59,851 bases of DNA, from contig CAZNSC010000002.1 of assembly GCA_964575695.1 (NCBI GenBank), positions 1 through 59,851 of the forward strand, written 5' to 3'. Below are positions 1 through 59,851 of the stretch, one piece after another; positions within the stretch are counted from its first letter, which is position 1, and each line of letters begins with the position of its first letter. A model generated the notes under the pieces. That model saw only the letters and a program-made list of their open reading frames with translations. It was not told the DNA's origin and made no database searches. The translations under genes were made by a program, and so were the position numbers. The stretch comes from an uncultured Dehalococcoidales bacterium. GTDB taxonomy: Bacteria > Chloroflexota > Dehalococcoidia > Dehalococcoidales > W111.

Positions 1-497
1 GCCTGATACTCCCCCTTACGGTCTCTAATCAGCGGTGCCAGGACCATAATCCGGCTGTTTGCCGGGAGTGCCTGGATGGCGTCAACAATCTGCTGCACCG
101 TCTGCATGGCAATCTCACGCCCGCACTTGGGGCAGTGGGGGTGACCGACCCGGGCGAAGAGTAGTCTCAGGTAATCGTAAATCTCGGTCACCGTGCCCAC
201 GGTAGACCGTGGATTGCGGCTCGGTCCCTTCTGGTCAATGGAGACCGCCGGGCTTAAGCCCTCAATGTAATCGACCTCGGGCTTCTCCATCCTGCCCAGA
301 AACTGACGAGCGTAGGCGGATAGAGATTCCACATAGCGGCGCTGTCCCTCGGCATAGATGGTATCAAAGGCTAGTGAGCTCTTCCCCGAGCCGGAGACCC
401 CGGTAATAACCACCAGCTTATCTCGAGGGATGGTGACATCAATGTTTTTGAGGTTGTGCTCCCGGGCCCCTTTGACAATTATTCTATCCAGCGGCAT
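1..497 (-). CDS. uvrA: Excinuclease ABC subunit A, N-terminal part (CDS runs off the left edge)
   Basis: Minus-strand translation from ATG (CAT at 495-497): [68 protein letters not shown]...HCPKCG. It has the Walker A motif and the UvrA Zn-finger. It is absent from the ORF track because there is no stop inside the window. Confidence 0.9.
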
Positions 498-570
498 AGT
501 TCATTCATCCCCAAATTATTGTAGCACCAGACTTAGCGACCCCACAAGTCTATCCGCAGATTGGTACCGA

Positions 571-770
571 CCTCACCCCCTGTATCCCCCTCTCCTTTGA
601 AGGAGAGGGGAAGGTATTGAAAAGAGGGGCGAAGCCCCTCTTGGACACTCCGTTAAACCAATCTCCTTCAAGGGGGGGTATAGGTTTTGAATGGGTGAAG
701 CCCCTTCAAAGTTTCCTATGGTTTTATTCTGGGAGTAAGGAAAGTTAAAGAGAGGCTTCGCCTCTCTTAA
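571..770. repeat. Intergenic hairpin-repeat cluster 1: module A CCTCACCCCCTGTATCCCCCTCTCCTT-TGA-AAGGAGAGGGG, followed by three module-B hairpins of the type AAGAGGGGC-GAA-GCCCCTCTT
   Basis: Read directly from the sequence. The same two modules recur in at least 14 intergenic regions of this window. Confidence 0.85.
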
Positions 771-839
771 TATAACCAATTCCCCAATTGTCCTGTTGCC
801 GGTTACAGTGCTAAAATTGGGCAAGGAGTATCAGCTATC

Positions 840-1124
840 GTGCGCAAGGACAGATATCAGGCCAGCAGCACGCCAGCGGCGAACGAGCTACACCTTCGCC
901 GGCTCACTGTAGATGAAGCGCTGCTAAAGCTTGACCAGTACCTGAATGACGCCTTCATGGCGGGGCTATATGAGGTTAGGATAATCCATGGTAAAGGAAC
1001 GGGGACTCTGCGCCAGGCGGTTCGTGAATTGCTTGCCAAGCATCCTCTGGTCAAATCATACCGCCGGGGTGTTTATGGTGAGGGGGGTGCTGGGGTCACT
1101 ATGGTAGAACTGGCCCTGAAATAA
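840..1124 (+). CDS. Smr (small MutS-related) domain protein
   Basis: 94 aa with a GTG start. LHLRRLTVDEALLKLDQYLNDAFMAGLYEVRIIHGKGTGTLRQAVRELLAKHPLV is a typical Smr domain with the HGxG motif. Confidence 0.8.
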   Translation: MRKDRYQASSTPAANELHLRRLTVDEALLKLDQYLNDAFMAGLYEVRIIHGKGTGTLRQAVRELLAKHPLVKSYRRGVYGEGGAGVTMVELALK

Positions 1125-1225
1125 TTGTCAGCTCATCGGGATGTAAAAAGTCTAGGAAGGACTTAGCCCCTTTTTCGTAATCTTTCTTCTTCCCGTTTGG
1201 TAATATGAGTCTTTAATCGGGCCGT

Positions 1226-1400
1226 CTCAGAGGGGCTACTGCTCCTCTGAAAATAGATTTTTCCTTCCCCTCAAGGTCGTTTAGTAAAGGGATCAAAAGG
1301 GGGGAAGCCCCTTTAACAAAGTCTCTTCCCTCTCCCCTTATGAAGGGGAGAGGGATAAAGGGTGAGGGGTTGGTAAACAATCTCTCTCCCCTCGCTAATT
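1226..1400. repeat. Hairpin-repeat cluster 2: two module-B variants plus a module A in + orientation (CCCTCTCCCCTTATGAAGGGGAGAGGGATAAAGGGTGAGGGG)
   Basis: Sequence similarity to cluster 1, with inverted-repeat stems read directly. Confidence 0.8.
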
Positions 1401-1427
1401 GAAAGGATAACGGGTTTTAGCTATAAT
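1399..1427 (+). promoter_or_regulatory. Sigma-70-type promoter for the tRNA-His/tRNA-Arg pair (TTGAAA-17 nt-TATAAT)
   Basis: TTGAAA at 1399-1404 and TATAAT at 1422-1427, with a 17-nt spacer. The tRNA starts 20 nt downstream. Confidence 0.6.
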
Positions 1428-1447
1428 AACTATGCCTCTATGTTTAT

Positions 1448-1525
1448 GGTGAGTGTCGCCTAGTGGTTTAAGGCGCCAGGTTGTGGCCCTGGAGAGCGAG
1501 GGTTCGAATCCCTCCACTCACCCCA
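1448..1525 (+). tRNA. tRNA-His (anticodon GTG), with G-1 and encoded CCA
   Basis: Cloverleaf folded by hand. Acceptor stem GTGAGTG/CACTCAC with an extra 5' G pairing C73, anticodon loop TTGTGGC, T-arm GAGGG-TTCGAAT-CCCTC. Confidence 0.9.
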
Positions 1526-1529
1526 ACCT

Positions 1530-1605
1530 GCGCCTATAGCTCAGCGGACAGAGCATCGGTCTTCGGAACCGGGGGTCGTGGGTTCGAATCCCTCTAGGCG
1601 CGCCA
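1530..1605 (+). tRNA. tRNA-Arg (anticodon TCG), encoded CCA
   Basis: Acceptor GCGCCTA/TAGGCGC, D-arm GCTC-AGCGGACA-GAGC, anticodon stem TCGGT/ACCGG with loop CTTCGGA, T-loop TTCGAAT. There is one U-U mismatch in the T-stem. Confidence 0.85.
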
Positions 1606-1639
1606 CCACATCCGGGTTATCAGCCAGCCCGCCGGCTGA

Positions 1640-2329
1640 TCAAACTGGAATCCAGCGTTGGCGCAGGGTGGCAATGAAGTCTTTGACCTGTTGCTCCGTC
1701 CGGGACTTGGTCTTGTCGTAGTGGTCGTAGTGAACCATCTCCTCTCTGCTTCTCACCAGGCGGGGTTTGGGCTCGGTATCAGGATAGCCCACCGCCATCA
1801 TGTCATAAAACTCTAGTTCCCGGGGCACCCCGAGCAGGTCTTTGGCAAGACTTTGCACGTAGGGGGAACGAACGGCGGTGACCCATTGTGCCCCCAGACC
1901 GAGGCTGGTTGCTGCCAGGGTCATGTAAAGAAAAGCACTAGCCAGGCTGGAGTTGAAGATTGAAGTGCCGTGTTGCAGCGTAGTGCTGAGGGGATACGCA
2001 TCCTTGGTTCTGGTATCGCCGCAGAGGATGATGAACACCGGAGCCCGGACATAGCCAGGGGCTGCCCACTTGAACCTCAGCGCCGGCTCCCTGACAACTT
2101 CCATCTTGTGCAGCAGGTTATTATTTTCACTGATCAGCTCGATGATTCTGTCTTTCAGTTCCTGTTTCTTGATGACGATGAATTCCCAGGGTTGTGAGTT
2201 AGCCCCCGATGGTGCCCAGCGAGCCGCCTCAATGATCTTGTCCACATATTCATCGGGGATCGGCTCTGGCTTAAACTTACGGATGCTTCGCCTCTTTTTG
2301 ACCAGCTCCAGAAGACTCTCGTAATCCAT
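1640..2329 (-). CDS. Nitroreductase-family (FMN-dependent) oxidoreductase
   Basis: 229 aa. KKRRSIRKFKPEPIPDEYVDKIIEAARWAPSGANSQPWEFIVI is the nitroreductase N-terminal signature. Confidence 0.85.
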   Translation of the reverse strand: MDYESLLELVKKRRSIRKFKPEPIPDEYVDKIIEAARWAPSGANSQPWEFIVIKKQELKDRIIELISENNNLLHKMEVVREPALRFKWAAPGYVRAPVFIILCGDTRTKDAYPLSTTLQHGTSIFNSSLASAFLYMTLAATSLGLGAQWVTAVRSPYVQSLAKDLLGVPRELEFYDMMAVGYPDTEPKPRLVRSREEMVHYDHYDKTKSRTEQQVKDFIATLRQRWIPV

Positions 2330-2748
2330 GGCAACCTCCTTTTGTATAACTCAGTTCATTGAATTCATAGTATAACAAAATCATAGCTCTGTAAAAGTCA
2401 CAGGCCACCTTACTCATTTTGGCCTGGCCTGTCCTTCAGCCGCAGGCCGGTAATGGCCTCCGGCTAATGTCATAAATTTGTAACTTATTTCCAGGCCATT
2501 TTATGACTTCTTCATTTGCTGACGCGTATAATAGATGGAGTCCCATATTTATGTGAGTTATAGGAGATGTTGTTGCCTGGTTATGACAGGGCTAATATTA
2601 TTGGCTGTCATGCGTAATCAAAGCGAGGCTGCTTCCAGAATAGATGGAGTGCTTCTTGTCAATAAGCGGCTTCCAGCCAAGGGTGAGCGCAATTCGCATA
2701 ATGCCGACAGTCCGACTGTGAAAAACGCAGGACGAGGAGGTTAGTGCC

Positions 2749-3894
2749 ATGCCTAAGAAATTAAAAATCTCTTTTATGGTATTTCTAATAGTTCTGGCAG
2801 TCTCCATAGCCTTTACGGCTGGCTGCGTGACGGGCAGTGGCCCTGCCCAGAGCGAAAATGCCGGCCTAGAAGTGATTGACCAGGCCTGGAATGCCATTTA
2901 CCAGAACTATGTAGACCCGGCCAAGCTTGACTCAACTACCCTCAGCCGTGGAGCCGTAAAAGGTATGATGGACGCCTTGAACGACCCTTATTCAGCCTAT
3001 CTTGACCCGGAAACGTATAGACTGTTTCAGAGTAACCTCCAGGGAAAATTCGAAGGAATAGGAGCTGAGGTAGCCCTGAATAATGACAATAGACCCGTGA
3101 TTATTGCCCCTTTAGAGAACTCACCGGCATTTAAAGCGGGCTTGAAGACTGGTGACGTTATCCTGGCAATCAATGGTGAACCGACAGACGGAATGAGCCT
3201 GCTCGAGGCAGTCTTGAATATTCGCGGGCCGGCAGGGACTACGGTTAGACTGACCATTATCCATCAGGGTGAAACGGCACCGGTGGATATTGAGATAGTC
3301 CGGGCTCAAATCAACGCGTCCTCCGTGAGCTGGGAGATGAGAGGGGATATAGCCTATATCCGGATTTCCCAGTTTGGCGAGTATACAAACGATGAGCTTG
3401 ATAACGCCTTGCAGTCAATCGACCTGAAGAATACCACCGGCATTATCCTGGACTTGCGCAGCAATCCGGGAGGACTGGTAACCGCAGTGGTGGATGTTGC
3501 CAGCCATTTCCTGAAGGAGGGTGTGGTAATAACCCTCGTAGACAACAAGGGGAACCGCACCTCTGATTCTGTACGCCCCAACGGCGTTTTTACGGACTTA
3601 CCCATGGTCGTCCTGGTAGACCAGTACAGCGCTAGCGGCAGCGAAGTCCTGACCGGTGCCCTGCGCGATTACAAACGGGCGACTATAGCCGGCACCAAAA
3701 CTTTCGGCAAAGGTAGCTATGATATAGATATACCCCTTCGGGATGGTTCTGATATTTACCTGACTGTTGGGCGCTGGCTGACGCCGAATGGTCAACTGAT
3801 AGAAGGGCAAGGAATAGAGCCGGATTACGTCCTCACCGTTACTGGCGACGCCGAAATCCAGTGGGCAATTGATTTCTTGGAGACGCCGAAATAG
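2749..3894 (+). CDS. ctpA: S41-family C-terminal processing (tail-specific) peptidase with a PDZ domain
   Basis: 381 aa. It has a signal/anchor sequence, a PDZ-like segment (GIGAEV...IIAPLENSPAFKAGLKTGDVILAING), LDLRSNPGG, and a catalytic-Ser region (SASGSEVLTGAL). Confidence 0.9.
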   Translation: MPKKLKISFMVFLIVLAVSIAFTAGCVTGSGPAQSENAGLEVIDQAWNAIYQNYVDPAKLDSTTLSRGAVKGMMDALNDPYSAYLDPETYRLFQSNLQGKFEGIGAEVALNNDNRPVIIAPLENSPAFKAGLKTGDVILAINGEPTDGMSLLEAVLNIRGPAGTTVRLTIIHQGETAPVDIEIVRAQINASSVSWEMRGDIAYIRISQFGEYTNDELDNALQSIDLKNTTGIILDLRSNPGGLVTAVVDVASHFLKEGVVITLVDNKGNRTSDSVRPNGVFTDLPMVVLVDQYSASGSEVLTGALRDYKRATIAGTKTFGKGSYDIDIPLRDGSDIYLTVGRWLTPNGQLIEGQGIEPDYVLTVTGDAEIQWAIDFLETPK

Positions 3895-4010
3895 CAGTCT
3901 TGTCGGACTTATATGGAATTCTGTTATCATTGGGGAATAGACATTCTTAAAGGCAATAATTCACGAAATCAATTACAGGAAGCGGGCCCAAGACACGGAA
4001 GAGATAAAGA

Positions 4011-5414
4011 ATGACAGACCAGGCAAGGAATAATGTCAGTAAGACCGCCGTATTAATAATAGCCGGCATGAGCTCTTTCCTTACCCCGTTCACCGCATCT
4101 TCGGTAAATATTGCCCTCCCCTCGATTGACCAGGAGCTATTATTGGATGCGGTGGCGTTAAGCTGGGTAGCAACTGCGTACCTCCTGGCGGCGGCGGCCT
4201 TTCTTGTGCCCTTTGGGCGAATTGCTGATATTTATGGCCGGAAGAGGATTTTTTTGTTCGGCATCACTATTGATGCCGTTGCCTCTATACTCTGTGTTGC
4301 TTCACACTCCGGCACCTGGCTTATTGTTTTTCGGGCCGTGCAGGGGCTGGGTGGCGCCATGATATTTGGCACGGGTGTCGCTATTCTGACCTCAGTTTTC
4401 CCCGTTCAGGAGCGAGGCCGGGCTCTGGGTATAAATGTGGCGGCAGTCTACGCCGGCCTCTCGGTGGGGCCGCTTATCGGCGGCTTTCTCACCGAGCACC
4501 TGGGCTGGAGAAGCATCTTTCTCCTCAATGCCTTCCTGGGACTGATAGTTATCATCGCCGTTCTGTGGAAACTGAGGGGAGAGTGGGCAGGAGCCAGGGG
4601 GGAAAAGGTTGATTATATTGGTGCCATAATTTATTGCCTGGCACTGGTGGCCATAATATACGGTTTTTCCGAGTTGCCGGCGCTAACAGGAGTCTGGTTA
4701 GTCTTGGCCGGTGTCGCGGGGATTGTGGGTTTCATCAGATGGGAGGCTGGGACTGACTACCCCGTGCTCAACATCGCCTTTTTCCGGGATAATACCGTTT
4801 TCAGATTCTCGAATCTGGCGGCCCTGATTAACTATAGCGCCACGTTTGCGGTCGCTTTCCTCTTAAGTCTTTATCTGCAATACATAAAAGGCTTTAGCCC
4901 AGAGCACGCCGGTCTGATTCTGGTGGCTCAGCCCGTGATAATGGTTATCTGCTCTCCGATTGCGGGCAGCCTCTCTGACAGAGTTGAGCCGGGCCTCATA
5001 GCCTCCACAGGAATGGCCATGACGACTGCGGGTCTTGTTATGCTCGTTTTCCTGAGAGGTAATACCGGACTCGCATTTATTCTAATCAGTCTGGTTGTTC
5101 TGGGTCTAGGGTTTGGTCTCTTCTCGTCACCCAATACCAATGCGGTGATGTCATCAGTGGACAAGAGATTCTACGGGGTAGCCTCGGGTATGCTGGGCAC
5201 TATGAGGCTGACCGGCCAGATGTTCAGCATGGCAATGACCTTGCTGCTCTTCGCCCTCTACATAGGGAGGGTGCAGATAACCCCCGAATACTACCCGCTT
5301 TTCTTAACGAGCATGAAAACAGCATTTATCATCTCGGCGGCTCTTTGTTTTGCCGGTATTTTTGCCTCAATCGCCAGAGGCAAAACACATGGATTATCTT
5401 CAAGCAGAGGCTAG
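4011..5414 (+). CDS. MFS transporter (DHA2/EmrB-like, about 14 TM)
   Basis: 467 aa and highly hydrophobic. It carries the MFS motif GRIADIYGRKRIF. Confidence 0.85.
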   Translation: MTDQARNNVSKTAVLIIAGMSSFLTPFTASSVNIALPSIDQELLLDAVALSWVATAYLLAAAAFLVPFGRIADIYGRKRIFLFGITIDAVASILCVASHSGTWLIVFRAVQGLGGAMIFGTGVAILTSVFPVQERGRALGINVAAVYAGLSVGPLIGGFLTEHLGWRSIFLLNAFLGLIVIIAVLWKLRGEWAGARGEKVDYIGAIIYCLALVAIIYGFSELPALTGVWLVLAGVAGIVGFIRWEAGTDYPVLNIAFFRDNTVFRFSNLAALINYSATFAVAFLLSLYLQYIKGFSPEHAGLILVAQPVIMVICSPIAGSLSDRVEPGLIASTGMAMTTAGLVMLVFLRGNTGLAFILISLVVLGLGFGLFSSPNTNAVMSSVDKRFYGVASGMLGTMRLTGQMFSMAMTLLLFALYIGRVQITPEYYPLFLTSMKTAFIISAALCFAGIFASIARGKTHGLSSSRG

Positions 5415-5479
5415 GTCAGCTTCACAGGGCATCAAATTGAGTACGGAGAGCCCAGCGGCGCGCAGATTTCAGATGAGCA

Positions 5480-7150
5480 TTATTTCTGGATGCTCACCTT
5501 GTTTAGCAGTGGATAACCAAGCGGACTCAGCGCGTAGCCTTTGACGTAGGGCTTGACCAGAACATAGTTGCGGTTGAAAAACAGCGGCAGCACGGCGGCA
5601 TCCTGGACTATTATTTGTTCGGCCTCCCGGTACATGTTTAAGCGGGAATCCGGATTCTGCTCAATAGCTGCTTTGTCCAGCAATGAGTCCAGCTGCGGAT
5701 TGCTGTAGTCACCGGCGTTGTTCTGGGCGCCGGTGCGGAACAGTATGTCCAGGAAGTCCTGGGGGTCGGGGTAATCAGCAATCCAACCGGTAACATACAG
5801 CTCATTTTTCTCCTGGTTCAACGAATAAACGAAGGCTTCCGGCTCAAGCTGCCTCACCGTTACCTCAACACCCAGGTTGCGCCGCCATTCTTCGATAACG
5901 CCGCCGAGCATGCCCGAGATATTCCCGCCCCAGCCGGATGTGGTCAGGACGATGGGCGGCAGCTGGGACACATCGCCGTATTTTGAGGCGGCAATAAGCC
6001 CTTTCGCTTTCTCAGGGTCGAAACGCAGCCCCTGGAGGCTTGCGTTGTAACCGGGCATGCCGGGAGGCAGGATGCCGTATGCCGTAGCGACCGTATCCTG
6101 AGTGGACAGGTTTATCAGCCGCTCCCTGTCCACCGCATAGGAGAATGCCTGCCGGATCCTCACGTCATCAAAGGGTGGCACCGAGGTGTTAAAACCGATA
6201 TAAAACAGGCTTAACTCCGGGTAAATATTCAGTTCCTTGGAAACGGGGTTGCTCGGGTCCGTAACCAGTCCCGTGTAGGCAGCACCGACAAAAGACACGT
6301 CAATACTCCCTTCCTGGTATAACTGTAAAGGGTTGCCGCTGAAGAGATGGAATACCACTTCACTCAGCCGGGCCTTCTCCCCGTAGTAGTTCTCGTTGCG
6401 TTCAAGCACCAGTAACTGGTCTTTCTGCCACTGTCTCAGCCGGAACGGCCCGGTACCGTTCGGGTGCTGCCACCATGAGCTGCCCGACTCAACGTTTGCC
6501 CTGTCGACAACGAAAGCGGTGGGATAGGCCATCTTGTCCAGAAAATAGGCCTTAGGAGCATCGATGGTGACCTCGATGGTGTAATCGTCCAATGCCCTGA
6601 CGCCGCTTAGCTGCGTTGCTTTGCCGGACAGCACATCCGCCGCCCCCACGATATCGTTCAGGTACGTTCCCGCCGTCAGGGAGCCGGTGGCCGGGCTCAA
6701 AGCCCGCTCCCAGGAATACTTGAAGTCGGATGCCTTGACCGGCTTACCGTCTTGGAACACGGCGTCCCGGCGCAGATGGAAGGTGAATGTCCGGCCATCC
6801 ACGCTCTTTTCCCAGCTCTGGGCAATGTCCGGAGCTATCTGGAGGTTCTCATCCAGCCGTACCAGTCCGCTGAACAACTGGAAGATGTACATTGCCGACG
6901 ATGCTTCTGTTGCTGTGGCCGGGTCCAGGGTGATAGGCCCCGTGTCAGCCAGATTAAGAGTACCCTGACCGCCGGGTTGAGGTGTCGGCGAAGGTGTCGG
7001 CGAAGGTGTCGGCGAGGGTGCCGGAGTGCCGCCAGTACAGGCTGTCACCGTCGAAGCCAGCAAGGCCAGACCCAGGATGAGCAGGAGAAGTCTCTTGCCC
7101 ACTTTCCTAAAAACCGGTGAACGATTCAAAGCCGTCTCCTGGTGTTTCAT
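5480..7150 (-). CDS. ABC-transporter substrate-binding lipoprotein, family 5 (peptide/nickel type)
   Basis: 556 aa. It has a signal peptide with lipobox VTAC, a PSPTPSPTPSPTP linker and a family-5 SBP body. It is a paralogue of 45638-47248. Confidence 0.85.
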   Translation of the reverse strand: MKHQETALNRSPVFRKVGKRLLLLILGLALLASTVTACTGGTPAPSPTPSPTPSPTPQPGGQGTLNLADTGPITLDPATATEASSAMYIFQLFSGLVRLDENLQIAPDIAQSWEKSVDGRTFTFHLRRDAVFQDGKPVKASDFKYSWERALSPATGSLTAGTYLNDIVGAADVLSGKATQLSGVRALDDYTIEVTIDAPKAYFLDKMAYPTAFVVDRANVESGSSWWQHPNGTGPFRLRQWQKDQLLVLERNENYYGEKARLSEVVFHLFSGNPLQLYQEGSIDVSFVGAAYTGLVTDPSNPVSKELNIYPELSLFYIGFNTSVPPFDDVRIRQAFSYAVDRERLINLSTQDTVATAYGILPPGMPGYNASLQGLRFDPEKAKGLIAASKYGDVSQLPPIVLTTSGWGGNISGMLGGVIEEWRRNLGVEVTVRQLEPEAFVYSLNQEKNELYVTGWIADYPDPQDFLDILFRTGAQNNAGDYSNPQLDSLLDKAAIEQNPDSRLNMYREAEQIIVQDAAVLPLFFNRNYVLVKPYVKGYALSPLGYPLLNKVSIQK

Positions 7151-7199
7151 TAATCCCTTGTTTCAATAGTCATATCAGTCCAATAGGTATCAACAAAGG

Positions 7200-8369
7200 C
7201 TATGGCGAGACCAGCAACAGTAGTGGCTCTAGTGATAGGTCGGAGGCGGTCCTGAGCCCCAGGCTCTGCCGCCACAGGGCATCCAGACCATCCTGGTCAA
7301 AGCCATATACCTGCTGTAGCGCCTCGTCGTAGCCGCTTCCCTGGTGAAACACTGCCAGCAACTGGTTCATCTTGTCGCTGCCGTACTTCTGAATGAGAAA
7401 TGTCACGATGCTGTTGCTCTCGCCGTAGGATATTAAAGCCTCTTCAGGTACCGCCGAGAAAGGGCTGGAAAGGCTGCGGACGGAAATCAACTGATTGTTC
7501 TGTATCGCATAATTGAGCGCGGATGCATAGTCAGGGGATAGAGTGCCTTCACCGTAAGTTGCCAGGCCTTCGTCGAGCCACACGGGCAGGTCGGCGCCGT
7601 AGTTGTTGAAGGTTATCTGGTGCACAATCCAGTGCGTCAGCTCGTGAGGGACAGCCCGCTGACCGTAGGCTAAGTCGCTTGTGGCGACGCCAATAGCAAT
7701 AATATCATAGCCGGTGAAGGTGACGCCGCCTTCCCACTGTGGTGTGAAAAGCTGAGCGCCCTGCAAATCCTGAGCACTGGCATAAATATAGATGCGGACA
7801 TTCCCCTGAGGCACGGCACCCGTGTCATTCTCGATTCTCTGTAAGCCATCCTGAGCAGCGGCCATCAGCGCATCAGCGAAGGCACGGTCCCCCTTGTACC
7901 ACAGCAGCGTCACCGGGGCCATGGTGATGGACTGCCACTCATATCTGTCATCATCGAAAGAGACCGCGGCGCGGTCTGTCTCCCCGCTTTTGCCTGCCGC
8001 ATCCTCGGCTGTCCACCAGTATTCCACCTGAGCCCCGGGGGGCAGGCTGCTTTTTCTCATATCCCAGAGCCACTGTGTCTCTACCGACGGCGCCGGATTG
8101 AACTGCGGCCAGCCCTCGCTGACCACGCTGGCGAAATTCTGGCGGTCCACGATGTAGTGCAATCTGAGCTTAACTATGTTGGCGTCGCTCTGCGCTTTTA
8201 CCCCAAACGACATGGAGTTCGGAAACGAAATCTGGACCGAGCTGCTCAGGGTAATGCCGGATGCTGCTGACACCGGCAGGTGAAGGGCCAACGCAAGGGG
8301 AGCAATGGCCATTACTGCCAGCAGTGTACATACCAGGATTTTGCTCAACGGTGCCGTAAGTCGTTTCAT
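7200..8369 (-). CDS. Secreted zinc metallopeptidase, MA-clan (HExxH) family
   Basis: 389 aa. It has an N-terminal signal peptide and HELTHWIVH...WLDEGLATY (HExxH plus a downstream Glu). It is a close paralogue of 41828-43036. Confidence 0.75.
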   Translation of the reverse strand: MKRLTAPLSKILVCTLLAVMAIAPLALALHLPVSAASGITLSSSVQISFPNSMSFGVKAQSDANIVKLRLHYIVDRQNFASVVSEGWPQFNPAPSVETQWLWDMRKSSLPPGAQVEYWWTAEDAAGKSGETDRAAVSFDDDRYEWQSITMAPVTLLWYKGDRAFADALMAAAQDGLQRIENDTGAVPQGNVRIYIYASAQDLQGAQLFTPQWEGGVTFTGYDIIAIGVATSDLAYGQRAVPHELTHWIVHQITFNNYGADLPVWLDEGLATYGEGTLSPDYASALNYAIQNNQLISVRSLSSPFSAVPEEALISYGESNSIVTFLIQKYGSDKMNQLLAVFHQGSGYDEALQQVYGFDQDGLDALWRQSLGLRTASDLSLEPLLLLVSP

Positions 8370-8498
8370 CCAAATTCTCCGACGATTATGAATTTGGGGA
8401 GCTACCCCCCCCGAATCACGGGCATGCGTCTCCGGTACTTTATGCTGTTGCCCGTACCTTCTTGAGCAGATAAACTACCGGGACTGAAGATAAACCTA

Positions 8499-8720
8499 TC
8501 ACCACCTGCCCATACCCGGCCAGTACATTCGGAACCCGGCTCCGGTGATAGCAACAATGATAGCAAACACCACCGCGCCAATGAAAGCAGCTAGAAAAGA
8601 CCATTTGGCGATATCTTCTAGCTCCTCCCCTCTTCCCAGGAAAACCCAGAAAGTGATGACACCTGCTGGTGGGAAGAAGAATGACATGATGTATACCAGA
8701 TATTTAACCCAACCTGACAT
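8499..8720 (-). CDS. Small membrane protein (2 TM), function unknown
   Basis: 73-aa ORF with two hydrophobic helices. I recognise no family. Confidence 0.5.
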   Translation of the reverse strand: MSGWVKYLVYIMSFFFPPAGVITFWVFLGRGEELEDIAKWSFLAAFIGAVVFAIIVAITGAGFRMYWPGMGRW

Positions 8721-9048
8721 CTTAAGCCTCCTTAATGGTTTATATTTTCCTCCAAAAATTCCAATTAAAAATTTAGCAGGCAGAAACTCAAATAGTCATA
8801 AAACTAGCCCGCAAAACATTACAAATTTGTAACATTTTGTGCTTTACCAGAGACAATAAGTTACGGACTCCAGTTCATCCCTTTCCGAGGGGAAATTTAT
8901 CAAAGAAGGCGGGCGAAGCTCCTTTGAATCTCCTTACGGAACAATTCCGGGTGAGACAATAGACGACCAGTTGACGGCGGGCAGCCGTAGCACTACAATC
9001 GTATGTGTTCATAGCTCAGCTAGAACCTTGTTTAAAAGGAGAAGGCTT

Positions 9049-9543
9049 ATGATTCGTGAGTGCTGGCCGCAGGATACCGACCGGATATATTCCATCATCA
9101 ATGAGGCTGCCAAAGCCTATGACGGCGTTATTCCGGCTGACTGCTATCATCAGCCGTATATGCCGATGGATGAACTCCAGCGCGAGATGAAGCGCATGAC
9201 CTTCTTTGGCTGGGAGGTGAACGGGGAGCTTGTCGGGGTCATGGGGGCTGAGCCGATTAAAGATGCAACCCTTATCCGCCATGCCTATGTGTTACCCCAA
9301 TGGCAGAGGCAGGGGATAGGCAGTGAGCTCTTAGAGCACCTCAAGGGTCTGGTTACCACTTCTCGGCTGCTCGTGGGGACATGGGCTGATGCCTGGTGGG
9401 CGATTGACCTTTACAAGAAGCACGGCTTCAGCCTCATGGCCAACAAGGATGAACTGCTGGAGACCTACTGGGATGTTCCCCGGCGCCAGATTGAAACCTC
9501 GGTGGTCTTAGGCGTAGATATAACGCAAAGGAGGAACAGGTGA
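9049..9543 (+). CDS. GNAT-family N-acetyltransferase
   Basis: The ORF track starts at 8971, but AAGGAG precedes the ATG at 9049 (MIRECWPQD...). The acetyl-CoA motif is QWQRQGIGSELLEH. Confidence 0.8.
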   Translation: MIRECWPQDTDRIYSIINEAAKAYDGVIPADCYHQPYMPMDELQREMKRMTFFGWEVNGELVGVMGAEPIKDATLIRHAYVLPQWQRQGIGSELLEHLKGLVTTSRLLVGTWADAWWAIDLYKKHGFSLMANKDELLETYWDVPRRQIETSVVLGVDITQRRNR

Positions 9544-9545
9544 GA

Positions 9546-9665
9546 ATGAAGGGAGTGGCAACGGTTTTCCTCCTGCTGGCGTTGACCTTGAGTGTTGTGT
9601 TGAGCGGCGGCTGTGCGGCCACTACTAATCATCAACGACGTCTCCCCACATCCCCTCTTCCCTAA
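9546..9665 (+). CDS. Possible 39-aa lipoprotein-signal mini-ORF (MKGVATVFLLLALTLSVVLSGGCAATTNHQRRLPTSPLP)
   Basis: The ATG lies 3 nt after the GNAT stop. It has a textbook signal peptide plus lipobox LSGGC. The ORF ends inside the convergent mtaB 3' end, and it is too short for the ORF track. Confidence 0.3.
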   Translation: MKGVATVFLLLALTLSVVLSGGCAATTNHQRRLPTSPLP

Positions 9666-10905
9666 ATTCCAAGAGCTTTACTGGCAGCAGCTTGTTGGTC
9701 AAGTCCTCATCGCTTCTGGTATAGACCTTGATGTAGTTGTCGGTGAGGCCAGACCAGATGCCGTCACGGGAGTGCTTTTCCCATAATACCACCGTCGTCC
9801 TGCCCAGGAACTTTCGCCCGAAGCTTTGGGCGCTTTCTCGGGCTAGAGCCAGCATCTGCTCGGTTCGTTGCTTCTTTACTCTTTCCGCCACCGGCTGCGG
9901 CATCCGGGCAGCCTCAGTGCCGCTACGGGGTGAATAGGGGAAGACATGAAGCCGGGCAAATGCCATCTGTCGGCAGAAGTCGTAGCTCTGCTCAAACTCC
10001 TCGTCAGTCTCACCGGGGAAGCCGGCGATAATGTCGGTGGTGATGGCTATCTCGGATATGGCATTTCGAACTAAGGACACTGCTTGCTGGTATTCACCGG
10101 TGGAATAGCGCCGTCTCATCCGCAGAAGCACACGGTCACTGCCACTCTGCACGGCGAGGTGCAGATGGCGGCACAGCCTCGTATCATGCCACAGCCCGAT
10201 GAGCTCAGGGGAAATTTCCTGGGGTTGGAGGGAGGAGAGCCGCAATCGGGCGACGTTGGTCTCTGCCAGGATACGCTTAAGCAGCCCGCTGAGGCTGACA
10301 CCATCGTCGGTGTACGAGCCAACCCTGGTTCCCGTGAGTACCACTTCCCGGCAACCGTCATTCACCCGTTGACTGACCTCAGCAATGATCCGGTCAGCGG
10401 ACAGGCTCTTCTCCCGGCCCCGCACCGTAGGCACAATGCAGTAAGAGCAGAAGCTATCGCAGCCATCCTGAACCTTGATAAAGGCGCGAGTCCTGAGCCC
10501 GGCATTGTTCCGGGTTCTTTTGGGGACGGGGGTGGGGTGGCCTGGCCCACCAGACTCCGCCACCAGCCTGACTAGGTGCGGCTTTTGTTTGTTGTCTACG
10601 ACGAGGTCAACCCCGGCAATCCGGGCCAGTTCCTGCTGGGCGCGGTCGGCATAGCACCCGGTGGCAATAACCAGGGCGTTGGGGTTGCGGCGGTGCGCCA
10701 GCCGGAGCCGGTGGCGGGACTTGCGGTCGGCGATGTGGGTGACCGTGCAGGTATTAAGGATATAAACATCAGCTTCGCTGGTCGGGGATACCAGCTGGTA
10801 TCCTGCCTCAACAAGCTGTCTGGCTAAAAGCTCTGTTTCCGCCTGGTTAAGCTTGCAACCTATGGTATCTAGGGCGACAGTTGTCCTGCTCTCTTCCTCG
10901 GCCAT
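9625..10905 (-). CDS. mtaB: Radical-SAM methylthiotransferase, MiaB/MtaB family (tRNA t6A37 methylthiotransferase-like)
   Basis: 426 aa. It has an N-terminal UPF0004 Cys triad (GCKLN...NTCTV...GC), the radical-SAM motif CDSFCSYC, and a C-terminal TRAM-like region. Confidence 0.85.
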   Translation of the reverse strand: MAEEESRTTVALDTIGCKLNQAETELLARQLVEAGYQLVSPTSEADVYILNTCTVTHIADRKSRHRLRLAHRRNPNALVIATGCYADRAQQELARIAGVDLVVDNKQKPHLVRLVAESGGPGHPTPVPKRTRNNAGLRTRAFIKVQDGCDSFCSYCIVPTVRGREKSLSADRIIAEVSQRVNDGCREVVLTGTRVGSYTDDGVSLSGLLKRILAETNVARLRLSSLQPQEISPELIGLWHDTRLCRHLHLAVQSGSDRVLLRMRRRYSTGEYQQAVSLVRNAISEIAITTDIIAGFPGETDEEFEQSYDFCRQMAFARLHVFPYSPRSGTEAARMPQPVAERVKKQRTEQMLALARESAQSFGRKFLGRTTVVLWEKHSRDGIWSGLTDNYIKVYTRSDEDLTNKLLPVKLLEFREEGMWGDVVDD

Positions 10906-11064
10906 TTCACCAACCCCCTATGACGGTATTATAGTTTTCACACTCACGGAGGGTCAAATAAAGGCTGTCCTTGCAGATAAGTTGAGATTGTGGTAATAAT
11001 ATAGTTAACTTCAACGCTCGGGCGTTGATACCGTGGAAATAGAGAATCATTTGGAAATGGGTAG

Positions 11065-11110
11065 TTTGAAGGGGCTTAGCCCCTTCAAACTTATGCCCTC
11101 TCGAAGGGAG
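11065..11110. repeat. Hairpin-repeat copy (module-B variant TTTGAAGGGGC-TTA-GCCCCTTCAAA plus CCCTCTCGAAGGGAG) just upstream of fabF
   Basis: Read directly. Same family as the other clusters. Confidence 0.7.
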
Positions 11111-11115
11111 TAGAG

Positions 11116-12372
11116 TTGATAGATAATGCCAATAACCGGGTCGTCGTTACCGGGATAGGTGTCCTGTGCCCGCTTGGTCTGAGTGCCACCACTACCTGGG
11201 AGGGTCTTGTTGTCGGCAAGTCCGGCATTGACTATATCACTCTGTTTGACCCTGAGGCGTTTGAGACCAGGTTCGCTGGCGAGGTAAAGGGGTTCGAGCC
11301 CGGTAACTATCTCAACCGCAAGGATACCCGCCGTATGGATCGCTTTGCTCAACTGGCAGTGGCCGCTGCGCAGCAGGCAGTAGAGCAGGCTGGGCTGAAG
11401 ATCGACGCCAGCAATCAGTATTCAATTGGTGTTCTGGTCGGTAGCGGGGCCGGAGGTTTGATCACCCTGTCGGAGCAAATGAGGATGTTGATAGAGCACG
11501 GGCCGGGTAGAGTGAGCCCGTTTCTGGCCCCGATGCTCGGCTCAGATATGGCTTCCGCCCAGATATCGATCGTGCTCGGGGCTAAGGGGCCAAACTTCTG
11601 CACCACTTCGGCCTGTTCCAGCGGTGCTGATGCCGTTGGGGGCGCTTATGAAATTGTGAAGCGTGGTGACGCTCAGGTGATGATAACCGGGGGCAGTGAG
11701 GCAATCGTGAGTCCCATCGGTATCGCCGCCTTCAACGCCAATAAAGCTCTGTCCACACGAAATAGTGAGCCGCAGCTGGCATCCCGCCCATTTGATGCCG
11801 AGCGGAATGGCTTTGTCCTCGGTGAGGGAGCCGCTATTCTGATTCTGGAGAACCTCTCCTTTGCTCAGTCACGTGGGGCCAACATCCTTGGCGAGATCGT
11901 TGGTTATGGCGCCAGTGGTGACGCTTTTCATATTACCCAGCCGGCGGAGAATGGGGAGGGTGCTGCCCGGGCAATGCAGATAGCGCTCGATAAGGCGGGA
12001 CTCGCTCCTACCGACATTGATTACATCAACGCTCATGGCACCTCGACACCCCTGAATGACAAGGTGGAGACCCTGGCGATAAAGAAGGTGTTTGGCGACC
12101 ATGCCTACAATATTCCGATAAGCTCTACCAAGTCGATGATCGGGCATCTCCTCGGTGGTGCCGGTGCTGTTGAGGCGGCGATAACCGTGATGGTTATCCA
12201 GCACGGAATAATACCGCCGACGATAAACCTTACTCACCCCGACCCGGATTGTGATTTAGATTATGTCCCCAATGTTGCCCGCCGTGCCGCGGTTGGGGCG
12301 GCGTTGTCTAACGCCTTTGGCTTTGGTGGGCACAACTCAGTGCTGGCGTTCCGAAAATATAGTGGGGAGTGA
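11116..12372 (+). CDS. fabF: 3-oxoacyl-ACP synthase II
   Basis: 418 aa. It has active-site Cys in TTSACSSG, His motifs in NAHGTSTP and KSMIGHLLGGAG, and GFGGHN at the C-terminus. Confidence 0.95.
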   Translation: MIDNANNRVVVTGIGVLCPLGLSATTTWEGLVVGKSGIDYITLFDPEAFETRFAGEVKGFEPGNYLNRKDTRRMDRFAQLAVAAAQQAVEQAGLKIDASNQYSIGVLVGSGAGGLITLSEQMRMLIEHGPGRVSPFLAPMLGSDMASAQISIVLGAKGPNFCTTSACSSGADAVGGAYEIVKRGDAQVMITGGSEAIVSPIGIAAFNANKALSTRNSEPQLASRPFDAERNGFVLGEGAAILILENLSFAQSRGANILGEIVGYGASGDAFHITQPAENGEGAARAMQIALDKAGLAPTDIDYINAHGTSTPLNDKVETLAIKKVFGDHAYNIPISSTKSMIGHLLGGAGAVEAAITVMVIQHGIIPPTINLTHPDPDCDLDYVPNVARRAAVGAALSNAFGFGGHNSVLAFRKYSGE

Positions 12373-14078
12373 GCTTGAGCCATAGCCGTTGGAATCTGCT
12401 GCCCGCAGTCCCGGATGAACATCTGGTCAAGGCCTTGGCCTTCCCGCCTCTGATAGCTCAACTGCTGTATAATCGTGGTCTCACCGAACCCTCCCAGTGG
12501 CAACTATTTCTCGGCGCTGACAAGCGCTTGTCTGGTGACCCGTGGCAGCTACCTGATATGCATCAGGCGGTAGCCAGGATTTACCAGGCGCTGCTTTCCG
12601 GGGAGAGAATCGCCGTCTATGGCGATTTTGACGTTGATGGCATCACGGGCACTGCCCTGCTTGTCTACGGGCTATCAGTCCTTGGCGGCAGGGCTATTCC
12701 CTATATCCCACACCGCCTGACCGAAGGTTACGGCCTGAAGACGGCTGCTCTGGAGAAGCTTCACCGACAGGGTGTCAGCCTCGTTATCAGCGTTGATTGC
12801 GGGATTACCGCCATCAGAGAGGTCAAAAGAGCAAGAAGACTGGGGCTGGATATGATTGTCACCGACCACCATACCCCTCTGGACACGGTGCCACCAGCCA
12901 GGGCCGCTATTGACCCAAAGCGAGCTGATTCAACCTATCCCTTCTCGGAGCTGACCGGTGCCGGGGTGGCTCTCAAGCTTCTTCAAGCCCTGTTTCAGAG
13001 TCTCGGTAAGGAGGAGCTGCTGGACGGGCTATTTGACCTGGTGGCGCTGGGAACTGTAGCCGATATGGCACCATTACTCGGGGAGAACCGCTACCTGGTC
13101 AAGCAGGGGCTGAAGCTCATTAATACCACCCCCCGTTTGGGGGTCAGGGAGATAGCCGCCAGCGCTGGACTGGATATTGGCAGCCTTGACGCCGAAACTA
13201 TCTCCTGGGTTATCGCCCCGCGGTTAAACGCTGCCGGAAGACTGGCTCATGCCATGACCAGCTACCGGCTGCTGATGACCGAGTCATCCCGGGAGGCGCA
13301 GGCATTAGCTATCTGGCTGGAACAGAAAAACTCGGAACGGCAGAAGCTGACCGAGAAAGCGCTGGCCCGAGCCCGACAACAGGTACTGGCTCGGGGGATT
13401 CTACCGCTGCTGGTTGCCGGTGACCGGGAGACGCCGGCAGGAATCGCCGGGCTGGTAGCCAGCCGGCTTTCCGAGGAATTCTACCGCCCGACGGTGGTTA
13501 TTAAGGTCGGAGAGCAGGTAAGTAGCGGTAGCTGCCGCAGCATACCGGAGTTTAACATAATCCATGCCCTGACTCAGTGCGGTCGTTTATTCTATCACTT
13601 TGGCGGGCACTCCCAGGCAGCCGGTTTTACGCTGCCCACCCGGAATCTGCCCCGCCTCCAGGTTCACCTCTCCCGGTTAGCCGCCACTCAGCTAGAGGGG
13701 GTTGACCTTCGCCCCGGCCTGGATGTTGAGGCTGATGTTGCCTTACCCGACCTCGGTGGCGATACATATCAGACGATTCAAAAGCTGGCGCCCTTTGGCC
13801 GTGGTAACCCGGTGCCCGCCTTCCTGAGCCGTGCCGTGGAGGTTGTTGATTGCCAGACCATGGGTAACGGCAGCGAACACCTGAGGCTGAAACTTAGGCA
13901 GGGCGGGACGGTGTGGGATGCGGTGGCCTTCAGATTGGGCGGCTGTCTGTCAGAGGTATCCTCGCTCATTGACATCGTTTATAACCTGGAAGTAGACCGC
14001 TGGGGCGGGCGGGAAAGGCTGAGGCTTAACATCCTTGACTTTGCGCCAGTTTCTCCTGTTTCTACCACCCTGACTTGA
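12369..14078 (+). CDS. recJ: Single-stranded-DNA-specific exonuclease RecJ
   Basis: 569 aa. It has the DHH motifs (GDFDVDGITG, DCG, VTDHH) and a DHHA1 region (GGHSQAAG). The GTG start overlaps the fabF stop. Confidence 0.93.
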   Translation: MSLSHSRWNLLPAVPDEHLVKALAFPPLIAQLLYNRGLTEPSQWQLFLGADKRLSGDPWQLPDMHQAVARIYQALLSGERIAVYGDFDVDGITGTALLVYGLSVLGGRAIPYIPHRLTEGYGLKTAALEKLHRQGVSLVISVDCGITAIREVKRARRLGLDMIVTDHHTPLDTVPPARAAIDPKRADSTYPFSELTGAGVALKLLQALFQSLGKEELLDGLFDLVALGTVADMAPLLGENRYLVKQGLKLINTTPRLGVREIAASAGLDIGSLDAETISWVIAPRLNAAGRLAHAMTSYRLLMTESSREAQALAIWLEQKNSERQKLTEKALARARQQVLARGILPLLVAGDRETPAGIAGLVASRLSEEFYRPTVVIKVGEQVSSGSCRSIPEFNIIHALTQCGRLFYHFGGHSQAAGFTLPTRNLPRLQVHLSRLAATQLEGVDLRPGLDVEADVALPDLGGDTYQTIQKLAPFGRGNPVPAFLSRAVEVVDCQTMGNGSEHLRLKLRQGGTVWDAVAFRLGGCLSEVSSLIDIVYNLEVDRWGGRERLRLNILDFAPVSPVSTTLT

Positions 14079-14685
14079 TATGCCTGGCGATAGTGTCTAT
14101 TGCCTCGAACAAGTCAGATGAGGGCAGGAGATAAGGGGTCCTGACCCGGGCATGTTCATACTTTGGCTCAGGGAAAATCCAGATACTGCCCTTAAGCTTG
14201 CCCAGGTCGGACTGTAATAGCCTGTCTTTTAGCTGATAATCCAAATTGAGCCCTCTGGCTAGATAGTCGTCCCCCTTCCACTCAATATCAACTACCTTGC
14301 CCCACATGCCTGAACTTCTCTTCTTTACCATCCTTGTTTTCTTTCTGCTCTTCTTATCTGACCAATTAGGGCTTGTGACCAGGTAATCGAGGAAGTAACG
14401 GACGCCGTACTGGCTGGAGAGGCTGACAACGTTTATATAATCTACATTCCTTCCCGTGATCTTGATGATACCCTCCGACCTCTGCCCTGAAGCACGTCCG
14501 ATCCCCACCTTTTCCTCTTGGGCACCCTTTTCCAGCCGGGATGCTTTCACCCCGATCTCTTGGAGGTGGTTAAAGAACTGCTCGATGTTTTGGGGGCCAC
14601 CCTTCTTCCTAGCCCGCAGTGCCAGCGGCAGGCCGATAACTGCCAGCAAGGCTATGATGCTGCCGATGATGTCTGCCCAGTCCAT
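14062..14685 (-). CDS. Membrane-anchored hypothetical protein, third gene of the MoxR-VWA operon
   Basis: 207 aa with an N-terminal TM helix (IIGSIIALLAVIGLPLAL). Its ATG overlaps the VWA stop (TAATG). I recognise no family. Confidence 0.6.
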   Translation of the reverse strand: MDWADIIGSIIALLAVIGLPLALRARKKGGPQNIEQFFNHLQEIGVKASRLEKGAQEEKVGIGRASGQRSEGIIKITGRNVDYINVVSLSSQYGVRYFLDYLVTSPNWSDKKSRKKTRMVKKRSSGMWGKVVDIEWKGDDYLARGLNLDYQLKDRLLQSDLGKLKGSIWIFPEPKYEHARVRTPYLLPSSDLFEAIDTIARHIKSGW

Positions 14686-15863
14686 TACTTCTTAACGACC
14701 AGTTTTTTTACCGCCCGTCCCAGACCATCAAGGGTCAGCGGGAACATGGGGAAGAGCCGGCCAATCATTTGAACCGTCGGGTGGATCCAGAAGCGTGGGT
14801 TGTCCGCATTTAACCAGACGCAGTGGGTAAAATGATCGGCAATCCGCTTGAGCCAGACCACCCCCGGTGTCTCATTGCGCTCAAAGTAATTGATTGAGCC
14901 GTACCTCTCCGCTAGCTCCTGGGGGGCCATCCTGGCATCTCCGACCAGCAGCACTTTATAGTCGGGCTCCACAGTGCGCAGGAGGTGGTCGGTGCTTATC
15001 GCCTCTTGCCTTTCCATGTCCTGATAAAGGTTATCGTAGATGCAGTTGTGGAAGTAGTAGTATCGGAAATCCTTGAAATGAGTGCTGGAGTGGGCGGCGG
15101 AGAACAGTCGGTTGCATAGCCAGGCAAAGGGTTCCATAGAGCCGCCGGCATCCATCAACAAAAGCAGCTTGACCGCATTCTTTCGGCTCCGTTGCCAGAT
15201 CAGTTCAATCTCACCGGCATTCTTGGCTGTGGCATCGATGGTTTCCTCCAGGTCCAGCTCATCCTCGGGGCCGATTCGGTTAAACTGGCGCAGCTGTTTT
15301 AGCGCCATCTTAATCTGGCGGACATCGAGGGTCAAATCGTGGCGGTAGTTCCGGAATCTTCTCTCCTGAGCAACCTGTATGGCATGCCCGCCCCCCGACT
15401 GACCGCCGATTCTGATGCCAGCGGGGTGGGCTCCAGAATGGCCAAAGGGAGCGGTGCCGCCGCGACCGATCCAGTAACCGCCTCCATCGTGCTGCCCGGT
15501 CTGCTCTTTGAGCCTCTTTTCAAGCTCTCTCAGTAGCTCATCGAAATCCATTCTGTCAAACAGGGCTTGTTCCTCTTCGGTAAGGGTCATCCGGTTCATG
15601 GGGTCTTTAAGCCATTCCAGTACCTGTTCTGAAATCTCGGCCGGGGTCTCTATTCCCTTAAAATACTCTTGAAAGGCAATATCATAATGGTCAAAGTGGA
15701 CTTCGCTTTTAACCAGAATCGCTCTCGCCAGGAAGTAGAACTCGTCCAGGTTAGTGATGTAACCCTTGTCGAGAGTCTCCATCAGGGTCATCCACTCGGT
15801 AATGGAGACTGGTACCTTCCTTTTCCTCAGGATGTAGAAAAAATCAGTGAACACCTTTACCAC
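14685..15863 (-). CDS. VWA-domain protein, CoxE-like
   Basis: 392 aa. It has a MIDAS-type segment (LLLLMDAGGSMEP) and a CoxE-like N-terminal region. It overlaps the upstream MoxR gene by 7 nt. Confidence 0.8.
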   Translation of the reverse strand: MVKVFTDFFYILRKRKVPVSITEWMTLMETLDKGYITNLDEFYFLARAILVKSEVHFDHYDIAFQEYFKGIETPAEISEQVLEWLKDPMNRMTLTEEEQALFDRMDFDELLRELEKRLKEQTGQHDGGGYWIGRGGTAPFGHSGAHPAGIRIGGQSGGGHAIQVAQERRFRNYRHDLTLDVRQIKMALKQLRQFNRIGPEDELDLEETIDATAKNAGEIELIWQRSRKNAVKLLLLMDAGGSMEPFAWLCNRLFSAAHSSTHFKDFRYYYFHNCIYDNLYQDMERQEAISTDHLLRTVEPDYKVLLVGDARMAPQELAERYGSINYFERNETPGVVWLKRIADHFTHCVWLNADNPRFWIHPTVQMIGRLFPMFPLTLDGLGRAVKKLVVKK

Positions 15864-16714
15864 CGCCGAAGGACAGAAGTATCGCCGGGCCTGGTCATAT
15901 AATTCCGGGCAAAGTAATCGTAGTCCGTCTCTTTCTTCAGCAGGGCGCCCATAAAGGGGGTCTCTTTGGAGATATTCTCGTGGGGTACACCTCCGGCAAT
16001 AAGCGCCCGAATCCAGTCAATCAATTCGCTGGTCGAGGGCTTTTTCCGGAACTCGTCAATCTCCCTCAGTGAGTAGAAGGTTCTCAGGGCTTCCTGAAGC
16101 AGGCTGTTCTTGATATCAGGGAAGTGCACCCGCACAATCTCTTCCATCAGCTCGGGGTCAGGGAATTCGATGTAGTGGAAGATGCAACGCCTCAAGAAGG
16201 CGTCGGGCAGTTCCTTCTCCGCGTTGCTGGTGATAACTGTTATCGGCCGGTGGATGGCTTTGATAGTCTCGTTGGTCTCCGGGATATAGAAGCTCATTTC
16301 ATCCAGTTCATTAAGGAGGTCATTGGGGAACTCAATGTCTGCCTTATCTACCTCGTCGATGAGAAGCACCACCTGCTCTGGGGAAGCGAAGGCCTGCCCC
16401 AGTTTGCCCAGCTTGATGTATTGCTTGATATCAGAGATGTCTTTATCCCCGAAGCGGCTGTCATTGAGCCGTTGCACAGTATCATAAACGTATAGTCCCT
16501 CTTGGGCTTTGGTGGTTGATTTTATGTACCAGGCAATCAGTCTTTTGGCCAGCCCTTGGGCAATGCTGTGGGCCAGCAGGGTTTTCCCCGTCCCTGGTTC
16601 TCCCCTGATTAACAGCGGCCTCCCCAGGGCGATGGCAACATTAACCGCGTTCCTCAAAGGTTCCGAAGTAACATAATCGGCTGAGCCCTGGAATTGATCG
16701 AAATTACTTTTCAC
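15857..16714 (-). CDS. MoxR-like AAA+ ATPase (AAA_5/CoxD-like)
   Basis: 285 aa. Walker A is GEPGTGKT, Walker B is LLIDEVDKA, and the sensor region is ITSNAEKELPDAFLRR. Confidence 0.85.
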   Translation of the reverse strand: MKSNFDQFQGSADYVTSEPLRNAVNVAIALGRPLLIRGEPGTGKTLLAHSIAQGLAKRLIAWYIKSTTKAQEGLYVYDTVQRLNDSRFGDKDISDIKQYIKLGKLGQAFASPEQVVLLIDEVDKADIEFPNDLLNELDEMSFYIPETNETIKAIHRPITVITSNAEKELPDAFLRRCIFHYIEFPDPELMEEIVRVHFPDIKNSLLQEALRTFYSLREIDEFRKKPSTSELIDWIRALIAGGVPHENISKETPFMGALLKKETDYDYFARNYMTRPGDTSVLRRW

Positions 16715-16813
16715 AGGTCAATCGCCTCCTGAAAATAGCTTTGTGGAGATATCCGGTTCTCCTGTGCCGCCACACAAATTATAGCCGAGATTGAGAGCCA
16801 GAATCAAGCGGGG

Positions 16814-17620
16814 CTAAGCTTTAGAGGGCACGTCCACTATTTCAGCATCACTGCCGGCTTTTACCCACCGCGTCCGATAAGCCAGTAGAGGAACCGTGAT
16901 GAGCAATACGATTAGGGCGATGACCTGAGCCTCGTGTAGGCCGAAGAGGAAGGGTGTCCCATCACGCAGGAAATCGGTGCTGAGCCGCCACAATGAGTAT
17001 AGACTGAGATAGACAAGGAACAGTGAGCCCTCAGGCTTGAGTCGCCCCCGCAACTTGAATAATAGCCCGAAGACGAGCAGGTTCCATATGATCTCATAAA
17101 CCGTCGTCGGGTGCACCGCCACCCCCAGAGGAGCAAGGCTATTGGGGTGAGTGTAGACAATGCTCCAGGGCAGTGAGGTTGTTGTACCGTAGCAGCAGCC
17201 GTTTATGGTACAGCCGACCCTGCCCACAGCCTGGGCCAGTATGACACCCGGCGCCACCACATCGGCAAAGTAACTGAACCGGACTTTACTCACTTTGCTG
17301 TAGACCCACACCCCCAGGGCAGCGCCTAGAATGGCGCCGTAGGCAGTCAGACCGCTGCCACCAATTATCTGCCCCGGGTTCTGGCTGTAATAGTCCCACC
17401 AATCAATGACATGGAGCAGTCTTGAAAATATTATTCCTGAGGGAATGGCTACTAACGCCGCGGTAAAAACCGTATCATAGGTAAGATGGGCCCCCTTTCT
17501 TACTTCTCGCAGTACCCACCAGACAACGGTCAGGACTGCCAGGGCGATAAAGATGCCATACCACCGGACCTCAATGGGGCCGATGGTAAAGGCTACCGGA
17601 TTTATGTTTATAGCAATCAA
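16814..17620 (-). CDS. lgt: Prolipoprotein diacylglyceryl transferase
   Basis: It carries the Lgt signature (GPIEVRWYGIFIALAV...GRVGCTINGCCYG). The ORF track extends to 17782 and overlaps ftsY. I place the start at TTG 17618-17620, which is preceded by GGAGGA. Confidence 0.88.
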   Translation of the reverse strand: MIAININPVAFTIGPIEVRWYGIFIALAVLTVVWWVLREVRKGAHLTYDTVFTAALVAIPSGIIFSRLLHVIDWWDYYSQNPGQIIGGSGLTAYGAILGAALGVWVYSKVSKVRFSYFADVVAPGVILAQAVGRVGCTINGCCYGTTTSLPWSIVYTHPNSLAPLGVAVHPTTVYEIIWNLLVFGLLFKLRGRLKPEGSLFLVYLSLYSLWRLSTDFLRDGTPFLFGLHEAQVIALIVLLITVPLLAYRTRWVKAGSDAEIVDVPSKA

Positions 17621-17642
17621 TGTTCCTCCAAATGACTTGATT

Positions 17643-18548
17643 TCAAGAGCACAGTGCCTCGACAAAAGCTTCGGCGTTAAACGGGGCAACATCCTCCAGC
17701 TTCTCGCCAGTACCGACAAACTGGACGGGTATTCTAAGCTCATCGCAGATAGCCAGCACAATGCCGCCCTTGGCGGTGCCATCCAGCTTTGCCAGGAAGA
17801 TGCCGGTTACCCCCACCGCCTCGGTAAAATATCTGGCTTGGGCCAAGCCATTCTGACCGGTGGTGGCATCAATCACCAGGATTACCTCATGCGGTGCTGT
17901 GGGGTCACCCTTGGCGGCCACTCGCTTGATCTTCTTCAGTTCTTCCATGAGGTTAAACTTGGTGTGCAGCCGGCCGGCGGTATCAATAATTACCTCATCG
18001 GCACCCCGGCTCTGTGCTGCCTGCATGGCGTCATAGACCACCGCCCCGGGGTCCGCCCCGGGCTGGTGGGCGATGACCTCCGCCCCAACTCTCTCCGCCC
18101 AGCGCTGGAGCTGGTCAATGGCCGCTGCCCGGAAGGTATCTGCCGCCGCCAGCAGCACCCGCCTCCCGCCCCTTTTCGACCTGTAAGCAAGCTTGGCAAT
18201 AGAGGTTGTCTTACCACTGCCGTTGACGCCGACGGCAAGAATGACTTTGGGCACCGGTGCCGCAGGCGGCGCTCCTTGATTATCAATCTTCAAGATATTG
18301 ACCATTTCCGTCTGTAATGCCGAGCGCACCAGTGAGCTATCGCTAATCCTCTCCTCCTTTACTTGCTGTTTTACCCGTTCAATCAGCTTTTCGGCAGTGG
18401 TAACACCGACATCGGCGGCGACCAGCAGCTCCTCAAGGTCTGTCCATACCGCCTCATCGATAACAGTGCGGTCAAACAGGCGCATTGCCTTGCTGAACCA
18501 GGTATCACGGCTTCGCTTCAGTGCCTGTTTAATATTTACCAACCTCAC
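17643..18548 (-). CDS. ftsY: Signal-recognition-particle receptor FtsY
   Basis: 301 aa. It has the NG domain with [14 protein letters not shown] and [10 protein letters not shown]. The GTG start lies inside a repeat module. Confidence 0.93.
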
Positions 18549-18770
18549 CCCCTGTATCCCCCTCTCCTTATCTAAGGAGAGGGGGACGGTTTTGGAAGAA
18601 GGGTAAAACCCTTCTTAAACTACCTGCATTTAGTTTTGCCTTGCTCTTTAACTATCCCCTAATATGTTTTAATAAGGGCAGCCCCTCTCACACTCCCTGT
18701 TAGATTAACCTCTTTCAAAGGAGAGGGGGAATTATAAGAGGGGCGTAAGCCCCTCTTGGATTCTCCCCTT
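18543..18770. repeat. Hairpin-repeat cluster 5: module A at the left end, then B-type hairpins and a partial A
   Basis: CCTCACCCCCTGTATCCCCCTCTCCTTATCTAAGGAGAGGGGG; GGAAGAAGGGTAAAACCCTTCTT; TAAGAGGGGCGTAAGCCCCTCTT. Confidence 0.85.
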
Positions 18771-18871
18771 TTTGGACTCTCTCTTTATATTATAAGCTAC
18801 TTCGCTGGAAAATGGAAAAAAGGGGGGTTATTTGCGTTTGGTTGGTGGGAAGAAGAGGGGTGAGGTACTAG

Positions 18872-19198
18872 ATGCTCACTGTTATTAAGTATATAATACA
18901 GCATATGTTGGATTTCTATCGACGTATATGGCAGGCATTCTTAGTAGCTAGTCCTGCATGGGTAGGGATTGCTTATTTATTCAAAGATTATAATATAGCC
19001 TTCATAATTCTTCTTATTATAGCCTTTATCTGCTTCGTAGTAGCTCTTATAGGCTTATATTATGACTATCTAGATGCCCGTAGGAAAAAGAAAGAAGAAA
19101 AAAGGGAAGCGGATAAAATTGCACTCGCTGAATCGGTGAGGCGAATGCACCCCGGATATACTGAAGAACAAGTCAAATGGTTTATCGAGGGAAAGTAA
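18872..19198 (+). CDS. AT-rich orphan membrane protein (2 TM plus a Lys/Glu-rich tail)
   Basis: 108 aa. The ATG is preceded at 6 nt by GGGGTGAGG, a repeat-family end motif. A hand count on one 60-nt line gave 25% G+C. I recognise no family. Confidence 0.55.
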   Translation: MLTVIKYIIQHMLDFYRRIWQAFLVASPAWVGIAYLFKDYNIAFIILLIIAFICFVVALIGLYYDYLDARRKKKEEKREADKIALAESVRRMHPGYTEEQVKWFIEGK

Positions 19199-19317
19199 TA
19201 GAGAATTATTAAGTCACCGTCAAGTCATAAAACCACAACTGTCAACATCCCGACCAAATGCAAATAACACTGTACGTATAAAACCTTGCTTTTCTGATTC
19301 TTGCCAGCAAGGTAAAA

Positions 19318-19403
19318 CAGGGGGAGTTTGAGGGGGCGCCAGCCCCCTCTCTTAACTTATGTCCCCCTTCCCTTGTAAGGGAAGGGGGTCAGGGGGATAG
19401 GTT
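19318..19403. repeat. Hairpin-repeat cluster 6: B-type GAGGGGGC-GCCA-GCCCCCTC plus A-type CCCCCTTCCCTTGTAAGGGAAGGGGG-TCAGGGGGATAGG in + orientation
   Basis: Read directly. Confidence 0.8.
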
Positions 19404-19443
19404 GCTGGGAATCTGTTCCAGGCTACTCTTGATAAATGACTTT

Positions 19444-21729
19444 TTAAGCAAATAACAACTCCTCAAGTAATATCTGGGCCGCCTTTTTGTCTAGGGGCTG
19501 GTTATTATTGCCGCATTTGGGCGACTGGATACAACTGGGGCAGCCCTCAAGGCACGGGCACTCGGTGATGGCCGCCAGTGTTGCCTGCCATAGTTCCTCG
19601 GTGAGGTCAAAGCCTTTCTCGGCAATGCCGATGCCGCCGGGATAGGCATCATATATGAATATCTGGGCTTTGCCGGTATCCGGGTGGAGGGGGGTGGAGA
19701 CACCACCAATGTCATTGCGGTCACACAGGGCAAACAGGGGGAGGATGGCAATAGCGGCGTGCTCTGCCGCATGCAGACCGCCGGCAAAGTCCAGTTGTGC
19801 CTCATCCACGTAAGTGATAGCCTGCGGCGGCAGGTCAAACCAGAGGCCGATAGTGGGAAAGCGCTGCGGTGGCAGGTCGAGGGGCTCCTCCCCGATTACC
19901 TCCTCGGTGAACTGTGCCTTCTTCTTAAAGCCAACCACGGTAGTGGTAACCTCGACCTCACCAAGGTATACCTTTACCTGCCGGCAGCTCCGGCTGTTGA
20001 TTAGCCTCAAGATACGTAAATCAGTAATCTCCTTGGTCTGGGTATAATAAGCCGCCGTGGTCGGTGTGGCATAGGCAGTGTGGTTCGCCAGGTCAAGGTC
20101 AGTGACTAAATAGGGCTCCCCCTGATGGAGGTAGATAGCCCCGGGGTGCACCTGAAAGATGGCGACACTGGCCTCTACTGTCTCCAGCAGGGAGCCGGTT
20201 GCCGCATCAATAACGGCGAAGCTTTCCCCGGAGGTAGCACGAATATTGATGCTTTGCGCCGGATAGGAGATGGTGGGTGAAAGATACCACCTGCCTAGGC
20301 GCTCCCTGAGTATTCCCAGCTCTTCCAGCTCTGCTGTTTCCCGGCTTAAGGCCGGGCCAAAAAACCTGTCGTCATTACCTCGTAGTGGCAGCTCCCAGGC
20401 GGCACACAGAAGCTGGGCTCTCAAAATATAAGGGTTATCGGGATTGACCAGAGCATTCTCAAAGTTTTTTCCGAAAAAGTTGTCCGGGTGACGCATGAAG
20501 TACTGGTCTAGAGGATTGTCCAGCCCGATGAGGAAGCTTAAGGACTCATCTCTACCCCGACCACTCCTCCCCGCCTGCTGCCAGGTGCTGGCAATGCTCC
20601 CCGGGTAGCCAGTGAGCACGGTTGCCTCCAGGTCGCCAATATCTATCCCGAGCTCTAAGGCCGTGGTCGCCACCACCCCGAGCAGTTGACCCGAAAACAG
20701 CTCCTGCTCTATCTGCCGCCGTTCCTGGGGGAGATAGCCCGCTCGATAAGGTTTTATCCTTCCGGCCATGACGGGATCATTTTCAGTGAGACTCTGCCGC
20801 GAGTAGGTATAGATAAGCTCGGTTAATCGGCGGGTGCGGGCAAAGGTCAGGCTGCGGATATTGTGGCTGACTAACTCGGTGAACAGGTGCGTGGCTTCAC
20901 TATTAGCGCTGCGCCGAACGCTTTTGGCGACATCGATAATCGGCGGGTTCCAGAAAACAAACTCCTTGCCCCCGTGGGGGGAGCCATCGCTGTCAACTAC
21001 CTGAAACGGAAGCCCTGCCAGCTTTTGTGCGTGCTCACCGGGATTGGCTATTGTTGCCGAGCAGCAGATGAACTGGGGATTTGAGCCGTAGTGCTGGCAC
21101 AGGCGGCGCAGGCGACGCAGCACGCCGGCGACATGGGAGCCAAAAACACCTCGATAGACATGAGCTTCATCCACGACTACATATCTCAGGTTGCGGAGCA
21201 GCCTTGTCCAGGACGGATGATTAGGCAGTATCCCGATATGGAGCATATCGGGATTGGTGAGGACTATCCTGGCTCGACGCCTTATGTCAGCCCGCTCTGC
21301 CTGAGGAGTATCGCCATCAAAGGTGGCCAGCTCCTCAACCCTGAATAGTGCGGGGCAGAATAGCTCCTTTAAACCACGCAGCTGGTCTTGAGCCAGCGCC
21401 TTGGTGGGGAAGAGGTACAGGGCGCGGGTGCCCTTCTCAGTTAACATTGCCTCCAGTACAGCGGTGTTATAACACAATGTCTTGCCGCTGGCGCTTGAAG
21501 TTGCCACCATCACATTCCCGCCCCGCCGGGCGATATTCACGGCTTCAGCCTGGTGAGTATATAGTGGTAACAGGCCGTGAGCCTTCAGGCGATATTGAAG
21601 AGCGGCAGTCAGGGCTTTGTCCAAATCTCCGTATTTGGCCTGACGGGGGGGAATATGCTCGATGTGGGCAATCTGGCGGCTATAATTGGGCTGAGCCATA
21701 AGATACTGGAGAAACGCTGAGGGGTTCAT
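19444..21729 (-). CDS. DEAD/DEAH-box helicase with a C-terminal DUF1998/MrfA-type Zn-binding domain (YprA/MrfA-like)
   Basis: Helicase motifs are ATSSASGKT, VVDEAH and QQAGRSGR. The C-terminal Cys cluster is CPCLEGCPSCIQSPKCGNNN. I place the start at the ATG at 21729 (MNPSAF...), which avoids the overlap with the DUF503 gene; the ORF track gives 21768. Confidence 0.85.
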   Translation of the reverse strand: MNPSAFLQYLMAQPNYSRQIAHIEHIPPRQAKYGDLDKALTAALQYRLKAHGLLPLYTHQAEAVNIARRGGNVMVATSSASGKTLCYNTAVLEAMLTEKGTRALYLFPTKALAQDQLRGLKELFCPALFRVEELATFDGDTPQAERADIRRRARIVLTNPDMLHIGILPNHPSWTRLLRNLRYVVVDEAHVYRGVFGSHVAGVLRRLRRLCQHYGSNPQFICCSATIANPGEHAQKLAGLPFQVVDSDGSPHGGKEFVFWNPPIIDVAKSVRRSANSEATHLFTELVSHNIRSLTFARTRRLTELIYTYSRQSLTENDPVMAGRIKPYRAGYLPQERRQIEQELFSGQLLGVVATTALELGIDIGDLEATVLTGYPGSIASTWQQAGRSGRGRDESLSFLIGLDNPLDQYFMRHPDNFFGKNFENALVNPDNPYILRAQLLCAAWELPLRGNDDRFFGPALSRETAELEELGILRERLGRWYLSPTISYPAQSINIRATSGESFAVIDAATGSLLETVEASVAIFQVHPGAIYLHQGEPYLVTDLDLANHTAYATPTTAAYYTQTKEITDLRILRLINSRSCRQVKVYLGEVEVTTTVVGFKKKAQFTEEVIGEEPLDLPPQRFPTIGLWFDLPPQAITYVDEAQLDFAGGLHAAEHAAIAILPLFALCDRNDIGGVSTPLHPDTGKAQIFIYDAYPGGIGIAEKGFDLTEELWQATLAAITECPCLEGCPSCIQSPKCGNNNQPLDKKAAQILLEELLFA

Positions 21730-21742
21730 AATCGCCTCGTCA

Positions 21743-22033
21743 CTAAACGGACAGGATCTCAATTTCATAGTCGAGGATATCTATCTCAAACCGGCCCTCA
21801 GTAACAAAGTCCACCACTTTTGACAGTACCTCGTTGGTCAGGCGGCTACTGTTGGAGACGCAGCAGATGCCAAGGGTAGCCAGCTGCCAGAGATTCTGGT
21901 CATCAACTTCGGCAATAGAAACATTAAACCTGTTCTTGACTCGGGTAGTAATGGACTTCAATACCCGCCGTTTACCCTTAAGAGACTGATTCTCCGGTAA
22001 GCGGAGCTTAATTCTGCACACGCCCACATTCAT
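21743..22033 (-). CDS. DUF503 (YlxP-like) protein
   Basis: 96 aa. CRIKLRLPENQSLKGKRRVLKSITTRVKNRFNVSIAEVDDQNLWQ is typical of DUF503. Confidence 0.8.
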   Translation of the reverse strand: MNVGVCRIKLRLPENQSLKGKRRVLKSITTRVKNRFNVSIAEVDDQNLWQLATLGICCVSNSSRLTNEVLSKVVDFVTEGRFEIDILDYEIEILSV

Positions 22034-22253
22034 AACCGTTGATAGCCGGAATCTCTCAGTTTGGGGTGGTGTTTCAGTGAACTTGGCCCAAAAAACTGCG
22101 GTCTTTTCATCCTACCTGTCGCTGAGGTCGCTTGCCGTGAAGCCTGGGGAAATGATACCAGGGTATCGGATATAGTTCCACTATACTACCTGGCAATCGC
22201 CACGTCAAGGAAACGGTTCGTGAAGGGGGGTGAAGACCGTCTTCGAAACAAAT

Positions 22254-22281
22254 TTACAGGCTTCACGGCCTGTGCTATAAT
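22254..22281 (+). promoter_or_regulatory. Candidate rpsO promoter (TTACAG-16 nt-TGcTATAAT, extended -10)
   Basis: TTACAG at 22254-22259 and TATAAT at 22276-22281, preceded by TGC. Confidence 0.45.
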
Positions 22282-22339
22282 CTGGTAAACTTATGATATA
22301 CTTAAGTTTGCTAGATAATTAAGGGAGGCGGGGTATAAT

Positions 22340-22603
22340 TTGGACAAGAACAAGAAAACAGATATCATCAGCAAATTCAAGAAAGGGGAAAATGACACCG
22401 GTTCAACTGAGGTTCAGGTAGCTCTGCTTACTGAGAGGATACGCCAGTTGACAGAGCACATGATGGCTAATCGTCATGATTACCACACGCAGCGTGGACT
22501 GCTCAAGCTCGTGGGACAGAGGCGGCGGCTGCTATCTTACCTCAGCAGGGAGGATGTCGGTCGCTATCAGCGCCTGATAGCTGAGTTGGGACTGCGCAAG
22601 TAG
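22340..22603 (+). CDS. rpsO: 30S ribosomal protein S15
   Basis: 87 aa with a TTG start. It contains NDTGSTEVQVALLTERIRQLTEHM...DYHTQRGLLKLVGQRRRLLSYL. Confidence 0.95.
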   Translation: MDKNKKTDIISKFKKGENDTGSTEVQVALLTERIRQLTEHMMANRHDYHTQRGLLKLVGQRRRLLSYLSREDVGRYQRLIAELGLRK

Positions 22604-22623
22604 AGCTGTTAGAGGGAGGAATA

Positions 22624-24816
22624 TTGATAAGATCTCAATCGTTTGCCTGTGAAGTTGGGGGGAGAAACTTAGTCATTGAGACGGGCAAGCTCGCCGGTCA
22701 GGCAAGTGCTGCCGTTATTGTGCGCTACGGGGACTCGGTGGTGCTGGTAACTGCCTGTGTCAGTGACAAACCACGAGAGGGGGGAGATTTCCTGCCTCTG
22801 ACCGTGGACTATGAAGAACGGCTGTATGCTGCCGGTAAGATCCCCGGCGGCTTCATAAGAAGAGAAGGGCGTCCCAGCCAGGAGGCAACCCTGGCCAGTC
22901 GTCTTACCGACCGCTCGCTGCGTCCGCTTCTGCCCAAGCAGTGGCGCAACGATATTCAGATTGTGATTACTGTCCTTTCCGCTGACCAGGAAAACGACCC
23001 TGATACCCTGGCCGTTATTGGCGGCTCTGCGGCCCTGTCACTATCAGAAATACCGTTTGCCGGTCCCGTGGGGGCAGTTCGTATCGGCTATATTGATGAC
23101 CAGCTGGTGTTGAATCCCAAGTTGGCTCAGCTTGAGGGTAGCCGGCTTGACCTGGTTGTGGTCAGCACCAGGCAAGCGATTGTCATGGTAGAAGCCGGTG
23201 CCCAGGAGGTTCCCGAGGATATTGTTACCCAGGCAATTAAGCTGGGTCATGAGGCAAACCAAGGTATTATTAAGCTCCAGGAGGAGCTTCAGCAGGCTTG
23301 GGGGAAACCTAAGTTGGCAGCCCCTATTCCTGAGGCCAACCCCGACGTAGTTTCCGCAATTGGACCAATCGTTAATGAACGGCTTGCTCATGCCTTAAGC
23401 GGACTGGAGAAATCGGAGCGGGAGCAGGCGCTACATAGTTTACAGAGAGAGCTTATAGAGCGCTTCAGTGACCAGTTTCTGGAGCCGGATATACTCTCGG
23501 CTCTGGAAACGATGGTTAGAGCCAGGATGAGGAGTAATATCCTTGGCGAGGCAAGGCGTGTTGATGGCCGCCGTCTGGTCGATGTCCGTCCCATTAGCTG
23601 TGAGATAGGACTTCTGCCCCGCACCCATGGCTCGGCCCTATTTAGCAGGGGGCAGACACAGGTCCTGACCATTACTACCCTGGGTCCGATTGGCAAGGAG
23701 CAGCAGCTTGATGGGCTAGGTATCGAGGAGACGAAGCGCTTCATCCATCACTATAATTTCCCGCCGTTCTCTACCGGTGAGGTGGGGCGGATAGGTGTCC
23801 CCGGTCGCCGGGCAATCGGGCACGGCGCTCTTGCCGAGCGGGCTATCGTGCCGGTACTACCTAAGGATGAAGATTTTCCGTACACCATTCGCCTCGTCTC
23901 GGAGGTTCTTAGCTCCAGTGGCAGCACATCTATGGCCAGTGTTTGTGCCTCAAGCCTGTCCCTGATGGATGCCGGCATACCAGTGAAGACAGCCGTCGCC
24001 GGGATAGCCATGGGCTTGGTCACTGGTGACAACAGTAATTATGCTGTCCTGACCGATATCGAGGGTATAGAGGATGGTTATGGTGATATGGACTTTAAGG
24101 TGGCCGGGACGGAGAGCGGTATTACGGCGCTACAGATGGATATCAAGCTCAAGGGCATAAGCCTGGAAATCATAAAAGAGGCGCTGGGCCAGGCTCGACA
24201 GGCTCGCCTGTCTATTCTGGAGGTGATGCAGCAGACTATCAGTGCCAGCCGGCCTGAGGTCAGCCGCTATGCGCCCCGAATGTACAAAATGATGATTGAC
24301 CCGAGTAAGATTGGCGCTGTGATTGGCACTGGTGGTAAAACGATCAGGTCAATTATTGATGAAACCAAGGCGACGGTTGATATTGAAAATGACGGCACAG
24401 TGGTTATCGGCTCACCTGACGAAGCGTCAGCCCGACGGGCTATTGAAATCATTGAAGGGCTAACGAAGGAGGTAGAAGTTGGCAGTACCTATACCGGTAA
24501 GGTAACTCGCCTGATGAACTTTGGAGCCTTTGTAGAAATCCTGCCTGGCAAAGAAGGTCTGGTTCACATCAGCGAACTGGCCGACTACCGGGTAGCCAAG
24601 GTTGAGGACGTAGTCCAGGTTGGTGACGAGGTTATGGTAAAAGTTGTTGGCGTTGATGACCTGGGCAGGATAAAGCTATCACGTCGGGCGGTTTTTGATA
24701 AGCCCTCGGAGGTGCCCGGAGCCAGGGTAAGTGATTCGCTGGGTACTGGGTATCAGGCGAGGAAGCAAGAAGGGAGGCGCTTCCCCCAGCGGCGGCCGGT
24801 AAGCAAACGCCATTAG
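22624..24816 (+). CDS. pnp: Polyribonucleotide nucleotidyltransferase (PNPase)
   Basis: 730 aa. It has two RNase PH domains, a KH domain (IGAVIGTGGKTIRSI) and an S1 domain (GKVTRLMNFGAFVEILPGKEGLVHISEL). Confidence 0.97.
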   Translation: MIRSQSFACEVGGRNLVIETGKLAGQASAAVIVRYGDSVVLVTACVSDKPREGGDFLPLTVDYEERLYAAGKIPGGFIRREGRPSQEATLASRLTDRSLRPLLPKQWRNDIQIVITVLSADQENDPDTLAVIGGSAALSLSEIPFAGPVGAVRIGYIDDQLVLNPKLAQLEGSRLDLVVVSTRQAIVMVEAGAQEVPEDIVTQAIKLGHEANQGIIKLQEELQQAWGKPKLAAPIPEANPDVVSAIGPIVNERLAHALSGLEKSEREQALHSLQRELIERFSDQFLEPDILSALETMVRARMRSNILGEARRVDGRRLVDVRPISCEIGLLPRTHGSALFSRGQTQVLTITTLGPIGKEQQLDGLGIEETKRFIHHYNFPPFSTGEVGRIGVPGRRAIGHGALAERAIVPVLPKDEDFPYTIRLVSEVLSSSGSTSMASVCASSLSLMDAGIPVKTAVAGIAMGLVTGDNSNYAVLTDIEGIEDGYGDMDFKVAGTESGITALQMDIKLKGISLEIIKEALGQARQARLSILEVMQQTISASRPEVSRYAPRMYKMMIDPSKIGAVIGTGGKTIRSIIDETKATVDIENDGTVVIGSPDEASARRAIEIIEGLTKEVEVGSTYTGKVTRLMNFGAFVEILPGKEGLVHISELADYRVAKVEDVVQVGDEVMVKVVGVDDLGRIKLSRRAVFDKPSEVPGARVSDSLGTGYQARKQEGRRFPQRRPVSKRH

Positions 24817-24827
24817 GGAGTCAGCTT

Positions 24828-25631
24828 ATGACGCCAATCAAGGTAGTAGTCCGGGGTGCATCAGGTAGAATGGGGCGAGAGGTGATTAGCGCTCTGTGCC
24901 GCGAACCTGAGGTAGAGGTGGTCGGTGCTGTAGAAGTACAGCCTGCCCAGGAGTTTCTGCTCCTGCCCGATGGCTCGGGGACGGTGCCTTTTTCTTCTGA
25001 CCTGGAGTATATTCTGACCAGTTGCCAGCCCGCTGTGCTGGTAGATTTCACCGTGGCTCAGGCTATCATGCCGGCGGTGCGGGTGGCTACCAAGCACGGA
25101 GTTAACTTGGTCATCGGAACCACCGGGCTGACGGCTGGTGATGTTAGTGAAATTGACCAGTTAGCTAAAGCTCACCGGGTTGGTATTGTGGTGGCGTCAA
25201 ACTTCGCCCTCGGGGCGGTGCTGATGATTCACCTCTCCAAGATAGCTGGCCGGTATCTTGACTACACCGAAATTATAGAGTTGCACCATCATCAGAAGGC
25301 GGATGCCCCTTCCGGGACGGCTCTGGCGACGGCCAAAGCCATGGTAGCTGCCCGAGGCAAGCCATTCTCTTATCCGGAGCAAAGCCGGACCTCGGCCAGC
25401 CGGGGAGAGCTGGTTGATGGCATTGCGATTCATAGTGTACGCCTGCCTGGTCTTCTGGGTCACCAGGAGGTGATTCTCGGCGGGCCAGGGCAAACACTGA
25501 GCATTCGCCATGATACCATTAGTCGCGAGTGCTATATGCCGGGGGTTATTCTCGCTGTCAAGGAAGTAGTCAAGCGACAGGGCCTAGTCTATGGTCTAGA
25601 TGTCCTGCTGGGTTTGCAGGAGGAGCGATGA
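24828..25631 (+). CDS. dapB: 4-hydroxy-tetrahydrodipicolinate reductase
   Basis: 267 aa. It contains GASGRMG and ELHHHQKADAPSGTA. Confidence 0.93.
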   Translation: MTPIKVVVRGASGRMGREVISALCREPEVEVVGAVEVQPAQEFLLLPDGSGTVPFSSDLEYILTSCQPAVLVDFTVAQAIMPAVRVATKHGVNLVIGTTGLTAGDVSEIDQLAKAHRVGIVVASNFALGAVLMIHLSKIAGRYLDYTEIIELHHHQKADAPSGTALATAKAMVAARGKPFSYPEQSRTSASRGELVDGIAIHSVRLPGLLGHQEVILGGPGQTLSIRHDTISRECYMPGVILAVKEVVKRQGLVYGLDVLLGLQEER

Positions 25632-26653
25632 ATGGGTACAGAGTGGCCATTGTTGGTGCCACGGGGCTGGTCGGGCAGGAGTTTATCAGGGTATTAGGAC
25701 AACGCAACTTCCCGATGGCTTCAATTCGCCTTCTGGCTTCAGACCGTTCGGCGGGCAGGAAGCTGCTGTTCAACCATCAGGAGATTGAGGTTGAGGAGAC
25801 GACCCCCGATTCGTTCAAGGAGGTAGATATTGCCCTCTTCTCTGCCGGGGCTGAGAACAGTCGCTACTTCTCCCCGATCGCTGCTCAGTCCAGGGCGGTG
25901 GTGATTGATAATAGTGCTGCCTTTAGGATGGTGCCCTCGGTTCCCTTGGTGGTTCCTGAAGTCAATCCCGAGGACATCAAATGGCATAAGGGGATTATTG
26001 CCAACCCGAACTGCTCGACTATTCAGATGGTAGTGGCTCTATACCCCCTGCACAAGGTTAACCCTATCAAGCGGGTTATTGTTGATACCTACCAGTCGGT
26101 ATCGGGCACCGGTTCTGCGGCGGTAGACGAGCTAACGACGCAAACCAGGCAGGTGCTCGATGGGCAGACCACCGCTCCGCACGTTTACCCCCACCAGATA
26201 GCCTTTAATATACTGCCAGAGATAGACGTGTTTTTGGATAATGGCTACACTAAAGAAGAGTGGAAGATGGTCGAGGAGTCCAAGAAGATAATGCATGCCG
26301 ACAATATGGCGGTCTCGGCTACCTGTGTCCGCGTCCCCGTGTTTACCGGGCATAGTGAGGCAATCCACGTCGAGTTCTCCCACCCGATTTCACCCGATGA
26401 TGCGGAGGGTATCCTGGCTCAGGCGCCGGGGATCAAGCTATTAGATGACCCGACGGTCAGTCTTTATCCCCAGCCGTGGTCAGCAGCCGGCACCGACGAG
26501 GTTTTCGTCGGGCGAATTCGAAGTGATGCCTCCCATCCCAACGGCCTGGTCATGTGGGTTGTGGCTGACAATCTGCGTAAGGGAGCGGCTCTCAATGCCG
26601 TCCAGATCGCCGAGGAGATGCTGAAGAGGGAGTGGATACACCCCCAGGGGTAG
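25628..26653 (+). CDS. asd: Aspartate-semialdehyde dehydrogenase
   Basis: The true start is the ATG at 25628, overlapping the dapB stop (ATGA): MNGYRVAIVGATGLVGQEF. The active site is NPNCSTI. The ORF track's 25529 start overlaps dapB. Confidence 0.93.
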   Translation: MNGYRVAIVGATGLVGQEFIRVLGQRNFPMASIRLLASDRSAGRKLLFNHQEIEVEETTPDSFKEVDIALFSAGAENSRYFSPIAAQSRAVVIDNSAAFRMVPSVPLVVPEVNPEDIKWHKGIIANPNCSTIQMVVALYPLHKVNPIKRVIVDTYQSVSGTGSAAVDELTTQTRQVLDGQTTAPHVYPHQIAFNILPEIDVFLDNGYTKEEWKMVEESKKIMHADNMAVSATCVRVPVFTGHSEAIHVEFSHPISPDDAEGILAQAPGIKLLDDPTVSLYPQPWSAAGTDEVFVGRIRSDASHPNGLVMWVVADNLRKGAALNAVQIAEEMLKREWIHPQG

Positions 26654-26657
26654 TGAA

Positions 26658-27548
26658 ATGGGTGAACTGGGGCGACTAATTACGGCGATGGTGACCCCCT
26701 TTGATGAAGAGGGGGGGGTTGATTATCAGCAGGCGACGCGGTTGGCCTTAGCCCTGCTCAACTCGGGGAGCGACGGCTTGCTTGTCGTGGGCACAACTGG
26801 GGAATCTCCCACCCTTGTCCGTGACGAGGAGATACGCCTGTTCAATGAGGTGAAATCAGCGGTCGGCGGACGGGGAGCCGTAATAGCGGGCACGGGTAGC
26901 AATAGCACCGCCGAGGCCTTGGAGGCGACCAAAGGGGCAGAGCGAATAGGGGTTGATGCCTGCCTGTTAGTTGTTCCCTACTATAATAAGCCCACTCAAG
27001 AGGGCTTGTACCGGCACTTTAAGGCTATTGCTGAGAGCACCAGTTTGCCCTGTATCCTGTATAATGTGCCCTCACGCACCGTTACCAGCCTGTCCGCAGA
27101 GACGGTTATCAGGCTAAGTCAGATTGATAACATTATCGGCATAAAGGAAGCCAGCGGCAACCTCGACCAGATTGCCAGGATTATCAGTGGTGCCAAGAAG
27201 GGCTTCTTGGTCTATAGTGGCAACGACAGCGATACCCTGCCGATACTGGCCCTGGGGGGCTACGGGGTCATCAGTGTTGCCTCCCATCTGGTGGGTAAGC
27301 AGATAAAAGAAATGATCGACAGCTTCATCGGTGGTAAATCAGACAAAGCTGCCAGCATCCACCGCTACCTGCTCCCCCTGGTTAACGCTCTGTTTGTGGT
27401 GGCTAACCCGATTCCGGTTAAGTACGCCCTTAACCATGTTGGTTTCCGGGTAGGGAAGCCGCGGCTGCCGCTCACCGAGCCGGACGAAAAAACAGCGGCA
27501 TTAATCAGGGAGACGCTGAAAGACTATAAGATTGACCTGCCGGTTTAG
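26658..27548 (+). CDS. dapA: 4-hydroxy-tetrahydrodipicolinate synthase
   Basis: 296 aa. It contains TAMVTPF, GTTGES, YYNKPTQEG and IIGIKEASG. Confidence 0.95.
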   Translation: MGELGRLITAMVTPFDEEGGVDYQQATRLALALLNSGSDGLLVVGTTGESPTLVRDEEIRLFNEVKSAVGGRGAVIAGTGSNSTAEALEATKGAERIGVDACLLVVPYYNKPTQEGLYRHFKAIAESTSLPCILYNVPSRTVTSLSAETVIRLSQIDNIIGIKEASGNLDQIARIISGAKKGFLVYSGNDSDTLPILALGGYGVISVASHLVGKQIKEMIDSFIGGKSDKAASIHRYLLPLVNALFVVANPIPVKYALNHVGFRVGKPRLPLTEPDEKTAALIRETLKDYKIDLPV

Positions 27549-27561
27549 AGATTTTCCTTCA

Positions 27562-27893
27562 ACCTCTCACCCCTTTAATCCCCCTCTCCTTCTAAGGAGA
27601 GGGGGAAGAATTTTCTTAAGAGGGACGAAGTCCCTCTTTAACATCCTATAGCTAAAGCTTGTTTTGCCTGCTCTCCCTCTAACGATATATAAGAGGAGCG
27701 TCAGCCCCTCTTTTTTTTCTTTCTCCCTCCTTTGAAGGCGGTTCGAGTTTAAGAGGGGCTTGACGTCCCTCTTTCTTTTTCCTCCCCCTCCTTTGAAGAA
27801 GTGGATAGCGAAGGAGAGTCAAAGAGAGGCGAAGCCTCTCTTACATAAGCAATTCCCCCTCCCTTGGAAAGGGAGGGGGATAAAGGGGGTGGG
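27562..27893. repeat. Hairpin-repeat cluster 7: about 330-bp array of roughly 5 A+B units with inverted A-type termini
   Basis: The left end is ACCTCTCACCCCTTTAATCCCCCTCTCCTTCTAAGGAGAGGGGG. The right end is CCCCCTCCCTTGGAAAGGGAGGGGGATAAAGGGGGTGGGTT, approximately its reverse complement. There are four internal B hairpins. Confidence 0.85.
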
Positions 27894-27908
27894 TTTAATA
27901 AATAATCT

Positions 27909-29534
27909 CTACTTATCGCCGTTGACGGGCATGATTCTCAATGTCATCTCTCCGCTTTGGCGGGAAATCTCTATCGTCTTCAGCCATTGCTCGTTATCTT
28001 CTTCGGGGTAATCAGCTCGATGGTGAGCGCCCCGGCTTTCGGTTCTCATCAGGGCAGCCCGGCAGACCATCTCCGAAACAGTCAACATGTTGACAAGCTT
28101 GATGGCTTGAGGTAGTTGCCGGTAGTCGGTCAGCGATAGAGCTCCCAGTTGCTCTCGTAGGGCAGCGATCTCTCTCCGGGCAGCCTCAAGGTTCCTTCCG
28201 TCCCTGATTATCCCAGCCCTGTCCCACATGGTTTGCCTGAGCGACTGCTTCAGCTCTTGAAGGCTCTGCCGCCCGCTGCCCGAAGCCAGTTCACTTAGCC
28301 TTTTCACCCCGGCGGCTACCTTGCTCTGGGGGACTGGTGTTCGACCTGTTTTGGACGCTCTGGCGGCCGCCCTATCTCCGGCAGTAGCGCCAAAAACAAG
28401 GGTATCGGTGATCGCATTTCCTGCCAGCCTGTTGGCGCCGTGGGTACCACCGCAGACCTCACCGGCGGCGTATAGCCCATTGACCGCAGTCTCAGCGTTC
28501 TCGTTGATTCTTATCCCACCCATGAAAAAGTGAGCGGCGGGAGCAACCGGGAATCTCGGCGGGAAACCCCGGAGGTAATACTTTTCGGCTACCTCCTCGG
28601 GCATGGGAGTAAGGTCAAAAACAACACTACCTTCGATTCCTCGGCCGGCGATAATCTCTTCCATTATCAGCCGGGCTAATATGTCCCGGGTCGCTGAAGC
28701 CAAATCATCTATCCCGTGTCTCTTCAGGATGTCTTCCTCTGACGAGTTCCTGAGGGTGGCACCATTTGGCATAAGCCTCTCGTAGGCACATAGCTTGCTG
28801 CCATGTTGTCCCAGCGTAGTGGGGTAAAACTGCACAAACTCCATGTCACGCAGAGTTGCCCCCGCCTCATAGGCTAAGGCAAAGCCGTCTCCGGTCAATC
28901 CGAGTGCGTTGTTTGTTCTGAGGTAAAGCTGCCCGGCACCGCCGGTGGCCAGGATGGTGGACTTAGCACTAATGACCAGCACCTGACCCTCGTCATCTAT
29001 TCCCAGTGCCCCCGTTACCGCATCCTCGGCGCGCAGCAGCTTGGTTACCAGAATTCCCTCCATGAATCGGATACCCAGGCTGGCGGCATACTGCCGCATT
29101 GGTCGGGTGATGTTAATCCCTTTGAATCTATCCACGGAAACATGCCGGGGATATGTATGTCCGGGGACCTGCCACACTGATGGCTTTCCCTGATGCTGCC
29201 GGAAGTGTACTCCAAACCTGGTTAGGTCGTGGACCTGCTGTTTTGCCCCGTGTGTCATAGTTTCCACCAGCCGCCGGTCATTGATGAAACGTCCGCCAGT
29301 GATTGTATCCCTTAGATGCACTTCAGGGGAATCGGCGGGCTGGTTGGCGACGCCGGCGGCGGCAAAGGTGGCTCCAGAAATAGCCGTGTTATTTCTGAAA
29401 CCCACGGGCGCTTCCGATATTAGCAATACATCGAGGTCGTATTTGCTGGCTTCAATGGATGCCCTTAACCCGGCGCCACCACCACCAATCACCAGGACGT
29501 CGGTATCTATTATTTGAGTGGCTTTCAGTTTCAC
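27909..29534 (-). CDS. nadB: FAD-dependent oxidoreductase of the L-aspartate oxidase / succinate dehydrogenase flavoprotein family (probably L-aspartate oxidase)
   Basis: 541 aa. It contains DVLVIGGGGAGLRA, MEFVQFYPT and ESRGAHHRADYP. No adjacent Fe-S or membrane subunit genes are present, which favours NadB. Confidence 0.7.
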   Translation of the reverse strand: MKLKATQIIDTDVLVIGGGGAGLRASIEASKYDLDVLLISEAPVGFRNNTAISGATFAAAGVANQPADSPEVHLRDTITGGRFINDRRLVETMTHGAKQQVHDLTRFGVHFRQHQGKPSVWQVPGHTYPRHVSVDRFKGINITRPMRQYAASLGIRFMEGILVTKLLRAEDAVTGALGIDDEGQVLVISAKSTILATGGAGQLYLRTNNALGLTGDGFALAYEAGATLRDMEFVQFYPTTLGQHGSKLCAYERLMPNGATLRNSSEEDILKRHGIDDLASATRDILARLIMEEIIAGRGIEGSVVFDLTPMPEEVAEKYYLRGFPPRFPVAPAAHFFMGGIRINENAETAVNGLYAAGEVCGGTHGANRLAGNAITDTLVFGATAGDRAAARASKTGRTPVPQSKVAAGVKRLSELASGSGRQSLQELKQSLRQTMWDRAGIIRDGRNLEAARREIAALREQLGALSLTDYRQLPQAIKLVNMLTVSEMVCRAALMRTESRGAHHRADYPEEDNEQWLKTIEISRQSGEMTLRIMPVNGDK

Positions 29535-29567
29535 TGTCGTTCCTCGGGCAGTGGAATTGGTGGCAGG

Positions 29568-30851
29568 TTAGAGAATGCTGCCTACCATGATGGTTTGCTC
29601 TCGTCCTTGTCCCACAGATATGAGACTGGCGGGGCAGGCGACAAGTTCTTCCAGCCTGGCAATATATTGGCGAGCTTCAAGAGGCAGCCTCTCGTACTCC
29701 CGGATATCGCTGGTGGCAGTCTGCCATCCTGGTAGCTCTTCGTAAATCGGTTGGCACCTCTCCAGTGCGGCTACACTAGCCGGGAAGTAATCAATTGTGT
29801 CCCCGTCCAGTCTATAGCCAACACATATCTTCATACTGGGGAGCCCGTCAAGAACATCAAGGCGGGTGATGGCTATTCCGGTGAAGCCGTTAACCCGGGT
29901 GCTGAAGCGAGCGGCAACGGCATCAAACCAGCCGCAGCGTCGTGGTCTGCCGGTAGTAGTCCCGTACTCGTGAGCTACTTCCCGGATCAGGGCACCAGTC
30001 TCATTCGTGAGTTCGGTAGGCATCGGGCCACTGCCAACCCGGGTGCAGTAGGCCTTGAACACCCCAATAATGTTCTTAATCCGAGCCGGACTTAGGCCGG
30101 TGCCGAGGCAGCTCCCGGCGGCCAGTGGTGATGACGAGGTGGTATAGGGATAGGTGCCGAAATCGGGGTCAAGCAGTGCCCCTTGGGCTCCTTCCAGCAG
30201 CACCACCTCCTTCCGGTCGAGGGCTTCCTCGAGCATTATGGTTGTCTCTCGAATGTAAGGGGCGAGACGGTCTCCATACTGACAGTACTGCCAATATACA
30301 TCATCCAGTGACAGCGGGCTGGCCCCGTAGATTTTGGTCAGTATAGTATTCTTATAATCAAGGATGGGGCGGAGTCGCTCGAGTAATGTTTTTTTGTCTA
30401 AGAGGTCACCAGCTCTGATCCCTAACCTGGCGGTCTTGTCGGCAAAGGCGGGTCCAATCCCCTTTCGGGTAGTGCCCAATGCCTTTCCCCCCCGTGACTC
30501 CTCCTCCAGGCCGTCGAGGAGGATATGATAAGGCATAACCAGGTGTGCCCGGTCACTGATAAAAAGCCGGCTGGTATCCACGCCTCGTTCATTTAGCTGG
30601 TCTATCTCATCAAGTAATACCGCTGGGTTAATCACCACCCCATTACCAATAATGGAGCTAGCGCCTGGGGAGAAAATACCGGACGGGACGAGATGTAGTT
30701 TAAACTCACCATAAGGGTTAACCACAGTATGCCCGGCATTATCACCCCCCGAGAAACGGATGACTGCCCTTGCCTGCTGAGCAAGCAGGTCAACCACCTT
30801 ACCCTTGCCTTCATCACCCCACTGGCCACCAATAACAGCAATTACCGGCAT
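29568..30851 (-). CDS. purA: Adenylosuccinate synthase
   Basis: 427 aa. It contains GGQWGDEGKGK, GTTRKGIGPAF and GTTTGRPRRCGW. Confidence 0.97.
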   Translation of the reverse strand: MPVIAVIGGQWGDEGKGKVVDLLAQQARAVIRFSGGDNAGHTVVNPYGEFKLHLVPSGIFSPGASSIIGNGVVINPAVLLDEIDQLNERGVDTSRLFISDRAHLVMPYHILLDGLEEESRGGKALGTTRKGIGPAFADKTARLGIRAGDLLDKKTLLERLRPILDYKNTILTKIYGASPLSLDDVYWQYCQYGDRLAPYIRETTIMLEEALDRKEVVLLEGAQGALLDPDFGTYPYTTSSSPLAAGSCLGTGLSPARIKNIIGVFKAYCTRVGSGPMPTELTNETGALIREVAHEYGTTTGRPRRCGWFDAVAARFSTRVNGFTGIAITRLDVLDGLPSMKICVGYRLDGDTIDYFPASVAALERCQPIYEELPGWQTATSDIREYERLPLEARQYIARLEELVACPASLISVGQGREQTIMVGSIL

Positions 30852-30960
30852 TTGACCCTCTCAAGATTAATTATTCTCTCGCCAGGTAGCTCTGGAATCA
30901 CTCCCTGAGCTTAATCCCTCATAGAATACAACATAAGCGGCGGCATAAGCAAAGAAAGCC

Positions 30961-31569
30961 CTAGGTTTGTTTGGTTCTTGTCTGTTGCCACACGCAAAGC
31001 AGCCGTTGAACCACAGTGACGAAGCTGAATACCGCTATGATAGCTAACGCTACGAGCAAGGCAGATTCAATAATCTGGTTCAGCCAGAGCCCTAGCACCA
31101 GCACCACCACCCGCTCTGCCCGGGTAAATAGCCCCACCTGGCATTCCAGCCCCAGTGCCTCTGCCCTGGCCCGGATATAGCTCACCAGCAGCGAGCCAAT
31201 CAGGGTAACCACGACCAGTAAAATCGGGACAAGTGATTGACTATCGGCATACAAGACCAGGATGCCGATGAGCAGCACCGCCTCGGATAAACGGTCAAGG
31301 GTAGAGTCCAGGACAGCCCCGAAGCGGGTTACTTGGTCGGTACGACGAGCCAGCGCTCCATCAACAATATCAAAGAAGCCGGCGATAAGCACGACAAACC
31401 CGGCGGCAACGAGGTTCCCCAAAGTAATCAGTATTGCTGCCCCAATAGCCAGCAGGAAACCGAACCAGGTTAATGTGCTGGGTGTCACCGGTGACCTTGC
31501 CAGAAGCCGCACCGGTGGTTCGGTAAGATAATAGGCAATCGTTTTACGGGCTCCAGCTAACTTTACCAT
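30961..31569 (-). CDS. CDP-alcohol phosphatidyltransferase (phosphatidylinositol-phosphate synthase-like)
   Basis: 202 aa, multi-TM. It has the motif DGALARRTDQVTRFGAVLDSTLDR (D-x2-DG-x2-AR...G-x3-D-x3-D). It sits beside an inositol-3-phosphate synthase gene. Confidence 0.8.
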   Translation of the reverse strand: MVKLAGARKTIAYYLTEPPVRLLARSPVTPSTLTWFGFLLAIGAAILITLGNLVAAGFVVLIAGFFDIVDGALARRTDQVTRFGAVLDSTLDRLSEAVLLIGILVLYADSQSLVPILLVVVTLIGSLLVSYIRARAEALGLECQVGLFTRAERVVVLVLGLWLNQIIESALLVALAIIAVFSFVTVVQRLLCVWQQTRTKQT

Positions 31570-31575
31570 TGACTG

Positions 31576-32784
31576 TTACTTCGTGGGCATCTTTGCTTGG
31601 ACTGAGGTTGATACTGCCTCAGATTGGAGGTATCGCTCTCGCCACGGGGGTTCGTTGAGCACCGTGACATAGTACCTTAGCACCTTTTGGGTAATTTGTT
31701 CCCAGCCGTACTCCAACGCTTTAGCTCTGCCCCGGGCCGCTATCTCCTGCCGCAGTGACTGGTCAGTCATCAGCGAGACGAGAGCCCGGGCTAGCGCCGT
31801 CTCATCCTTCGGGGGTACCAGCAGTCCGTCGACACCGTTGGTCACCACGCTGGCATAGCCCTCGATATTCGAGGCGATGACCGGCCTGCCTACAGCCATC
31901 GCCTCGAGCAAAACAATCCCGAAACTTTCCCGGCCTGTAGCCGGAGAACAGAAAATGTCGGCTGTCTTATAGTACCGTGGGAGTTCCTCATAGGGCACAT
32001 AGCCAATGAAAATAACATCGTCGAGGCGGTTCTGCCTGACTTGCTTCTCGTACTTGTGCCGCAGCATGGTGCCGGGGCCAACGATAATGAGTCGTGACCT
32101 GGGAACTTCCAGCCGAATTCGCTCATAAGCTTTGAGCAGGTAGTTCAAGCCTTTACGCTTCTCCAGGCGACCCACAAACAAGAGATTGAGTTTCCCGTCA
32201 CAGAATTGTTCAATTGGAGATACCTCCGGCGAAAAGTGCGTTAGGTCGACACCATTGGGGATAATACTATAACCGCCTGGAATATATTTGCTGACAAACT
32301 CCATAGCCGGTCTGGATACTGCAATTCTGCCGTTGAGCTTGAGCGCCCGCCTCTTCAGCAGCATAGGAGTAACCGGCCACCCGAAGTTATAACCGGGTCT
32401 ACCTTGACAAGCGTGAAAGGTACCAACACAGGCTGTATTTGAAAACCGGAGTACGGCAGTGCATAGCATGGGCACAAGGGGCTCGTGGAGGTGAATAATA
32501 TCAAAGTTCTCCTCGTCAAGAACGGCTTTTATTCTGGAGGCAAGCCTGACTGATATGGTAATCCGGGCAATAGAGCCATTAGATGGAACCGGTCGAGCTT
32601 TGCCGATAGGTATAAAGTGGTCGCCGAGATTATCGACTGCTTTCGATGCCGGAGCAATAATCTTAACCTCGTGACCCATCTTGGTTAAATAATAACTGAG
32701 TGCCGAGATATGATTGACGACACCACCGGGATAAGCGAAGTCATAAGGGGAAACTAATGCTATCTTCATTGACAGTCGACCCAT
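31576..32784 (-). CDS. GT4-family glycosyltransferase (PimA-like)
   Basis: 402 aa. The N-terminus is MKIALVSPYDFAYPGGV and the C-terminal GT1/GT4 motif is ESFGIVLLEAMAVGRPVIAS. The start could be 32784 or 32769. Confidence 0.8.
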   Translation of the reverse strand: MGRLSMKIALVSPYDFAYPGGVVNHISALSYYLTKMGHEVKIIAPASKAVDNLGDHFIPIGKARPVPSNGSIARITISVRLASRIKAVLDEENFDIIHLHEPLVPMLCTAVLRFSNTACVGTFHACQGRPGYNFGWPVTPMLLKRRALKLNGRIAVSRPAMEFVSKYIPGGYSIIPNGVDLTHFSPEVSPIEQFCDGKLNLLFVGRLEKRKGLNYLLKAYERIRLEVPRSRLIIVGPGTMLRHKYEKQVRQNRLDDVIFIGYVPYEELPRYYKTADIFCSPATGRESFGIVLLEAMAVGRPVIASNIEGYASVVTNGVDGLLVPPKDETALARALVSLMTDQSLRQEIAARGRAKALEYGWEQITQKVLRYYVTVLNEPPWRERYLQSEAVSTSVQAKMPTK

Positions 32785-32799
32785 ACCTGCCTTACGGTC

Positions 32800-33897
32800 T
32801 TATCCTGATGCCTCATCAACTGCTGGCTGACTGCTGGCAATAAACTCCTCCACCATTTTGCGGGCTTCATCATCGGTATATTGGACTGGCGGTGACTTCA
32901 TAAAGTAGGCCGATGGGGCTACCAGTGCCCCTTTTAACCCGCGGTCTAGAGCCAGTTTGCAGCACCGGATGGCATCAATAACCACCCCGGCTGAGTTGGG
33001 GCTATCCCACACCTCGAGTTTCAGCTCCAGGTTCAGGGGGACATCGCCAAAGGTGCGTCCCTCCATCTTAATATGACAGAACTTACGGTCCTGGAGCCAG
33101 GGAACATAATCGCTGGGCCCGACGTGGATGTTATCCGCATCAAGCTGGTAATCAAGCTGGGAGGTTACGGCGGTGGTTTTAGATACCTTCTTGGACTCAA
33201 GCCGTTCCCTCTCCAGCATATTGTAGAAGTCGGTGTTGCCACCAAAGTTCAGCTGATAGGTTCGTTCCAGCCTGACACCACGGTCTCTGAATAGCCGGGT
33301 AAGGATACGGTGGACAATAGTAGCCCCGACCTGAGATTTTATGTCATCACCGATAACCGGCAGTCCCCTTTGCTCAAAGCGCTCCTGCCAGTACTTCTCT
33401 CGAGCGATAAAAACCGGGATGCAGTTGATAAAGCCACAGCCTGCCGCCAGCACCTGCTCAATGTACCACTTGGTTGCTTCCTCACTACCCACTGGCAGGT
33501 AGTTAATCACGACATCGGTTTTAGCTTCCTTAAGCATTTTAACGATGTCTGCGGTTGATCCCGGTGCTTTCTGGATTATCTGTGACAGATACTTGCCTAG
33601 GCCGTCATGGGTCATCCCTCGCTGCACTTTGACCTTGGTCGCCGGCACATCACAAAATTTGAGGGTATTATTCGGCGGGGTAAAAATCGCCTCGGCCAGG
33701 TCTTTGCCGACCTTATTCTTGTCGATATCAACGGCGGCAACAAAATTGATATCACTGATATGATAGCCACCGAGATCGACGTGCATCAGTCCAGGCACAA
33801 ACTGAGTCGGGTCTGCCTTCTTATAATAGTGAACACCCTGAACCAGTGATGAGGCGCAATTACCGACTCCGATTATAGCCACATTTATCTTGCCCAC
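32800..33897 (-). CDS. ino1: myo-Inositol-3-phosphate synthase
   Basis: 365 aa. [21 protein letters not shown], the overall short bacterial/archaeal MIPS architecture and the SKKVSKT region support the call. The start is GTG with AAGGAG upstream. Confidence 0.85.
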
Positions 33898-33995
33898 TAT
33901 TCAACTACTCCTTTCTCAATACAAGCAAGCCGCCAGTGAAGACTTGCCCAAACTATCCCGATTATGCTATTCTCATATTCTCAGGAAGGTTAGAT

Positions 33996-34664
33996 ATGGT
34001 CTACGATTTTCATACTCAAACTTCTCTCAGTGACGGTGCCCTATCGCCGATTGAGCTCATCCGGCGGGCTTCGATTAATGACTATCGTGCCGTGGCTCTT
34101 ACCGACCATGCCTCCTTTGGTGAACTCAGCCGTATAATTGGGGAAACGGCCGAAATTTGCGCTATAGCCCGTTCCCACTGGGATATATTGGCTATTCCCG
34201 GCATAGAACTTACCCACCTTCCGGCTCCTGCCATCGCTGAGGCTGCCAGTAGGGCTAAAGAGCTGGGGGCTTGGATTGTGGCGGTTCATGGTGAGACAAT
34301 TGCCGAGCCGGTAGAAGAGGGCACCAATCTCGCCGCACTCCACAGCCCTGATGTTGACATCCTTGCCCACCCCGGTCTTATCACTCTCGAAGAAGCCAGA
34401 TTAGCCGCCGCTAACGGCATCTTTCTCGAAATCAGTGCTCGAAAAGGACACTGCCTGACCAATGGACACATCGCTTCCCTCGCACAGCAAACAGGAGCCC
34501 GGCTCCTGCTAAACTCTGATGCTCACAGTGAAGAAGATTTGCTCACTACCTCTCTCGCTGATGCTATCAGTCATGGTGCTGGTCTGGGTGATACCGCCTG
34601 CCATCAAATGCTTACCCTAAACCCTGAGGCATTAGTCAGAAAGTTGCCTCACCTCGCTACCTAG
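33996..34664 (+). CDS. PHP-domain (histidinol-phosphatase-like) metal-dependent phosphoesterase
   Basis: MVYDFHTQTSLSDG...LTDH...HGE...AHP...NSDAH is the PHP His/Asp pattern. I place the start at the ATG at 33996; the ORF track gives 33936. Confidence 0.75.
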   Translation: MVYDFHTQTSLSDGALSPIELIRRASINDYRAVALTDHASFGELSRIIGETAEICAIARSHWDILAIPGIELTHLPAPAIAEAASRAKELGAWIVAVHGETIAEPVEEGTNLAALHSPDVDILAHPGLITLEEARLAAANGIFLEISARKGHCLTNGHIASLAQQTGARLLLNSDAHSEEDLLTTSLADAISHGAGLGDTACHQMLTLNPEALVRKLPHLAT

Positions 34665-34703
34665 CCAGTTGCCCGGCACCTTCGGCACCATTGAGATTGC
34701 CAG

Positions 34704-34853
34704 TTAGCCTCGACCAATGCTGAATACTTTGGTGCCGCACTGGGGGCAGACCCCTTGCGTCGCCAGTCTCTAGTTCTTCAGCGTAACCCGCTTGGGGTTC
34801 TTGCTCTTATTCTTTGGGCACTCAAAGCAATACGCGCCGGCAGCTCTCGTCAC
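34704..34853 (-). pseudogene. Small double-CxxC zinc-ribbon ORF interrupted by an in-frame TAG (either a pseudogene or a read-through candidate)
   Basis: Minus-strand reading: (AAGGAG)GTG-TRAAGAYCFECPKNKSKNPKRVTLKN-TAG-RLATQGVCPQCGTKVFSIGRG-TAA. The two CxxC knuckles lie on either side of the TAG at 34770-34772. Confidence 0.6.
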
Positions 34854-35048
34854 CTCCTTGTTTAGCCGTTATGAACTATATTTTAATTATACGCAAGCTG
34901 TCAAGCCTTTCAAATGAAGTACTCGATGGGGGCGTGTGGATTCAAGAGGGTCTTTGCCTCTCATCGGCGTCCTTCTCTGGGGCTCCTTGAGAGACGCTCG
35001 CATATTCATGGGGGGACGTGTTCCGAGAATTATGGGCTTGTGGTTCGG

Positions 35049-35948
35049 TCATCCGCAGAAGACCTTGTCCGGCTGCCACCGTCCTGTTTCCGGGTCGAAA
35101 CGGGCGAGGCCGAGGAAGCTGCCGCTACTGGAATAGACGCGGCAGCGATTCCCGGTTGATACCGGCTTCAGACCGCTATTGTCGGCAACTGTCACCGGGC
35201 ATCCCTTCTTTATCATGCTGCTGGTGGTATCACCGACCACGATAGCTGTCCAGTCCAACAGCACGGTATCTATAGGGTGGACAAGCTGTTGCCAGTAGCC
35301 GTGGCGGACGGCGTTCTCAAGCTGGGGCATAGAAACGGCGTCGTTGATATCAAAGGGCCCGTACCTCAAGCGAGTCAGACTCTTCAAGATAGCACCGCAG
35401 CCCAGAGCCTGCCCCAGGTCATGAGCTAGCGAGCGAATATAGGTACCCCGGCCGCAGACGACTTCTACTGTGAATACTGGTGGCTGCCACCCGGTAAGCT
35501 CCAGGCTGTTGATTCTGGCGCGCCGACTTCTGCGGTCAATGTCAATGCCGCAGCGTGCCAGCTCATAGAGTCGCCGGCCGTGGTGTTTCACCGCACTGTA
35601 CATCGGCGGGAGCTGCTGGATTTCACCGACAAACGAGGTAAGTGCCGATGTTAGTTGCTCCTGGCTAATCCGGGACGGGTCTTGCCGGTCGGTAACCCTG
35701 CCGCAGGCATCATAGGTATCTGTCGTCACCCCCAATTCAATGTGAGCTCGATAACATTTAGTCGCCTCCAGTAGAAACTGAGTCACCCGGGTTCCCTGCC
35801 CGAGGCAGATGGGCAAAATGCCGGTGGCTGCCGGGTCAAGGGTGCCCGCATGCCCCACGCGCGGCTCTCCGGTCAGCCGTTTCACTGCGGCGACGATGCT
35901 GAACGAGGTCTTTTCCTGGGGCTTGTTAATATTTAGTATGCCGTCCAC
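35049..35948 (-). CDS. truB: tRNA pseudouridine(55) synthase
   Basis: 299 aa. It contains GILNINKP, HAGTLDPAATGILPICLG, and a C-terminal PUA-like region. Confidence 0.95.
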   Translation of the reverse strand: MDGILNINKPQEKTSFSIVAAVKRLTGEPRVGHAGTLDPAATGILPICLGQGTRVTQFLLEATKCYRAHIELGVTTDTYDACGRVTDRQDPSRISQEQLTSALTSFVGEIQQLPPMYSAVKHHGRRLYELARCGIDIDRRSRRARINSLELTGWQPPVFTVEVVCGRGTYIRSLAHDLGQALGCGAILKSLTRLRYGPFDINDAVSMPQLENAVRHGYWQQLVHPIDTVLLDWTAIVVGDTTSSMIKKGCPVTVADNSGLKPVSTGNRCRVYSSSGSFLGLARFDPETGRWQPDKVFCG

Positions 35949-35951
35949 AGT

Positions 35952-36359
35952 CTAATCTCTATTCTGGTCAGAGTGGTTATGTTTGGCAACCTCGTCAATC
36001 AGCTTCAGGAGACGGGCTCCCTGCTCAATAGAGTCGTCCCACTGAAATTTCAGTTCGGGGACACGCCGCAGCTCCAGACGCTTTGCCAGCTGGTTGCGGA
36101 GGAAGCCAGAGGCGGCCTCCAATCCGCGCAGTGTCTCTTGCTTTTCCTGCTCGCCGCCGAGATGACTGACCAGTATCTTGGCATATTTCAGGTCGGGGGA
36201 GGTTGAGACCTCGGTTACCGCAATAAAACTGCCAAGTCTCGGGTCTTTGACTTGGCGCTGAAGTAGTTCGCTGACTTCATGACGGATGAGATTGTTCACC
36301 CGCTCAATTCGATGTGCTATGATCGGTACCCCCTGCTTTCTCCCTTTGGAAGAACTCAA
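35952..36359 (-). CDS. rbfA: Ribosome-binding factor A
   Basis: It contains [27 protein letters not shown]...[15 protein letters not shown]. The start is uncertain (TTG 36359 or 36371). The ORF track's 36413 start overlaps infB. Confidence 0.85.
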
Positions 36360-38115
36360 GCATATCGCCAATTTCAAAGTCGTTGAAGTCCTTGACACCG
36401 ACCCCGGCCTCATATCCGGCAGGCACCTCTTTAACGTCGTCCTTAAAGCGCCTTAGGCTGCTGACAGTAGATTCGAACACGATTTGCTCCCCCCGCCGCA
36501 CTCTAACCGGAACACCCCGGCTCACCTTGCCCTTGGTAACGCGGATACCGGCTACCTTTTCCTTCTTGCCGGCAGGGAAGATGGCGATTACCTCACCCTG
36601 TCCTTCAATAACCTCAACATAGGTGGGCTCCAGCATACCCTTGAGTGCTTTATCAACATCATCTACCAGGTTGTAAATTACATCGTACAAATGAATGTCG
36701 ACACCTTCAGCCTCGGCCAGACGGCGGGCTCCGGCCTCAACACCGGTGCCAAAGCCAATGATCGCCCCCTTGGAGGCAACAGCCAACATAACATCGCTTT
36801 CGGTTATATTGCCACTGCCGCTGCGGATGATCTTGACCTTGACCTGGTCTGTGCCCGAGCGCTCCAGGGAGGTTCTTATCGGTTCAATACTTCCCTGAAC
36901 ATCGGTCTTGAGAATAATGCCGAGTTCTTTCACTTCTCCGGCGCTTATTTGAGCGGAGAGATTGCTGAGGCTTACTGGCCTGGTAAGTGGTGAGGCTGCT
37001 TGCTGGCGCTCCTGTATAAGCTGGCGGGCCTGACGTTCGTCGGCGACAACTGTCAGGATGTCCCCGGCCTGGGGCACACTATTTAGGCCGAGGAGTTCTA
37101 CCGGGGTTGCCGGTTCTGCTTTCCTCACCCGTTTCCTGATGTCATTAAACATTGCCCTTATCCGGCCCCATGAGGCACCGACAACGACGGTATCACCAAG
37201 CTTCAGGCTACCGTTTTGGACGAGCACCGTCGCTAAGGGTCCCCTAGTCCGGTCCATCCCGGCTTCGATAACCACCCCGGTCCCCGGCAGAGACGGGTTC
37301 CCCTTGAGCTCTTCCATCTCGGCGACCAGGAGGATGCTTTCCAGCAGATCTGAGATGCCGGTCTTCTCCTTGGCTGAGGTGAGAACACAAACAGTATCAC
37401 CTCCCCACTCCTCGATGAGCAGTCCGGCATCAGCTAGCTGGCGCTTGGTCGATTCCAGATTGGCGTTAGGCTTGTCGATCTTGTTAATCGCCACCACGAT
37501 AGGTACCCCGGCTGCCCGGGCATGGTCTATCGCTTCCAGGGTCTGTGGCATCACCCCGTCATCAGCGGCAACTACCAGGACCGCGATGTCGGTTACCTGG
37601 GCTCCCCGGGCTCGCATCGCCGTAAATGCCTCATGCCCCGGCGTATCCAGGAAGGTGATCTTTTGCCCGTTGACCTCTATTTGATAGGCACCGATATGCT
37701 GGGTGATACCTCCGGCTTCGCTAGCCATCACATTGGTCTGTCGAATGGCGTCAAGGAGTCTGGTCTTGCCGTGGTCAACATGCCCCAAAATCGTAACCAC
37801 CGGGGGTCTGGGTCGCAGACCGCCGGTCTCCTCCCCTCGGGGCTGATGTCTTCTGATTTCAGCGATTGACCGCCGTGCCACCTGCGGCGCGGGATGGGCC
37901 TTATAGCCAAAGACCTCGGCGACCGCGGTCGCCGCCTCATAACTGATGACCTGGTTAATATTGGCCATGATGCCATTGCGCATCAGCTGTTTGATGGCTT
38001 CTATGGCACTAACCCCAAGTAGCTCAGCCAGATGCCGCACACTCACCGAGTCGGGAATTTCAATAGTTCGTGACTCTGCCGGCTGCTTCAAAGCCTCCCC
38101 CGGTTTATTTGCCAC
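36304..38115 (-). CDS. infB: Translation initiation factor IF-2
   Basis: 603 aa. The G-domain motifs are [13 protein letters not shown] and NKID. The C-terminal domains are present. The N-terminal region is short. Confidence 0.97.
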
Positions 38116-38389
38116 CGCTTGCTCCTAGCATGAATTGTTGCCCCCAGCCAATAAGCTGCTGGCGGTTATCCTTGGTAAGGGTAGTTCTTAGCGCATGCTC
38201 CAGCCGACCGCCTTTTAGCCCGGTTTCCCAGCACTCCCATGACCGGCACAGGTAAGCGCCTCGCCCTGCCTTGCGGCCGCTAGTATCAACCTCTACGCTG
38301 TTGTCAGCGGTGCGTACCAGGCGAATTAGCTCCCGCTTTCTGGTTGCCTTGCGGCAGGCAATACAGGTTCGCTGTGGTATTTGCTTCAT
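38105..38389 (-). CDS. ylxR: YlxR/RnpM-family (DUF448) RNA-binding protein
   Basis: [25 protein letters not shown]...GRGAYLC. The start is the ATG at 38389; the ORF track's 38551 start overlaps nusA. Confidence 0.85.
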
Positions 38390-38399
38390 CAGAGCCAGA

Positions 38400-39803
38400 C
38401 TAATATTCCTCCTCTTCCTCATCAAAGATTTCCCGGCCTCGGCGTGGCTTTCTGGCTTTGACGCCATCAGCGTCTTCCTTGCCGCGTACCCCTTTCTTTT
38501 TCTTCTTCTGTTTTGCCTCTGGCTTCGCCGGTCCCATGATGTCCTCGGCAAACCGGAGCTCGGCTTTTTCGACCGTCACTGGCGGTTCAAAAGGAACCGG
38601 GGGTGGGGAGTAGGTAGTCTCCGGGGGTGGTGGCTCTGCCGATACCTCGGGTGCCTCGGTGGACACCAGAGCCGGCTCGATAGTTGGCACTTCAGCAGGA
38701 AGCGGCTCGCTGACAACAGTCTCCGCTTCCACCTCAGGTGGAAGCTCGGCCTGGGCGGCTCGCTCTGCCTCCGCATCCGAGGCACTCTTGATATCAATTC
38801 GCCACCCGGTGAGCTTGGCCGCCAGCCTGGCGTTCTGCCCTTCCTTGCCGATAGCGAGCGAGAGTTGCCTGTCAGGGACAACTACGGTGGCTACCTCTTC
38901 TGCCTCGTTCAGTTTAACACTTAGCACCTTGGATGGGCTGAGGGCATTGGCAATAAAGACTTTAGCGTCTTGATCCCACAGCACGACGTCAATCTTTTCG
39001 CCGTTCAGCTCGTTGACAATATTCTGTATCCTGATGCCCCGTAGCCCGACACAGCAGCCGACCGGGTCAATGCCTTCCTGGCGGGCAGCGACGGCCACCT
39101 TGGTCCGGTAACCAGCTTCACGGGCAATTGACTTGATTTCCACAGTCCCACCGTAAATCTCAGGGACCTCCAGCTCAAAGAGCCGGCGAACTAAATCCCG
39201 GTGAGACCGTGATACCACCACCTGAGGCCCTTTGCTGCTCCGGACTACCTCCAGAAGGTAAACCTTGAGCCTTTGCCCCACCCGGTGCCGCTCATTACGT
39301 ACTTGCTCTACCGCCGGGAGTATTGCCTCGGTTCTACCTAGGTCGACGGTGATCTGCTTGGGTTCAATACGCTGCACCACCCCGGTGACAATATCACCGG
39401 ACTTGTGAGCATATTCCTCGAATATGGCGCTGTGCTCAGCTTCATGGAGACGCTGGAGAATGACCTGCTTTGCCGTTTGAGCCGCGATGCGTCCCGCATT
39501 AGCCGGGGTGGCTTCCACGGCCACGGTGTCATCAATCTGGGCATCTGGATTAATCTGGCGGGCATCAGCCAGCGATATCTCGCGCTGAGAATCTGACGGC
39601 TGCTCAACTACTGTCTTCTCAACAAAAACCGTCACCTTGCCCGTATTGGGGTTAATCTTAACCGCGATATTCCGGTTAGCCGTAAAATTATCCTTACGGT
39701 AGGCGGATACCAGTGCTGACTCTACCGCGGCGATAACCACCTCCTTAGGCAGGTTTTTCTCGGCTGCGAGCTGGGTAATAGCGATCAGGAACTCACTTTT
39801 CAT
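38400..39803 (-). CDS. nusA: Transcription termination/antitermination factor NusA, with an unusual Pro/Glu-rich then Lys-rich then acidic C-terminal tail
   Basis: 467 aa. It has the N-terminal domain, an S1 domain, and two KH domains (GxxG: [20 protein letters not shown]). The tail reads ...[15 protein letters not shown]...FDEEEEEY. Confidence 0.95.
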
Positions 39804-39840
39804 CTCCGGTTAAGCCCTCCGATCCTATTATTTCCCCTAC

Positions 39841-39868
39841 AACAAAAAAGTGGGAATGAACCCCACTT
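39841..39868 (-). terminator. Intrinsic-terminator-like hairpin plus U-tract inside the nusA leader (candidate attenuator)
   Basis: Minus strand: AAGTGGG-GTTCATT-CCCACTT followed by TTTTGTTG. It lies between the candidate nusA promoter (39892-39920) and the nusA ATG (39803). Confidence 0.55.
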
Positions 39869-39891
39869 AAAACTCCGATTCTTTTATAAGA

Positions 39892-39920
39892 ACTATACCA
39901 CAATTAGGTCAAAGATGCAA
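39892..39920 (-). promoter_or_regulatory. Candidate nusA-operon promoter (TTGCAT-17 nt-TGgTATAGT)
   Basis: Minus-strand TTGCAT (39915-39920) and TATAGT (39892-39897), with a 17-nt spacer and an extended -10 TG. Confidence 0.45.
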
Positions 39921-39948
39921 GGGGGCAGGGAATATTGCTGAACTAAGG

Positions 39949-39977
39949 TTGTCAGCAGGTTAGGCAATCGGTATAAT
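39949..39977 (+). promoter_or_regulatory. Near-consensus promoter for nfi; it predicts a leaderless mRNA
   Basis: TTGTCA (39949-39954), 17 nt, then TATAAT (39972-39977). The nfi ATG begins 6 nt after the -10 box and no SD is present. Confidence 0.6.
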
Positions 39978-39983
39978 CAGGGT

Positions 39984-40706
39984 ATGAAAGTAAGGAGTTT
40001 GCATGGCTGGCAGGTCAGTGTTGCCCAGGCGTTAGAGATACAGCGGCAACTGGCGGTACAGGTGCTTAGAGAGGGTGGGATCACTGCACCGCGCTTTATC
40101 GCCGGGGTGGATATATCAGTACAAAAGGCTGCTGGGACGGCCACCGGGGCGGCGGTGGTGATACAGTATCCTGAGCTTAGGCTGGTGGAGGCAAAAACCG
40201 TTCAGGGGAAACTCGATTTCCCGTATATCCCGGGACTTTTATCGTTCCGTGAGTCGCCGTTGACACTGGCTGCCTGCGAGCAACTCACCCTTATGCCTGA
40301 CCTCATCGTGGTAGATGGTCAGGGGATTGCCCACCCCCGCCGTGTGGGGCTTGCCTCTCATCTCGGGCTCCTTCTGGATATACCGACAATTGGTTGTGCC
40401 AAGTCTTTATTGTGCGGGGAACATGGGGTGCCCGGGGAAACACCAGGTAGCTATGCTGAGGTGGTGGACCGGGGTGAGACTGTTGGTGCCGCTCTCCGCA
40501 CTAAGACTGGAGTGAAGCCGGTTTATGTTTCTGTCGGTCACAGGGTTGACCTTCAGACTGCTATCTACTGGGTGCTCAGATTGTGCCGGGCATATCGTCT
40601 GCCCGAACCTACCCGGCTGGCTCATCTGGCTGCCGGGGGTAATCTGAGGAGCGAAGGGGGTACTGTGGCGCCCGAGACAGGCTATCAGGGAAGACTTTTG
40701 GAATAG
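39984..40706 (+). CDS. nfi: Endonuclease V (deoxyinosine 3' endonuclease)
   Basis: 240 aa. It contains GVDIS, YIPGLLSFRE, VDGQGIAHPRRVGLASHLG, and YRLPEPTRLAH at the C-terminus. Confidence 0.93.
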   Translation: MKVRSLHGWQVSVAQALEIQRQLAVQVLREGGITAPRFIAGVDISVQKAAGTATGAAVVIQYPELRLVEAKTVQGKLDFPYIPGLLSFRESPLTLAACEQLTLMPDLIVVDGQGIAHPRRVGLASHLGLLLDIPTIGCAKSLLCGEHGVPGETPGSYAEVVDRGETVGAALRTKTGVKPVYVSVGHRVDLQTAIYWVLRLCRAYRLPEPTRLAHLAAGGNLRSEGGTVAPETGYQGRLLE

Positions 40707-40726
40707 CAGAATTATGGTGAGGTAAG

Positions 40727-41831
40727 ATGCAGGAGATAAGGGATAAACTGAAGGATTTAGAGGCTCGGGTCTCGATGGTACTGGTGCATCTTTGACATCG
40801 CTGCTAAAGAGGAGGAGATTGCTCGCCTGGAAAAACAGGCTGCTCAGCCCGATTTCTGGTCAGACCCAACCGGGGCACAGAATATTATGCGCCGGCTTGC
40901 GGAACAGAAGCGGGTGGTCGAGAGGTGGCGGGGACTGGAAAGTGAGGTTGCTGACATTGCTGAGTTTGTGTCCCTGGCCGAAGAAGAAGGGGACAGCTCA
41001 CTGGAAGGTGAGATTCAGTCTCGTTTAGAAAAGGTTACCGCTCGCCTTGATGACCTGGAGCTGGAGATGGCATTTACCAGTGAGTATGATGCCAGAAATG
41101 CCATCTTGGCGATTCATGCCGGGGCCGGGGGTACCGAATCGCAGGACTGGGCTCAGATGCTAATGAGGATGTACCTCCGCTGGGCGGAGCGGCGTGGTTA
41201 CCGGGCGGAAATTCTGGACATTTCTCCCGGTGAAGAGGCGGGGATAAAGAGCGCCGTCATCGGAGTTACCGGTGATTACGCCTGTGGCTACTTGAAATCG
41301 GAGCACGGCGTTCATCGCCTGGTTCGTCTCTCCCCCTTTGATGCCGACCATGCTCGGCACACCTCTTTCGCCCTGGTCGAGGTTATGCCAGAAGCGGAGG
41401 CGGATGTTGATGTGAAGATAGCCCCTGATGATTTGAGGGTGGATACCTTCAGGTCAAGCGGACCCGGGGGGCAGCATATGCAGAAGACAAGCACTGCCGT
41501 GAGACTTGTTCATCAACCAACGGGGCTGGTGGTAACCTGCCAGAGTGAGCGCTCGCAGCATCAGAACAAGGAGATTGCGCTGAGGATACTCCAGGCTCGG
41601 CTGCTGGATTTGGAGTTGGCGAAGCGGGCGGAAGAGACAGCGAGGCTCAAGGGCAAACACGTCTCTGCTGGCTGGGGTAACCAGATCAGGAGCTATGTCC
41701 TCCATCCGTATAAGATGGTCAAGGACCACAGGACGGATTATCAAACCAGCGATACTGATGCGATACTGGATGGAGACTTGGACGGCTTTATCACCGCCTA
41801 TCTCCGCTCTATTGTGGGTAAAGAAGGATGA
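40727..41831 (+). CDS. prfB: Peptide chain release factor 2, requiring a programmed +1 frameshift (40727-40792 joined to 40794-41831)
   Basis: Frame 0 reads MQEIRDKLKDLEARVSMVLVHL then TGA. The classic CTT TGA C site is present. The +1 frame continues DIAAKEEEIARLEKQAAQPDFWSDP... into the ORF-track protein, which carries SPF and GGQ motifs. Confidence 0.93.
40790..40796 (+). promoter_or_regulatory. RF2 autoregulatory +1 frameshift site (CTT TGA C)
   Basis: CTTTGAC at 40790-40796, with an SD-like GGTG 3 nt upstream. Confidence 0.85.
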
Positions 41832-43036
41832 TTAAGAAGGCGAGCCTGATAGCCCTAGTCCTTTGCCTGTTCCTGGTTATATCAAGCCCGGTTCAGGCTC
41901 AGGGTAAGCTGGAGGTATTGGCTAGCTCGGCTCAGGTAGAGTTTCCCGCCAGGCTCAGCTTCAGTTTATCCGCCCGGAGTGATGTCGATATCACTGATAT
42001 TCGCCTGCACTATATTGTTGACAGGATAAGCTTTGCTGAAGTTACCAGCGAAGTCTATGTTGATTTTGCGCCACAAACCATGGTTGACGTTGACTGGGCT
42101 CTGGAGATGATAAAAATCGGCGGCCTGCCCCCCGGCTCCGGTGTGGACTACTGGTGGGAGGTCACGGATGCCCGTGGCGATAAAGTGGAGACCGCCCCGG
42201 CCACAGTCCGGTTTAGTGACAATCGTTACCCGTGGCGCAGCTTAACCGAGGATGAGGTGACTATCTATTGGTATGACGGCGGGGATGGGTTTGCCCTGGA
42301 GCTGATGACCGCCGCTCAGCAGACGCTGGACAGGCTGGCGGCTGATACCGGTGCCCATCTGGAGAAGCCGGCGGTGATATACATCTATGCCAGAACTCAG
42401 GACTTAAGCGGGGCGTTGGTTCATCCCCAGGAGTGGACGGGAGGAGTCGCCTTCACAAGGTTTGGTGTCATCGCCATTGGTATTGCCCCAGCCAGCCTCG
42501 CCTGGGGGAAGACGGCAATTGCCCATGAGCTGGCCCACCTGGTCATCCACCAGATGACGCTTAACCCCTATAGCGACCTGCCCACCTGGCTTGACGAGGG
42601 CCTGGCCATGTATGCTGAGGGAATACAGGGGCCAGAATATGCCAGCCGTCTGTCCAGGGCGGTCACCGAAGGCAGGCTCATCTCGGTGCGTAGCCTGTCG
42701 AGCCCCTTCTCGGCTTATACCGAGGAGGCGATCCTTTCCTATGCTGAGAGTTATAGTCTGGTTGAATTTCTTATTAGCAAATACGGGCAGGCGGAGATGC
42801 TTGAGCTGCTCAGTACCTTCAGGCAGGGTAGCAGCTATGATGAGGCCCTGGAAAAGGTGTTTGGCTTTGATATGGATGGTCTGAATACTGTGTGGCAGGA
42901 TTATGTTGCTGAGCAGTATCAGCCGGCTGTTGAAGAGAAGGGGGTGCAGCCGGCATTAGTCTGGGCACTGGTGGCGCTGGGGGTAGTCGTCCTTTTCGGT
43001 CTGGGGCTGGCCATCAAATATGGGGTCCGGAGCTGA
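41828..43036 (+). CDS. Zinc metallopeptidase, MA-clan (HExxH) family, with a C-terminal TM anchor; paralogue of 7200-8369
   Basis: 402 aa. It contains HELAHLVIH...WLDEGLAMY. The ATG overlaps the prfB stop (ATGA). Confidence 0.75.
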   Translation: MIKKASLIALVLCLFLVISSPVQAQGKLEVLASSAQVEFPARLSFSLSARSDVDITDIRLHYIVDRISFAEVTSEVYVDFAPQTMVDVDWALEMIKIGGLPPGSGVDYWWEVTDARGDKVETAPATVRFSDNRYPWRSLTEDEVTIYWYDGGDGFALELMTAAQQTLDRLAADTGAHLEKPAVIYIYARTQDLSGALVHPQEWTGGVAFTRFGVIAIGIAPASLAWGKTAIAHELAHLVIHQMTLNPYSDLPTWLDEGLAMYAEGIQGPEYASRLSRAVTEGRLISVRSLSSPFSAYTEEAILSYAESYSLVEFLISKYGQAEMLELLSTFRQGSSYDEALEKVFGFDMDGLNTVWQDYVAEQYQPAVEEKGVQPALVWALVALGVVVLFGLGLAIKYGVRS

Positions 43037-43038
43037 GG

Positions 43039-43731
43039 TTGGTGAAGCCTTCGTTTACCATCCACGATTTGCCGGTTCCTGAGCGACCGCGCGAGAGACT
43101 GCAAAAGCTGGGGGTGGAAGCCCTATCGGCACAGGAGATTCTGGCGCTGATACTGGGTCGTGGTATTGCTGGTGAGTCGGTGATGGTGACCGCCCAGAGG
43201 CTCCTGAGCCAGTTTGGCAATCTTAAAGGCATCGCTGCGGCTTCGGTAGAGCAACTGTCCCAGGTCAGAGGGATCGGTCTGGCCAAGGCGGCTCAGATTA
43301 AGGCGGCTTTCGAGCTAGCCAACCGGCTTGAGGGTTATTCTCAGGCTGGTGATAGGTCGCCGGTAAAGACCCCCGACGATGTTGCTGGCCTGGTGGGAAG
43401 CCGTCTGAGGGGTAAAAAGAAAGAGTATTTCCTGGCGCTCTTGCTGGATACCAGGAACCAGCTGATAAAAGTGGCCGAGATTTCGGTTGGCAGCCTGGAC
43501 AGCAGTATTGTTCACCCCAGAGAGGTGTTCAGGGAGGCGATATCTGCCAGCGCTGCCTCGGTGATTTTCGTCCACAATCACCCCTCGGGTGACCCTGAAG
43601 CCTCGGAAGATGACATAAAATTGACTAAACAGTTAGCCGAGGCGGGCGAAGTCGTGGGCATAGATGTCCTGGACCACATCATTATCGGCGACAAGAAATA
43701 TTTGAGCCTGAAAGGCAGAGGTCTATTTTGA
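43039..43731 (+). CDS. radC: RadC-family JAB/MPN-domain protein
   Basis: 230 aa. It has an N-terminal HhH region (PRERLQKLGVEALSAQELLA-like) and the JAMM motif HNHPSGDPEASEDD. Confidence 0.88.
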   Translation: MVKPSFTIHDLPVPERPRERLQKLGVEALSAQEILALILGRGIAGESVMVTAQRLLSQFGNLKGIAAASVEQLSQVRGIGLAKAAQIKAAFELANRLEGYSQAGDRSPVKTPDDVAGLVGSRLRGKKKEYFLALLLDTRNQLIKVAEISVGSLDSSIVHPREVFREAISASAASVIFVHNHPSGDPEASEDDIKLTKQLAEAGEVVGIDVLDHIIIGDKKYLSLKGRGLF

Positions 43732-43740
43732 GACTGTTTA

Positions 43741-43826
43741 TCAACCCCATCCCCTGTATCCCCTTCCCCTTTGAAGGGGAAGGGGAAGATAGAGAAAGAG
43801 GGGCGACAGCCCCTCTTAGACGCCTC
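43741..43826. repeat. Hairpin-repeat cluster 8 (left-end A module plus B module); contains the left copy of the direct repeat flanking the R-M islet
   Basis: CAACCCCATCCCCTGTATCCCCTTCCCCTTTGAAGGGGAAGGGGAAGATAGAGAAAGAGGGGCGACAGCCCCTCTTAG. Confidence 0.85.
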
Positions 43827-43924
43827 AGGTACGGGTTTGGGGGGAAGCAAAGCAGAAAACCTTTGGATTCAACAAATGAATATCAAAGAGATGAACCGCA
43901 GGTCTCGTAGAAGGACGGCATAAT

Positions 43925-44578
43925 ATGAAAGCATTTTCACACAAGAAATATCAGATCATTTATGCTGACCCACCGTGGCAGTTTACTGGTCTTGGAAGCA
44001 AGGGCATTCGTTCTGGGAAAATGAGAGAAGATAAGCCGAACCTTCATAGGACAATTCGCCTTGAAGAAAAGTATCCGACTATGACAGTTGACGAGTTAAA
44101 AGCCCTACCAGTCAAGGACTTAGCCGATGAGAATAGCGTTCTTTTTTTGTGGACAACGGATGGGCACTTGCCATTCGCAATAGAAATAATGAGAAGTTGG
44201 GGGTTTGAGTATGCCACTGTTGCCTTTGTGTGGAATAAAAAAGAAAAAAGCGGTAAGCAAGTTTGCTATTATGGTTATTGGACAATGAAGGGAACGGAAC
44301 TCTGTTTGTTAGGTCGCCGGGGTAAGGTAAAACCAGTTGCACACAATGTGAGACAACTGGTGGAAGCAACAAGAAATAAACATAGCCAAAAACCAGATGA
44401 GGTGAGAGATAGAATAGTTGAGCTAATGGGGGACTTGCCTCGTATAGAACTATTTGCCCGTAAAAGGACACTTGGATGGGATGTTTGGGGTAATGAGGTG
44501 GAAGACCTACAAGAAGCTGGTAGCGATGGGAAACCTGTGATAATTCGCAGGCAGCCGCAATTAATACTTGTTGAATGA
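43925..44578 (+). CDS. MT-A70-family N6-adenine DNA methyltransferase (DPPW motif)
   Basis: 217 aa. It contains YQIIYADPPWQF, LFLWTT, WDVWGNE and a HSQKPDE motif, all characteristic of MT-A70/Ime4-like bacterial methyltransferases. Confidence 0.85.
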   Translation: MKAFSHKKYQIIYADPPWQFTGLGSKGIRSGKMREDKPNLHRTIRLEEKYPTMTVDELKALPVKDLADENSVLFLWTTDGHLPFAIEIMRSWGFEYATVAFVWNKKEKSGKQVCYYGYWTMKGTELCLLGRRGKVKPVAHNVRQLVEATRNKHSQKPDEVRDRIVELMGDLPRIELFARKRTLGWDVWGNEVEDLQEAGSDGKPVIIRRQPQLILVE

Positions 44579-44591
44579 AGGAGAGAACAGT

Positions 44592-45305
44592 GTGGCTAAG
44601 AAACATCAACTCCGTGAAATCCGTACCGGAACCATCATCAATGTAACGTCGCAGAAACAAGAGACCGAGATAATCCAAGCTCTGATACGGGTAGTAGAGT
44701 ACTTGGGTAGCAAGTTCAATAAGAAGGTCGCACTTTTTCATGAGAAACGATGGCATCTCAAGGATATAGTCGCAGAACTTCGACATACATACCCCGATAT
44801 TGAGTTCGACTATCATTTCGACACAAGCTCGATTAGACCGGACGGGGGCATCCTCTATATTCGCGGACAGCCAGGAGACAAGCTATCGTACCCCATCTTG
44901 ATTGCTGAAGTGAAGAATCAGGGTACTAATGTTTTACGTGCTGAAGAAGGTCTTCCAAAGCAAGCAAAAGGTAATGCCATCGAGCGACTTGGCAAGAATC
45001 TGATTGGTCTACGGACTGCCCTAATGCGAGAGAGTGTCTTCCCATTCGTGTGTTTTGGGTATGGTTGTGATTTTGAGTCAGATTCGTCAATTTTAGATAG
45101 GGTCACCACGATGGCAATGTTCGGGAAGCTTAACAAGACATACTTACACAATGAGCAAGGCGGGAGATTTAGTAGGGGGAGTTTCTATTTTAGGCCAGAA
45201 AAGTGGTCTGTGGATGAGATGTACGAAATTATGAAGGATATTGCTGAGCGGTCTATCTTATATTACTTCTCAAAATACAAGGAGAGCCATTTCCGACAGG
45301 TGTGA
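44592..45305 (+). CDS. EcoRI-family type II restriction endonuclease
   Basis: The translation aligns by eye to EcoRI. SSIRPDGGILYI matches SSIKPDGGIVEV. LIAEVKNQG matches LVAEAKHQG (the PD...E-x-K catalytic core). AKGNAIERLGKN matches AAGNAIERSHKN. ESVFPFVCF matches ESHFPYVLF. ILDR matches ILNR. The likely start is GTG 44592 after GGAGAG; the ORF track's TTG 44568 overlaps the M gene by 11 nt. Confidence 0.85.
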   Translation: MAKKHQLREIRTGTIINVTSQKQETEIIQALIRVVEYLGSKFNKKVALFHEKRWHLKDIVAELRHTYPDIEFDYHFDTSSIRPDGGILYIRGQPGDKLSYPILIAEVKNQGTNVLRAEEGLPKQAKGNAIERLGKNLIGLRTALMRESVFPFVCFGYGCDFESDSSILDRVTTMAMFGKLNKTYLHNEQGGRFSRGSFYFRPEKWSVDEMYEIMKDIAERSILYYFSKYKESHFRQV

Positions 45306-45366
45306 TAGAGACCATGACTATTTAGGCAACCTACTGACTTTTTGTGCAAGTGGCACTTTTAAGGCA

Positions 45367-45531
45367 GAGCCCTTTGAAGGGGAAGGGAAGATAGAGAAAG
45401 AGGGGCTATCGCCCCTCTAAACTCCCTGACTGCCATTCAAGAGTAAGGAGAGTTGAAGAGAGGCGGAGCCTCTCTTACCAAATCTTTCCCCCTCTCCTTG
45501 CCAAGGAGAGGGGGATTGAGGGGGTGAGGTT
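45367..45531. repeat. Hairpin-repeat cluster 9 (right copy of the islet-flanking repeat, a B module, and a right-end A module ...AAGGAGAGGGGGATTGAGGGGGTGAGG)
   Basis: Read directly. Confidence 0.85.
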
Positions 45532-45637
45532 AATAAGTAAGTCTCAAGGGAGAAGAACTGTCTAGCCTTCCCTTGATAAACGGCCTTTGTTTTGGGCCAG
45601 GATGGTATTGGAATAATCACATAAATAGAGCTAAAAG

Positions 45638-47248
45638 ATGAAAAGAATCGTATATACAGTCATTTCACTGGTATTGATAGGTGGCCTGCTGGCGTTATAC
45701 CTGCCCACCGCTATCTTCCAGCCGGTGCCGAAAGAAACGTCGACCCTTGCTGCTGAAGAAAAGGTTCTCAATCTGTATGGCACTGACCCGTTCACGCTTG
45801 ACCCGGCGGTATCCGGTGAAATGACGTCACATAACTATATCATGCAGCTATTTGGCGGGCTGGTTCGTATTGACGATAATCTGGAGCCAGTCCCCGATAT
45901 TGCCCAGAGGTGGCAGGTCAGTAATGACGGTAAGACATATACCTTTTATCTCCGAAATGATGTCAGTTTTCACGACGGACGGCAGGTTAAAGCCGGGGAC
46001 TTTAAGTACTCCTGGGAGCGGGCATGTGCTCCGGAGACTCGGTCGCTGACGGCGGCTACTTATCTGGGGGATATTGTCGGGGTGAAAGAGGTGCTGGCTG
46101 GTGAGAGTAAGGAGATAAGCGGCGTCAGGTTTATCGATGATTTTACCCTGGAGGTAACTACAGATGCCCCCAAGTCTTACTTCTTATCCAAGCTGACCTA
46201 TCCGACTGCTTTCGTGGTGGATAGAGCCAATGTGGAATCGGGGGGGGAGTGGTGGCGTCATCCCAATGGCACCGGCCCGTTCAAACTTCGGCAGTGGGAC
46301 GAGAATAGCCTGCTTCTTCTGGAGAGGAATGAGCATTACCACGGGGAAGTGGCTAAGGTTGACTTGATTGCCTTCCATCTGTGGGGTGGCGTGCCCATGA
46401 ATCTCTATGAGACCGGAGAGATTGATGTCGCCGGTGTCTCCTCTTACTATATAGACAGGGTTCAGGATAGGGCGGGCCCCTTCTATCAGGAGCTGGATAT
46501 AGTCCCCGAGCTGAGCTTTTACTACATCGGTTTCAACACTACTAGGCCGCCGTTTGATGATGCTAATATCCGCCGTGCCTTCTCCCAGGCTATTGATAAG
46601 GACAAGCTGGTTTCTCTGGTGTTCCGCGGAATGGTGCAGCGAGCCGACGGCATCCTGCCTCCAGGTATTCCCGGCTACAACGAGGGCTTGCACGGGCTGG
46701 AATTCAACATTGCCAGAGCGAAGGAACTGATTGCCAATTCCAGGTACGGTGATGTCTCAAAGTTGCCACCAATCACCGTTACCACCATGGGCTGGGGAGG
46801 TCTGATATCACCCGAGCTGGAGGCTATCGTTCATGAGTGGCGGCAGAACCTTGGCGTCGAAGTAAAGGTAAGGCAGTTGGAGCCGCAAAGGTTCCTCTAT
46901 CACCTTACTCAGGAGAAGGACGAGATGTTCTATCTTGGCTGGGTGGCCGACTACCCGCATCCCCAGGATTTCCTCGATGTCCTGTTCCATACCGGAGTCG
47001 ATAATAACCACGGCGAGTATAGTAACCCCGAGGTGGATAGTCTGCTGGAGAAGGCCGGTGTCGAGCAGGATAATGAGCTAAGTCTGGCATTATATCAGCA
47101 GGCGGAGCAAAAACTGGTTGATGACGCCGCCTGTCTGCCGCTATTGTTCGGGCAGAATTATATTCTGGTTGAGCCGTACGTCAAGGGTTACCACCTGAAC
47201 GGGATGGGCCTTGCCTGGTTAAACACTGTCTCCATTGAGTCTCATTAG
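45638..47248 (+). CDS. ABC-transporter substrate-binding protein, family 5 (peptide/nickel type); paralogue of 5480-7150
   Basis: 536 aa with an N-terminal signal anchor. It shares long identical stretches with the other SBP, for example YPTAFVVDRANVESG and HPNGTGPF.LRQW. Confidence 0.85.
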   Translation: MKRIVYTVISLVLIGGLLALYLPTAIFQPVPKETSTLAAEEKVLNLYGTDPFTLDPAVSGEMTSHNYIMQLFGGLVRIDDNLEPVPDIAQRWQVSNDGKTYTFYLRNDVSFHDGRQVKAGDFKYSWERACAPETRSLTAATYLGDIVGVKEVLAGESKEISGVRFIDDFTLEVTTDAPKSYFLSKLTYPTAFVVDRANVESGGEWWRHPNGTGPFKLRQWDENSLLLLERNEHYHGEVAKVDLIAFHLWGGVPMNLYETGEIDVAGVSSYYIDRVQDRAGPFYQELDIVPELSFYYIGFNTTRPPFDDANIRRAFSQAIDKDKLVSLVFRGMVQRADGILPPGIPGYNEGLHGLEFNIARAKELIANSRYGDVSKLPPITVTTMGWGGLISPELEAIVHEWRQNLGVEVKVRQLEPQRFLYHLTQEKDEMFYLGWVADYPHPQDFLDVLFHTGVDNNHGEYSNPEVDSLLEKAGVEQDNELSLALYQQAEQKLVDDAACLPLLFGQNYILVEPYVKGYHLNGMGLAWLNTVSIESH

Positions 47249-47251
47249 CGG

Positions 47252-47339
47252 CGGAGGGGGTGGGATTCGAACCCACGCTCCGCTCAACACGGAGACCGCT
47301 TTTCAAGAGCGGCACCATAAACCACTCGGACACCCCTCC
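47252..47339 (-). tRNA. tRNA-Ser (anticodon TGA), long variable arm, no encoded CCA
   Basis: Minus strand: GGAGGGG...CCGCT-CTTGAAA-AGCGG...variable arm TCTCCGTGTTGAGCGGAGC...GTGGG-TTCGAAT-CCCAC-CCCCTCC-G. Confidence 0.9.
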
Positions 47340-47448
47340 TGGCTAGTCCAGTATAGAAAATCGGGCTGGTGGCGTCAAACGGCTCAGCGCGCAAGGCAAG
47401 ATGACAACTTAGTCCGTTTCCAAATTAGCTTTGAAATTTTGTTAATAA

Positions 47449-47530
47449 GGGGGTTGAAGGGGCTTCGCCCCTTCAACAACTACATCTCCCACTCTCCTTT
47501 GAAGGAGAGGGGGACTAAGGGGGTGAGGTT
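47449..47530. repeat. Hairpin-repeat cluster 10 (a B module plus an A module in + orientation); it supplies the last codons and the stop of the Mo-enzyme gene
   Basis: GTTGAAGGGGCTTCGCCCCTTCAAC ... CTCTCCTTTGAAGGAGAGGGGGACTAAGGGGGTGAGG. The CDS on the minus strand ends ...KTSPP-TAG inside it. Confidence 0.85.
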
Positions 47531-49578
47531 TTAGCCCTTTTTATCCGGCAGGGCAGGGCTTTGAGCTGCGTGTACCCCGTAATCGGGTCACGGAGCTCCA
47601 GCTCGGTCAGCGCATTGACATTAGCCTGAGACCAGCCGTGGGGGGTGCTGACTACCCCAGGTGCCAGGTCTTCAGTTGTCCTGACTCTCATTCTTATTTC
47701 GCCCTTCCTTGTTGCTATCGCCGCCATGTCGCCATCAGCAATGCCGTATTCTTGGGCGGTGGCGGGGTGAATTTCGGCTAGCGGTTCCGGGACTGCCTCC
47801 CGCAGTGCCAGCACATTTCTGAACTGGGTGTGGGTATATCCCAGAATCCGGGTGCCGGTAATCAGGATCAAAGGATACTCCGTATGCAGGCTACCGACCT
47901 TTCCGAAGCTCGGCTCGATATACACCGGCAGCGGGTCGTATCCATGGTCGGCTAATGTCTGTGAGTAAAGCTCGATTTTCCTTGACGGGGTCCGGAACTC
48001 ACCCTTGCGGCACAGGTCATATTTCTTCCCGGTAAAGAAGGTGCCCTCGGGGTTTTGCTCTCTTAGCTGCTCAGCAGTTAGCCCGGTAGGCTTTAGCCAG
48101 TGTCCCACGACCTCATCATCGGTCTGCCACGGGAAGAGGTCTTCATATCCCATCCGTCTCCCCAGCCCGCACCAGAACTTCCAGTCAGGCCAGCATTCCC
48201 ACAGTGGCTCGATTACCTTCTTACGGAGCAGGAGGTAGGGTAGGCCGCTTGTTACCGCATAAATATAGCCGACCCCACTGCGCTCCATAAACGAGCAGGC
48301 GGGGAGCACGATGTCCGCCATCTGTGCGGTCTCGGTCATAAACAGGTCAATAACCACCAGAAGCTCCAGCTTCTCCATTGCCTGCTTCATGCGGTTGGCA
48401 TCAGGGAGGGTGACTGCCGGGTTACCGCCGGTGACAATCAGGGCTTTGATAGGGTATGGCTTCTCCTCAAGTATGGCGTCCGCCAGATACATTGCCTGAC
48501 CATAGGGGGATTGTCTGCCCCAGAGCTGGTAGAACAACGGGTGCTCGGCAACGCCGATAGGGTCTTCATCTACCTTGATGTGGAGGCTACCCAGGCGGGG
48601 GAAGGAGACGGCAGACCATCCCCCGGGCACATCAACATTCCCGGTAACTGCTTGTAGGATGGCAATGGCGCGGTTGGTCTGCAAGCCGTTCACCTGCTGG
48701 TCGAGGGCACAGACACCCTGGACGATGGACGCCGGCTTGGCGGCGGCAAATATCCGGGCAATCCTTCTTATATCGTCGGCAGGCACCCGGGTTATACTCT
48801 CCACCTTCTCTGGAGAGTATTGCTTGACATGCTCGGCGAGCTTATCGAAGCCAGTAGTGTACCTGGCCATGAATTGTTTATCGTAGAGGTCTTCAGAGAT
48901 GATAACATTGAGCATACTCAGAGCCAGGGCACAATCGGTGCCCGGTCTTATCGGGATATGTATCCCCCTTTTTGCCAGTGGTGTCCGCCTGGGGTTGATG
49001 ACGATTAGCTCCAGCCCCTCGTCCAGGGCTTTATAGAGCTTGCTGGCCAGTGGCAGCTTTGAGTTATCCGGGTCGTGCCCCCAGAGTATGGCGCACTTCG
49101 CCCTTTCCGGCTCCTCCAGAAGGAAGGTGCCGAAGGTTAGCTGGTGGGCAAGGATGCGGGAGCGGTAGCAGTTGCTCTCCACGGACAGGAAGTTGGGCGT
49201 GCCGTAGGCGCCGCGAAAGCGGCGGGCGAACGCCGCCAGTTCGTTATTTTCGACACCGATTGAGCCGCAGAAGATGGCCAGGGCATGGGCGCCGTATTCG
49301 TCCTTGATTTGCTGTAGCTTACCGGCTATGGTATCCAGGGCTTCGTCCCATGAGATTCTCTCCCAGCCGCTGTTTATCTTCTTTATCGGGTATTTCAGGC
49401 GGTCTGGTGAATAGATGTAGTCCACTAGGTGCTCACCCCTGGGGCATAGGACCCCCTGATTTAAGGGGTGCTCGGCCATCCCCTCCACCCTGACCAGCCG
49501 CCCGTCCTCAACGTGGGCATTGATGCCGCAGCCCCAGACACACAATATGCAATCGGTCTTAATGACTTTCTTATCCAT
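47515..49578 (-). CDS. Molybdopterin (bis-MGD) oxidoreductase, DMSO-reductase superfamily, apparently cytoplasmic and stand-alone
   Basis: It has an N-terminal 4Fe-4S motif (C-x2-C-x3-C: DCILCVWGCG...C) and a long MopB body. A Cys candidate Mo ligand lies in GTPNFLSVESNCYRS. There is no twin-arginine signal. I place the start at the ATG at 49578; the ORF track gives 49596. Confidence 0.85.
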   Translation of the reverse strand: MDKKVIKTDCILCVWGCGINAHVEDGRLVRVEGMAEHPLNQGVLCPRGEHLVDYIYSPDRLKYPIKKINSGWERISWDEALDTIAGKLQQIKDEYGAHALAIFCGSIGVENNELAAFARRFRGAYGTPNFLSVESNCYRSRILAHQLTFGTFLLEEPERAKCAILWGHDPDNSKLPLASKLYKALDEGLELIVINPRRTPLAKRGIHIPIRPGTDCALALSMLNVIISEDLYDKQFMARYTTGFDKLAEHVKQYSPEKVESITRVPADDIRRIARIFAAAKPASIVQGVCALDQQVNGLQTNRAIAILQAVTGNVDVPGGWSAVSFPRLGSLHIKVDEDPIGVAEHPLFYQLWGRQSPYGQAMYLADAILEEKPYPIKALIVTGGNPAVTLPDANRMKQAMEKLELLVVIDLFMTETAQMADIVLPACSFMERSGVGYIYAVTSGLPYLLLRKKVIEPLWECWPDWKFWCGLGRRMGYEDLFPWQTDDEVVGHWLKPTGLTAEQLREQNPEGTFFTGKKYDLCRKGEFRTPSRKIELYSQTLADHGYDPLPVYIEPSFGKVGSLHTEYPLILITGTRILGYTHTQFRNVLALREAVPEPLAEIHPATAQEYGIADGDMAAIATRKGEIRMRVRTTEDLAPGVVSTPHGWSQANVNALTELELRDPITGYTQLKALPCRIKRAKTSPP

Positions 49579-49586
49579 ACACCACA

Positions 49587-49616
49587 ATTGTAGCATTTGC
49601 CGAGACTGATTCTCAA
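49587..49616 (-). promoter_or_regulatory. Candidate promoter for the Mo-oxidoreductase gene (TTGAGA-18 nt-TGcTACAAT), 8 nt upstream of the ATG
   Basis: Minus-strand TTGAGA (49611-49616) and TACAAT (49587-49592). The ATG is at 49578. Confidence 0.4.
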
Positions 49617-49630
49617 AGCTAGTGGGGGTT

Positions 49631-49950
49631 CTACCTCACCCCCTGTGGTTCCTCCCCTCGGTTCCCCTCCTTTTGAAATCCATCCCCCTGGCCCCCTTCC
49701 TTTCAAGAAGAAGGGGAGAGGTTTTGGGAAGAGGGGCTGGCGCCCCTCTTAAACACCCCGCTTTGGGGGGAGTATAAATCTCTCTCGGTCTCCCTTTAAT
49801 AAAGGGAGACGGCCCATCTTGCAGGTCTCTGTCTCCCCCTTTGAAAAAGGGGGACTAAGGGGGATTTTAAGGGAGAAAAAGAAAGAAGGGCGAAGCCCCT
49901 CTTAATATAAATTTTACCCTTACCTTCACCAATCCCCAAGGGAAGGAGGT
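49631..49950. repeat. Hairpin-repeat cluster 11 (about 320 bp, multiple A/B modules and degenerate copies)
   Basis: CTACCTCACCCCCTGTGG...; GGAAGAGGGGCTGGCGCCCCTCTTAA; TCTCCCCCTTTGAAAAAGGGGGACTAAGGGGGAT; AGAAGGGCGAAGCCCCTCTTAA. Confidence 0.8.
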
Positions 49951-50046
49951 CAGTGAGATAGGCGCAGGGATAAGCTGAGGACACTACGAGGGCGGGTGGG
50001 TGGGAAAGAAGACATCCAAGGGGTAGGGTTCGGGCTGGAGCTATAT

Positions 50047-51294
50047 CTACTTAATTACCTTCTTACCCACATAGGGTTGTAGCACGTCGGGGACTAAAAT
50101 AGTGCCGTCAGCTTGCTGGTAGTTCTCTAAAATGGCGATGACCACTCGCGGCAAAGCCAGCCCCGACCCATTCAAAGTGTGGACAAACTGGGGTCGACTT
50201 TCCGGGGAGGGGCGGTAGCGGATGTTGGCCCGCCTCGCCTGAAAATCACCGCAGTTGGAGCAGGAGCTTACCTCCAGCCATTCCCCACAGCCGGGAGCCC
50301 ACATCTCAATGTCGTAGGACTTGGTTGAGGCGAAGCCCAAGTCGGCGGTGCAGAGCTGCTTTATCCGGTAGGGAAGCCCCAGCCTCTGAGAGACCTCTTC
50401 AGCATCGCTGACCATTTTTTCCAGCTCTTCGTCTGAGGCGGCGGGCTCGGTGAATTTGTATAGCTCTACCTTGTCAAACTGGTGCCCCCGCTTTATGCCC
50501 CGCGTGTCCTTCCCCGCCGACATCTTCTCCCGGCGGAAGCAGGCGGTGTAGGCGACATAATAGATGGGCAGGATTCCCGGCGACATGATTTCATCACGGT
50601 GGAGGTTGGTGAGGGGCACCTCAGCCGTAGGCACAAACCAGAAGTCGTCCTCTTCATCATGGTACAGGTTATCGGCAAACTTGGGCAGATTACCCGAGCC
50701 GACCATGCACTCCCGCTTGACCATAAATGGCGGGTATATCTCCTGATATCCGTGCTCCGCAGTGTGCAGGTCGAGCATGAAGGAGATAAGGGCTCTCTCC
50801 AGCCGGGCACCCAAACCCTTGAGCACATAGAAGCGGCTGCCGGATAGCTTCACTCCCCGCTCAAAATCAATGATGCCCAGAGATTCCCCCAGCTTCCAGT
50901 GGGGGGCGGGCTCGAAGTCAAACTTTTTGGCCTCCCCCCAGGAGCGCAGCACGACATTATCATCCTCGCTCGTCCCTACGGGCACGGCCGGGCTGGGGAT
51001 ATTGGGCACCTGCAATAGCAATGCCTCCAGTTGCTCATCCAGGCTTCTGACCTCTTCCTCTAGGGCTCTTATCTTCTCACGCAGCAGGCGCCCCTGTTCT
51101 ATGGTCTCCTTACCCATTTTCCTTTCCCGCCCCGCCTCTTTTCGGACGTGGCGGAAACCCTCCAGTTCCAGCACCTTCTGGCGCCGTTCCTGGTCAAGGT
51201 CTAAGATTTTATCAAGGGGTGCCGTATCGTGGCGGTTGGCTATTGCCTGCCGCACCGGCTCTATATTTTCCCGGATAAACTTCAGGTCAAGCAT
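50047..51294 (-). CDS. serS: Seryl-tRNA synthetase
   Basis: 415 aa. It has an N-terminal coiled coil ([10 protein letters not shown]) and class II motifs (FRRE..., GSGLALPR). Confidence 0.96.
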
Positions 51295-51302
51295 AATTTT
51301 TC

Positions 51303-51415
51303 TACCTCACCCCCTGTGTCCCCCTCTCCTTCAAAGGAGAGGGAGAAGGGTTCTATAAGAGGGACTTCGTCCCTCTAAAACTTCCTAAAATATCTGGGGC
51401 TTCGCCTCTCTTTGA
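51303..51415. repeat. Hairpin-repeat cluster 12 (an A module plus two B modules), immediately upstream of serS
   Basis: CTACCTCACCCCCTGTGTCCCCCTCTCCTTCAAAGGAGAGGGAG; TAAGAGGGACTTCGTCCCTCTAA. Confidence 0.85.
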
Positions 51416-51445
51416 CTCTCCTCCACAAGTCGGGGTATCAATTCC

Positions 51446-52957
51446 TCATCGCTCTCCGCCTGTTTGCTTAACCTCCGCGGCTTTTTCCCTCAGTTGCGGG
51501 AAGAGGATTACCTCTCGGATTGACTGCTGGTTGGTGAGCAACATCACCAGGCGGTCAATGCCCACGCCCAGCCCGCCGGTAGGCGGCATGCCATACTCCA
51601 GCGCCAGCAGATAGTCCTCGTCAATCGTCCATCTCTCCTCATCGGCCCCCTGGCGTTCCTTTAGCTGCTCTTCAAAGCGCTTCCTTTGCTCAATGGGGTC
51701 ATTGAGTTCGGTGTAGGCGTTGGCAATCTCCAGCCCGCCGGCGATGGCCTGAAAGCGCTCTACCACCCGTTCTTCGTCCGTCTTGTTCTTGGCCAGCGGT
51801 GACATCGAGACGGGGTAGTCAAAGACAATGGTGGGCTGTATTAGACTGGGTCTGACGAAGGTCTTGAGAAGCTCGTCAACGAGCTTCGCCCAGTTCTTCT
51901 GCGGGTCAGCCTCAATATTCATCGAGCGCATCTTTTCCCGCAGCCCGTCGGCCGTGGGATATTTGACGAAGTCAATGCCGCTATATTCCCTGACGGCGTC
52001 ACGCAGGCTGAGGCGTTGCCAGGGCAGCTTGAAGTCTATGGTGTCCTCGCCGAACTCGATCTGCTCTGTGCCCAGGACCTGCTGGCTGACTTCGAACACC
52101 ATCTCCTCAAGCATATTCATGACATCATTATAGTCGGCATAGGCTTCGTAGGTCTCCAGCATGGTGAACTCGGGGTGGTGCTGGGTGGAAACCCCTTCAT
52201 TGCGGAAGATGCGACCCAGCTCATATACCTTGTCGAAGCCACCCACAATCAGACGCTTGAGGTGCAGCTCAAGGGCAATGCGCAGGTAAAAGTCGTGGTC
52301 AAGTGCCTGGTGGTGGGTGGTAAATGGGCTGGCCAGAGCGCCCCCGGCAGATGGTTGCAGGACTGGCGTCTCCACCTCTAGAAACCCTCGCTGATTGAGG
52401 AACTGGCGTATGGCAGTTATAATCTGGCTGCGCACCTGGAAAACTTTCTTGGCTTCGGGATTGCTGATCAAGTCCAGATAGCGCTGGCGGTAACGCGTGT
52501 CAACGTCGCTGAGCCCGTGCCATTTTTCAGGCAGGGGCTGAAGCGACTTGGCCAGCAGAGTAAAATCTCCTACCCGAACGGTAGGTTCACCGCTTTGTGT
52601 CCGAAGCACATTACCTCTGACTCCGATAATATCACCGATATCCACGTCTTTAAACAGCTCACGGAGTTCTTCATCAAATCGGGGTATGTCTTGGAATAAT
52701 AGCTGGATCTTCCCGGAGCCGTCGCGGATGTCAACAAAGGCGCTCTTGCCCATTCGTCTTATCGCTGTAACCCGCCCGGCGACACTGACTTCCTCATCCC
52801 CGGTCAAGCCGTCTTCCTTCTGCTTGAGGAGGGCTGCGGCTTGCTGTGTGGTGTGGCTGCGATGATAGCGATGCGGGTAGGGCTCAATGCCCCGGGCACG
52901 GATTCGGGCAAGCTTTTGCCGGCGCTGCTCAGTGATGCGGTCTAATCTGGATGCCAT
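51446..52957 (-). CDS. lysS: Lysyl-tRNA synthetase (class II)
   Basis: It has an OB-fold N-domain and a class II catalytic core (FRNEG, GGLGVGIDRLVM). The ATG at 52957 (MASRLDRITEQRRQKL) is preceded by AGGA. The ORF track's TTG start is at 52987. Confidence 0.95.
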   Translation of the reverse strand: MASRLDRITEQRRQKLARIRARGIEPYPHRYHRSHTTQQAAALLKQKEDGLTGDEEVSVAGRVTAIRRMGKSAFVDIRDGSGKIQLLFQDIPRFDEELRELFKDVDIGDIIGVRGNVLRTQSGEPTVRVGDFTLLAKSLQPLPEKWHGLSDVDTRYRQRYLDLISNPEAKKVFQVRSQIITAIRQFLNQRGFLEVETPVLQPSAGGALASPFTTHHQALDHDFYLRIALELHLKRLIVGGFDKVYELGRIFRNEGVSTQHHPEFTMLETYEAYADYNDVMNMLEEMVFEVSQQVLGTEQIEFGEDTIDFKLPWQRLSLRDAVREYSGIDFVKYPTADGLREKMRSMNIEADPQKNWAKLVDELLKTFVRPSLIQPTIVFDYPVSMSPLAKNKTDEERVVERFQAIAGGLEIANAYTELNDPIEQRKRFEEQLKERQGADEERWTIDEDYLLALEYGMPPTGGLGVGIDRLVMLLTNQQSIREVILFPQLREKAAEVKQTGGER

Positions 52958-53036
52958 CTCTGTCCTGTTTCCATGTGATTTAGCCAAAAGACTGAAAGCC
53001 TCTCACCCTTCAGTCGTAAATTGTCTGCTTTGGTTA

Positions 53037-53849
53037 TTATATGGCATCTTTGTCCGGTAGTAAACTGATTCGGTCAGGTGGCGTCTTCTCAATCTGCCCA
53101 CGCAGACTGTCCATCCAGACGGCTGACTTTAGCTCCCGTTCAAGAAGGTATTTCAGATAATTTCTCATCACTCCTTCCATCTCCCGGGATAGCTCCGGGA
53201 TCAACCTCAGCCGGCTGGCTGTGCCATAATCGCTATTCTGCAAAAGTCGCAGCACCTTCAACCCATTAACCGAGAGGGGGTAGGTCAACGATAGGCTCTG
53301 GCCGCAGTCGGGGCACAGCACACCACCGGCGCTGGGGCAGAATGAGTTGGTGATTGGCTTGAGGGTTGAGTGGCAGGAGACACACCGCTGAAGCTGGGGT
53401 CGGTAGCCAGCTTCATCAAGGAGGTGAAGTTCAAAGTAACGCAGCGCCAGCCCGTTGTCACCACCCTGGCACAGGCGGTGCATTAGCTCCAGGAGTAACT
53501 GGAACAACGGGTGATCTTCGACCTGGTCGGCGGTAAACTGGTCAACCAGCTCGGTGGCATAGAGACCACAGGAGGTAAGCCATAGTGCACTCTTTAAGGG
53601 CAGGAAGCTGTTGATGGTCTGACTCCCGGTTATGGTGTCCAGATTCCGTCCCCGAGCCAGCGAAACCAGGCTGTGGGTGAGCAGTTCCAGGTGCCCGGCG
53701 AGCTTGCTTCTGGGGCGCCTTACCCCCTTGGCGACGGCTCTGATCTTGCCCAGGTGCGGGGTATAGAGGGTAAGGATTCTATCCGCCTCCCCGAGCTTAA
53801 TCTTCTTGATAATAATGGCTTCTGTCTGATAGGTTCGTGGCTTGGACAT
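53037..53849 (-). CDS. recO: DNA repair protein RecO
   Basis: 270 aa. It has an OB-fold N-terminus (EAIIIKKIKLGEADRILTLYT...GKIRAVAKG) and a Zn-finger (C-x2-C...C-x2-C: CVSCHS...CPDCG). Confidence 0.9.
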   Translation of the reverse strand: MSKPRTYQTEAIIIKKIKLGEADRILTLYTPHLGKIRAVAKGVRRPRSKLAGHLELLTHSLVSLARGRNLDTITGSQTINSFLPLKSALWLTSCGLYATELVDQFTADQVEDHPLFQLLLELMHRLCQGGDNGLALRYFELHLLDEAGYRPQLQRCVSCHSTLKPITNSFCPSAGGVLCPDCGQSLSLTYPLSVNGLKVLRLLQNSDYGTASRLRLIPELSREMEGVMRNYLKYLLERELKSAVWMDSLRGQIEKTPPDRISLLPDKDAI

Positions 53850-53853
53850 GTTT

Positions 53854-54951
53854 CTAATAGACCTGCCTCACCCCCTGAAGTCTTTTCACTGCATCGCGGG
53901 CAATTGCCGGGTTTATTTCGAAACCCGTGCCGTTCCGTCCCAGGTCTATCGCTGCCTTCAGCATCGTCCCCGAGCCCAGGAATGGGTCAAGCACTGTTTC
54001 ACCCACATAACTGTATGCCTTAATCAACTTGTAAGGTAATTCGTAAGGGAAGGGGGCGACATGGTTTCTGCTGTCACCGCTCCCCGCAGGCTTCATCAGC
54101 CAGACATCGCTGTTCTTTATGGAAAGCCAGAAGTCCTTATCCAGCCGGGACTGCTCTTTCTGCTCCTTTGTGAGGTGCTGGTATTTCTTGACCCCTTTAG
54201 AAGAAGGCTTCTCAAACTCCAGGATGAACTCGTGCATGTTATTTATCAGAATGCCGCCGGGGTAAGGATAGGTGCCAAAATGGGCTCTTACGGCATTGGT
54301 CTTGTGCCAGACAATGTCCCTTTTGAAAATAAACCCGATTCTTTCGCATACATCTATTGTTCTGCCCATTAGATTCAGCGACCTGAACCCTTCCCCACCT
54401 CTTAGGGGCAAGTTCATAATATTGATAAAGGCTTTTCTCCCCGGCTGCAATACCCGATAAACTTCACGCCATACTTTTGAAATTTCATCAAACCACTCAT
54501 CCAGGTCATGGATATTCCCCAAGTCGCTTTCTACTGGCCTATCGGAATACATCTTGGCATTGTAATAGGGCGGTGAGGTTATCATTAAGTGGACTGAGCT
54601 ATCAGCGACCTCAAGCATATCTTGGGCGTTCTTGACGTAGACCTTTTGCGTGGTATTGTTTATCTCGATGATATTCTCTTGTGGTATGTCGATTTTATCT
54701 TGCTGTAAAGTTGGTTCTTCTGGCCTATGCCTCTCTAGATCATCAATACTGAAGCGCTGCTGACCGCTGGCGGCGATGGCTGCTTTGAGCTGGTTCTTTT
54801 TTACCAGGCTGTGGATGGTGGACACAGTAGTACCGAGAAATCTCGCGGCTTCAACCGCCGATAGATAACTTCTATCCTGATAGCCGCTGGTGTCACCTGA
54901 TTTTGCCTTACCTGGTTGTTCTGTCACATTGGCAAGACCCCGTTTATTCAA
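53854..54951 (-). CDS. Beta-class DNA methyltransferase (SPPY catalytic motif; N4-cytosine or N6-adenine) with an N-terminal excisionase/MerR-type HTH; no cognate nuclease seen
   Basis: 365 aa. The HTH is LSAVEAARFLGTTVSTIHSLVKKNQL. Motif IV (ITSPPYYN) precedes motif I (VLDPFLGSGT), which is the beta-class permutation. The start is TTG. Sampled lines gave 43-50% G+C. Confidence 0.85.
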   Translation of the reverse strand: MNKRGLANVTEQPGKAKSGDTSGYQDRSYLSAVEAARFLGTTVSTIHSLVKKNQLKAAIAASGQQRFSIDDLERHRPEEPTLQQDKIDIPQENIIEINNTTQKVYVKNAQDMLEVADSSVHLMITSPPYYNAKMYSDRPVESDLGNIHDLDEWFDEISKVWREVYRVLQPGRKAFINIMNLPLRGGEGFRSLNLMGRTIDVCERIGFIFKRDIVWHKTNAVRAHFGTYPYPGGILINNMHEFILEFEKPSSKGVKKYQHLTKEQKEQSRLDKDFWLSIKNSDVWLMKPAGSGDSRNHVAPFPYELPYKLIKAYSYVGETVLDPFLGSGTMLKAAIDLGRNGTGFEINPAIARDAVKRLQGVRQVY

Positions 54952-54963
54952 GGTCGTTTAGTG

Positions 54964-54995
54964 ACCTCACCCCCTGTGCCCCCCCTCTTACTTTC
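54964..54995. repeat. Partial A-module repeat (CCTCACCCCCTGTGCCCCCCCTCTTAC) upstream of the methyltransferase gene
   Basis: Read directly. Confidence 0.7.
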
Positions 54996-55004
54996 CTCAA
55001 AAAC

Positions 55005-55613
55005 CTAAAATTCCTGCCTGCCCTCAAGGGCCCGGGTGAGGGTAATGTCATCGGCGTATTCCAGCTCGGTGCCAAAGGGCAGCCCCCGGGCAAGGCGGGT
55101 GCCCAGAGGTGAAATCAGGTGGTTGAGGTACATTGCGGTCTGTTCACCCTCAAGATTGGGGTTGGTGGCGAGGATGACCTCAGTTACCGAGCTACCCTGT
55201 AACCGGCTCATGAGCTCGTTGATTCTGACGTCGTTAGCCCCCACCCCCTCGGTAGGCGAGATGGCGCCGTGGAGCACATGGTACAGTCCCTTATAGGTCT
55301 TGGTGTTCTCCAGAGCCAGGATGTCCTGTGGCTGCTCAACGACACAAATCTTGCCCGGCTCCCGCTCACTGCTGCGACAGATAGGGCACGGGTCAGAGTC
55401 AGTGATATTGAGGCAGACCGAGCACAGTGTGACCTTCTGTTTTAACGACGATATTGCCTCAGCTAATAGCCTGGCTTGCTCCTCGGAGGCACGCAGCAGG
55501 TAGTAGGCGAGTCGCTGGGCGCTCTTGGGCCCGATGCCGGGCAGCTTGTTGAGCTCCTGGATGAGCTTGGATACCGCTTCCGAGGTAGGTATCAGACCGT
55601 GGTTCAACCTCAC
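55005..55613 (-). CDS. recR: Recombination protein RecR
   Basis: 202 aa. It contains [17 protein letters not shown] (HhH), a Cys4 Zn-finger ([16 protein letters not shown]) and a Toprim domain. The predicted GTG start lies inside a repeat module. Confidence 0.93.
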
Positions 55614-55673
55614 CCCCTTTATCCCCCCTTGAAGGAGGGGGATATTTTATTAAGAGGGGCGAAGCCCCTCTTA
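55608..55673. repeat. Hairpin-repeat cluster 14 (an A module plus a B module), overlapping the recR start
   Basis: CCTCACCCCCTTTATCCCCCCTTGAAGGAGGGGGAT...TAAGAGGGGCGAAGCCCCTCTTAG. Confidence 0.85.
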
Positions 55674-55687
55674 GACGCTCTACTAGA

Positions 55688-55993
55688 TTAGGTTAGCCCC
55701 GGGATTTTGAGACCGCCGGTCAGTCCTCCAAGGTGCTTGGCGGCAAGTTCCTGTGATTTAGCGATGGCTTCATTTACTGCGGCCAGCACCAGATCCTCCA
55801 GCAGCTCCACGTCATCAGGGCTTATTACCTCGGGTGATATCTTCACCGACTTTATTTGCTGTTGACCGTTAATCGTAACCGTAATGGCACCGCCGCCGGA
55901 GCTGACTTCGAGGGTGGTGTCGTTTAACTCTTGCTGCGCTTTGGCCAGCTTTTCCTGAAGTTTCTGAGCTTGCTGCATCATAAACTTGTTCAT
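55688..55993 (-). CDS. ybaB: YbaB/EbfC-family nucleoid-associated protein
   Basis: 101 aa. It contains MQQAQKLQEKLAKAQQEL...GGGAITVTINGQQQIKSVKISPEVI..DDVELLEDLVLAAVNEA. Confidence 0.93.
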   Translation of the reverse strand: MNKFMMQQAQKLQEKLAKAQQELNDTTLEVSSGGGAITVTINGQQQIKSVKISPEVISPDDVELLEDLVLAAVNEAIAKSQELAAKHLGGLTGGLKIPGLT

Positions 55994-57561
55994 TTTTCCT
56001 CCTCCTCGATTATCTGGGCACCCATCTTTAGTGCCGCCCTCACCAGGTGATTATTCTCCGGCTGATAGATACACCGCACACGGCAGGAGCGCCCCAGAAA
56101 ATGGCTCAGGATTTTTTCGGCGGCCTGCTTGTTTTCTGATTTCTCCATATTGTCCTTATGAATACTGTATCTAAAGGCGAGGACAACAGTGTCATCTTCA
56201 ATGGCTACCGGCTTTACCCCGGCGCTTCTAAGCAGGGCAACCGCATTGGTACGCTTAATCTCGGCCGGGGCTTCCTCAATAACCTGCTTCCAGTTTTGTC
56301 TTAGTTGTTCCATCTCATTGTCCGGCGGGGGGGTGGTAGTGGGTGGTGCCTCTGATACTGACTCCGGCATATCGGCGGGCTCAGCTTCGGCTGGTGACAG
56401 TTCTGGGTGAGTGACCGCCGCCGGCGGGGCAACTGCCTTCACAGGTTCTTCAGGCTTGGCTGGGCGGGGGGTACCTTGTTTTTCCCCTGAGGCCAGGACA
56501 CAGTCAACCAGTGCTAGCTCCAGGGGCAAAGGAGAGTAATTATCAAAACCGAGTTCCACTTCGCCGAAGAGCTTGACGGCTCTCAGTATCTGGGGCAGTG
56601 ATGCCCTGGTGGCTAAACCCTTCAGCTCGGCTGTATCTTCAGGGGTGAGGTCTATCGCTTCCTCGGTGCTTGTCTTCAGCAGAAGCAGTCCTCTGAGGTA
56701 TTCCACCACCTCCCGGTTAAACTGGCGCAAATCTAGCCCATCATTATTGACGCCATTGATGGTTGCTATCCCCGTGGAAACATCATTGTCTATAATATGC
56801 TTAACCAGCTCCCTGGCCCGCCAGTCCCCGGTGATGCCGAGAAGGGTCTGCACCTGGTGGAGTGCAATTTCAGACCCGTAGTAGGTTGTCAACTGCTCCA
56901 GGAGGTTTTCGGCATCGCGCAGGCTTCCTGAGGTGCTCCTGGCAATAAGCCGCAGCGCTTCTGGCTCGAGGTGAATGCCTTCCGCACCACAGATACGGCT
57001 TAGTTTGGAGACAACATCTGCCTGGGAGAGGCGGCGGAAATCGAAACGCTGGCACCGTGACAGGATTGTGGGCAACACTCTATGGACCTCGGTGGTCGCC
57101 AGGATGAAGATAACCTGTTGTGGTGGCTCCTCAAGGGTTTTCAGCAGGGCATTGGCGGCGCTGGTACTGAGCATATGAACTTCGTCTATGATATAGACCT
57201 TGTAGTGAGCCTGACCGGGAGCATAATTGACCTTCTCGCGGAGGCTCCGAATGTCATCAACACCGGTGTTGCTGGCGGCGTCAATTTCAATGACATCCAA
57301 AGCCCGGCCCTCGGTTATTGCCTGGCACATACTGCAGGTATTGCACGGTTCCCCCTTGCCGCTGGTCAGGCAATTTACTGCCTTGGCCAGAATGCGCCCG
57401 GTGCTGGTCTTGCCCGTTCCCCTGGGGCCGCAGAAAAGATAGGCATGAGAGACACGGTTGCTGTTGAGGGCGTTGCGTAATGTTTGGGTTACCGGCTCCT
57501 GGCCAACTACCTCAGCTAGAGTTTGGGGGCGCCACTTGCGATAAAAGACTTGAGAAGTCAT
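55990..57561 (-). CDS. dnaX: DNA polymerase III subunit gamma/tau
   Basis: 523 aa. It contains FRKWRPQTLAEVVGQE, GPRGTGKTS, a Zn module (CNTCSMC) and a DEVHML Walker B motif. Confidence 0.95.
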   Translation of the reverse strand: MTSQVFYRKWRPQTLAEVVGQEPVTQTLRNALNSNRVSHAYLFCGPRGTGKTSTGRILAKAVNCLTSGKGEPCNTCSMCQAITEGRALDVIEIDAASNTGVDDIRSLREKVNYAPGQAHYKVYIIDEVHMLSTSAANALLKTLEEPPQQVIFILATTEVHRVLPTILSRCQRFDFRRLSQADVVSKLSRICGAEGIHLEPEALRLIARSTSGSLRDAENLLEQLTTYYGSEIALHQVQTLLGITGDWRARELVKHIIDNDVSTGIATINGVNNDGLDLRQFNREVVEYLRGLLLLKTSTEEAIDLTPEDTAELKGLATRASLPQILRAVKLFGEVELGFDNYSPLPLELALVDCVLASGEKQGTPRPAKPEEPVKAVAPPAAVTHPELSPAEAEPADMPESVSEAPPTTTPPPDNEMEQLRQNWKQVIEEAPAEIKRTNAVALLRSAGVKPVAIEDDTVVLAFRYSIHKDNMEKSENKQAAEKILSHFLGRSCRVRCIYQPENNHLVRAALKMGAQIIEEEEK

Positions 57562-57574
57562 TTTGCTTGTTTCT

Positions 57575-57603
57575 ATTATACCCTAATATCCGCTGACTTC
57601 CAA
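57575..57603 (-). promoter_or_regulatory. Candidate dnaX promoter (TTGGAA-17 nt-TATAAT), 13 nt upstream of the ATG; no SD
   Basis: Minus-strand TTGGAA (57598-57603) and TATAAT (57575-57580). The ATG is at 57561. Confidence 0.5.
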
Positions 57604-57689
57604 AAGGTTTTTAGGGGGAATTTTTCAGACCTCGGGGGGGTCAAATTAGACAGATGCCAGCTTCACCTGGCCAGATATGCAATATGTCC

Positions 57690-57749
57690 TTTACAACAGT
57701 GCTTCCCCGCATCTCCTTCGAAGGTGAGGTGGGGAAGCACTGTTGTAAA
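57690..57749. repeat. 60-nt hairpin with a perfect 19-bp outer stem (TTTACAACAGTGCTTCCCC / GGGGAAGCACTGTTGTAAA) and a further imperfectly paired interior around TTCGAA
   Basis: Read directly. It lies 24 nt downstream of the tubulin-like gene stop and upstream of the dnaX promoter. No U-tract follows it. Confidence 0.8.
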
Positions 57750-57773
57750 CCAGCTTGATTGGCGGCTTATAAT

Positions 57774-58949
57774 TTATAGTAGTGAGGGTATATCCTTCGC
57801 TGCCTCGTCTATTCCCCTGAGTTTGGTCTCGGCGGCCTCCTGCTTCTTTGAAACCTGACCGATAAAGGCAGTCGAATCATCATAGTATTTTCTCACTTTT
57901 TCCACGTCACTGAGGTCTGACAGGATTACGGTGACATCCAGCACCCCCCTTTCTCTGGGGTAATCACCGTTCCTTATAATCGCCTCCGGCGCGATGTCTC
58001 TGAGATACTCTCCGAGCTCCTTAACCACGTCCATGTTCATCTCCTTGTGGGGGGCGGCGAGCAGGTACAGGGCTCGGCCGGCATCGGCTGGGTTACACCG
58101 AAGTGATAGCTCACTCAGGGCTTCGTCCATGGCGTGGATTCCCTTATGGGTTTCGGTGCTCTTCTTCCTGAAACTGCGGGTCCGCTCGAATGGGAGTCTG
58201 ATCAGCGGCAGTTGCGATTTACCATAGCCGATCACTGTCCAGCCAGATATGGTCTGGATTATGTCTCCGGCATCAAGAATCTTGGCCCCGATGTGTTTGG
58301 GTTTTTTCTCTTCACCGGCACAGAGTATGTTGTAGAACGGCTCAGCGATCAGGGCATTAATCTTGGCGATGTTGTTTCTGAGTGAGAAGTCTTTTCTAAC
58401 ATACCGCTGATTATCAACCAGAAATACGGCATCGGCCACTGAGCTTGCCGATTTGAGGCACACCGCTGTATTATAAACTGTCCTCTCCTCGGTCGACTCC
58501 TCATGCTCAAAGGGGAGAACCACAAGGTTGTAGATCGGTTTGTCCCCGTAGCGGTCTCTTAGGTGCTGCGTTATTATTGGTAGGCTTCCCGAGCCAGTGC
58601 CTCCAGCAGCCCCGCAGGCAAGCAAGAAGGCGTCTGACTCATAGAAGCGCCGGGTGGTTCTTATGGCATCAACAATCTTGTCGGCATCTTCCCGAGCGAT
58701 CTCAGCCCCCAGCTCATTTATCTTACCCACGCCGTGACCGCCCGTCTTCCGCCCCCCGATGAGCACCCGGTGCTGGTAATCAGACTGTATTGCCTGTAGT
58801 CCGCTTAAATCAGCGGCGTCTGTGTTTACGGCAAAGCAACCGGTGGTTATCTCAATCCCACGGTGACTCCGTGCCCTTCTATTCAGGCGAGCAAACTCAT
58901 CGGCGATTCGACCGCCGCATTGCCCAAAGCCAATAACTACTAACTTCAT
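57774..58949 (-). CDS. Tubulin/FtsZ-superfamily GTPase, CetZ-like (not canonical FtsZ)
   Basis: 391 aa. The T1 loop is GFGQCGG (the tubulin/CetZ-type GQxG rather than the FtsZ GGGG). It also has GHGVGKINELGAEIAREDADKI, the T4 signature GGTGSGS, a T6 VDNQ motif, and a T7-like LDAGDIIQTISGWTVIGYG. Confidence 0.8.
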   Translation of the reverse strand: MKLVVIGFGQCGGRIADEFARLNRRARSHRGIEITTGCFAVNTDAADLSGLQAIQSDYQHRVLIGGRKTGGHGVGKINELGAEIAREDADKIVDAIRTTRRFYESDAFLLACGAAGGTGSGSLPIITQHLRDRYGDKPIYNLVVLPFEHEESTEERTVYNTAVCLKSASSVADAVFLVDNQRYVRKDFSLRNNIAKINALIAEPFYNILCAGEEKKPKHIGAKILDAGDIIQTISGWTVIGYGKSQLPLIRLPFERTRSFRKKSTETHKGIHAMDEALSELSLRCNPADAGRALYLLAAPHKEMNMDVVKELGEYLRDIAPEAIIRNGDYPRERGVLDVTVILSDLSDVEKVRKYYDDSTAFIGQVSKKQEAAETKLRGIDEAAKDIPSLL

Positions 58950-59085
58950 TTCACCGCCTCCCTAATTTGATGATGTTGGATGTCGCTATTTTAAGCACAC
59001 TAAGATGAGGATGTCAATACTTCACATTGATTCATTTGCCGCCCCGCTTAGCTGAAGGCTATAATAAGACCAAGGAGGGAATGGA

Positions 59086-59851
59086 GTGGCCTATCCCGAC
59101 AGCATACTGTATCAGGTTACCAGGCCTGCCCGCTATACCGGCGGTGAGTGGAATGCCGTTATCAAGGAGTGGGACAAAACGCCGGTCAGGATTGCCCTCG
59201 CCTATCCCGACCTGTATGAGATAGGCATGTCCAATATGGCACTGCCGATTCTCTATGGGCTGCTCAACAGCCAGGCGGATGTCCTTGCCGAAAGGGTGTA
59301 TGCCCCCTGGGGAGATATGGAGGCACAGCTACGGGCCAGTGTCCTTCCGCTGTCTAGCCTCGAGTCTGGACGTCCGCTCAGGGATTTTGACATTATTGGC
59401 TTCTCCCTGGGCTACGAACTTACCTACACCAACGTATTGAATATGCTGGACCTGGCTCAAATTCCGGTTCTTGCCGCGGATAGAGATGATTCCCACCCGG
59501 TAGTAATCGCCGGTGGTGGCTGTGTGCTCAATCCGGAGCCGATGACTGATTTTATTGACTTTTTTGTCCTTGGCGAGGGAGAGGAGGTACTACTTGAGCT
59601 CCTTGACCCTATCCGCAGATGGAAAAGCAGGGGCAAGGCCGCTTCCAAGGAGGAGTTGCTCCATCAGGTAGCGGCTATCCCCGGCATCTATGTGCCCAGC
59701 CTGTATCAGGTGGAGTATCATGGTGACGGCTCAGTTAGGAGCATAACACCCACCGCTGCCGAGGCCGGGCCCAGCGTCCAGCGGCGCATAGTAACCAAGC
59801 TTCCGCCGCCGGTGACCGAGGACCCGGTCGAGACGTACCGCATCGCGCCCG
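59086..59851 (+). CDS. B12-binding-domain radical-SAM protein (TIGR03960-like), N-terminal part; CDS runs off the right edge
   Basis: GTG at 59086, 7 nt after AAGGAGGG: VAYPDSILYQVTRPARYTGGEWNAVIKEWDKTPVRIALAYPDLYEIGMSNMALPILYGLLN...VIAGGGCVLNPEP. It is absent from the ORF track because there is no stop in the window. Confidence 0.75.
   Translation, partial: MAYPDSILYQVTRPARYTGGEWNAVIKEWDKTPVRIALAYPDLYEIGMSNMALPILYGLLNSQADVLAERVYAPWGDMEAQLRASVLPLSSLESGRPLRDFDIIGFSLGYELTYTNVLNMLDLAQIPVLAADRDDSHPVVIAGGGCVLNPEPMTDFIDFFVLGEGEEVLLELLDPIRRWKSRGKAASKEELLHQVAAIPGIYVPSLYQVEYHGDGSVRSITPTAAEAGPSVQRRIVTKLPPPVTEDPVETYRIAP

Follow-up and report, generated by a model that had tools for sequence, protein, structure and literature searches.

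A Dispersed Intergenic Repeat in Dehalococcoidales Whose Units Probably Comprise Two Intrastrand Triplex Motifs

What kind of repeat lies between the genes of an uncultured Dehalococcoidales bacterium, and how is it maintained? The question was raised by a window of 59,851 nucleotides, the whole stretch of DNA analyzed here. A first-pass annotation had described two hairpin modules, A and B, in at least 14 intergenic regions and had read them as a lineage-specific REP/BIME-like system that may need a RAYT-like transposase encoded elsewhere.

Two Hairpin Modules Are Halves of a Single Unit

Both modules proved real, occurring far above chance. The exact module B pattern was found five times in the window (0.00 expected), and the module A arm CCCCCTCTCCTT, allowing at most one mismatch, 13 times (0.86 expected). 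A scan for B-type hairpins gave 20 in the window, consistent with the earlier count of more than 20; the copy at 34490 lies within a gene and is probably unrelated. The stem variants AAGAGAGGC/GCCTCTCTT, TGAAGGGGC/GCCCCTTCA and AAGAGGGAC/GTCCCTCTT were all present. The modules are, however, not independent; they are the two halves of a single unit of ∼95-110 nt, arranged in fixed order about an AT-rich spacer of ∼12 nt. Read on the C-rich strand, which defines a + unit when it lies on the + strand, the unit comprises H1 (12-13 nt), a 3-nt linker, Y1, a 3-4-nt loop, R1, the spacer, R2, a 3-4-nt loop, Y2, a short linker and H2 (6-8 nt). The G-rich strand reads RH2-R2-Y2 ... Y1-R1-RH1.

An nhmmer search of the 3.36-Mb MAG returned 374 matches, of which 270 were non-overlapping and 182 represented full units. 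Mean overlap of the profile matches with coding sequence was 5%, the other 95% being intergenic. Within the window, 11 of 31 gaps of at least 40 nt were occupied and ∼20% of intergenic bases were covered, so the view that most intergenic regions carry the repeat was overstated. Profile matches were obtained in 11 of the 14 regions originally listed; 8880-8935, 11065-11110 and 54964-54995 hold only degenerate or partial remnants. The family is a non-coding, ∼100-nt, dispersed intergenic palindromic mosaic repeat in which inverted doublets combine two different unit types.

The full subfamily 1 unit at 565-653 (+; nhmmer 73 bits, exact B match) illustrates this organization, with H1 ACCTCACCCCCT at 570-581, linker GTA, arms Y1 at 585-597 and R1 at 600-611, hairpin B at 622-642 (GAA loop) and a second third block, H2 (ACACTCC), at 645-651. 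The same intergenic gap holds a solo B hairpin of the AAGAGAGGC type at 737-784 (−; hairpin 748-768). Further full units were assigned by profile match at 18536-18626 (+, subfamily 1), 19320-19404 (−, subfamily 4, with arm CCCCCTTCCCTT and tail AACCTATCCCCC), 51299-51387 (+, subfamily 1, AAGAGGGAC-type B) and 55604-55682 (+, short A stem). Another, at 47449-47531 (−), was detected by both profile match and B-hairpin scan; it combines a TGAAGGGGC-type B hairpin with a tail overlapping the 3′ end of gene 47515-49596 on the minus strand. At 18711-18766 (+), the B pattern and profile both identified a partial unit consisting of an R1 arm and B hairpin (18736-18757).

More elaborate arrangements were also observed. 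A 336-bp composite at 27566-27901 contains a full unit at 27566-27649 (+) and a full inverted unit at 27812-27901 (−), with tails pointing outward, toward each flanking gene; its interior holds a partial unit at 27745-27805 (−) and B-type hairpins at 27691-27712 and 27751-27773. The cluster at 49631-49950 opens with a solo tail remnant (49631-49673) next to a full unit (49674-49760, +). Beyond these come a partial A at 49802-49864 and a partial unit at 49882-49950, both −. Two remnants had no profile match: a solo tail plus arm (ACCTCACCCCCTGTGCCCCCCCTCTT) lacking the purine arm at 54964-54995 (+), read in the sequence, and a solo B-type hairpin, TGAAGGGGC-TTA-GCCCCTTCA, at 11067-11087, found in the B-hairpin scan.

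A Third Block Mirrors and Co-varies with Each Hairpin

The C-rich tail attributed to module A is present but is more than a tail: it mirrors the 5′ arm of the adjacent hairpin A, and tail and arm co-vary through at least seven sequence types. Among units with a good hairpin A (n = 155), the best mirror run scored under purine-motif rules had a median of 12 triads and a mean of 10.9, compared with 8.6 for direct repeats and 6.2 for shuffled tails, and the linker between tail and arm was 3 nt in 127. For each of the at least seven arm types, the tail mirrors the arm without a mismatch across 12-13 positions, as in the arm/tail combinations TCCCCCTCTCCTT/AACCTCACCCCCT, TCCCCTTCCCCTT/AACCCCATCCCCT, TCCCTCTCCCCTT/AACCCCTCACCCT and TCCCCCTCTCCC/CCCTCACCCCCT. 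A column test of tail against arm found 94.8% of 618 cells compatible and co-change at 6 of 13 positions (50 cells), whereas slid registers gave at most 57.7% compatibility and at most four co-changing cells. When tails were permuted among copies, compatibility was 83.5% (maximum 86.6%), and none of 300 permutations reached the observed value. The purine motif fitted 91.6% of 1899 module A triads and the pyrimidine motif 74.0%; 74 units were perfect, and 119 of 155 had at most one incompatible triad.

A shorter mirrored block lies downstream of hairpin B and tracks its stem type: ACACCCC accompanies AAGAGGGGC, ACTCTCC accompanies AAGAGAGGC, ACACCCT accompanies AAGAGGGAC and AATCCC accompanies AAAGGGGC. 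At least six of seven triads were compatible in 84 of 124 units. The mean of 5.73 triads, compared with 5.26 after permutation (maximum 5.37) and 4.25 after shuffling, is a weaker signal than that of module A.

The compensatory changes claimed for the stems were borne out in an alignment of 48 copies, where standard pairs made up 97.1% of cells and, of 19 pairs, 8 changed on both sides (65 cells); slid registers gave no more than four double-sided pairs and 11 cells. The predicted DNA fold had energies of −23.8/−23.2 kcal/mol (z = −5.5/−4.8). Given that copies within a subfamily share descent, the independent evidence amounts to ∼7 arm types for module A and ∼4 for module B rather than hundreds of copies. 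At the level of sequence, these comparisons show Y pairing with R as a predicted hairpin and a third block that mirrors the pyrimidine arm and co-changes with it.

Relationship to BoxC/PIT/TMECO Elements

Each unit probably represents two purine-motif intrastrand triplex motifs of the BoxC/PIT/TMECO class, judging from its architecture. The earlier comparison with REP/BIME elements holds insofar as the family is a dispersed intergenic palindromic mosaic with BIME-like inverted doublets of two different types. The closest known class is nonetheless BoxC/PIT/TMECO, because a mirror-symmetric third block co-varies with each hairpin, and REPs have no counterpart of that block. This class of intrastrand triplex motif is known from Escherichia coli (Holder 2015, PMC4666352), where TMECO is 5′-CCCTCNCCC-N3-6-GGGNGAGGG-N3-GGGNGAGGG, is always intergenic, is commoner upstream of ORFs and forms inverted pairs of two different types. 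The E. coli motif folds as a triplex in vitro, but the triplex was not detected by in vivo DMS footprinting, and double-stranded DNA remained duplex (PMC4666352).

Subfamily 3 has all three E. coli TMECO 9-mers verbatim. Its full copy in the window, at 1273-1386 (−, core 1286-1376, profile match), reads CCCTCTCCCC-TTATGAA-GGGGAGAGGG-ATAAA-GGGTGAGGGG on the + strand, includes these 9-mers and matches a relaxed TMECO pattern at 1328-1368. The ends of this copy resemble a terminal inverted repeat (GAGATTGTTTACCAA type), and a 7-bp direct repeat, TCCCCTC, lies on both sides (1266-1272 and 1387-1393). A tRNA-His is located ∼60 nt downstream. Genome-wide, the relaxed-loop pattern gave 18 matches, as against 0 for a reversed control. 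The strict TMECO pattern did not match the units, whose stems and loops are longer than those of E. coli TMECO; the third blocks of inverted pairs also face outward here but inward in E. coli.

Orientation of Units Relative to Genes

Tabulation against gene direction revealed that the G strand was the sense strand in 81 of 115 units in co-directional contexts, the opposite orientation accounting for 30%. No orientation bias relative to GC skew was observed (90 versus 81). Unit orientation thus follows transcription, not replication. The tail was directed at a gene start in 61 of 82 single units, a quarter being no more than 4 nt away (median gap, 30 nt), and 45 of the 82 had the arrangement [gene end]-B..A-tail-[gene start], the tail again lying a median of 30 nt from the start. 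For the minus-strand gene 17643-18548, which we take to be ftsY, the predicted GTG start falls within the tail of the 18536-18626 unit; this tail reads GGGGGTGAGG on the gene strand. The recR start (55613 or 55607) lies inside or abuts the tail of the 55604-55682 unit, and 9 nt separate the tail of the 51299-51387 unit from the start codon side of gene 50047-51294.

Nuclease Cassettes between Inverted Units

Inverted unit pairs bracket nuclease cassettes: in the window a restriction-modification (R-M) islet, and elsewhere in the genome a DUF559 gene. The low-GC islet (43830-45366, +) contains genes 43925-44578 and 44568-45305, presumably encoding an MT-A70-like methyltransferase and an EcoRI-like nuclease, respectively. 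To its left lies a full subfamily 2 unit (43738-43826, +; profile match). To its right, at 45371-45536 (profile match and BLAST), a duplicated R1-spacer-B segment (45371-45427, +) precedes a full inverted subfamily 1 unit (45445-45536, −) with its tail pointing toward gene 45638-47248 downstream. BLAST of the flanks revealed a 50-bp direct duplication of the unit (43767-43816 versus 45370-45418, 46/50 identical) with the B loop flipped between copies. The same composite occurs uninterrupted on contigs C10 and C21, and the inverted pair in the window has been split by insertion of the islet.

The genome has a single DUF559 gene (C15:32299-32625, 116 aa), with an outward-facing subfamily 1 tail plus arm on one side and an inverted subfamily 2 unit on the other. 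Across the order, each of the four strong DUF559 loci has triplex-type motifs at its flanks. Of 41 genomes, only five had DUF559, the match in the repeat-free G038 being weak and partial; it was not found in the repeat-richest genomes, including MAGs 91-96% complete. Wide outward pairs mostly enclose ordinary housekeeping genes.

Distribution and Turnover

The family is not lineage-specific as had been proposed: a covariance model matched 32 of 40 sampled genomes of the order, each representing its own GTDB family or genus, and a few outside the order. Many genomes of only 0.8-1.2 Mb carry at least about 100 copies. The subfamilies seen here recur in other families, and horizontal spread, instead of selection for the fold, could account for a consensus that is nearly identical from one GTDB family to another. 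Units come and go at orthologous intergenic sites, and their presence or absence differs between genera. In G001 and G002, the spacer orthologous to the one upstream of recR lacks the unit, and different subfamilies fill the site of the 51299-51387 unit in three further genomes of the bacterial family. In one composite, which recurs on several contigs, a subfamily 2 unit is apparently nested in a subfamily 1 unit.

DISCUSSION

The following model can be proposed. When the G-rich strand becomes single-stranded, whether as the non-template strand in transcription or in the course of replication or repair, each hairpin would fold, and the third block would then lie antiparallel to the purine arm in the major groove, forming the G.G-C, A.A-T and T.A-T triads of the purine motif. 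Selection, or a copying process requiring the fold, would keep the three blocks matched. As intergenic sites gained and lost units, these may have served as preferred sites for recombination and cassette insertion, leaving nuclease genes between inverted units. Selection would filter orientation such that the sense strand is in most cases the G-rich one, in which the outer block GGGGGTGAGG would provide a near-perfect Shine-Dalgarno sequence just upstream of the next gene.

Mobilization as a REP/BIME system by a RAYT, an IS200/IS605-type Y1 transposase encoded elsewhere, would suit intergenic palindromes in two-type inverted doublets, and the genome does have one Y1_Tnp gene. This sole full gene (C215:232-669) nevertheless encodes an ordinary IS200 TnpA of 145 aa, flanked by its own hairpins, ACCACCGCCAGAGGCGGTGG and ACCACTACCAGAGGTAGTGG, and with neither module beside it. 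Moreover, Y1_Tnp is absent from 35 of 40 relatives, including the searched repeat-richest G002, G010, G020, G023, G030, G031, G033 and G035; four of the five relatives that have it contain few (1-31) or no repeat matches, and it is present in the repeat-free G039 and G040. A RAYT partner was rejected on these grounds. The unit-copying agent is not RAYT, and a RAYT-driven system is highly improbable. It is also quite unlikely that the units are MITEs, which would derive by deletion from an insertion sequence and be mobilized in trans by a DDE transposase recognizing terminal inverted repeats and duplicating its target. Subfamily 3 does have inverted ends of ∼15 bp (GAGATTGTTTAsCAA ... TTsGTAAACAATCTC), with matching changes at both ends of one copy (C228), and direct repeats of 6-7 bp flank three of its nine complete copies (TCCCCTC on the + strand for the window copy, TGTGCC and TGGC[T/C]CA); variable presence between genera would fit as well. 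Across the family, however, inverted-repeat scores of the left and right flanks were comparable to those of shuffled controls (5.77 versus 5.47) and were 9 or higher in only 6 of 174 units, most copies lack a target-site duplication, and no parent insertion sequence with GAGATTGTTTA ends was seen. The copy numbers in genomes of 0.8-1.2 Mb also count against MITEs, and terminal inverted repeats leave the mirror symmetry unexplained.

A role mainly in RNA, as a 5′-UTR or intercistronic ribosome-binding site, mRNA stabilizer or terminator, is consistent with orientation by transcription, with tails directed at gene starts, among them those of recR and the putative ftsY, and with a tail, GGGGGTGA, one base from the canonical GGAGGTGA. 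When the C strand is sense, a run of at least four T follows hairpin A in 52 of 155 units. In the dominant orientation, by contrast, a T run follows B in only 13 of 126, and terminator-like sites were not enriched in the window (27 versus 19.8 ± 4.2). E. coli PIT elements showed neither promoter nor terminator activity (PMC4666352). In the third block, the letters agree far better with the purine than with the pyrimidine motif, and triplexes of the purine kind reportedly do not arise in RNA (PMC4666352), so that a role in RNA would leave the mirror covariation unexplained; as the main role it is unlikely. The units might instead be ends or targets of selfish nuclease cassettes (DUF559/Vsr-like, HNH or restriction enzymes), a nuclease cutting the units and repair copying cassette and repeats together, in a partnership like that of REP and RAYT but with another enzyme. 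The bracketed DUF559 loci and the unit duplication around the R-M islet point this way. Against it stand the scarcity of DUF559, its absence from the repeat-richest genomes and the housekeeping content of most wide pairs, and the association may only reflect cassettes landing in recombinogenic repeats. Such a cassette origin is doubtful, if the least so of these alternatives, and it is compatible with the triplex-motif explanation.

The triplex-motif reading would place these repeats of the Dehalococcoidales in the BoxC/intrastrand triplex class, which is already known yet unexplained, and to which the probable two-domain unit is a new addition.

Results

The whole assembly of the MAG, an uncultured Dehalococcoidia genome (here G000) of 3.36 Mb in 342 contigs, was analyzed. 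Genes were called with a crude ORF model made for this analysis, and genome-wide copies of the repeat were collected with an iterated nhmmer profile. Both hairpin modules proposed in the first-pass annotation are real: the window holds 5 copies of the exact module B pattern, where 0.00 would be expected by chance, and 13 of the module A arm, where 0.86 would be. A scan of the window recovered 20 B hairpins, among them every stem variant named at that stage, and the commonest stems among all perfect 8-bp hairpins of the assembly are precisely those of modules B and A. The enrichment extends beyond the window, with 374 profile matches genome-wide, 270 of them non-overlapping and 182 full length. 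The mean overlap of matches with coding sequence was 5%, and 95% of matches were intergenic. Of 14 intergenic regions listed initially, 11 contain a profile match and the other three are remnants; the accompanying statement that the family occupies most intergenic regions did not hold, given that 11 of the 31 gaps of at least 40 nt in the window are occupied. At Rfam gathering thresholds, the window returned three tRNAs and no family for the units, and the literature searched contained no paper on REP, MITE, or other intergenic repeats in Dehalococcoidia.

Modules A and B had been described as separate elements occurring in various combinations. They were observed here in a single fixed order, separated by an AT-rich spacer of ∼12 nt, and given this constancy, A and B are halves of one unit of ∼95–110 nt. 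On its C-rich strand, the unit reads H1-Y1-R1-spacer-R2-Y2-H2, where H1, the tail, and H2 are the third blocks of hairpins A and B, respectively. The loop of hairpin A is 3–4 nt in 153 of 179 units. Compensatory changes in the stems were confirmed in a 48-copy alignment, in which pairing holds in 97.1% of cells and both partners have changed in 8 of 19 pairs, and DNA folding of either strand of the unit gave hairpin energies of about −23 kcal/mol (z about −5). The B loops are mostly TTC (36) or GAA (20) genome-wide. The GAA loop yields GCGAAGC, known as the exceptionally stable DNA mini-hairpin d(GCGAAGC). Given that the two loop forms are reverse complements, the palindromic B stem appears flipped relative to hairpin A.

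The segment adjoining hairpin A, initially described as merely a C-rich tail, is a mirror repeat of the 5′ arm of the hairpin and varies together with that arm, as emerged from a comparison of all full units. Examples are CCTCACCCCC / TGTAT / CCCCCTCTCC, CCCCTCACCC / TTTAT / CCCTCTCCCC, CCCCATCCCC / TGTAT / CCCCTTCCCC, and TCCATCCCCC / TGA / CCCCCTTCCCT. Mirror symmetry beside a hairpin is the hallmark of intrastrand triple helices; to our knowledge, dimeric protein sites and template-switch events give inverted repeats, never mirror repeats. In a per-unit test of the 155 units with a good hairpin A, the best run of compatible triads had a median of 12 and a mean of 10.9; the mean was 8.6 in a direct-repeat control and 6.2 with shuffled tails. 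Third block and hairpin A are separated by a linker of 3 nt in 127 of these units. At least seven arm sequences are each accompanied by a tail with 0 mismatches over 12–13 positions, and in one arm type, a change of the outer TT to CC is matched by a change of AA to CC in its tail.

The same relationship was observed by columns in the 48-copy alignment, where compatibility reaches 94.8% over 618 cells and coupled changes are seen at 6 of 13 positions (50 cells), copies inside one subfamily not being independent. Slid registers gave at most 57.7% compatibility and at most 4 cells, and tails permuted among copies gave 83.5% (maximum of 86.6% in 300 trials). Watson-Crick pairing of the tail with R1 was rejected, since it yields ∼7 of 10 pairs, counted by hand, as against 12–13 of 13 in the mirror register. 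The purine motif (G.G-C, A.A-T, and T.A-T, read on the G-rich strand) fits 91.6% of 1899 triads. A pyrimidine-motif triplex, which would be compatible with RNA, fits 74.0% of the same triads and was rejected on this comparison; the weaker fit is due to the letters facing A-T pairs in the third block, roughly half of which are A in C-strand notation (A 334, T 287).

A comparable, shorter arrangement is present at hairpin B, where the 6–8 nt downstream vary with stem type: stem AAGAGGGGC is followed by ACACCCC, AAGAGAGGC by ACTCTCC, AAGAGGGAC by ACACCCT, and AAAGGGGC by AATCCC. The third-block signal at B/H2 is weaker than that at A, yet clear against permuted and shuffled controls. The unit thus has a three-block architecture in two domains, with coupled variation of the blocks, and its G-rich strand reads as two purine-motif triplex motifs, one of class I and one of class II. 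That the third block follows the hairpin exactly in each subfamily argues for conservation of a triplex-capable fold, beyond that of the hairpin alone.

No replication-strand bias was observed, the G-rich strand lying on the locally G-skewed strand in 90 cases and on the opposite strand in 81. The units are oriented along transcription. In co-directional gene contexts, the G-rich strand is the sense strand in 81 of 115 units; tails point toward gene starts 131 times and toward gene ends 70 times, and the order gene end, B, A, tail, gene start describes 45 of 82 single units. The gap from tail to start codon has a median of 30 nt and a lower quartile of 4 nt, compared with a median of 117 nt where B faces the start. 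Read in the sense direction, the outer block is GGGGGTGAGG(TTG), which differs from GGAGGTGA by one base, and predicted start codons lie inside the outer block GGGGGTGAGGTTG for putative ftsY (GTG at 18546–18548) and putative recR (GTG/TTG at 55607–55613). In G001, a relative from the same family, recR starts behind a Shine-Dalgarno sequence of its own, GAGGAGGG, and the repeat is missing, which implies that the repeat replaced the native translation-initiation region here. We infer that selection filters insertions such that the Shine-Dalgarno-like face, and not its complement, stands before start codons, and that some units have been co-opted as ribosome-binding sites.

A role as intrinsic (Rho-independent) terminators was rejected, given that most units have no T tract behind their hairpins. 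Runs of at least four T were found after hairpin B in 13 of 126 units with the G-rich strand as sense; after hairpin A, they were found in 52 of 155 units read with the C-rich strand as sense and in none of 155 read with the G-rich strand as sense. A terminator scan of the window showed no enrichment.

Same-family genomes are syntenic with the window at 75–80% identity, and gain and loss of units at orthologous sites was observed. The unit upstream of recR is missing from the short orthologous spacers of G001 and a second relative, G002, the junction between filled and empty sites not being base-exact at this level of identity. By comparison, the site beside the gene at 50047–51294 is occupied in all four genomes by units of different subfamilies and B stems, which suggests repeated targeting or gene conversion.

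Close pairs of units always have their tails outward (16 clean pairs and others), with tails inward in none. Outward-facing pairs occur in 28 clusters and usually join subfamily 1 with another type; inverted doublets of two types are also a feature of BIMEs, to which the first-pass annotation had likened the mosaic organization. In a further arrangement, a subfamily-2 unit with its own flanks is nested at the H1-Y1 linker of a subfamily-1 unit, where it separates tail from arm. Such composites are located in the MAG at C51:6823, C67:14185, C91:9491 and 11105, C114:929, C140:2046, C26:9374, and C8:41625, and given their recurrence on several contigs, they seem to have been copied as such.

Cassettes are inserted inside pairs. 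A low-GC restriction-modification islet (43830–45366) interrupts an inverted repeat pair (43738–45536) and lies between two directly duplicated 50-bp stretches of the unit (43767–43816 and 45370–45418, 46 of 50 positions identical), which cover the loop-R1-spacer-B segment with the B loop inverted between copies. Uninterrupted copies of this composite are present on contigs C10 and C21. The only DUF559 (Vsr-like) endonuclease gene of the MAG (C15:32299–32625, 116 aa; locus L040, 1495–1845, minus strand) has an outward subfamily-1 tail plus arm on one side and an inverted subfamily-2 unit on the other, and it adjoins a 277-aa gene with no assigned function. All four strong DUF559 loci of the order (G000, G006, G028, and G036) are flanked by triplex-type motifs.

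Within the MAG, all matches fall on 81 contigs (1.27 Mb), and contigs of up to 80 kb are without any. Repeat-bearing contigs include C2, C24, C26, C33, and C35, and repeat-free contigs include C1, C3, C4, C5, and C7. The two contig classes differ in composition, with the repeat-bearing contigs forming a tighter tetranucleotide cluster. Samples of 12 kb from C1 and C3 had almost no homologs in three same-family genomes; C2 is syntenic with such genomes at 75–80% identity, and C7 is intermediate. The bin amounts to 3.36 Mb, compared with 1.2–2.0 Mb in relatives. Repeat-bearing and repeat-free contigs complement each other in their tRNAs, with 1 shared anticodon of 41, and this speaks against the presence of two complete genomes in the bin. 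These observations fit either a large repeat-free accessory genome or a composite bin, and heterogeneity of the bin is possible.

Forty genomes of the same order, spanning 38 GTDB families, were searched with a covariance model of 48 copies. Matches were obtained in 32 of these, many of them dense even at genome sizes of 0.8–1.2 Mb, with counts that are lower bounds; the eight genomes without a match include complete single-contig genomes. Among 120 genomes of the phylum, matches were found in five, one belonging to the same order and two to a different order of the class; the remaining two lie outside the class. Five complete genomes of family f10 gave no match. Units of the same subfamilies recur in other families, their mirrored tails included, and the repeat family is thus not lineage-specific, contrary to what had first been supposed.

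Discussion

BoxC, PIT, and related triplex-motif repeats have been known since the 1990s. The Escherichia coli BoxC repeat was re-described as the PIT (potential intrastrand triplex) element (Hoyne & Maher 2000, cited in PMC4666352) and as TMECO, which reads 5′-CCCTCNCCC-N3-6-GGGNGAGGG-N3-GGGNGAGGG (Holder et al. 2015, NAR 43:10126, PMC4666352). The isolated TMECO strand forms a stable class II purine-motif triplex by CD and NMR, and DMS footprinting detected none in vivo (PMC4666352). TMECO is always intergenic and lies upstream of ORFs more often than downstream, its inverted pairs always join type A with type B, no promoter or terminator activity was observed for it, it has been linked to local genomic instability, and no mobilizing enzyme is known for it (PMC4666352).

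The Dehalococcoidia family shares nearly all of these reported properties. As in TMECO, a pyrimidine arm, a purine arm, and a mirrored G-rich third block are consecutive on one strand (class II purine motif), with a first loop of 3–4 nt and a linker of 3 nt; the units are intergenic and commoner upstream of ORFs, form inverted pairs of two types, have no known transposase, and are associated with local rearrangement. Subfamily 3 even holds the E. coli blocks CCCTCTCCC / GGGAGAGGG / GGGTGAGGG verbatim. The strict pattern CCCTCNCCC-N3-6-GGGNGAGGG-N3-GGGNGAGGG has 0 matches in the window, because the stems and loops of the Dehalococcoidia units are longer. With loops relaxed to 3–12 and 3–6 nt, 18 matches were obtained in the genome and none with the reversed control; with a single exception they belong to subfamily 3, among them the window copy at 1328–1368. 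Given that the block sequences of the other subfamilies differ, the repeats are of the same class as TMECO but not of the same sequence family.

The differences are nevertheless substantial. There are 12–13 triads as opposed to 9, and a unit of ∼100 nt as opposed to a motif of 34–37 nt. Each unit carries a second, shorter triplex hairpin (B with H2) at a fixed distance, together with conserved flanks, and it is this two-domain architecture that is new. Pair geometry is reversed, third blocks facing outward to the genes here and inward in E. coli, where the hrpB-mrcB pair has inward third blocks and no B-like hairpin. The density is at least ∼10-fold higher, with ∼180 full units on contigs totaling ∼1.3 Mb as opposed to 23 in 4.6 Mb, and the host belongs to the Chloroflexota rather than to the Proteobacteria or cyanobacteria known for BoxC/PIT.

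Two better known classes of repeat resemble the family. REP/BIME elements with a RAYT transposase (E. coli, Pseudomonas REPINs) are likewise short, abundant, intergenic imperfect palindromes in mosaic clusters with inverted doublets of two types, and a RAYT-like transposase encoded elsewhere had been proposed as a possible requirement. The sole full Y1 gene of the MAG belongs to a plain IS200 (C215:160–780, locus L001; 145-aa TnpA gene at 232–669, minus strand), whose hairpins ACCACCGCCAGAGGCGGTGG (166–186) and ACCACTACCAGAGGTAGTGG (752–772) are unrelated to the repeat family and which is AT-rich relative to the genome. A Y1_Tnp domain was not found in 35 of the 40 relatives searched, and the five that have it include none of the repeat-richest genomes; a RAYT partner was therefore rejected. 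The homopurine/homopyrimidine stems with a mirrored third block and the longer two-domain unit also set the family apart from REPs. MITEs such as Correia/NEMIS, RU-1/ERIC, and Nezha share the intergenic location, presence/absence polymorphism, and capacity to supply expression signals to neighboring genes, with lengths of 100–350 bp. However, the family shows internal mirror symmetry, which is not known from MITEs, no parent IS was seen, and family-wide terminal inverted repeats were rejected on a flank-versus-flank inverted-repeat score of 5.77, compared with 5.47 for shuffled flanks. Subfamily 3 alone has TIR-like ends, inverted over 15 bp (GAGATTGTTTACCAA type), and 6–7-bp flanking direct repeats, possibly target-site duplications, in 3 of 9 complete copies: the window unit, which together with its flanking 7-bp repeat TCCCCTC spans 1266–1393, and copies on C24 and C42. 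None were evident in other units, and at 75–80% identity the relatives do not resolve empty sites to single bases. A MITE-like origin is thus possible for subfamily 3 and does not apply to the family as a whole.

As to how units are copied, recombination or gene conversion between units is one candidate. A nuclease-driven, homing-like process is unlikely: DUF559 was found in 5 of 41 genomes, one of these matches being weak and partial, and the repeat-richest genomes yielded none, such that at present it does not qualify as the mobilizing enzyme. Mobilization of subfamily 3 by a DDE transposase is considered very improbable.

Mechanistically, the G-rich strand, when transiently single-stranded, would fold into hairpins and third-strand triplexes. 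Judged from the repeat sequences, membership in the triplex class and selection on the fold are probable. The grounds for triplex formation as such are the covariation and the E. coli experiments; stable formation in vivo is a more tentative proposal. Somewhat more doubtful again is the reading that the intrastrand DNA triple helix itself is selected in living cells, making the units functional on the G-rich non-template strand rather than junk. This would be in keeping with three-way coupled changes in two domains, across ∼7 and ∼4 types, and with types kept across many families of the order; the E. coli BoxC experiments could not show such selection. Were the triple helix selected, small nucleases, DUF559 among them, might land on or recognize the units, or the units might be co-transcriptional elements whose action is coupled to the ribosome-binding site that they supply.

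There are practical consequences for annotation. The units give rise to spurious ORFs and influence the prediction of start codons, they are liable to be taken for lineage-specific REPs, and their uneven spread over contigs may flag heterogeneous MAG bins. Besides the new two-domain architecture, the family shows an orientation rule linked to transcription and ribosome-binding sites. Within the BoxC class, the Dehalococcoidia family, with hundreds of copies in tiny genomes, several subfamilies, and a third block that tracks the hairpin, provides a dense natural experiment.

What the first reader, a model, noticed from the sequence alone, without database searches (positions are those of the whole stretch)
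43768..45418. Low-GC restriction-modification islet pairing an EcoRI-family nuclease with an MT-A70 (DPPW) methyltransferase, inserted inside a host repeat element and flanked by ~49-nt direct repeats
Seen in the sequence. Two abutting genes (43925-44578 and 44592-45305) lie in a block that is clearly AT-richer than its flanks: hand counts gave 33-42% G+C inside versus about 62% in radC. The second protein carries the EcoRI catalytic and recognition segments (PDGGI, AEVKNQG, GNAIER, ILDR). The first is a compact MT-A70-type enzyme (YADPPW). The block is bracketed by CCTTTGAAGGGGAAGG(G)GAAGATAGAGAAAGAGGGGC...GCCCCTCT at 43768-43816 and 45371-45418. This is 36/37 identity including a linker (GAAGATAGAGAA) that I see in no other copy of the repeat family. 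The left flank carries only a left-end A module and the right flank only a right-end A module, as if one composite element was split by the insertion. Established knowledge: the known partners of EcoRI-type nucleases are gamma-class (M.EcoRI, NPPF) or beta-class (M.RsrI, DPPY) enzymes, so an MT-A70 partner is unusual. MT-A70 is the clade that gave rise to eukaryotic METTL3/Ime4. Inference: this is a recently acquired type II R-M cassette with no recombinase. It was probably captured by recombination or duplication at the repeat. Conservation of GNAIER and the R200-equivalent residue suggests GAATTC or another AATT-core site.
Basis: partly seen in the sequence, partly recalled or inferred. Interest (0 to 1): 0.72.

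Follow-up and report, generated by a model that had tools for sequence, protein, structure and literature searches.

The report
EcoRI-type restriction–modification islet in repeat
This is an intact, horizontally acquired two-gene restriction–modification cassette (an EcoRI-family nuclease plus a short MT-A70 methyltransferase) sitting inside a host repeat element of a Dehalococcoidales genome; it is an ordinary kind of defence islet, and its most interesting feature is sequence evidence that the methyltransferase was swapped in front of a conserved nuclease module.

Summary
Two abutting genes, M (43925-44578; Pfam MT-A70, E=5e-26) and R (44592-45305; Pfam EcoRI, E=3.5e-13; profile against EcoRI structures, E=2e-30), form the lowest-G+C segment of the window. 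The contrast is 43-44.5% against 54-55%, not 33-42% against 62%. The two 48/49-nt repeats are real.

The cassette is an insertion. None of 80 related Dehalococcoidales loci with the conserved peptidase-radC-SBP synteny carries it. Three relatives have an uninterrupted copy of the same composite repeat directly after radC.

Three parts of the interpretation are overstated:
- The "unique" linker occurs in repeat copies of other genomes. The two window copies (45/49) are no more alike than copies from different organisms (46/49), so target duplication is not demonstrated.
- The MT-A70 partner is not exotic. PADLOC already has a Type II methyltransferase model that matches it (E=4.5e-64), and the pairing recurs on other contigs. 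This nuclease clade otherwise pairs with D12-class enzymes.
- The recognition site is untested. The nuclease residues favour GAATTC or an AATT core, but characterised methyltransferase relatives are GATC-specific.

New here: MT-A70 enzymes linked to this nuclease carry a C-terminal tail of about 30 residues that is homologous to the tail of a D12 partner. This is a scar of methyltransferase exchange. Close relatives of M are phage orphan enzymes.

The parts
43737..43766 (+). Left inverted-repeat end of the host composite (MITE-like) repeat. It starts 6 nt after the radC stop (43729-43731).
   Evidence: Family D4/D2. Inverted repeat with the right end. The same element occupies the same position in L021, L023 and L107.
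43759..43784 (+). Hairpin A (CCCCTTCCCCTTTGAAGGGGAAGGGG), complete copy.
   Evidence: I4, 13-nt arms, 100% complementary; D3 family, 10 copies in the window.
43768..43816 (+). Left copy of the 49-nt module: right arm of hairpin A, linker GAAGATAGAGAA, and hairpin B with loop GACA.
43817..43866 (+). Element-like spacer after hairpin B (TAGACGCCTCAGGTACGGGTTTGG...GAAAAC). This is host repeat sequence, not cassette.
   Evidence: Homologous to the continuation of the element in L103, L108 and L107 (blastn to 43838-43859; alignments).
43867..43924 (+). 58-nt leader upstream of M, of unknown origin. No match was found elsewhere.
   Evidence: outside both the repeat homology and the cassette homology.
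43925..44578 (+). M gene: MT-A70-family (DPPW) adenine methyltransferase, 217 aa.
   Evidence: Pfam PF05063 at 5.4e-26, profile positions 1-172/172. PADLOC MTase_II at 4.5e-64. METTL3 and ciliate MT-A70 structures at about 1e-14.
44498..44578 (+). C-terminal tail of M (26 aa after WGNE) plus stop. It is the translated leader of the R module, shared with the tail of a D12-class partner, and is interpreted as a methyltransferase-exchange scar. A TGA here replaces the CGA of longer-tailed relatives.
   Evidence: the P0124 tail scores 72 against L019 D12 residues 390-418, versus 25.6 +/- 4.1 in shuffles (0/3000). The window tail scores 34 (28/3000); the tail lies outside the D12 core model.
44592..45305 (+). 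R gene: EcoRI-family PD-(D/E)XK Type II restriction endonuclease, 237 aa, GTG start, SD GGAG at 44580-44583.
   Evidence: All family-invariant residues are present.
45306..45370 (+). 65-nt trailer downstream of R, of unknown origin.
   Evidence: No homology outside the window.
45371..45418 (+). Right copy of the module: truncated hairpin A (right arm only), the same linker, and hairpin B with loop TATC.
   Evidence: It is module-1 type but sits at the position of module 2 in uninterrupted elements.
45419..45547 (+). Right half of the composite repeat: spacer, hairpin C (45448-45483), hairpin A' and the right inverted-repeat end (45487-45545).
   Evidence: I2; D5, D6, D8. Aligns with L021, L103, L107 and L108.

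Best explanation
This is an intact Type IIP restriction-modification cassette.

Gene functions (assigned by homology):
- R is an EcoRI-family PD-(D/E)XK nuclease. It is predicted to cut an unmethylated palindrome, most likely GAATTC or another AATT-core site.
- M is a short MT-A70-family N6-adenine methyltransferase, transcribed just upstream. It is predicted to protect the same site.

Location and origin:
- The pair was acquired horizontally. It now lies inside a pre-existing MITE-like composite repeat that sits directly downstream of radC in this Dehalococcoidales lineage.
- The unit shared between genomes is essentially the two ORFs. Nucleotide homology between cassettes on different contigs stops at their edges.

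Methyltransferase exchange:
- The cassette is a product of methyltransferase exchange. This nuclease clade is usually preceded by a D12-class enzyme.
- Here and in a few sister cassettes, a phage-type MT-A70 gene sits in front of the same R module. It reads through a conserved R-proximal leader of about 90 nt, which also forms the C-terminal tail of one D12 partner.

Basis of each step:
- Shown: family assignments, intactness, absence from relatives, the composition anomaly, recurrence of the pairing, tail homology, and phage-orphan relatives of M.
- Inferred: enzymatic activity, cognate specificity, direction of the swap, and the integration mechanism. For integration, I favour recombination involving repeat-family sequence over a simple long target duplication.
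For: Family and intactness:
- The catalytic residues D84/E106/K108 and the AATT-reading segment Q110 and G127-R132 are conserved.

Insertion:
- 0 of 80 related loci hold M or R, although about 55 keep the peptidase-radC-SBP order.
- Many relatives have radC and SBP only 80-140 bp apart.
- L023, L107 and L021 have an uninterrupted composite repeat right after radC.
- The cassette is the lowest-G+C segment of the window: GC3 is 0.39-0.49 against 0.62-0.65 in neighbouring genes.

Mobility:
- Cassettes 88% identical at the nucleotide level sit in unrelated contexts, with homology confined to 43934-45300.
- A decayed copy (intact M plus the last ~37 codons of R) lies at another locus in another repeat-bearing genome, L213.

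Partner exchange:
- D12 partners were found for P0043, P0081, P0111, P0006 and L110-112.
- MT-A70 partners were found for the window, P0002 and P0009.
- Nuclease identities do not separate cleanly by partner: 84-85% across partner types.
- Tail homology is highly significant.
- M relatives at 69-80% identity are orphans in phage contexts.
- 0 of 81 M-relative loci (80 viral-contig loci plus L212) has an EcoRI-family gene.
- 517 phage records carry relatives of M.
Against: - No activity or methylome data exist for this cassette.
- MT-A70 relatives include a 16S rRNA methyltransferase that needs a partner subunit (PMC10810198). DNA specificity of M therefore rests on its linkage to R.
- The window's own tail match is weaker (28/3000 shuffles reach it) and L010's is not significant. 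L016-type cassettes lack the tail altogether.
- The direction of the swap is not established, because the tail lies outside both methyltransferase cores.
- The partner census is small and biased towards long contigs.
- The structure model is of low confidence (pLDDT 58), and the R200 equivalence rests on a MAFFT alignment that HMMER does not reproduce.
- No avoidance of any AATT-core hexamer was seen.
Confidence: 0.72

Rival explanations
1. Insertion with long target duplication, in the sense of Nobusato and Furuta. The cassette entered the composite repeat and the ~49-nt module was duplicated in the process, giving the two direct repeats.
For: - The bracket meets the formal criteria of PMC2853133: R and M inside, insert under 20 kb, repeat over 30 bp.
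- The two window modules are 92% alike, whereas the two modules of uninterrupted elements are only 61-73% alike. The right module is module-1 type.
- L107 has a single copy between radC and SBP.
- The closest relative, L021, shows a clear long target duplication at this same locus: a 171-nt copy of the unique radC 3' end at 91.8% identity.
Against: - The repeat is a multi-copy family member, not unique target sequence.
- The window's left and right copies match at 45/49, which is no better than the left copy against L103 from another contig (46/49). The differences cluster in the hairpin loop, as they do between any two copies.
- The left copy does not abut the insert. At least 50 nt of element-like spacer follows it.
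- Uninterrupted elements already have a second module at the position of the right copy.
Confidence: 0.3
2. Repeat-mediated recombination. The cassette arrived on DNA from a related, repeat-bearing genome. It integrated by homologous or homology-facilitated recombination, or by a Campbell-type single crossover, within repeat-family sequence. The bracketing modules are therefore partly donor-derived.
For: - Element-like spacer lies between the left module and the cassette.
- In L213 a homologous cassette at a different locus is also directly followed by modules of the same repeat family, and that genome carries the family elsewhere.
- The module is conserved almost exactly between organisms, so it can serve as a portable homology patch.
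Against: - Only two cassette-repeat associations are known, and the repeats are common: about 10 per 60 kb in this window.
- The 58-nt and 65-nt stretches next to the ORFs match nothing.
- No donor configuration has been observed.
Confidence: 0.4
3. The R-M pair is passenger cargo of the MITE-like element. The whole unit bounded by inverted repeats (43737-45547) would transpose when the parent transposase is supplied in trans.
For: - The unit is bounded by inverted ends of about 30 nt.
- L107 carries a different small ORF, with a tail resembling a transposase C-terminus, in the same internal position.
- PMC2853133 describes R-M genes flanked by inverted repeats.
Against: - The element sits at the same position without the cassette in L021, L023 and L107, so it predates the cassette here.
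- Cassette homologues elsewhere lack these ends.
- L213 has only right-half modules.
- No transposase was found, and the L107 ORF has no Pfam hit.
Confidence: 0.07
4. The system recognises a GATC-containing site rather than an AATT-core site, or M is a low-specificity adenine methyltransferase that protects against R whatever its site.
For: - Characterised prokaryotic and phage MT-A70 DNA methyltransferases are GATC-specific (PMC7556043).
- The alternative partner belongs to the Dam (D12) family.
- GATC is strongly depleted in this lineage, with O/E 0.27-0.34.
- GATC is nearly absent from the MT-A70-type cassettes: 1, 0 and 0 sites.
- M is barely larger than the catalytic core, leaving little room for a recognition domain.
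Against: - The nuclease keeps the EcoRI residues that read AATT (N141, A142, R145, Q115 equivalents) and probably R200 (PMC4081073).
- The D12 partner has no close solved Dam relative.
- GATC depletion is lineage-wide and independent of the cassette.
- D12-type cassettes contain 5-8 GATC sites each.
Confidence: 0.25

Closest known systems
EcoRI / RsrI R-M systems (GAATTC)
   Same: - The nucleases are homologous: PF02963, the catalytic D/E/K triad, the GNAIER extended-chain segment, and probably R200.
- The operon has two genes.
- This family is the classic case of homologous nucleases paired with non-homologous methyltransferases (gamma-class M.EcoRI against beta-class M.RsrI).
   Different: - Only about 29% identity to EcoRI.
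- 40 residues shorter, lacking the 177-195 hairpin and part of the 123-134 loop.
- M137, A139 and R203 are replaced by Q, K and T.
- The partner is MT-A70 rather than the M.EcoRI or M.RsrI type.
- Specificity is unknown.
D12-linked sister cassettes of the same nuclease clade (e.g. L002-L009, L019; Paracoccus marcusii plasmid NZ_CP065909.1)
   Same: - The nucleases are 57-85% identical.
- Same gene order (M then R) and tight spacing.
- The L019 type shares the leader/tail upstream of R.
   Different: The methyltransferase is a 388-424-aa D12 (alpha-class, DPPY) enzyme rather than a 195-233-aa MT-A70 enzyme.
Phage orphan MT-A70 methyltransferases (e.g. Serratia phage BZS1 p32, Tn1549 enzyme, Stx-phage M.EcoPA8orf6770P)
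   Same: - Same family and size, with DPPW at the N-terminus.
- 45-80% identity to relatives in phage contexts.
   Different: - Those enzymes are solitary.
- The characterised ones are GATC-specific or act on rRNA with a partner subunit.
- The window's enzyme is fused to a leader of the R module and is linked to a nuclease.
R-M insertions with long target duplication (Nobusato 2000; Furuta 2010, PMC2853133)
   Same: A small R-M unit with no recombinase and lower G+C, bracketed by direct repeats of about 46-49 bp.
   Different: - Here the repeat belongs to a multi-copy family.
- It does not abut the insert on the left.
- It is partly intrinsic to the host element.

Membership tests
EcoRI-family Type II restriction endonuclease (PF02963) | Significant sequence match to the family model and to EcoRI itself | tested here: met
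   Pfam 3.5e-13. PDB EcoRI 5e-12 with the single sequence and 1.9e-30 with the profile. Foldseek returns only EcoRI, at E=2.5e-9 and TM about 0.6, on a low-confidence model.
EcoRI-family Type II restriction endonuclease (PF02963) | PD...(D/E)XK catalytic residues (EcoRI D91, E111, K113) | tested here: met
   D84, E106 and K108 align and are invariant in 14- and 21-sequence alignments.
EcoRI-family Type II restriction endonuclease (PF02963) | Extended-chain / helix N-terminus recognition segment (M137-R145, Q115) and R200 | tested here: inconclusive
   Q110 and G127-N128-A129-I130-E131-R132 are conserved. M137 becomes Q and A139 becomes K. R200 maps to the invariant R170 by MAFFT (SGILNR/SSILDR), but HMMER does not align this stretch, and EcoRI residues 177-217 were taken from memory.
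EcoRI-family Type II restriction endonuclease (PF02963) | Cleavage at G^AATTC or a related site | not testable with these tools
   No biochemical data. The k-mer avoidance tests were uninformative.
MT-A70 family methyltransferase (PF05063) | Full-length match to the family model | tested here: met
   5.4e-26, profile positions 1-172 of 172. METTL3 and ciliate MTA1 structures at about 1e-14.
MT-A70 family methyltransferase (PF05063) | DPPW catalytic motif placed N-terminally (circularly permuted, beta-like motif order) | tested here: met
   YADPPW at residues 12-17 of 217. The motif order is as described in PMC4738411.
MT-A70 family methyltransferase (PF05063) | N6-adenine methylation of DNA at a defined site | not testable with these tools
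   Relatives include GATC-specific DNA enzymes (PMC7556043) and an rRNA enzyme (PMC10810198).
Type II R-M system | Adjacent, co-oriented M and R genes that travel together | tested here: met
   13-nt spacer with an SD sequence. The same pairing occurs on L010-L018. PADLOC gives MTase_II and REase_II.
R-M insertion with long target duplication (PMC2853133) | R and M inside an insert under 20 kb, flanked by direct repeats over 30 bp | tested here: met
   1.55-kb interval between the 49-nt and 48-nt repeats.
R-M insertion with long target duplication (PMC2853133) | The repeat is single-copy target sequence, present once at the empty site and abutting the insert | tested here: not met
   The module is a multi-copy family member that is conserved across organisms. 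Uninterrupted elements already hold two modules. The left copy is followed by at least 50 nt of element sequence. The relative L107 does have one copy, but it shares only about 76% nucleotide identity.

The most novel reading that the evidence does not exclude
A restriction nuclease module, consisting of R plus a leader of about 90 nt, acts as a docking platform onto which unrelated methyltransferase genes are exchanged. In this lineage a phage anti-restriction orphan MT-A70 enzyme was domesticated as the protective partner. It displaced a D12 enzyme and inherited the same leader-encoded C-terminal tail. Because the enzyme is little more than the catalytic core, it may achieve site specificity in an unusual way or be broadly specific.
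Probability: 0.3. Interest if true: 0.5.

Novelty: new member of a known kind. Interest (0 to 1): 0.33.

Why it matters
For genome annotation, this is a routine defence islet in an uncultured Dehalococcoidales genome.

For R-M biology it gives a concrete, sequence-level example of how a nuclease changes its methyltransferase partner. One highly conserved nuclease clade is found with D12 or MT-A70 enzymes, and more distant family members are paired with or fused to small NPPF enzymes. The shared leader/tail marks the exchange junction.

It also links the very large family of phage orphan MT-A70 enzymes to a bona fide R-M partner. That link could help assign DNA specificity to the phage family.

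Finally, it shows that abundant hairpin-rich repeats can mimic the 'long target duplication' signature used to infer R-M mobility.

Tried and rejected
- Circular or excised form: the Logan contig L001 is simply window 43742-45360 with no mismatches. Rejected.
- My first reading that ILDR aligns to EcoRI L201-D202-R203, which would leave R200 unconserved, was replaced by the better SGILNR/SSILDR alignment.
- MunI could not be reached, either by sequence profile or by fold search.
The permitted shallow alignment gave a low-confidence model (pLDDT 58), so no residue-level structural conclusions were drawn.
- Exact-protein look-up of RadC found nothing. The SBP look-up found only a fragment from the same sample, so there is no strict same-species empty site.
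- Site-avoidance statistics in the host window, in relatives and in the cassettes did not identify a recognition site.
- NCBIfam has no model for either protein.
- The D12 partner has no solved close relative.
- The idea that the cassette rode in on the MITE-like element was considered and given low weight, because the element predates the cassette at this locus.
- Three of the eight metagenome hits to the 20-mer (L102, L104, L106) are an unrelated coding sequence, and L105 is also unrelated to the repeat.
Full report
**Observation**

The region contains two abutting, co-oriented ORFs. M runs from 43925 to 44578 (217 aa, YADPPW near the N-terminus). R runs from 44592 to 45305 (237 aa, GTG start, GGAG 8 nt upstream).

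- Pfam assigns M to MT-A70 (PF05063, E=5.4e-26, the whole 172-position model) and R to EcoRI (PF02963, E=3.5e-13).
- R matches EcoRI structures at E=5e-12 as a single sequence and at 1.9e-30 as a 14-sequence profile.
- M matches METTL3 and ciliate MT-A70 structures at about 1e-14.
- PADLOC calls the two proteins Type II methyltransferase (E=4.5e-64, near full length of a 204-position model) and Type II restriction enzyme.

The G+C dip is real but smaller than reported. M is 43.1% and R is 44.5%, against 55.1% in radC and 54.1% for the window. GC3 is 0.39-0.49 against 0.62-0.65 in neighbouring genes. No other 1.38-kb segment of the window is as low.

The two repeats at 43768-43816 and 45371-45418 are real. 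They match at 45/49 with one indel in a G run, and three of the four differences lie in the 4-nt loop of a hairpin.

**Host and locus**

RadC relatives place the window in Dehalococcoidales, with best amino-acid identity of 85%.

- The order peptidase-like gene, radC, SBP is kept in about 55 of 80 related loci.
- In many of these, radC and SBP are only 80-140 bp apart.
- None of the 80 loci has M or R. The cassette is therefore an insertion.

The window carries a modular, hairpin-rich repeat family with inverted ends of about 30 nt (MITE-like), at roughly ten sites. One such composite element begins 6 nt after the radC stop and ends at about 45547, and the cassette lies inside it. Uninterrupted elements sit at exactly this position in L023, L107 and L021. 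The element therefore predates the cassette.

**Do the repeats show a target duplication?**

The 20-mer that spans the 'unique' linker is unique only within the window. It occurs in repeat copies on four other metagenome contigs.

- The left copy matches L103, from another contig, at 46/49. The right copy matches L107 at 45/49.
- Both values are as good as left against right, and in every comparison the differences fall in the hairpin loop.
- The sequence following the left copy (43817 to about 43866) is still element sequence, because it aligns with the continuation of the element in L103, L108 and L107. The left copy therefore does not abut the insert.
- Uninterrupted elements in L021, L103 and L108 already contain a second arm-linker-hairpin module at the position of the right copy.

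Some evidence points the other way.

- Those two modules are only 61-73% alike, whereas the window's are 92% alike.
- The window's right module is module-1 type.
- L021 shows an unambiguous long target duplication at this very locus: a 171-nt copy of the unique radC 3' end, 91.8% identical, flanking a 1.8-kb insertion.

I conclude that the bracket is not by itself evidence of duplication. The mechanism remains open between a duplication or gene conversion and recombination through repeat-family homology. R-M units with no recombinase, bracketed by repeats of about 46 bp and with low G+C, are a described class (PMC2853133).

**Mobility of the cassette**

The nuclease has more than 2600 homologues. 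The best 120 are all about 237 aa long and 75-91% identical, and they are annotated from several phyla.

- Nucleotide homology between the window and the nearest cassettes (88%) is confined to 43934-45300. The flanks are unrelated.
- L213 holds a decayed copy at a different locus in another genome that carries the repeat family. M is intact, R is reduced to its last ~37 codons, and G+C is 0.45 against 0.58 in the flanks. Repeat modules follow it directly.

**Is the MT-A70 partner unusual?**

Among homologues whose context I could read:

- Four nuclease lineages (76-85% identity) and three viral-contig ones (53-75%) are preceded by a D12-class methyltransferase of 385-459 aa.
- A Paracoccus plasmid homologue (57%) lies next to a gene annotated as 'DNA adenine methylase'.
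- Two lineages besides the window (91% and 86%) have an MT-A70 gene.
- More distant family members on viral contigs sit next to NPPF enzymes of about 210 aa, or are fused to one.

Nuclease identity does not split cleanly by partner type. The family therefore exchanges methyltransferases freely, as the EcoRI/RsrI pair already showed (PMC4081073). Prokaryotic R-M members of the MT-A70 radiation are described in PMC4738411. The pairing is a new combination for this family as far as I could see, but it is not a surprising one.

**A scar of the exchange**

MT-A70 proteins normally end near WDVWGNEV, at 190-200 aa.

- The window's M and its closest relatives (P0121 and P0123-P0125, 224-227 aa) carry an extra tail.
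- The P0124 tail (EGVYTHHKSETIPKEPQLMLLERRREQYG) aligns to residues 390-418 of the 424-aa D12 enzyme that precedes the nearest D12-linked nuclease (L019: ETVLNHHPEYVIQKQAQLMLFEGARERYG). The score is 72, against 25.6 +/- 4.1 for shuffles, and none of 3000 shuffles reached it.
- P0121, P0123 and P0125 are likewise significant.
- The window's shorter tail scores 34 (28 of 3000 shuffles reach it), and L010's tail is not significant.
- The DNA alignment is exactly in register with the R start.
- In the window, a TGA replaces the CGA of the longer-tailed relatives, so M no longer overlaps the R start.

The tail lies outside the conserved D12 core. It is best seen as a leader belonging to the R module that is translated as the C-terminus of whichever methyltransferase gene sits in front.

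Relatives of M at 69-80% identity are solitary genes in phage-like neighbourhoods. None of 81 M-relative loci (80 viral-contig loci plus L212) has an EcoRI-family gene, and 517 phage records carry relatives. The simplest reading is that a phage-type orphan enzyme was recruited. The reverse, capture of M by phages, is not excluded.

**Specificity**

The catalytic triad and the residues that read the AATT core in EcoRI (Q115, N141, A142, R145; PMC4081073) are conserved. MAFFT aligns the invariant SSILDR to EcoRI SGILNR, making R170 the equivalent of R200. M137, A139 and R203 are replaced.

The support is only moderate.

- HMMER does not align that stretch.
- Part of the EcoRI sequence I used came from memory.
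- The AlphaFold model is poor exactly in that region.

There is also a rival reading. Characterised prokaryotic and phage MT-A70 DNA enzymes are GATC-specific (PMC7556043), the alternative partner belongs to the Dam family, and one Stx-phage relative is an rRNA methyltransferase (PMC10810198). Counts of palindromes in the host, in relatives and in the cassettes did not identify a site.

**Verdict**

This is a genuine, intact, horizontally acquired Type II R-M islet nested in a host repeat. It is a new member of a known kind. The added value of this follow-up is the evidence for methyltransferase exchange on a conserved nuclease module, and the demonstration that the repeat bracket is largely a property of the host element.

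Noticed in passing
window ~565-790, 18535-18765, 19362-19387, 27559-27910, 47438-47544, 49690-49910, 51299-51416, 54957-54984, 55600-55680: A modular, hairpin-rich intergenic repeat family. It has inverted ends of about 30 nt (ACCTCACCCCCTGTATCCCCC ... GGGGGATTGAGGGGGTGAGGTT) and interchangeable hairpin modules, so it looks MITE- or REP-like. There are roughly ten sites in 60 kb, and it is also present in related Dehalococcoidales genomes. No transposase was identified.
   Followed up: partly
whole window and loci L021-L086: GATC is strongly under-represented across the lineage. O/E is 0.27 in the window and 0.34 in 810 kb of relatives. This is independent of the cassette.
   Followed up: no
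L021:3440-5434: The closest relative has a 1.8-kb insertion at the same radC-SBP site, encoding a 488-aa putative secreted repeat protein. It is flanked by a 171-nt duplicate of the radC 3' end (91.8% identical). This is a textbook long target duplication.
   Followed up: partly
L034:8849-11109: Another low-G+C islet (0.44 against 0.60) at the same radC-SBP site in a relative. It encodes an HTH protein (weak transposase-HTH hits) and a 589-aa HATPase_c_3 protein, and may be a defence or mobile module.
   Followed up: partly
L107: ~235-nt small ORF between hairpin B and hairpin C of the composite repeat, roughly 1020-1255: A ~78-aa ORF (MKREEMRRKINEELKH...WFREYYNGMRTHDLSL...) lies inside the composite repeat of a relative. 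Its tail resembles the C-terminus of DDE transposases, but it has no Pfam hit. The first codons resemble the short ORF upstream of M in the window (MNIKEMNRR...).
   Followed up: no
L126:678-1931 and L127:3776-5029 (viral contigs): A single 417-aa ORF fuses an EcoRI-family nuclease domain (with KQAKGNAIER) to a small NPPF methyltransferase domain. Related viral contigs (L113, L115, L118, L119, L128) have the two as adjacent genes.
   Followed up: partly
L213:4003-4756: A decayed copy of the cassette at another locus (between tldD/pmbA and a PAC2-family gene). M is intact with its tail, and R has an internal deletion down to its last ~37 codons. It appears to be an R-M unit turning into an orphan methyltransferase.
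   Followed up: partly
L010-L018 downstream of R: Sister MT-A70/EcoRI cassettes carry a 73-86-aa HARE-HTH protein gene just downstream of R, and in L010-L015 a 61-aa ORF upstream of M. Both are absent from the window. They may be a controller or an accessory DNA-binding protein.
   Followed up: no
cassettes: window 43925-45305, L010:660-2088, L016:2781-4085: GATC is almost absent from the three MT-A70-type cassettes (1, 0 and 0 sites in about 4.1 kb), whereas D12-type cassettes have 5-8 each.
   Followed up: no
window 18201-19600: This is the second-lowest G+C block of the window (0.462). It contains repeat modules and a 108-aa predicted membrane ORF (18872-19198), between an ftsY-like gene and a large helicase-like gene.
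   Followed up: no
window 47252-47339 (- strand): A tRNA gene lies immediately after the SBP stop, followed by another repeat copy (47438-47544). The Logan contigs of the same sample break at 45360/45372, at the edge of the right repeat copy.
   Followed up: no

Follow-up and report, generated by a model that had tools for sequence, protein, structure and literature searches.

What is a gene for a CetZ-like tubulin homologue doing in a bacterial chromosome, and how did it come to be there? CetZ has been described as an "archaea-specific family" (PMC9856176), and CetZ1 and CetZ2 control cell shape in Haloferax and act in shape and motility (PMC13556191). An earlier note on the DNA analysed here (a stretch of 59,851 nucleotides from an uncultured Dehalococcoidales bacterium, hereafter the window) had pointed to such a gene and had assumed it to be novel. 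The open reading frame, for which that note gave no strand, lies on the minus strand, and the parts of its product are arranged as follows.

57774..58949, minus strand: cetZ-like coding sequence, 391 codons plus a TAA stop, ATG start (from the ORF listing)
58404..58943, minus strand: N-terminal GTP-binding domain, residues 3-182 (PF00091 Tubulin, E 7.3e-32)
58911-58931, minus strand: T1 loop GFGQCGG, residues 7-13 (from the motif table)
58584-58604, minus strand: T4 loop GGTGSGS, residues 116-122 (from the motif table)
57882..58385, minus strand: CetZ-type C-terminal (activation) domain, residues 189-356 (PF21011 CetZ_C)
58263-58274, minus strand: T7 loop DAGD, D226-D229 (aligned with CetZ1)
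Residues 260-271, minus strand: basic M-loop FRKKSTETHKGI, conserved in the alignment, with a model pLDDT of ~51 there
57798..57902, minus strand: long C-terminal helix/linker, residues 350-384, a helix in the AF2 model with variable alignment columns

The tubulin-superfamily motifs that the earlier note had read were all present: GFGQCGG, GGTGSGS and DAGD at the residues listed above, and DN at residues 179-180, within the VDNQ of the T6 region. G116, G119, P146, N160 and N198 are invariant among 50 diverse relatives, and the PF00091 match, the G-box glycines and the T1-T6 loops together identify a GTPase domain of the Tubulin/FtsZ superfamily. The C-terminal domain matched PF21011 with 59.0 bits against a gathering score of 21.6 (E 5e-16, profile positions 3-175 of 180). 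In the T7 loop, D226 and D229 align with D215 and E218 of CetZ1 and with NVDFAD of E. coli FtsZ; CetZ1 E218A is a published GTPase-dead mutant (PMC13556191). These acidic residues are kept across the clade described below, as expected of a T7 (synergy) loop, in which an acidic residue would activate GTP hydrolysis within the polymer. Two stretches that the earlier note had likened to archaeal CetZ also held up in alignment with Haloferax CetZ1, GHGVGKINELGAEIAREDADKI pairing residue by residue with GHGVGADNELGAEIAEEDIDEV, and RALYLLAAPHKEMN...GDYP with RALLVLAGPPEHLN...GGDYP.

When the PDB was searched with phmmer, the best match was the CetZ1 structure 4b46, over the full length and with an E of 5.9e-43; CetZ2 reached ~1e-28 and the Methanosaeta thermophila CetZ 3zid 7e-14, the best FtsZ ~1e-10, and tubulins about 5e-7 to 1e-6. 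The AF2 model (pLDDT 91, pTM 0.88) led Foldseek to rank 4b46, 4b45 and 3zid first to third, with TM-scores on target length of 0.91, 0.93 and 0.81. Matches of this strength lie well outside what chance would give. In sequence as well as in structure, the protein is closer to the solved CetZs than to FtsZ or tubulin.

Could it be merely a divergent canonical FtsZ? Automatic annotation at JGI labels these proteins "cell division GTPase FtsZ", and the window protein does resemble FtsZ weakly (E about 1e-10). However, the FtsZ equivalog TIGR00065 gave 63.9 bits against a cutoff of 295.2, with the N-domain alone matched, and in the C-terminal half the Pfam scan found CetZ_C and no FtsZ C-terminal-domain family. 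CetZ structures outranked all FtsZ structures in both the sequence and the fold searches, and in NJ trees the protein grouped with CetZ-like sequences, E. coli FtsZ being the outgroup. We give the divergent FtsZ practically no chance of being the right explanation. The gene encodes a CetZ-like, non-FtsZ member of the tubulin/FtsZ superfamily; the identification made in the earlier note is confirmed, and the NJ trees and the structure prediction both agree. If the canonical CetZ node is taken as the euryarchaeal CetZ1 and CetZ2 groups, in the sense of Duggin 2015 and Santana-Molina 2023, the protein falls outside it in NJ trees, which are distance-based and weak in the backbone, and its host is bacterial whereas the hosts of the CetZ family are archaeal.

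The likeness to Haloferax volcanii CetZ1 and CetZ2 (4b46, 4b45) extends over the architecture of Tubulin GTPase plus CetZ_C, the acidic T7 residue at the E218 position, the M-loop insertion and a tail ending in an acidic-hydrophobic peptide. On both sides related organisms carry several paralogues, and the hosts have an S-layer and no peptidoglycan (for the lineage of the window, according to the literature). In contrast, identity is about 29-35%, the host is a bacterium, and a function of the window protein would be assigned by analogy. The T1 loop reads GQCGG, with a tubulin-like Cys, instead of GQAGGK, and the T7 region LDAGDI instead of VVDSSEI; the protein belongs to a clade of its own, well supported and distinct from the haloarchaeal CetZ1 and CetZ2 groups. 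A QCG-type T1 (GVGQCGNR), VLPF..EE and LVDNQ are shared with 3zid and with proteins of Nitrososphaerales and Bathyarchaeia, and the tail of a Bathyarchaeia CetZ-like protein is SKDIPPLL, but these groups are all archaeal and none lies inside the Dehalococcoidia clade in NJ trees. With bacterial FtsZ the protein has in common the superfamily and fold (TM-score on target length 0.81-0.86), a GGGTGSG-type T4, a D-x-x-D T7 and a similar D-I-P-x-hydrophobic-L end peptide on a flexible linker; it differs in having CetZ_C, in falling short of the equivalog and in lacking a dcw/ftsA context. TubZ, PhuZ and BtubA/B are likewise tubulin-superfamily proteins in bacteria outside the FtsZ family. Similarity to tubulins and BtubA/B is far lower (E about 1e-6, N-domain alone covered), and, unlike these systems, the cetZ-like gene is single-copy in the window, chromosomal and vertical, without TubR-type partners.

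The surroundings of the gene are bacterial, as had been said of them. A radical SAM gene, the cetZ-like gene and dnaX-ybaB-recR follow one another, and apart from dnaX (690 bits) and recR the window contains recO, lysS, serS, Lgt, PNPase, IF-2, NusA, RF2 and bacterial tRNAs. That the family is otherwise archaeal, with all 32 plasmid matches haloarchaeal, might suggest an archaeal contaminant, a chimeric contig or a very recent archaeal acquisition. This is contradicted by the bacterial genes on both flanks, by GC, GC3 and codon usage within the range of the neighbours, by synteny that recurs in dozens of assemblies made independently, complete MAG chromosomes among them, by the bacterial 23S rRNA that shares a contig with the cetZ-like gene in the syntenic relative L075, and by the nearest archaeal relatives being just 34-36% identical. 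We attach next to no credence to such an artefact or insertion.

Orthologues with 62-92% identity occur in at least 64 species-level Dehalococcoidales genomes, and dN/dS is 0.08-0.12; the gene is under strong purifying selection, vertically inherited and chromosomal. The Dehalococcoidales and SAR202 copies form one clade with 93-95% bootstrap in NJ trees, and those members that bear a name are all assigned to Dehalococcoidia, SAR202 or Chloroflexi, the tie to peptidoglycan-less lineages being drawn from the names of the matches. Both Dehalococcoidales and SAR202 are reported to have lost peptidoglycan genes and kept ftsZ and ftsA (PMC10608941). The earlier note had expected such homologues to be rare and lineage-restricted; restricted they are, but within the lineage they are common. 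The top non-bacterial matches are from Nitrososphaerales, with about 172 bits. The family is widespread among Archaea but confined to a small part of Bacteria, which makes a horizontal archaeal origin of the bacterial clade, also suggested in the earlier note, plausible; the NJ tree, with a backbone support of 19-37%, does not give the direction. Any transfer must be ancient, because composition is native, synteny is kept in 46 of the 64 genomes and dN/dS is ~0.1. Recent horizontal transfer was rejected on composition, GC and codon usage being native.

The clade is already in the literature, in one sentence of Santana-Molina et al. 2023 (PMC9871819), and for this reason the novelty is lower than had been assumed. 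The Chloroflexota-Dehalococcoidia sequences called "CetZ-like" in that study are almost certainly the same proteins, and Dehalococcoidia CetZ-like C-termini were found to match the CetZ_C HMM at about 1e-10 (PMC9871819). There the sequences appeared sparse and paraphyletic, whereas here the main group covers at least 64 species and is monophyletic in NJ (93-95%); dnaX synteny, multiple paralogues and links to partner genes go beyond that report.

In 46/64 Dehalococcoidales genomes the cetZ-like gene is directly upstream of dnaX, with ybaB and recR after it. Such an arrangement might mean that the protein forms a DNA-related filament and works with the replication and recombination genes dnaX-ybaB-recR, perhaps organising or segregating the nucleoid in the manner of TubZ. 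The following signals surround the gene in the window.

58957..58962, minus strand: ribosome-binding site GGGAGG, 7 nt 5' of the cetZ-like ATG (by eye from the sequence)
58988..59017, minus strand: sigma-70-like promoter candidate, TTGACA-18 nt-TAAAAT, consensus match 11/12
57691..57748, minus strand: stem-loop with an 18-bp stem, without a U tract, between the cetZ-like stop codon and dnaX

The promoter candidate, recognised by its consensus match alone, is located ~40 nt upstream of the ATG. The hairpin has a folding energy of -41 kcal/mol (z-score -6.1 against shuffles) and is probably a terminator or processing site; a dispersed repeat was considered and rejected, as its arms occur once within the window. 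A promoter-like site of its own and a hairpin that parts it from dnaX set the cetZ-like gene apart from the genes that follow. In addition, SAR202 orthologues lack the dnaX linkage, and at one locus (L074) the cetZ-like gene is separated from dnaX by an insertion of three unrelated genes. No small DNA-binding (TubR-like) partner gene adjoins the gene in the window, in agreement with the earlier note, which had seen no tubZ-type partition partners, and a centromere partner is likewise missing; a chromosomal gene without an adjoining TubR-like adaptor does not fit a TubZ-type partition system. The search of phages for CetZ-like homologues gave no matches, IMG/VR gave weak N-domain matches of 24-31% identity and nothing stronger, and the plasmid matches were all (32/32) to haloarchaeal megaplasmids, with no bacterial plasmid homologue found. 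A DNA-related filament seems highly improbable to us.

At the window locus the gene is free of partner genes, stand-alone as the earlier note had described it, and so it is at the L075 locus. This description does not extend to many related genomes, where a further CetZ-like paralogue and two genes for coiled-coil proteins adjoin the cetZ-like gene, or to SAR202, where a conserved bitopic membrane protein is encoded beside it. The coiled-coil partners in Dehalococcoidales are built of 25-residue repeats and had no Pfam matches; the 170-aa partner had 9 homologue matches, a number to be read with the poor performance of k-mer prefilters on low-complexity coiled coils.

The protein ends in a short conserved peptide beyond the variable helix.

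57777..57797, minus strand: C-terminal peptide K-D-I-P-S-L-L, residues 385-391, predicted docking motif

The pattern K-D-[IL]-P-[ST]-L-[LF] closes nearly all of the 60 main copies and 16/16 close extra copies. Archaeal CetZ representatives close in related tails, and the tail of E. coli FtsZ is LDIPAFL. The idea that the DIPSLL tail is a chimeric feature derived from FtsZ was rejected, since many archaeal CetZ representatives share the tail type; because archaeal CetZs end in the same type, the tail is not FtsZ-specific. The likeness to the FtsZ C-terminal peptide could also be seen as pointing to the divisome.

According to the literature, the host lineages have no peptidoglycan wall and an archaeal-like S-layer, and retain canonical FtsZ and FtsA. 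By analogy with the haloarchaeal proteins, we lean slightly toward a GTP-dependent polymer with a docking tail that would serve as a non-division shape cytoskeleton in these wall-less hosts. The protein would bind GTP via its intact T1-T6 loops and assemble head-to-tail into protofilaments, in which the T7 loop (D226, D229) of one subunit would complete the GTPase site of the next, making the proposed filaments dynamic. Through KDIPSLL, at the end of the long variable helix, the filaments may be tied to an adaptor or a membrane anchor; candidates for this part are FtsA, SepF, or those coiled-coil or bitopic membrane proteins, specific to the lineage, that are encoded near paralogues in related genomes. 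The filaments would then shape or remodel the envelope, by analogy with the shape control of CetZ1 and CetZ2 in Haloferax and in line with the role that the earlier note had proposed, and FtsZ and FtsA would perform division.

D. mccartyi BTF08 has FtsZ and a separate "FtsZ/Tubulin GTPase", btf_0551, a putative orthologue of the window protein, the abundance of which falls as the cells go from disc-shaped to barrel-shaped (PMC8163811). In the same study FtsZ fell in parallel and cells with abnormal septa were seen (PMC8163811). Since FtsZ dropped in parallel, the correlation is just as compatible with a role in division. The protein might be pictured as a division accessory: it would be another polymer of the FtsZ kind, assembling together with the FtsZ/FtsA ring of wall-less Dehalococcoidia or serving as its scaffold. 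The dual FtsZ1/FtsZ2 system of archaea offers an analogy. The co-down-regulation with abnormal septa in D. mccartyi, the retention of FtsA in the order (PMC10608941), the resemblance of D-I-P-x-L-L to the FtsZ peptide that binds FtsA, ZipA and SepF, and the JGI label are all consistent with it. However, CetZ1 and CetZ2, the nearest relatives whose roles have been characterised, serve shape and motility (PMC13556191), canonical FtsZ is reportedly retained in the order, and archaeal CetZs carry the same tail type. Moreover, neither ftsA nor ftsZ adjoins the cetZ-like gene in any of 70+ loci, and a dcw or ftsA-ftsZ context was found at none of them. Within the window, phmmer on six-frame ORFs and tblastn with E. 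coli FtsZ detected no canonical FtsZ and no tubulin homologue besides the cetZ-like product; in the window and the fetched flanks tblastn matched CetZ-like ORFs alone, weakly (<=43 bits). We consider a division accessory unlikely, though likelier than the other rivals.

A wider form of the shape-cytoskeleton reading can be put forward tentatively, as a possibility on which we would not yet rely. The ancestor of the peptidoglycan-less Dehalococcoidia (Dehalococcoidales and SAR202) may have gained an archaeal CetZ at about the time of wall loss and the S-layer, with paralogues and with partners, the 25-residue-repeat coiled coils in Dehalococcoidales and the bitopic membrane protein in SAR202, docking via D-I-P-x-L-L. 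The resulting set would have functionally replaced the MreB/peptidoglycan shape system and would be what chiefly determines cell shape in these abundant bacteria.

The field regards CetZ proteins as shape regulators confined to archaea. The CetZ-like clade described here is bacterial, conserved, strongly constrained and multi-paralogue, and it takes in the ocean-abundant SAR202 and the order of the bioremediation organism Dehalococcoides. With the coiled-coil and membrane-protein neighbours and the C-terminal peptide, candidate interaction partners become available for the first time for a protein of the CetZ family. The clade suggests that in bacteria that have exchanged their peptidoglycan for an archaeal-like S-layer, the cytoskeleton too is of an archaeal type. 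If this is true, it would give a concrete and testable answer to how the disc shape is set in wall-less Dehalococcoidia, and would constitute a natural experiment on the co-evolution of cytoskeleton and envelope type across domains.

The CetZ-like gene is a single ORF of 391 codons on the minus strand, as established from the ORF list and the translation. The earlier note had called its product CetZ/tubulin-like from its motifs, and all of these are present: GFGQCGG (residues 7-13), GGTGSGS (116-122), DN (179-180) and DAGD (226-229). The stretches that it compared with archaeal CetZ match Haloferax CetZ1 in alignment, column by column. Two Pfam domains were detected: Tubulin/FtsZ GTPase (E 7e-32) and, at 59 bits versus a gathering score of 21.6, the C-terminal domain PF21011, which is specific to CetZ. 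The FtsZ equivalog model of NCBIfam has a cutoff of 295.2 bits, and the protein scored 63.9, over the N-domain only. The best match among all PDB sequences was CetZ1 of Haloferax volcanii (4b46, E 5.9e-43, full length), followed by CetZ2 of the same species (4b45, E 1.2e-28) and Methanosaeta CetZ (3zid, E 7e-14); FtsZs (E ~1e-10) and tubulins with BtubA/B (E ~1e-6) ranked lower. An AlphaFold2 model built from an alignment of 50 sequences was confident (pLDDT 91, pTM 0.88), and Foldseek against the PDB placed the crystal structures of CetZ1 and CetZ2 at the top and 3zid third (TM-scores on target length 0.91, 0.93 and 0.81), with all FtsZ structures below them (0.73-0.87). The profile, PDB-sequence and fold rankings rule out an alignment artefact as the source of the T1 and T7 differences, which are genuine. 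Because the Pfam, NCBIfam, PDB and Foldseek rankings agree, it is nearly certain that the protein is CetZ-like and not FtsZ, and the original identification was real and correct. The possibility of a divergent FtsZ was refuted by the failure of the FtsZ equivalog model and by the CetZ structures outranking the FtsZs.

Across 50 relatives, down to 25% identity, no variation is seen in the GTP-binding glycines or in P146, N160 and N198. In the alignment, D229 occupies the position of CetZ1 E218, whose substitution by alanine is a published GTPase-dead mutation giving hyperstable filaments (PMC13556191). Judged from these residues, the protein would be expected to act as a polymerising GTPase. 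It also has a conserved basic M-loop, FRKKSTETHKGI, for which disorder is predicted. The gene and the signals around it are as follows.

57774..58949, minus strand: cetZ-like gene
59017..58988, upstream of the gene: sigma-70-like promoter candidate, TTGACA-18-TAAAAT
7 nt before the cetZ-like ATG: ribosome-binding site GGGAGG
57691-57748, between the cetZ-like stop codon and dnaX: hairpin with an 18-bp stem (-41 kcal/mol, z-score -6.1)

The hairpin, a very stable one, lacks a U tract, and neither arm recurs elsewhere in the window; a terminator, an RNA processing site and a protein-binding site are candidate roles.

The surroundings of the gene are bacterial, as the earlier note had described. 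On the strand of the cetZ-like gene, dnaX (690 bits), recR, a gene for a DNA methyltransferase, recO, lysS and serS follow downstream, and a divergently transcribed TIGR03960 radical SAM gene lies upstream; genes for Lgt, PNPase, DapA/B, IF-2, NusA, TruB and RF2 are found elsewhere in the window. The related locus L075 (protein 84% identical) has the same gene order, and its contig carries a complete bacterial 23S rRNA (L075:1312-4298, minus strand; 2786 bits) about 6 kb upstream of the cetZ-like gene. The GC content (0.531), GC3 (0.60) and codon usage of the window gene are inside the range of its neighbours, and dN/dS against five orthologues is 0.08-0.12.

Three other features of the window were observed. 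The RF2 ORF (40887-41831, plus strand) lacks its N-terminus, the Pfam PCRF match beginning at profile position 29, which is consistent with the programmed +1 frameshift mentioned in the earlier note. Two Peptidase_MA_2 paralogues are present (7200-8369, minus strand, E 2e-72; 41828-43036, plus strand, E 3e-82), the second directly after RF2. Genes for a CDP-alcohol phosphatidyltransferase, a GT4/GT1 glycosyltransferase and a myo-inositol-1-phosphate synthase are clustered at 30961-33897 (minus strand), suggesting inositol phospholipid or glycolipid synthesis, a trait more familiar in archaea and actinobacteria.

When one genome per GTDB species was scanned by a pattern-seeded method, at least 64 genomes proved to have a copy of 62-82% identity, a lower bound because the scan finds only sequences sharing exact peptides with the query. 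Two of these are complete MAG chromosomes of 1.0-1.1 Mb, and nearly all titles name Dehalococcoidales or Dehalococcoidia MAGs; our taxonomic statements depend on the titles of records, and some records are clearly mislabelled. Seven MAGs (L007, L012, L025, L051, L052, L054, L058) bear the titles Deltaproteobacteria, Acidobacteriaceae or Chloroflexia, and are probably mislabelled or misbinned, because they show cetZ-like-dnaX-recR synteny of the Dehalococcoidales type with DnaX 50-68% identical. Searches for phage and bacterial plasmid relatives found none, and all plasmid matches (32/32) were on haloarchaeal megaplasmids. Contamination, artefact and recent transfer were excluded by the native composition, the bacterial flanks and the synteny shared over many genomes.

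Directly after the cetZ-like gene comes dnaX at 46 of the 64 loci, most other contigs being too short to judge, and this synteny could be taken to mean a role linked to DNA. We regard such a role as very unlikely, because the cetZ-like gene has its own promoter-like site, the hairpin separates it from dnaX, and the SAR202 copies are not linked to dnaX. Moreover, at L074, the locus of the closest relative (protein 92% identical), a DUF4382 gene, an ECF sigma factor gene and a small ORF, all unrelated, are inserted between the two (L074:1445-3789), so the adjacency is not obligatory.

Among 1.84 billion cluster representatives, searched exhaustively, 1281 relatives were detected, and 79 of these reached E<=1e-30. 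Distance-based neighbour-joining trees (100 bootstraps, E. coli FtsZ as outgroup) included CetZ1, CetZ2 and 3zid as partial sequences from the PDB-search alignments, together with named haloarchaeal plasmid CetZs; tubulin, TubZ and FtsZl were set apart by HMM and PDB scores, outside the trees. The window protein, all Dehalococcoidales copies and one group of 417-424 aa, with source names "SAR202 cluster bacterium", "Dehalococcoidia bacterium" or "Chloroflexi bacterium", formed a clade at 93-95% support. Nitrososphaerales proteins (closest by score, 34-36% identity), Bathyarchaeia proteins and the haloarchaeal CetZ1 and CetZ2 groups fell outside it. Backbone support is only 19-37%, too low to identify a sister group or a direction of transfer; because the family is widespread in Archaea and narrowly distributed in Bacteria, we infer an archaeal origin of the Dehalococcoidia genes. 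A much more divergent Chloroflexota CetZ-like protein (P0201, 378 aa; entry P0201 / P0195) groups with a Bathyarchaeia protein outside the main clade, which hints at more than one inter-domain transfer.

The window gene was said to stand alone. This holds for the window locus, since neither there nor at its closest syntenic relative, L075, is a paralogue, coiled-coil or membrane partner gene found nearby; it fails for the family, in which relatives carry partner modules.

L023:3447-9173 (also L003, L005, L020, L022, L024, L027, L035-L038, L041, L049-L051, L054, L056): type B module
L019:6761-7939 (also L012, L025, L053): type C paralogue, ~43% identical to the main copy, T1 GQCGCN, tail ELPTLD
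L070:9374-10246 and L072:9320-10180: SAR202 membrane protein, directly downstream of the CetZ-like gene on the same strand

Upstream DNA was long enough at 46 loci, and 18 of these, in Dehalococcoidales genomes, show type B. This four-gene module consists of a close CetZ-like paralogue (391 aa, tail KDIPSLL) about 3 kb upstream of the main copy, two oppositely oriented genes for coiled-coil proteins with no Pfam match, and the dnaX-adjacent gene last. The smaller coiled-coil protein has 170-180 aa, and the larger (460-756 aa) has a repeat of 25 residues, contains 24% Ala and 18% Glu, and lacks a transmembrane segment. At the four type C loci, the divergent paralogue and the main copy form a tandem pair, the paralogue being upstream at a distance of 62-68 bp. 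The SAR202 candidate partner is a conserved bitopic protein of ~290 aa, in which one transmembrane segment is combined with a linker rich in Pro and Ala and with a ~180-aa outer domain; the two examples are 34% identical although their neighbourhoods are otherwise unrelated. One MAG has a C-terminally truncated extra CetZ-like ORF downstream of the main copy (L058:9474-10490, 338 aa).

In the window protein, a long helix of variable sequence (modelled at residues 350-384) precedes the C-terminal peptide K-D-I-P-S-L-L. Of the 60 complete main copies, nearly all end in K-D-[IL]-P-[ST]-L-[LF], as do 16/16 close extra copies, and the SAR202 copies end in ..MLPNL or ..DVPLL. Similar tails occur on many archaeal CetZ representatives (KDIESLL, SDIDSLF, DELDSLF; SKDIPPLL in Bathyarchaeia), and E. 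coli FtsZ has the similar peptide LDIPAFL. Since so many archaeal CetZs share it, the peptide would be an ancestral docking-type motif of the family, not one borrowed from FtsZ.

The resemblance to the FtsZ tail can also be read as the mark of a division accessory, as can the co-regulation with FtsZ of a separate "FtsZ/Tubulin GTPase" (btf_0551) in D. mccartyi. In strain BTF08 this protein was detected besides FtsZ (btf_0595), and together with a nearby hypothetical protein it was abundant in disc-shaped pure-culture cells and not in barrel-shaped co-culture cells (Kruse et al. 2021, PMC8163811); it is a possible orthologue of the window protein. We consider a division accessory, the main rival reading, possible but distinctly less probable. 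D. mccartyi is reported to be without peptidoglycan and to have an archaeal-like S-layer, and dcw genes to have been lost in the common ancestor of Dehalococcoidales and SAR202, with mraZ-mraW-ftsA-ftsZ kept in all high-quality genomes examined (Wiegand et al. 2023, PMC10608941). The cetZ-like clade comprises exactly these two lineages. In the best-supported reading, to which we give somewhat better than an even chance, GTP would drive a dynamic CetZ-type filament, the C-terminal peptide would tether it, and the filament would serve as a cytoskeleton for shape or envelope in bacteria that lack a wall and are coated by an S-layer, division being left to the retained FtsZ and FtsA.

Bacterial CetZ-like proteins are already on record, since Santana-Molina et al. 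(2023) described such sequences from Chloroflexota-Dehalococcoidia and remarked that a CetZ C-terminal HMM matches them at ~1e-10 (PMC9871819), and the window protein joins these known, uncharacterised Dehalococcoidia proteins; reviews still term the CetZ family archaea-specific (PMC9856176). Our literature search found no paper joining CetZ with SAR202, and no description of the restriction to reportedly peptidoglycan-less lineages, the paralogue and partner modules or the conserved tail. Together, these three features allow a specific hypothesis to be put to the test.
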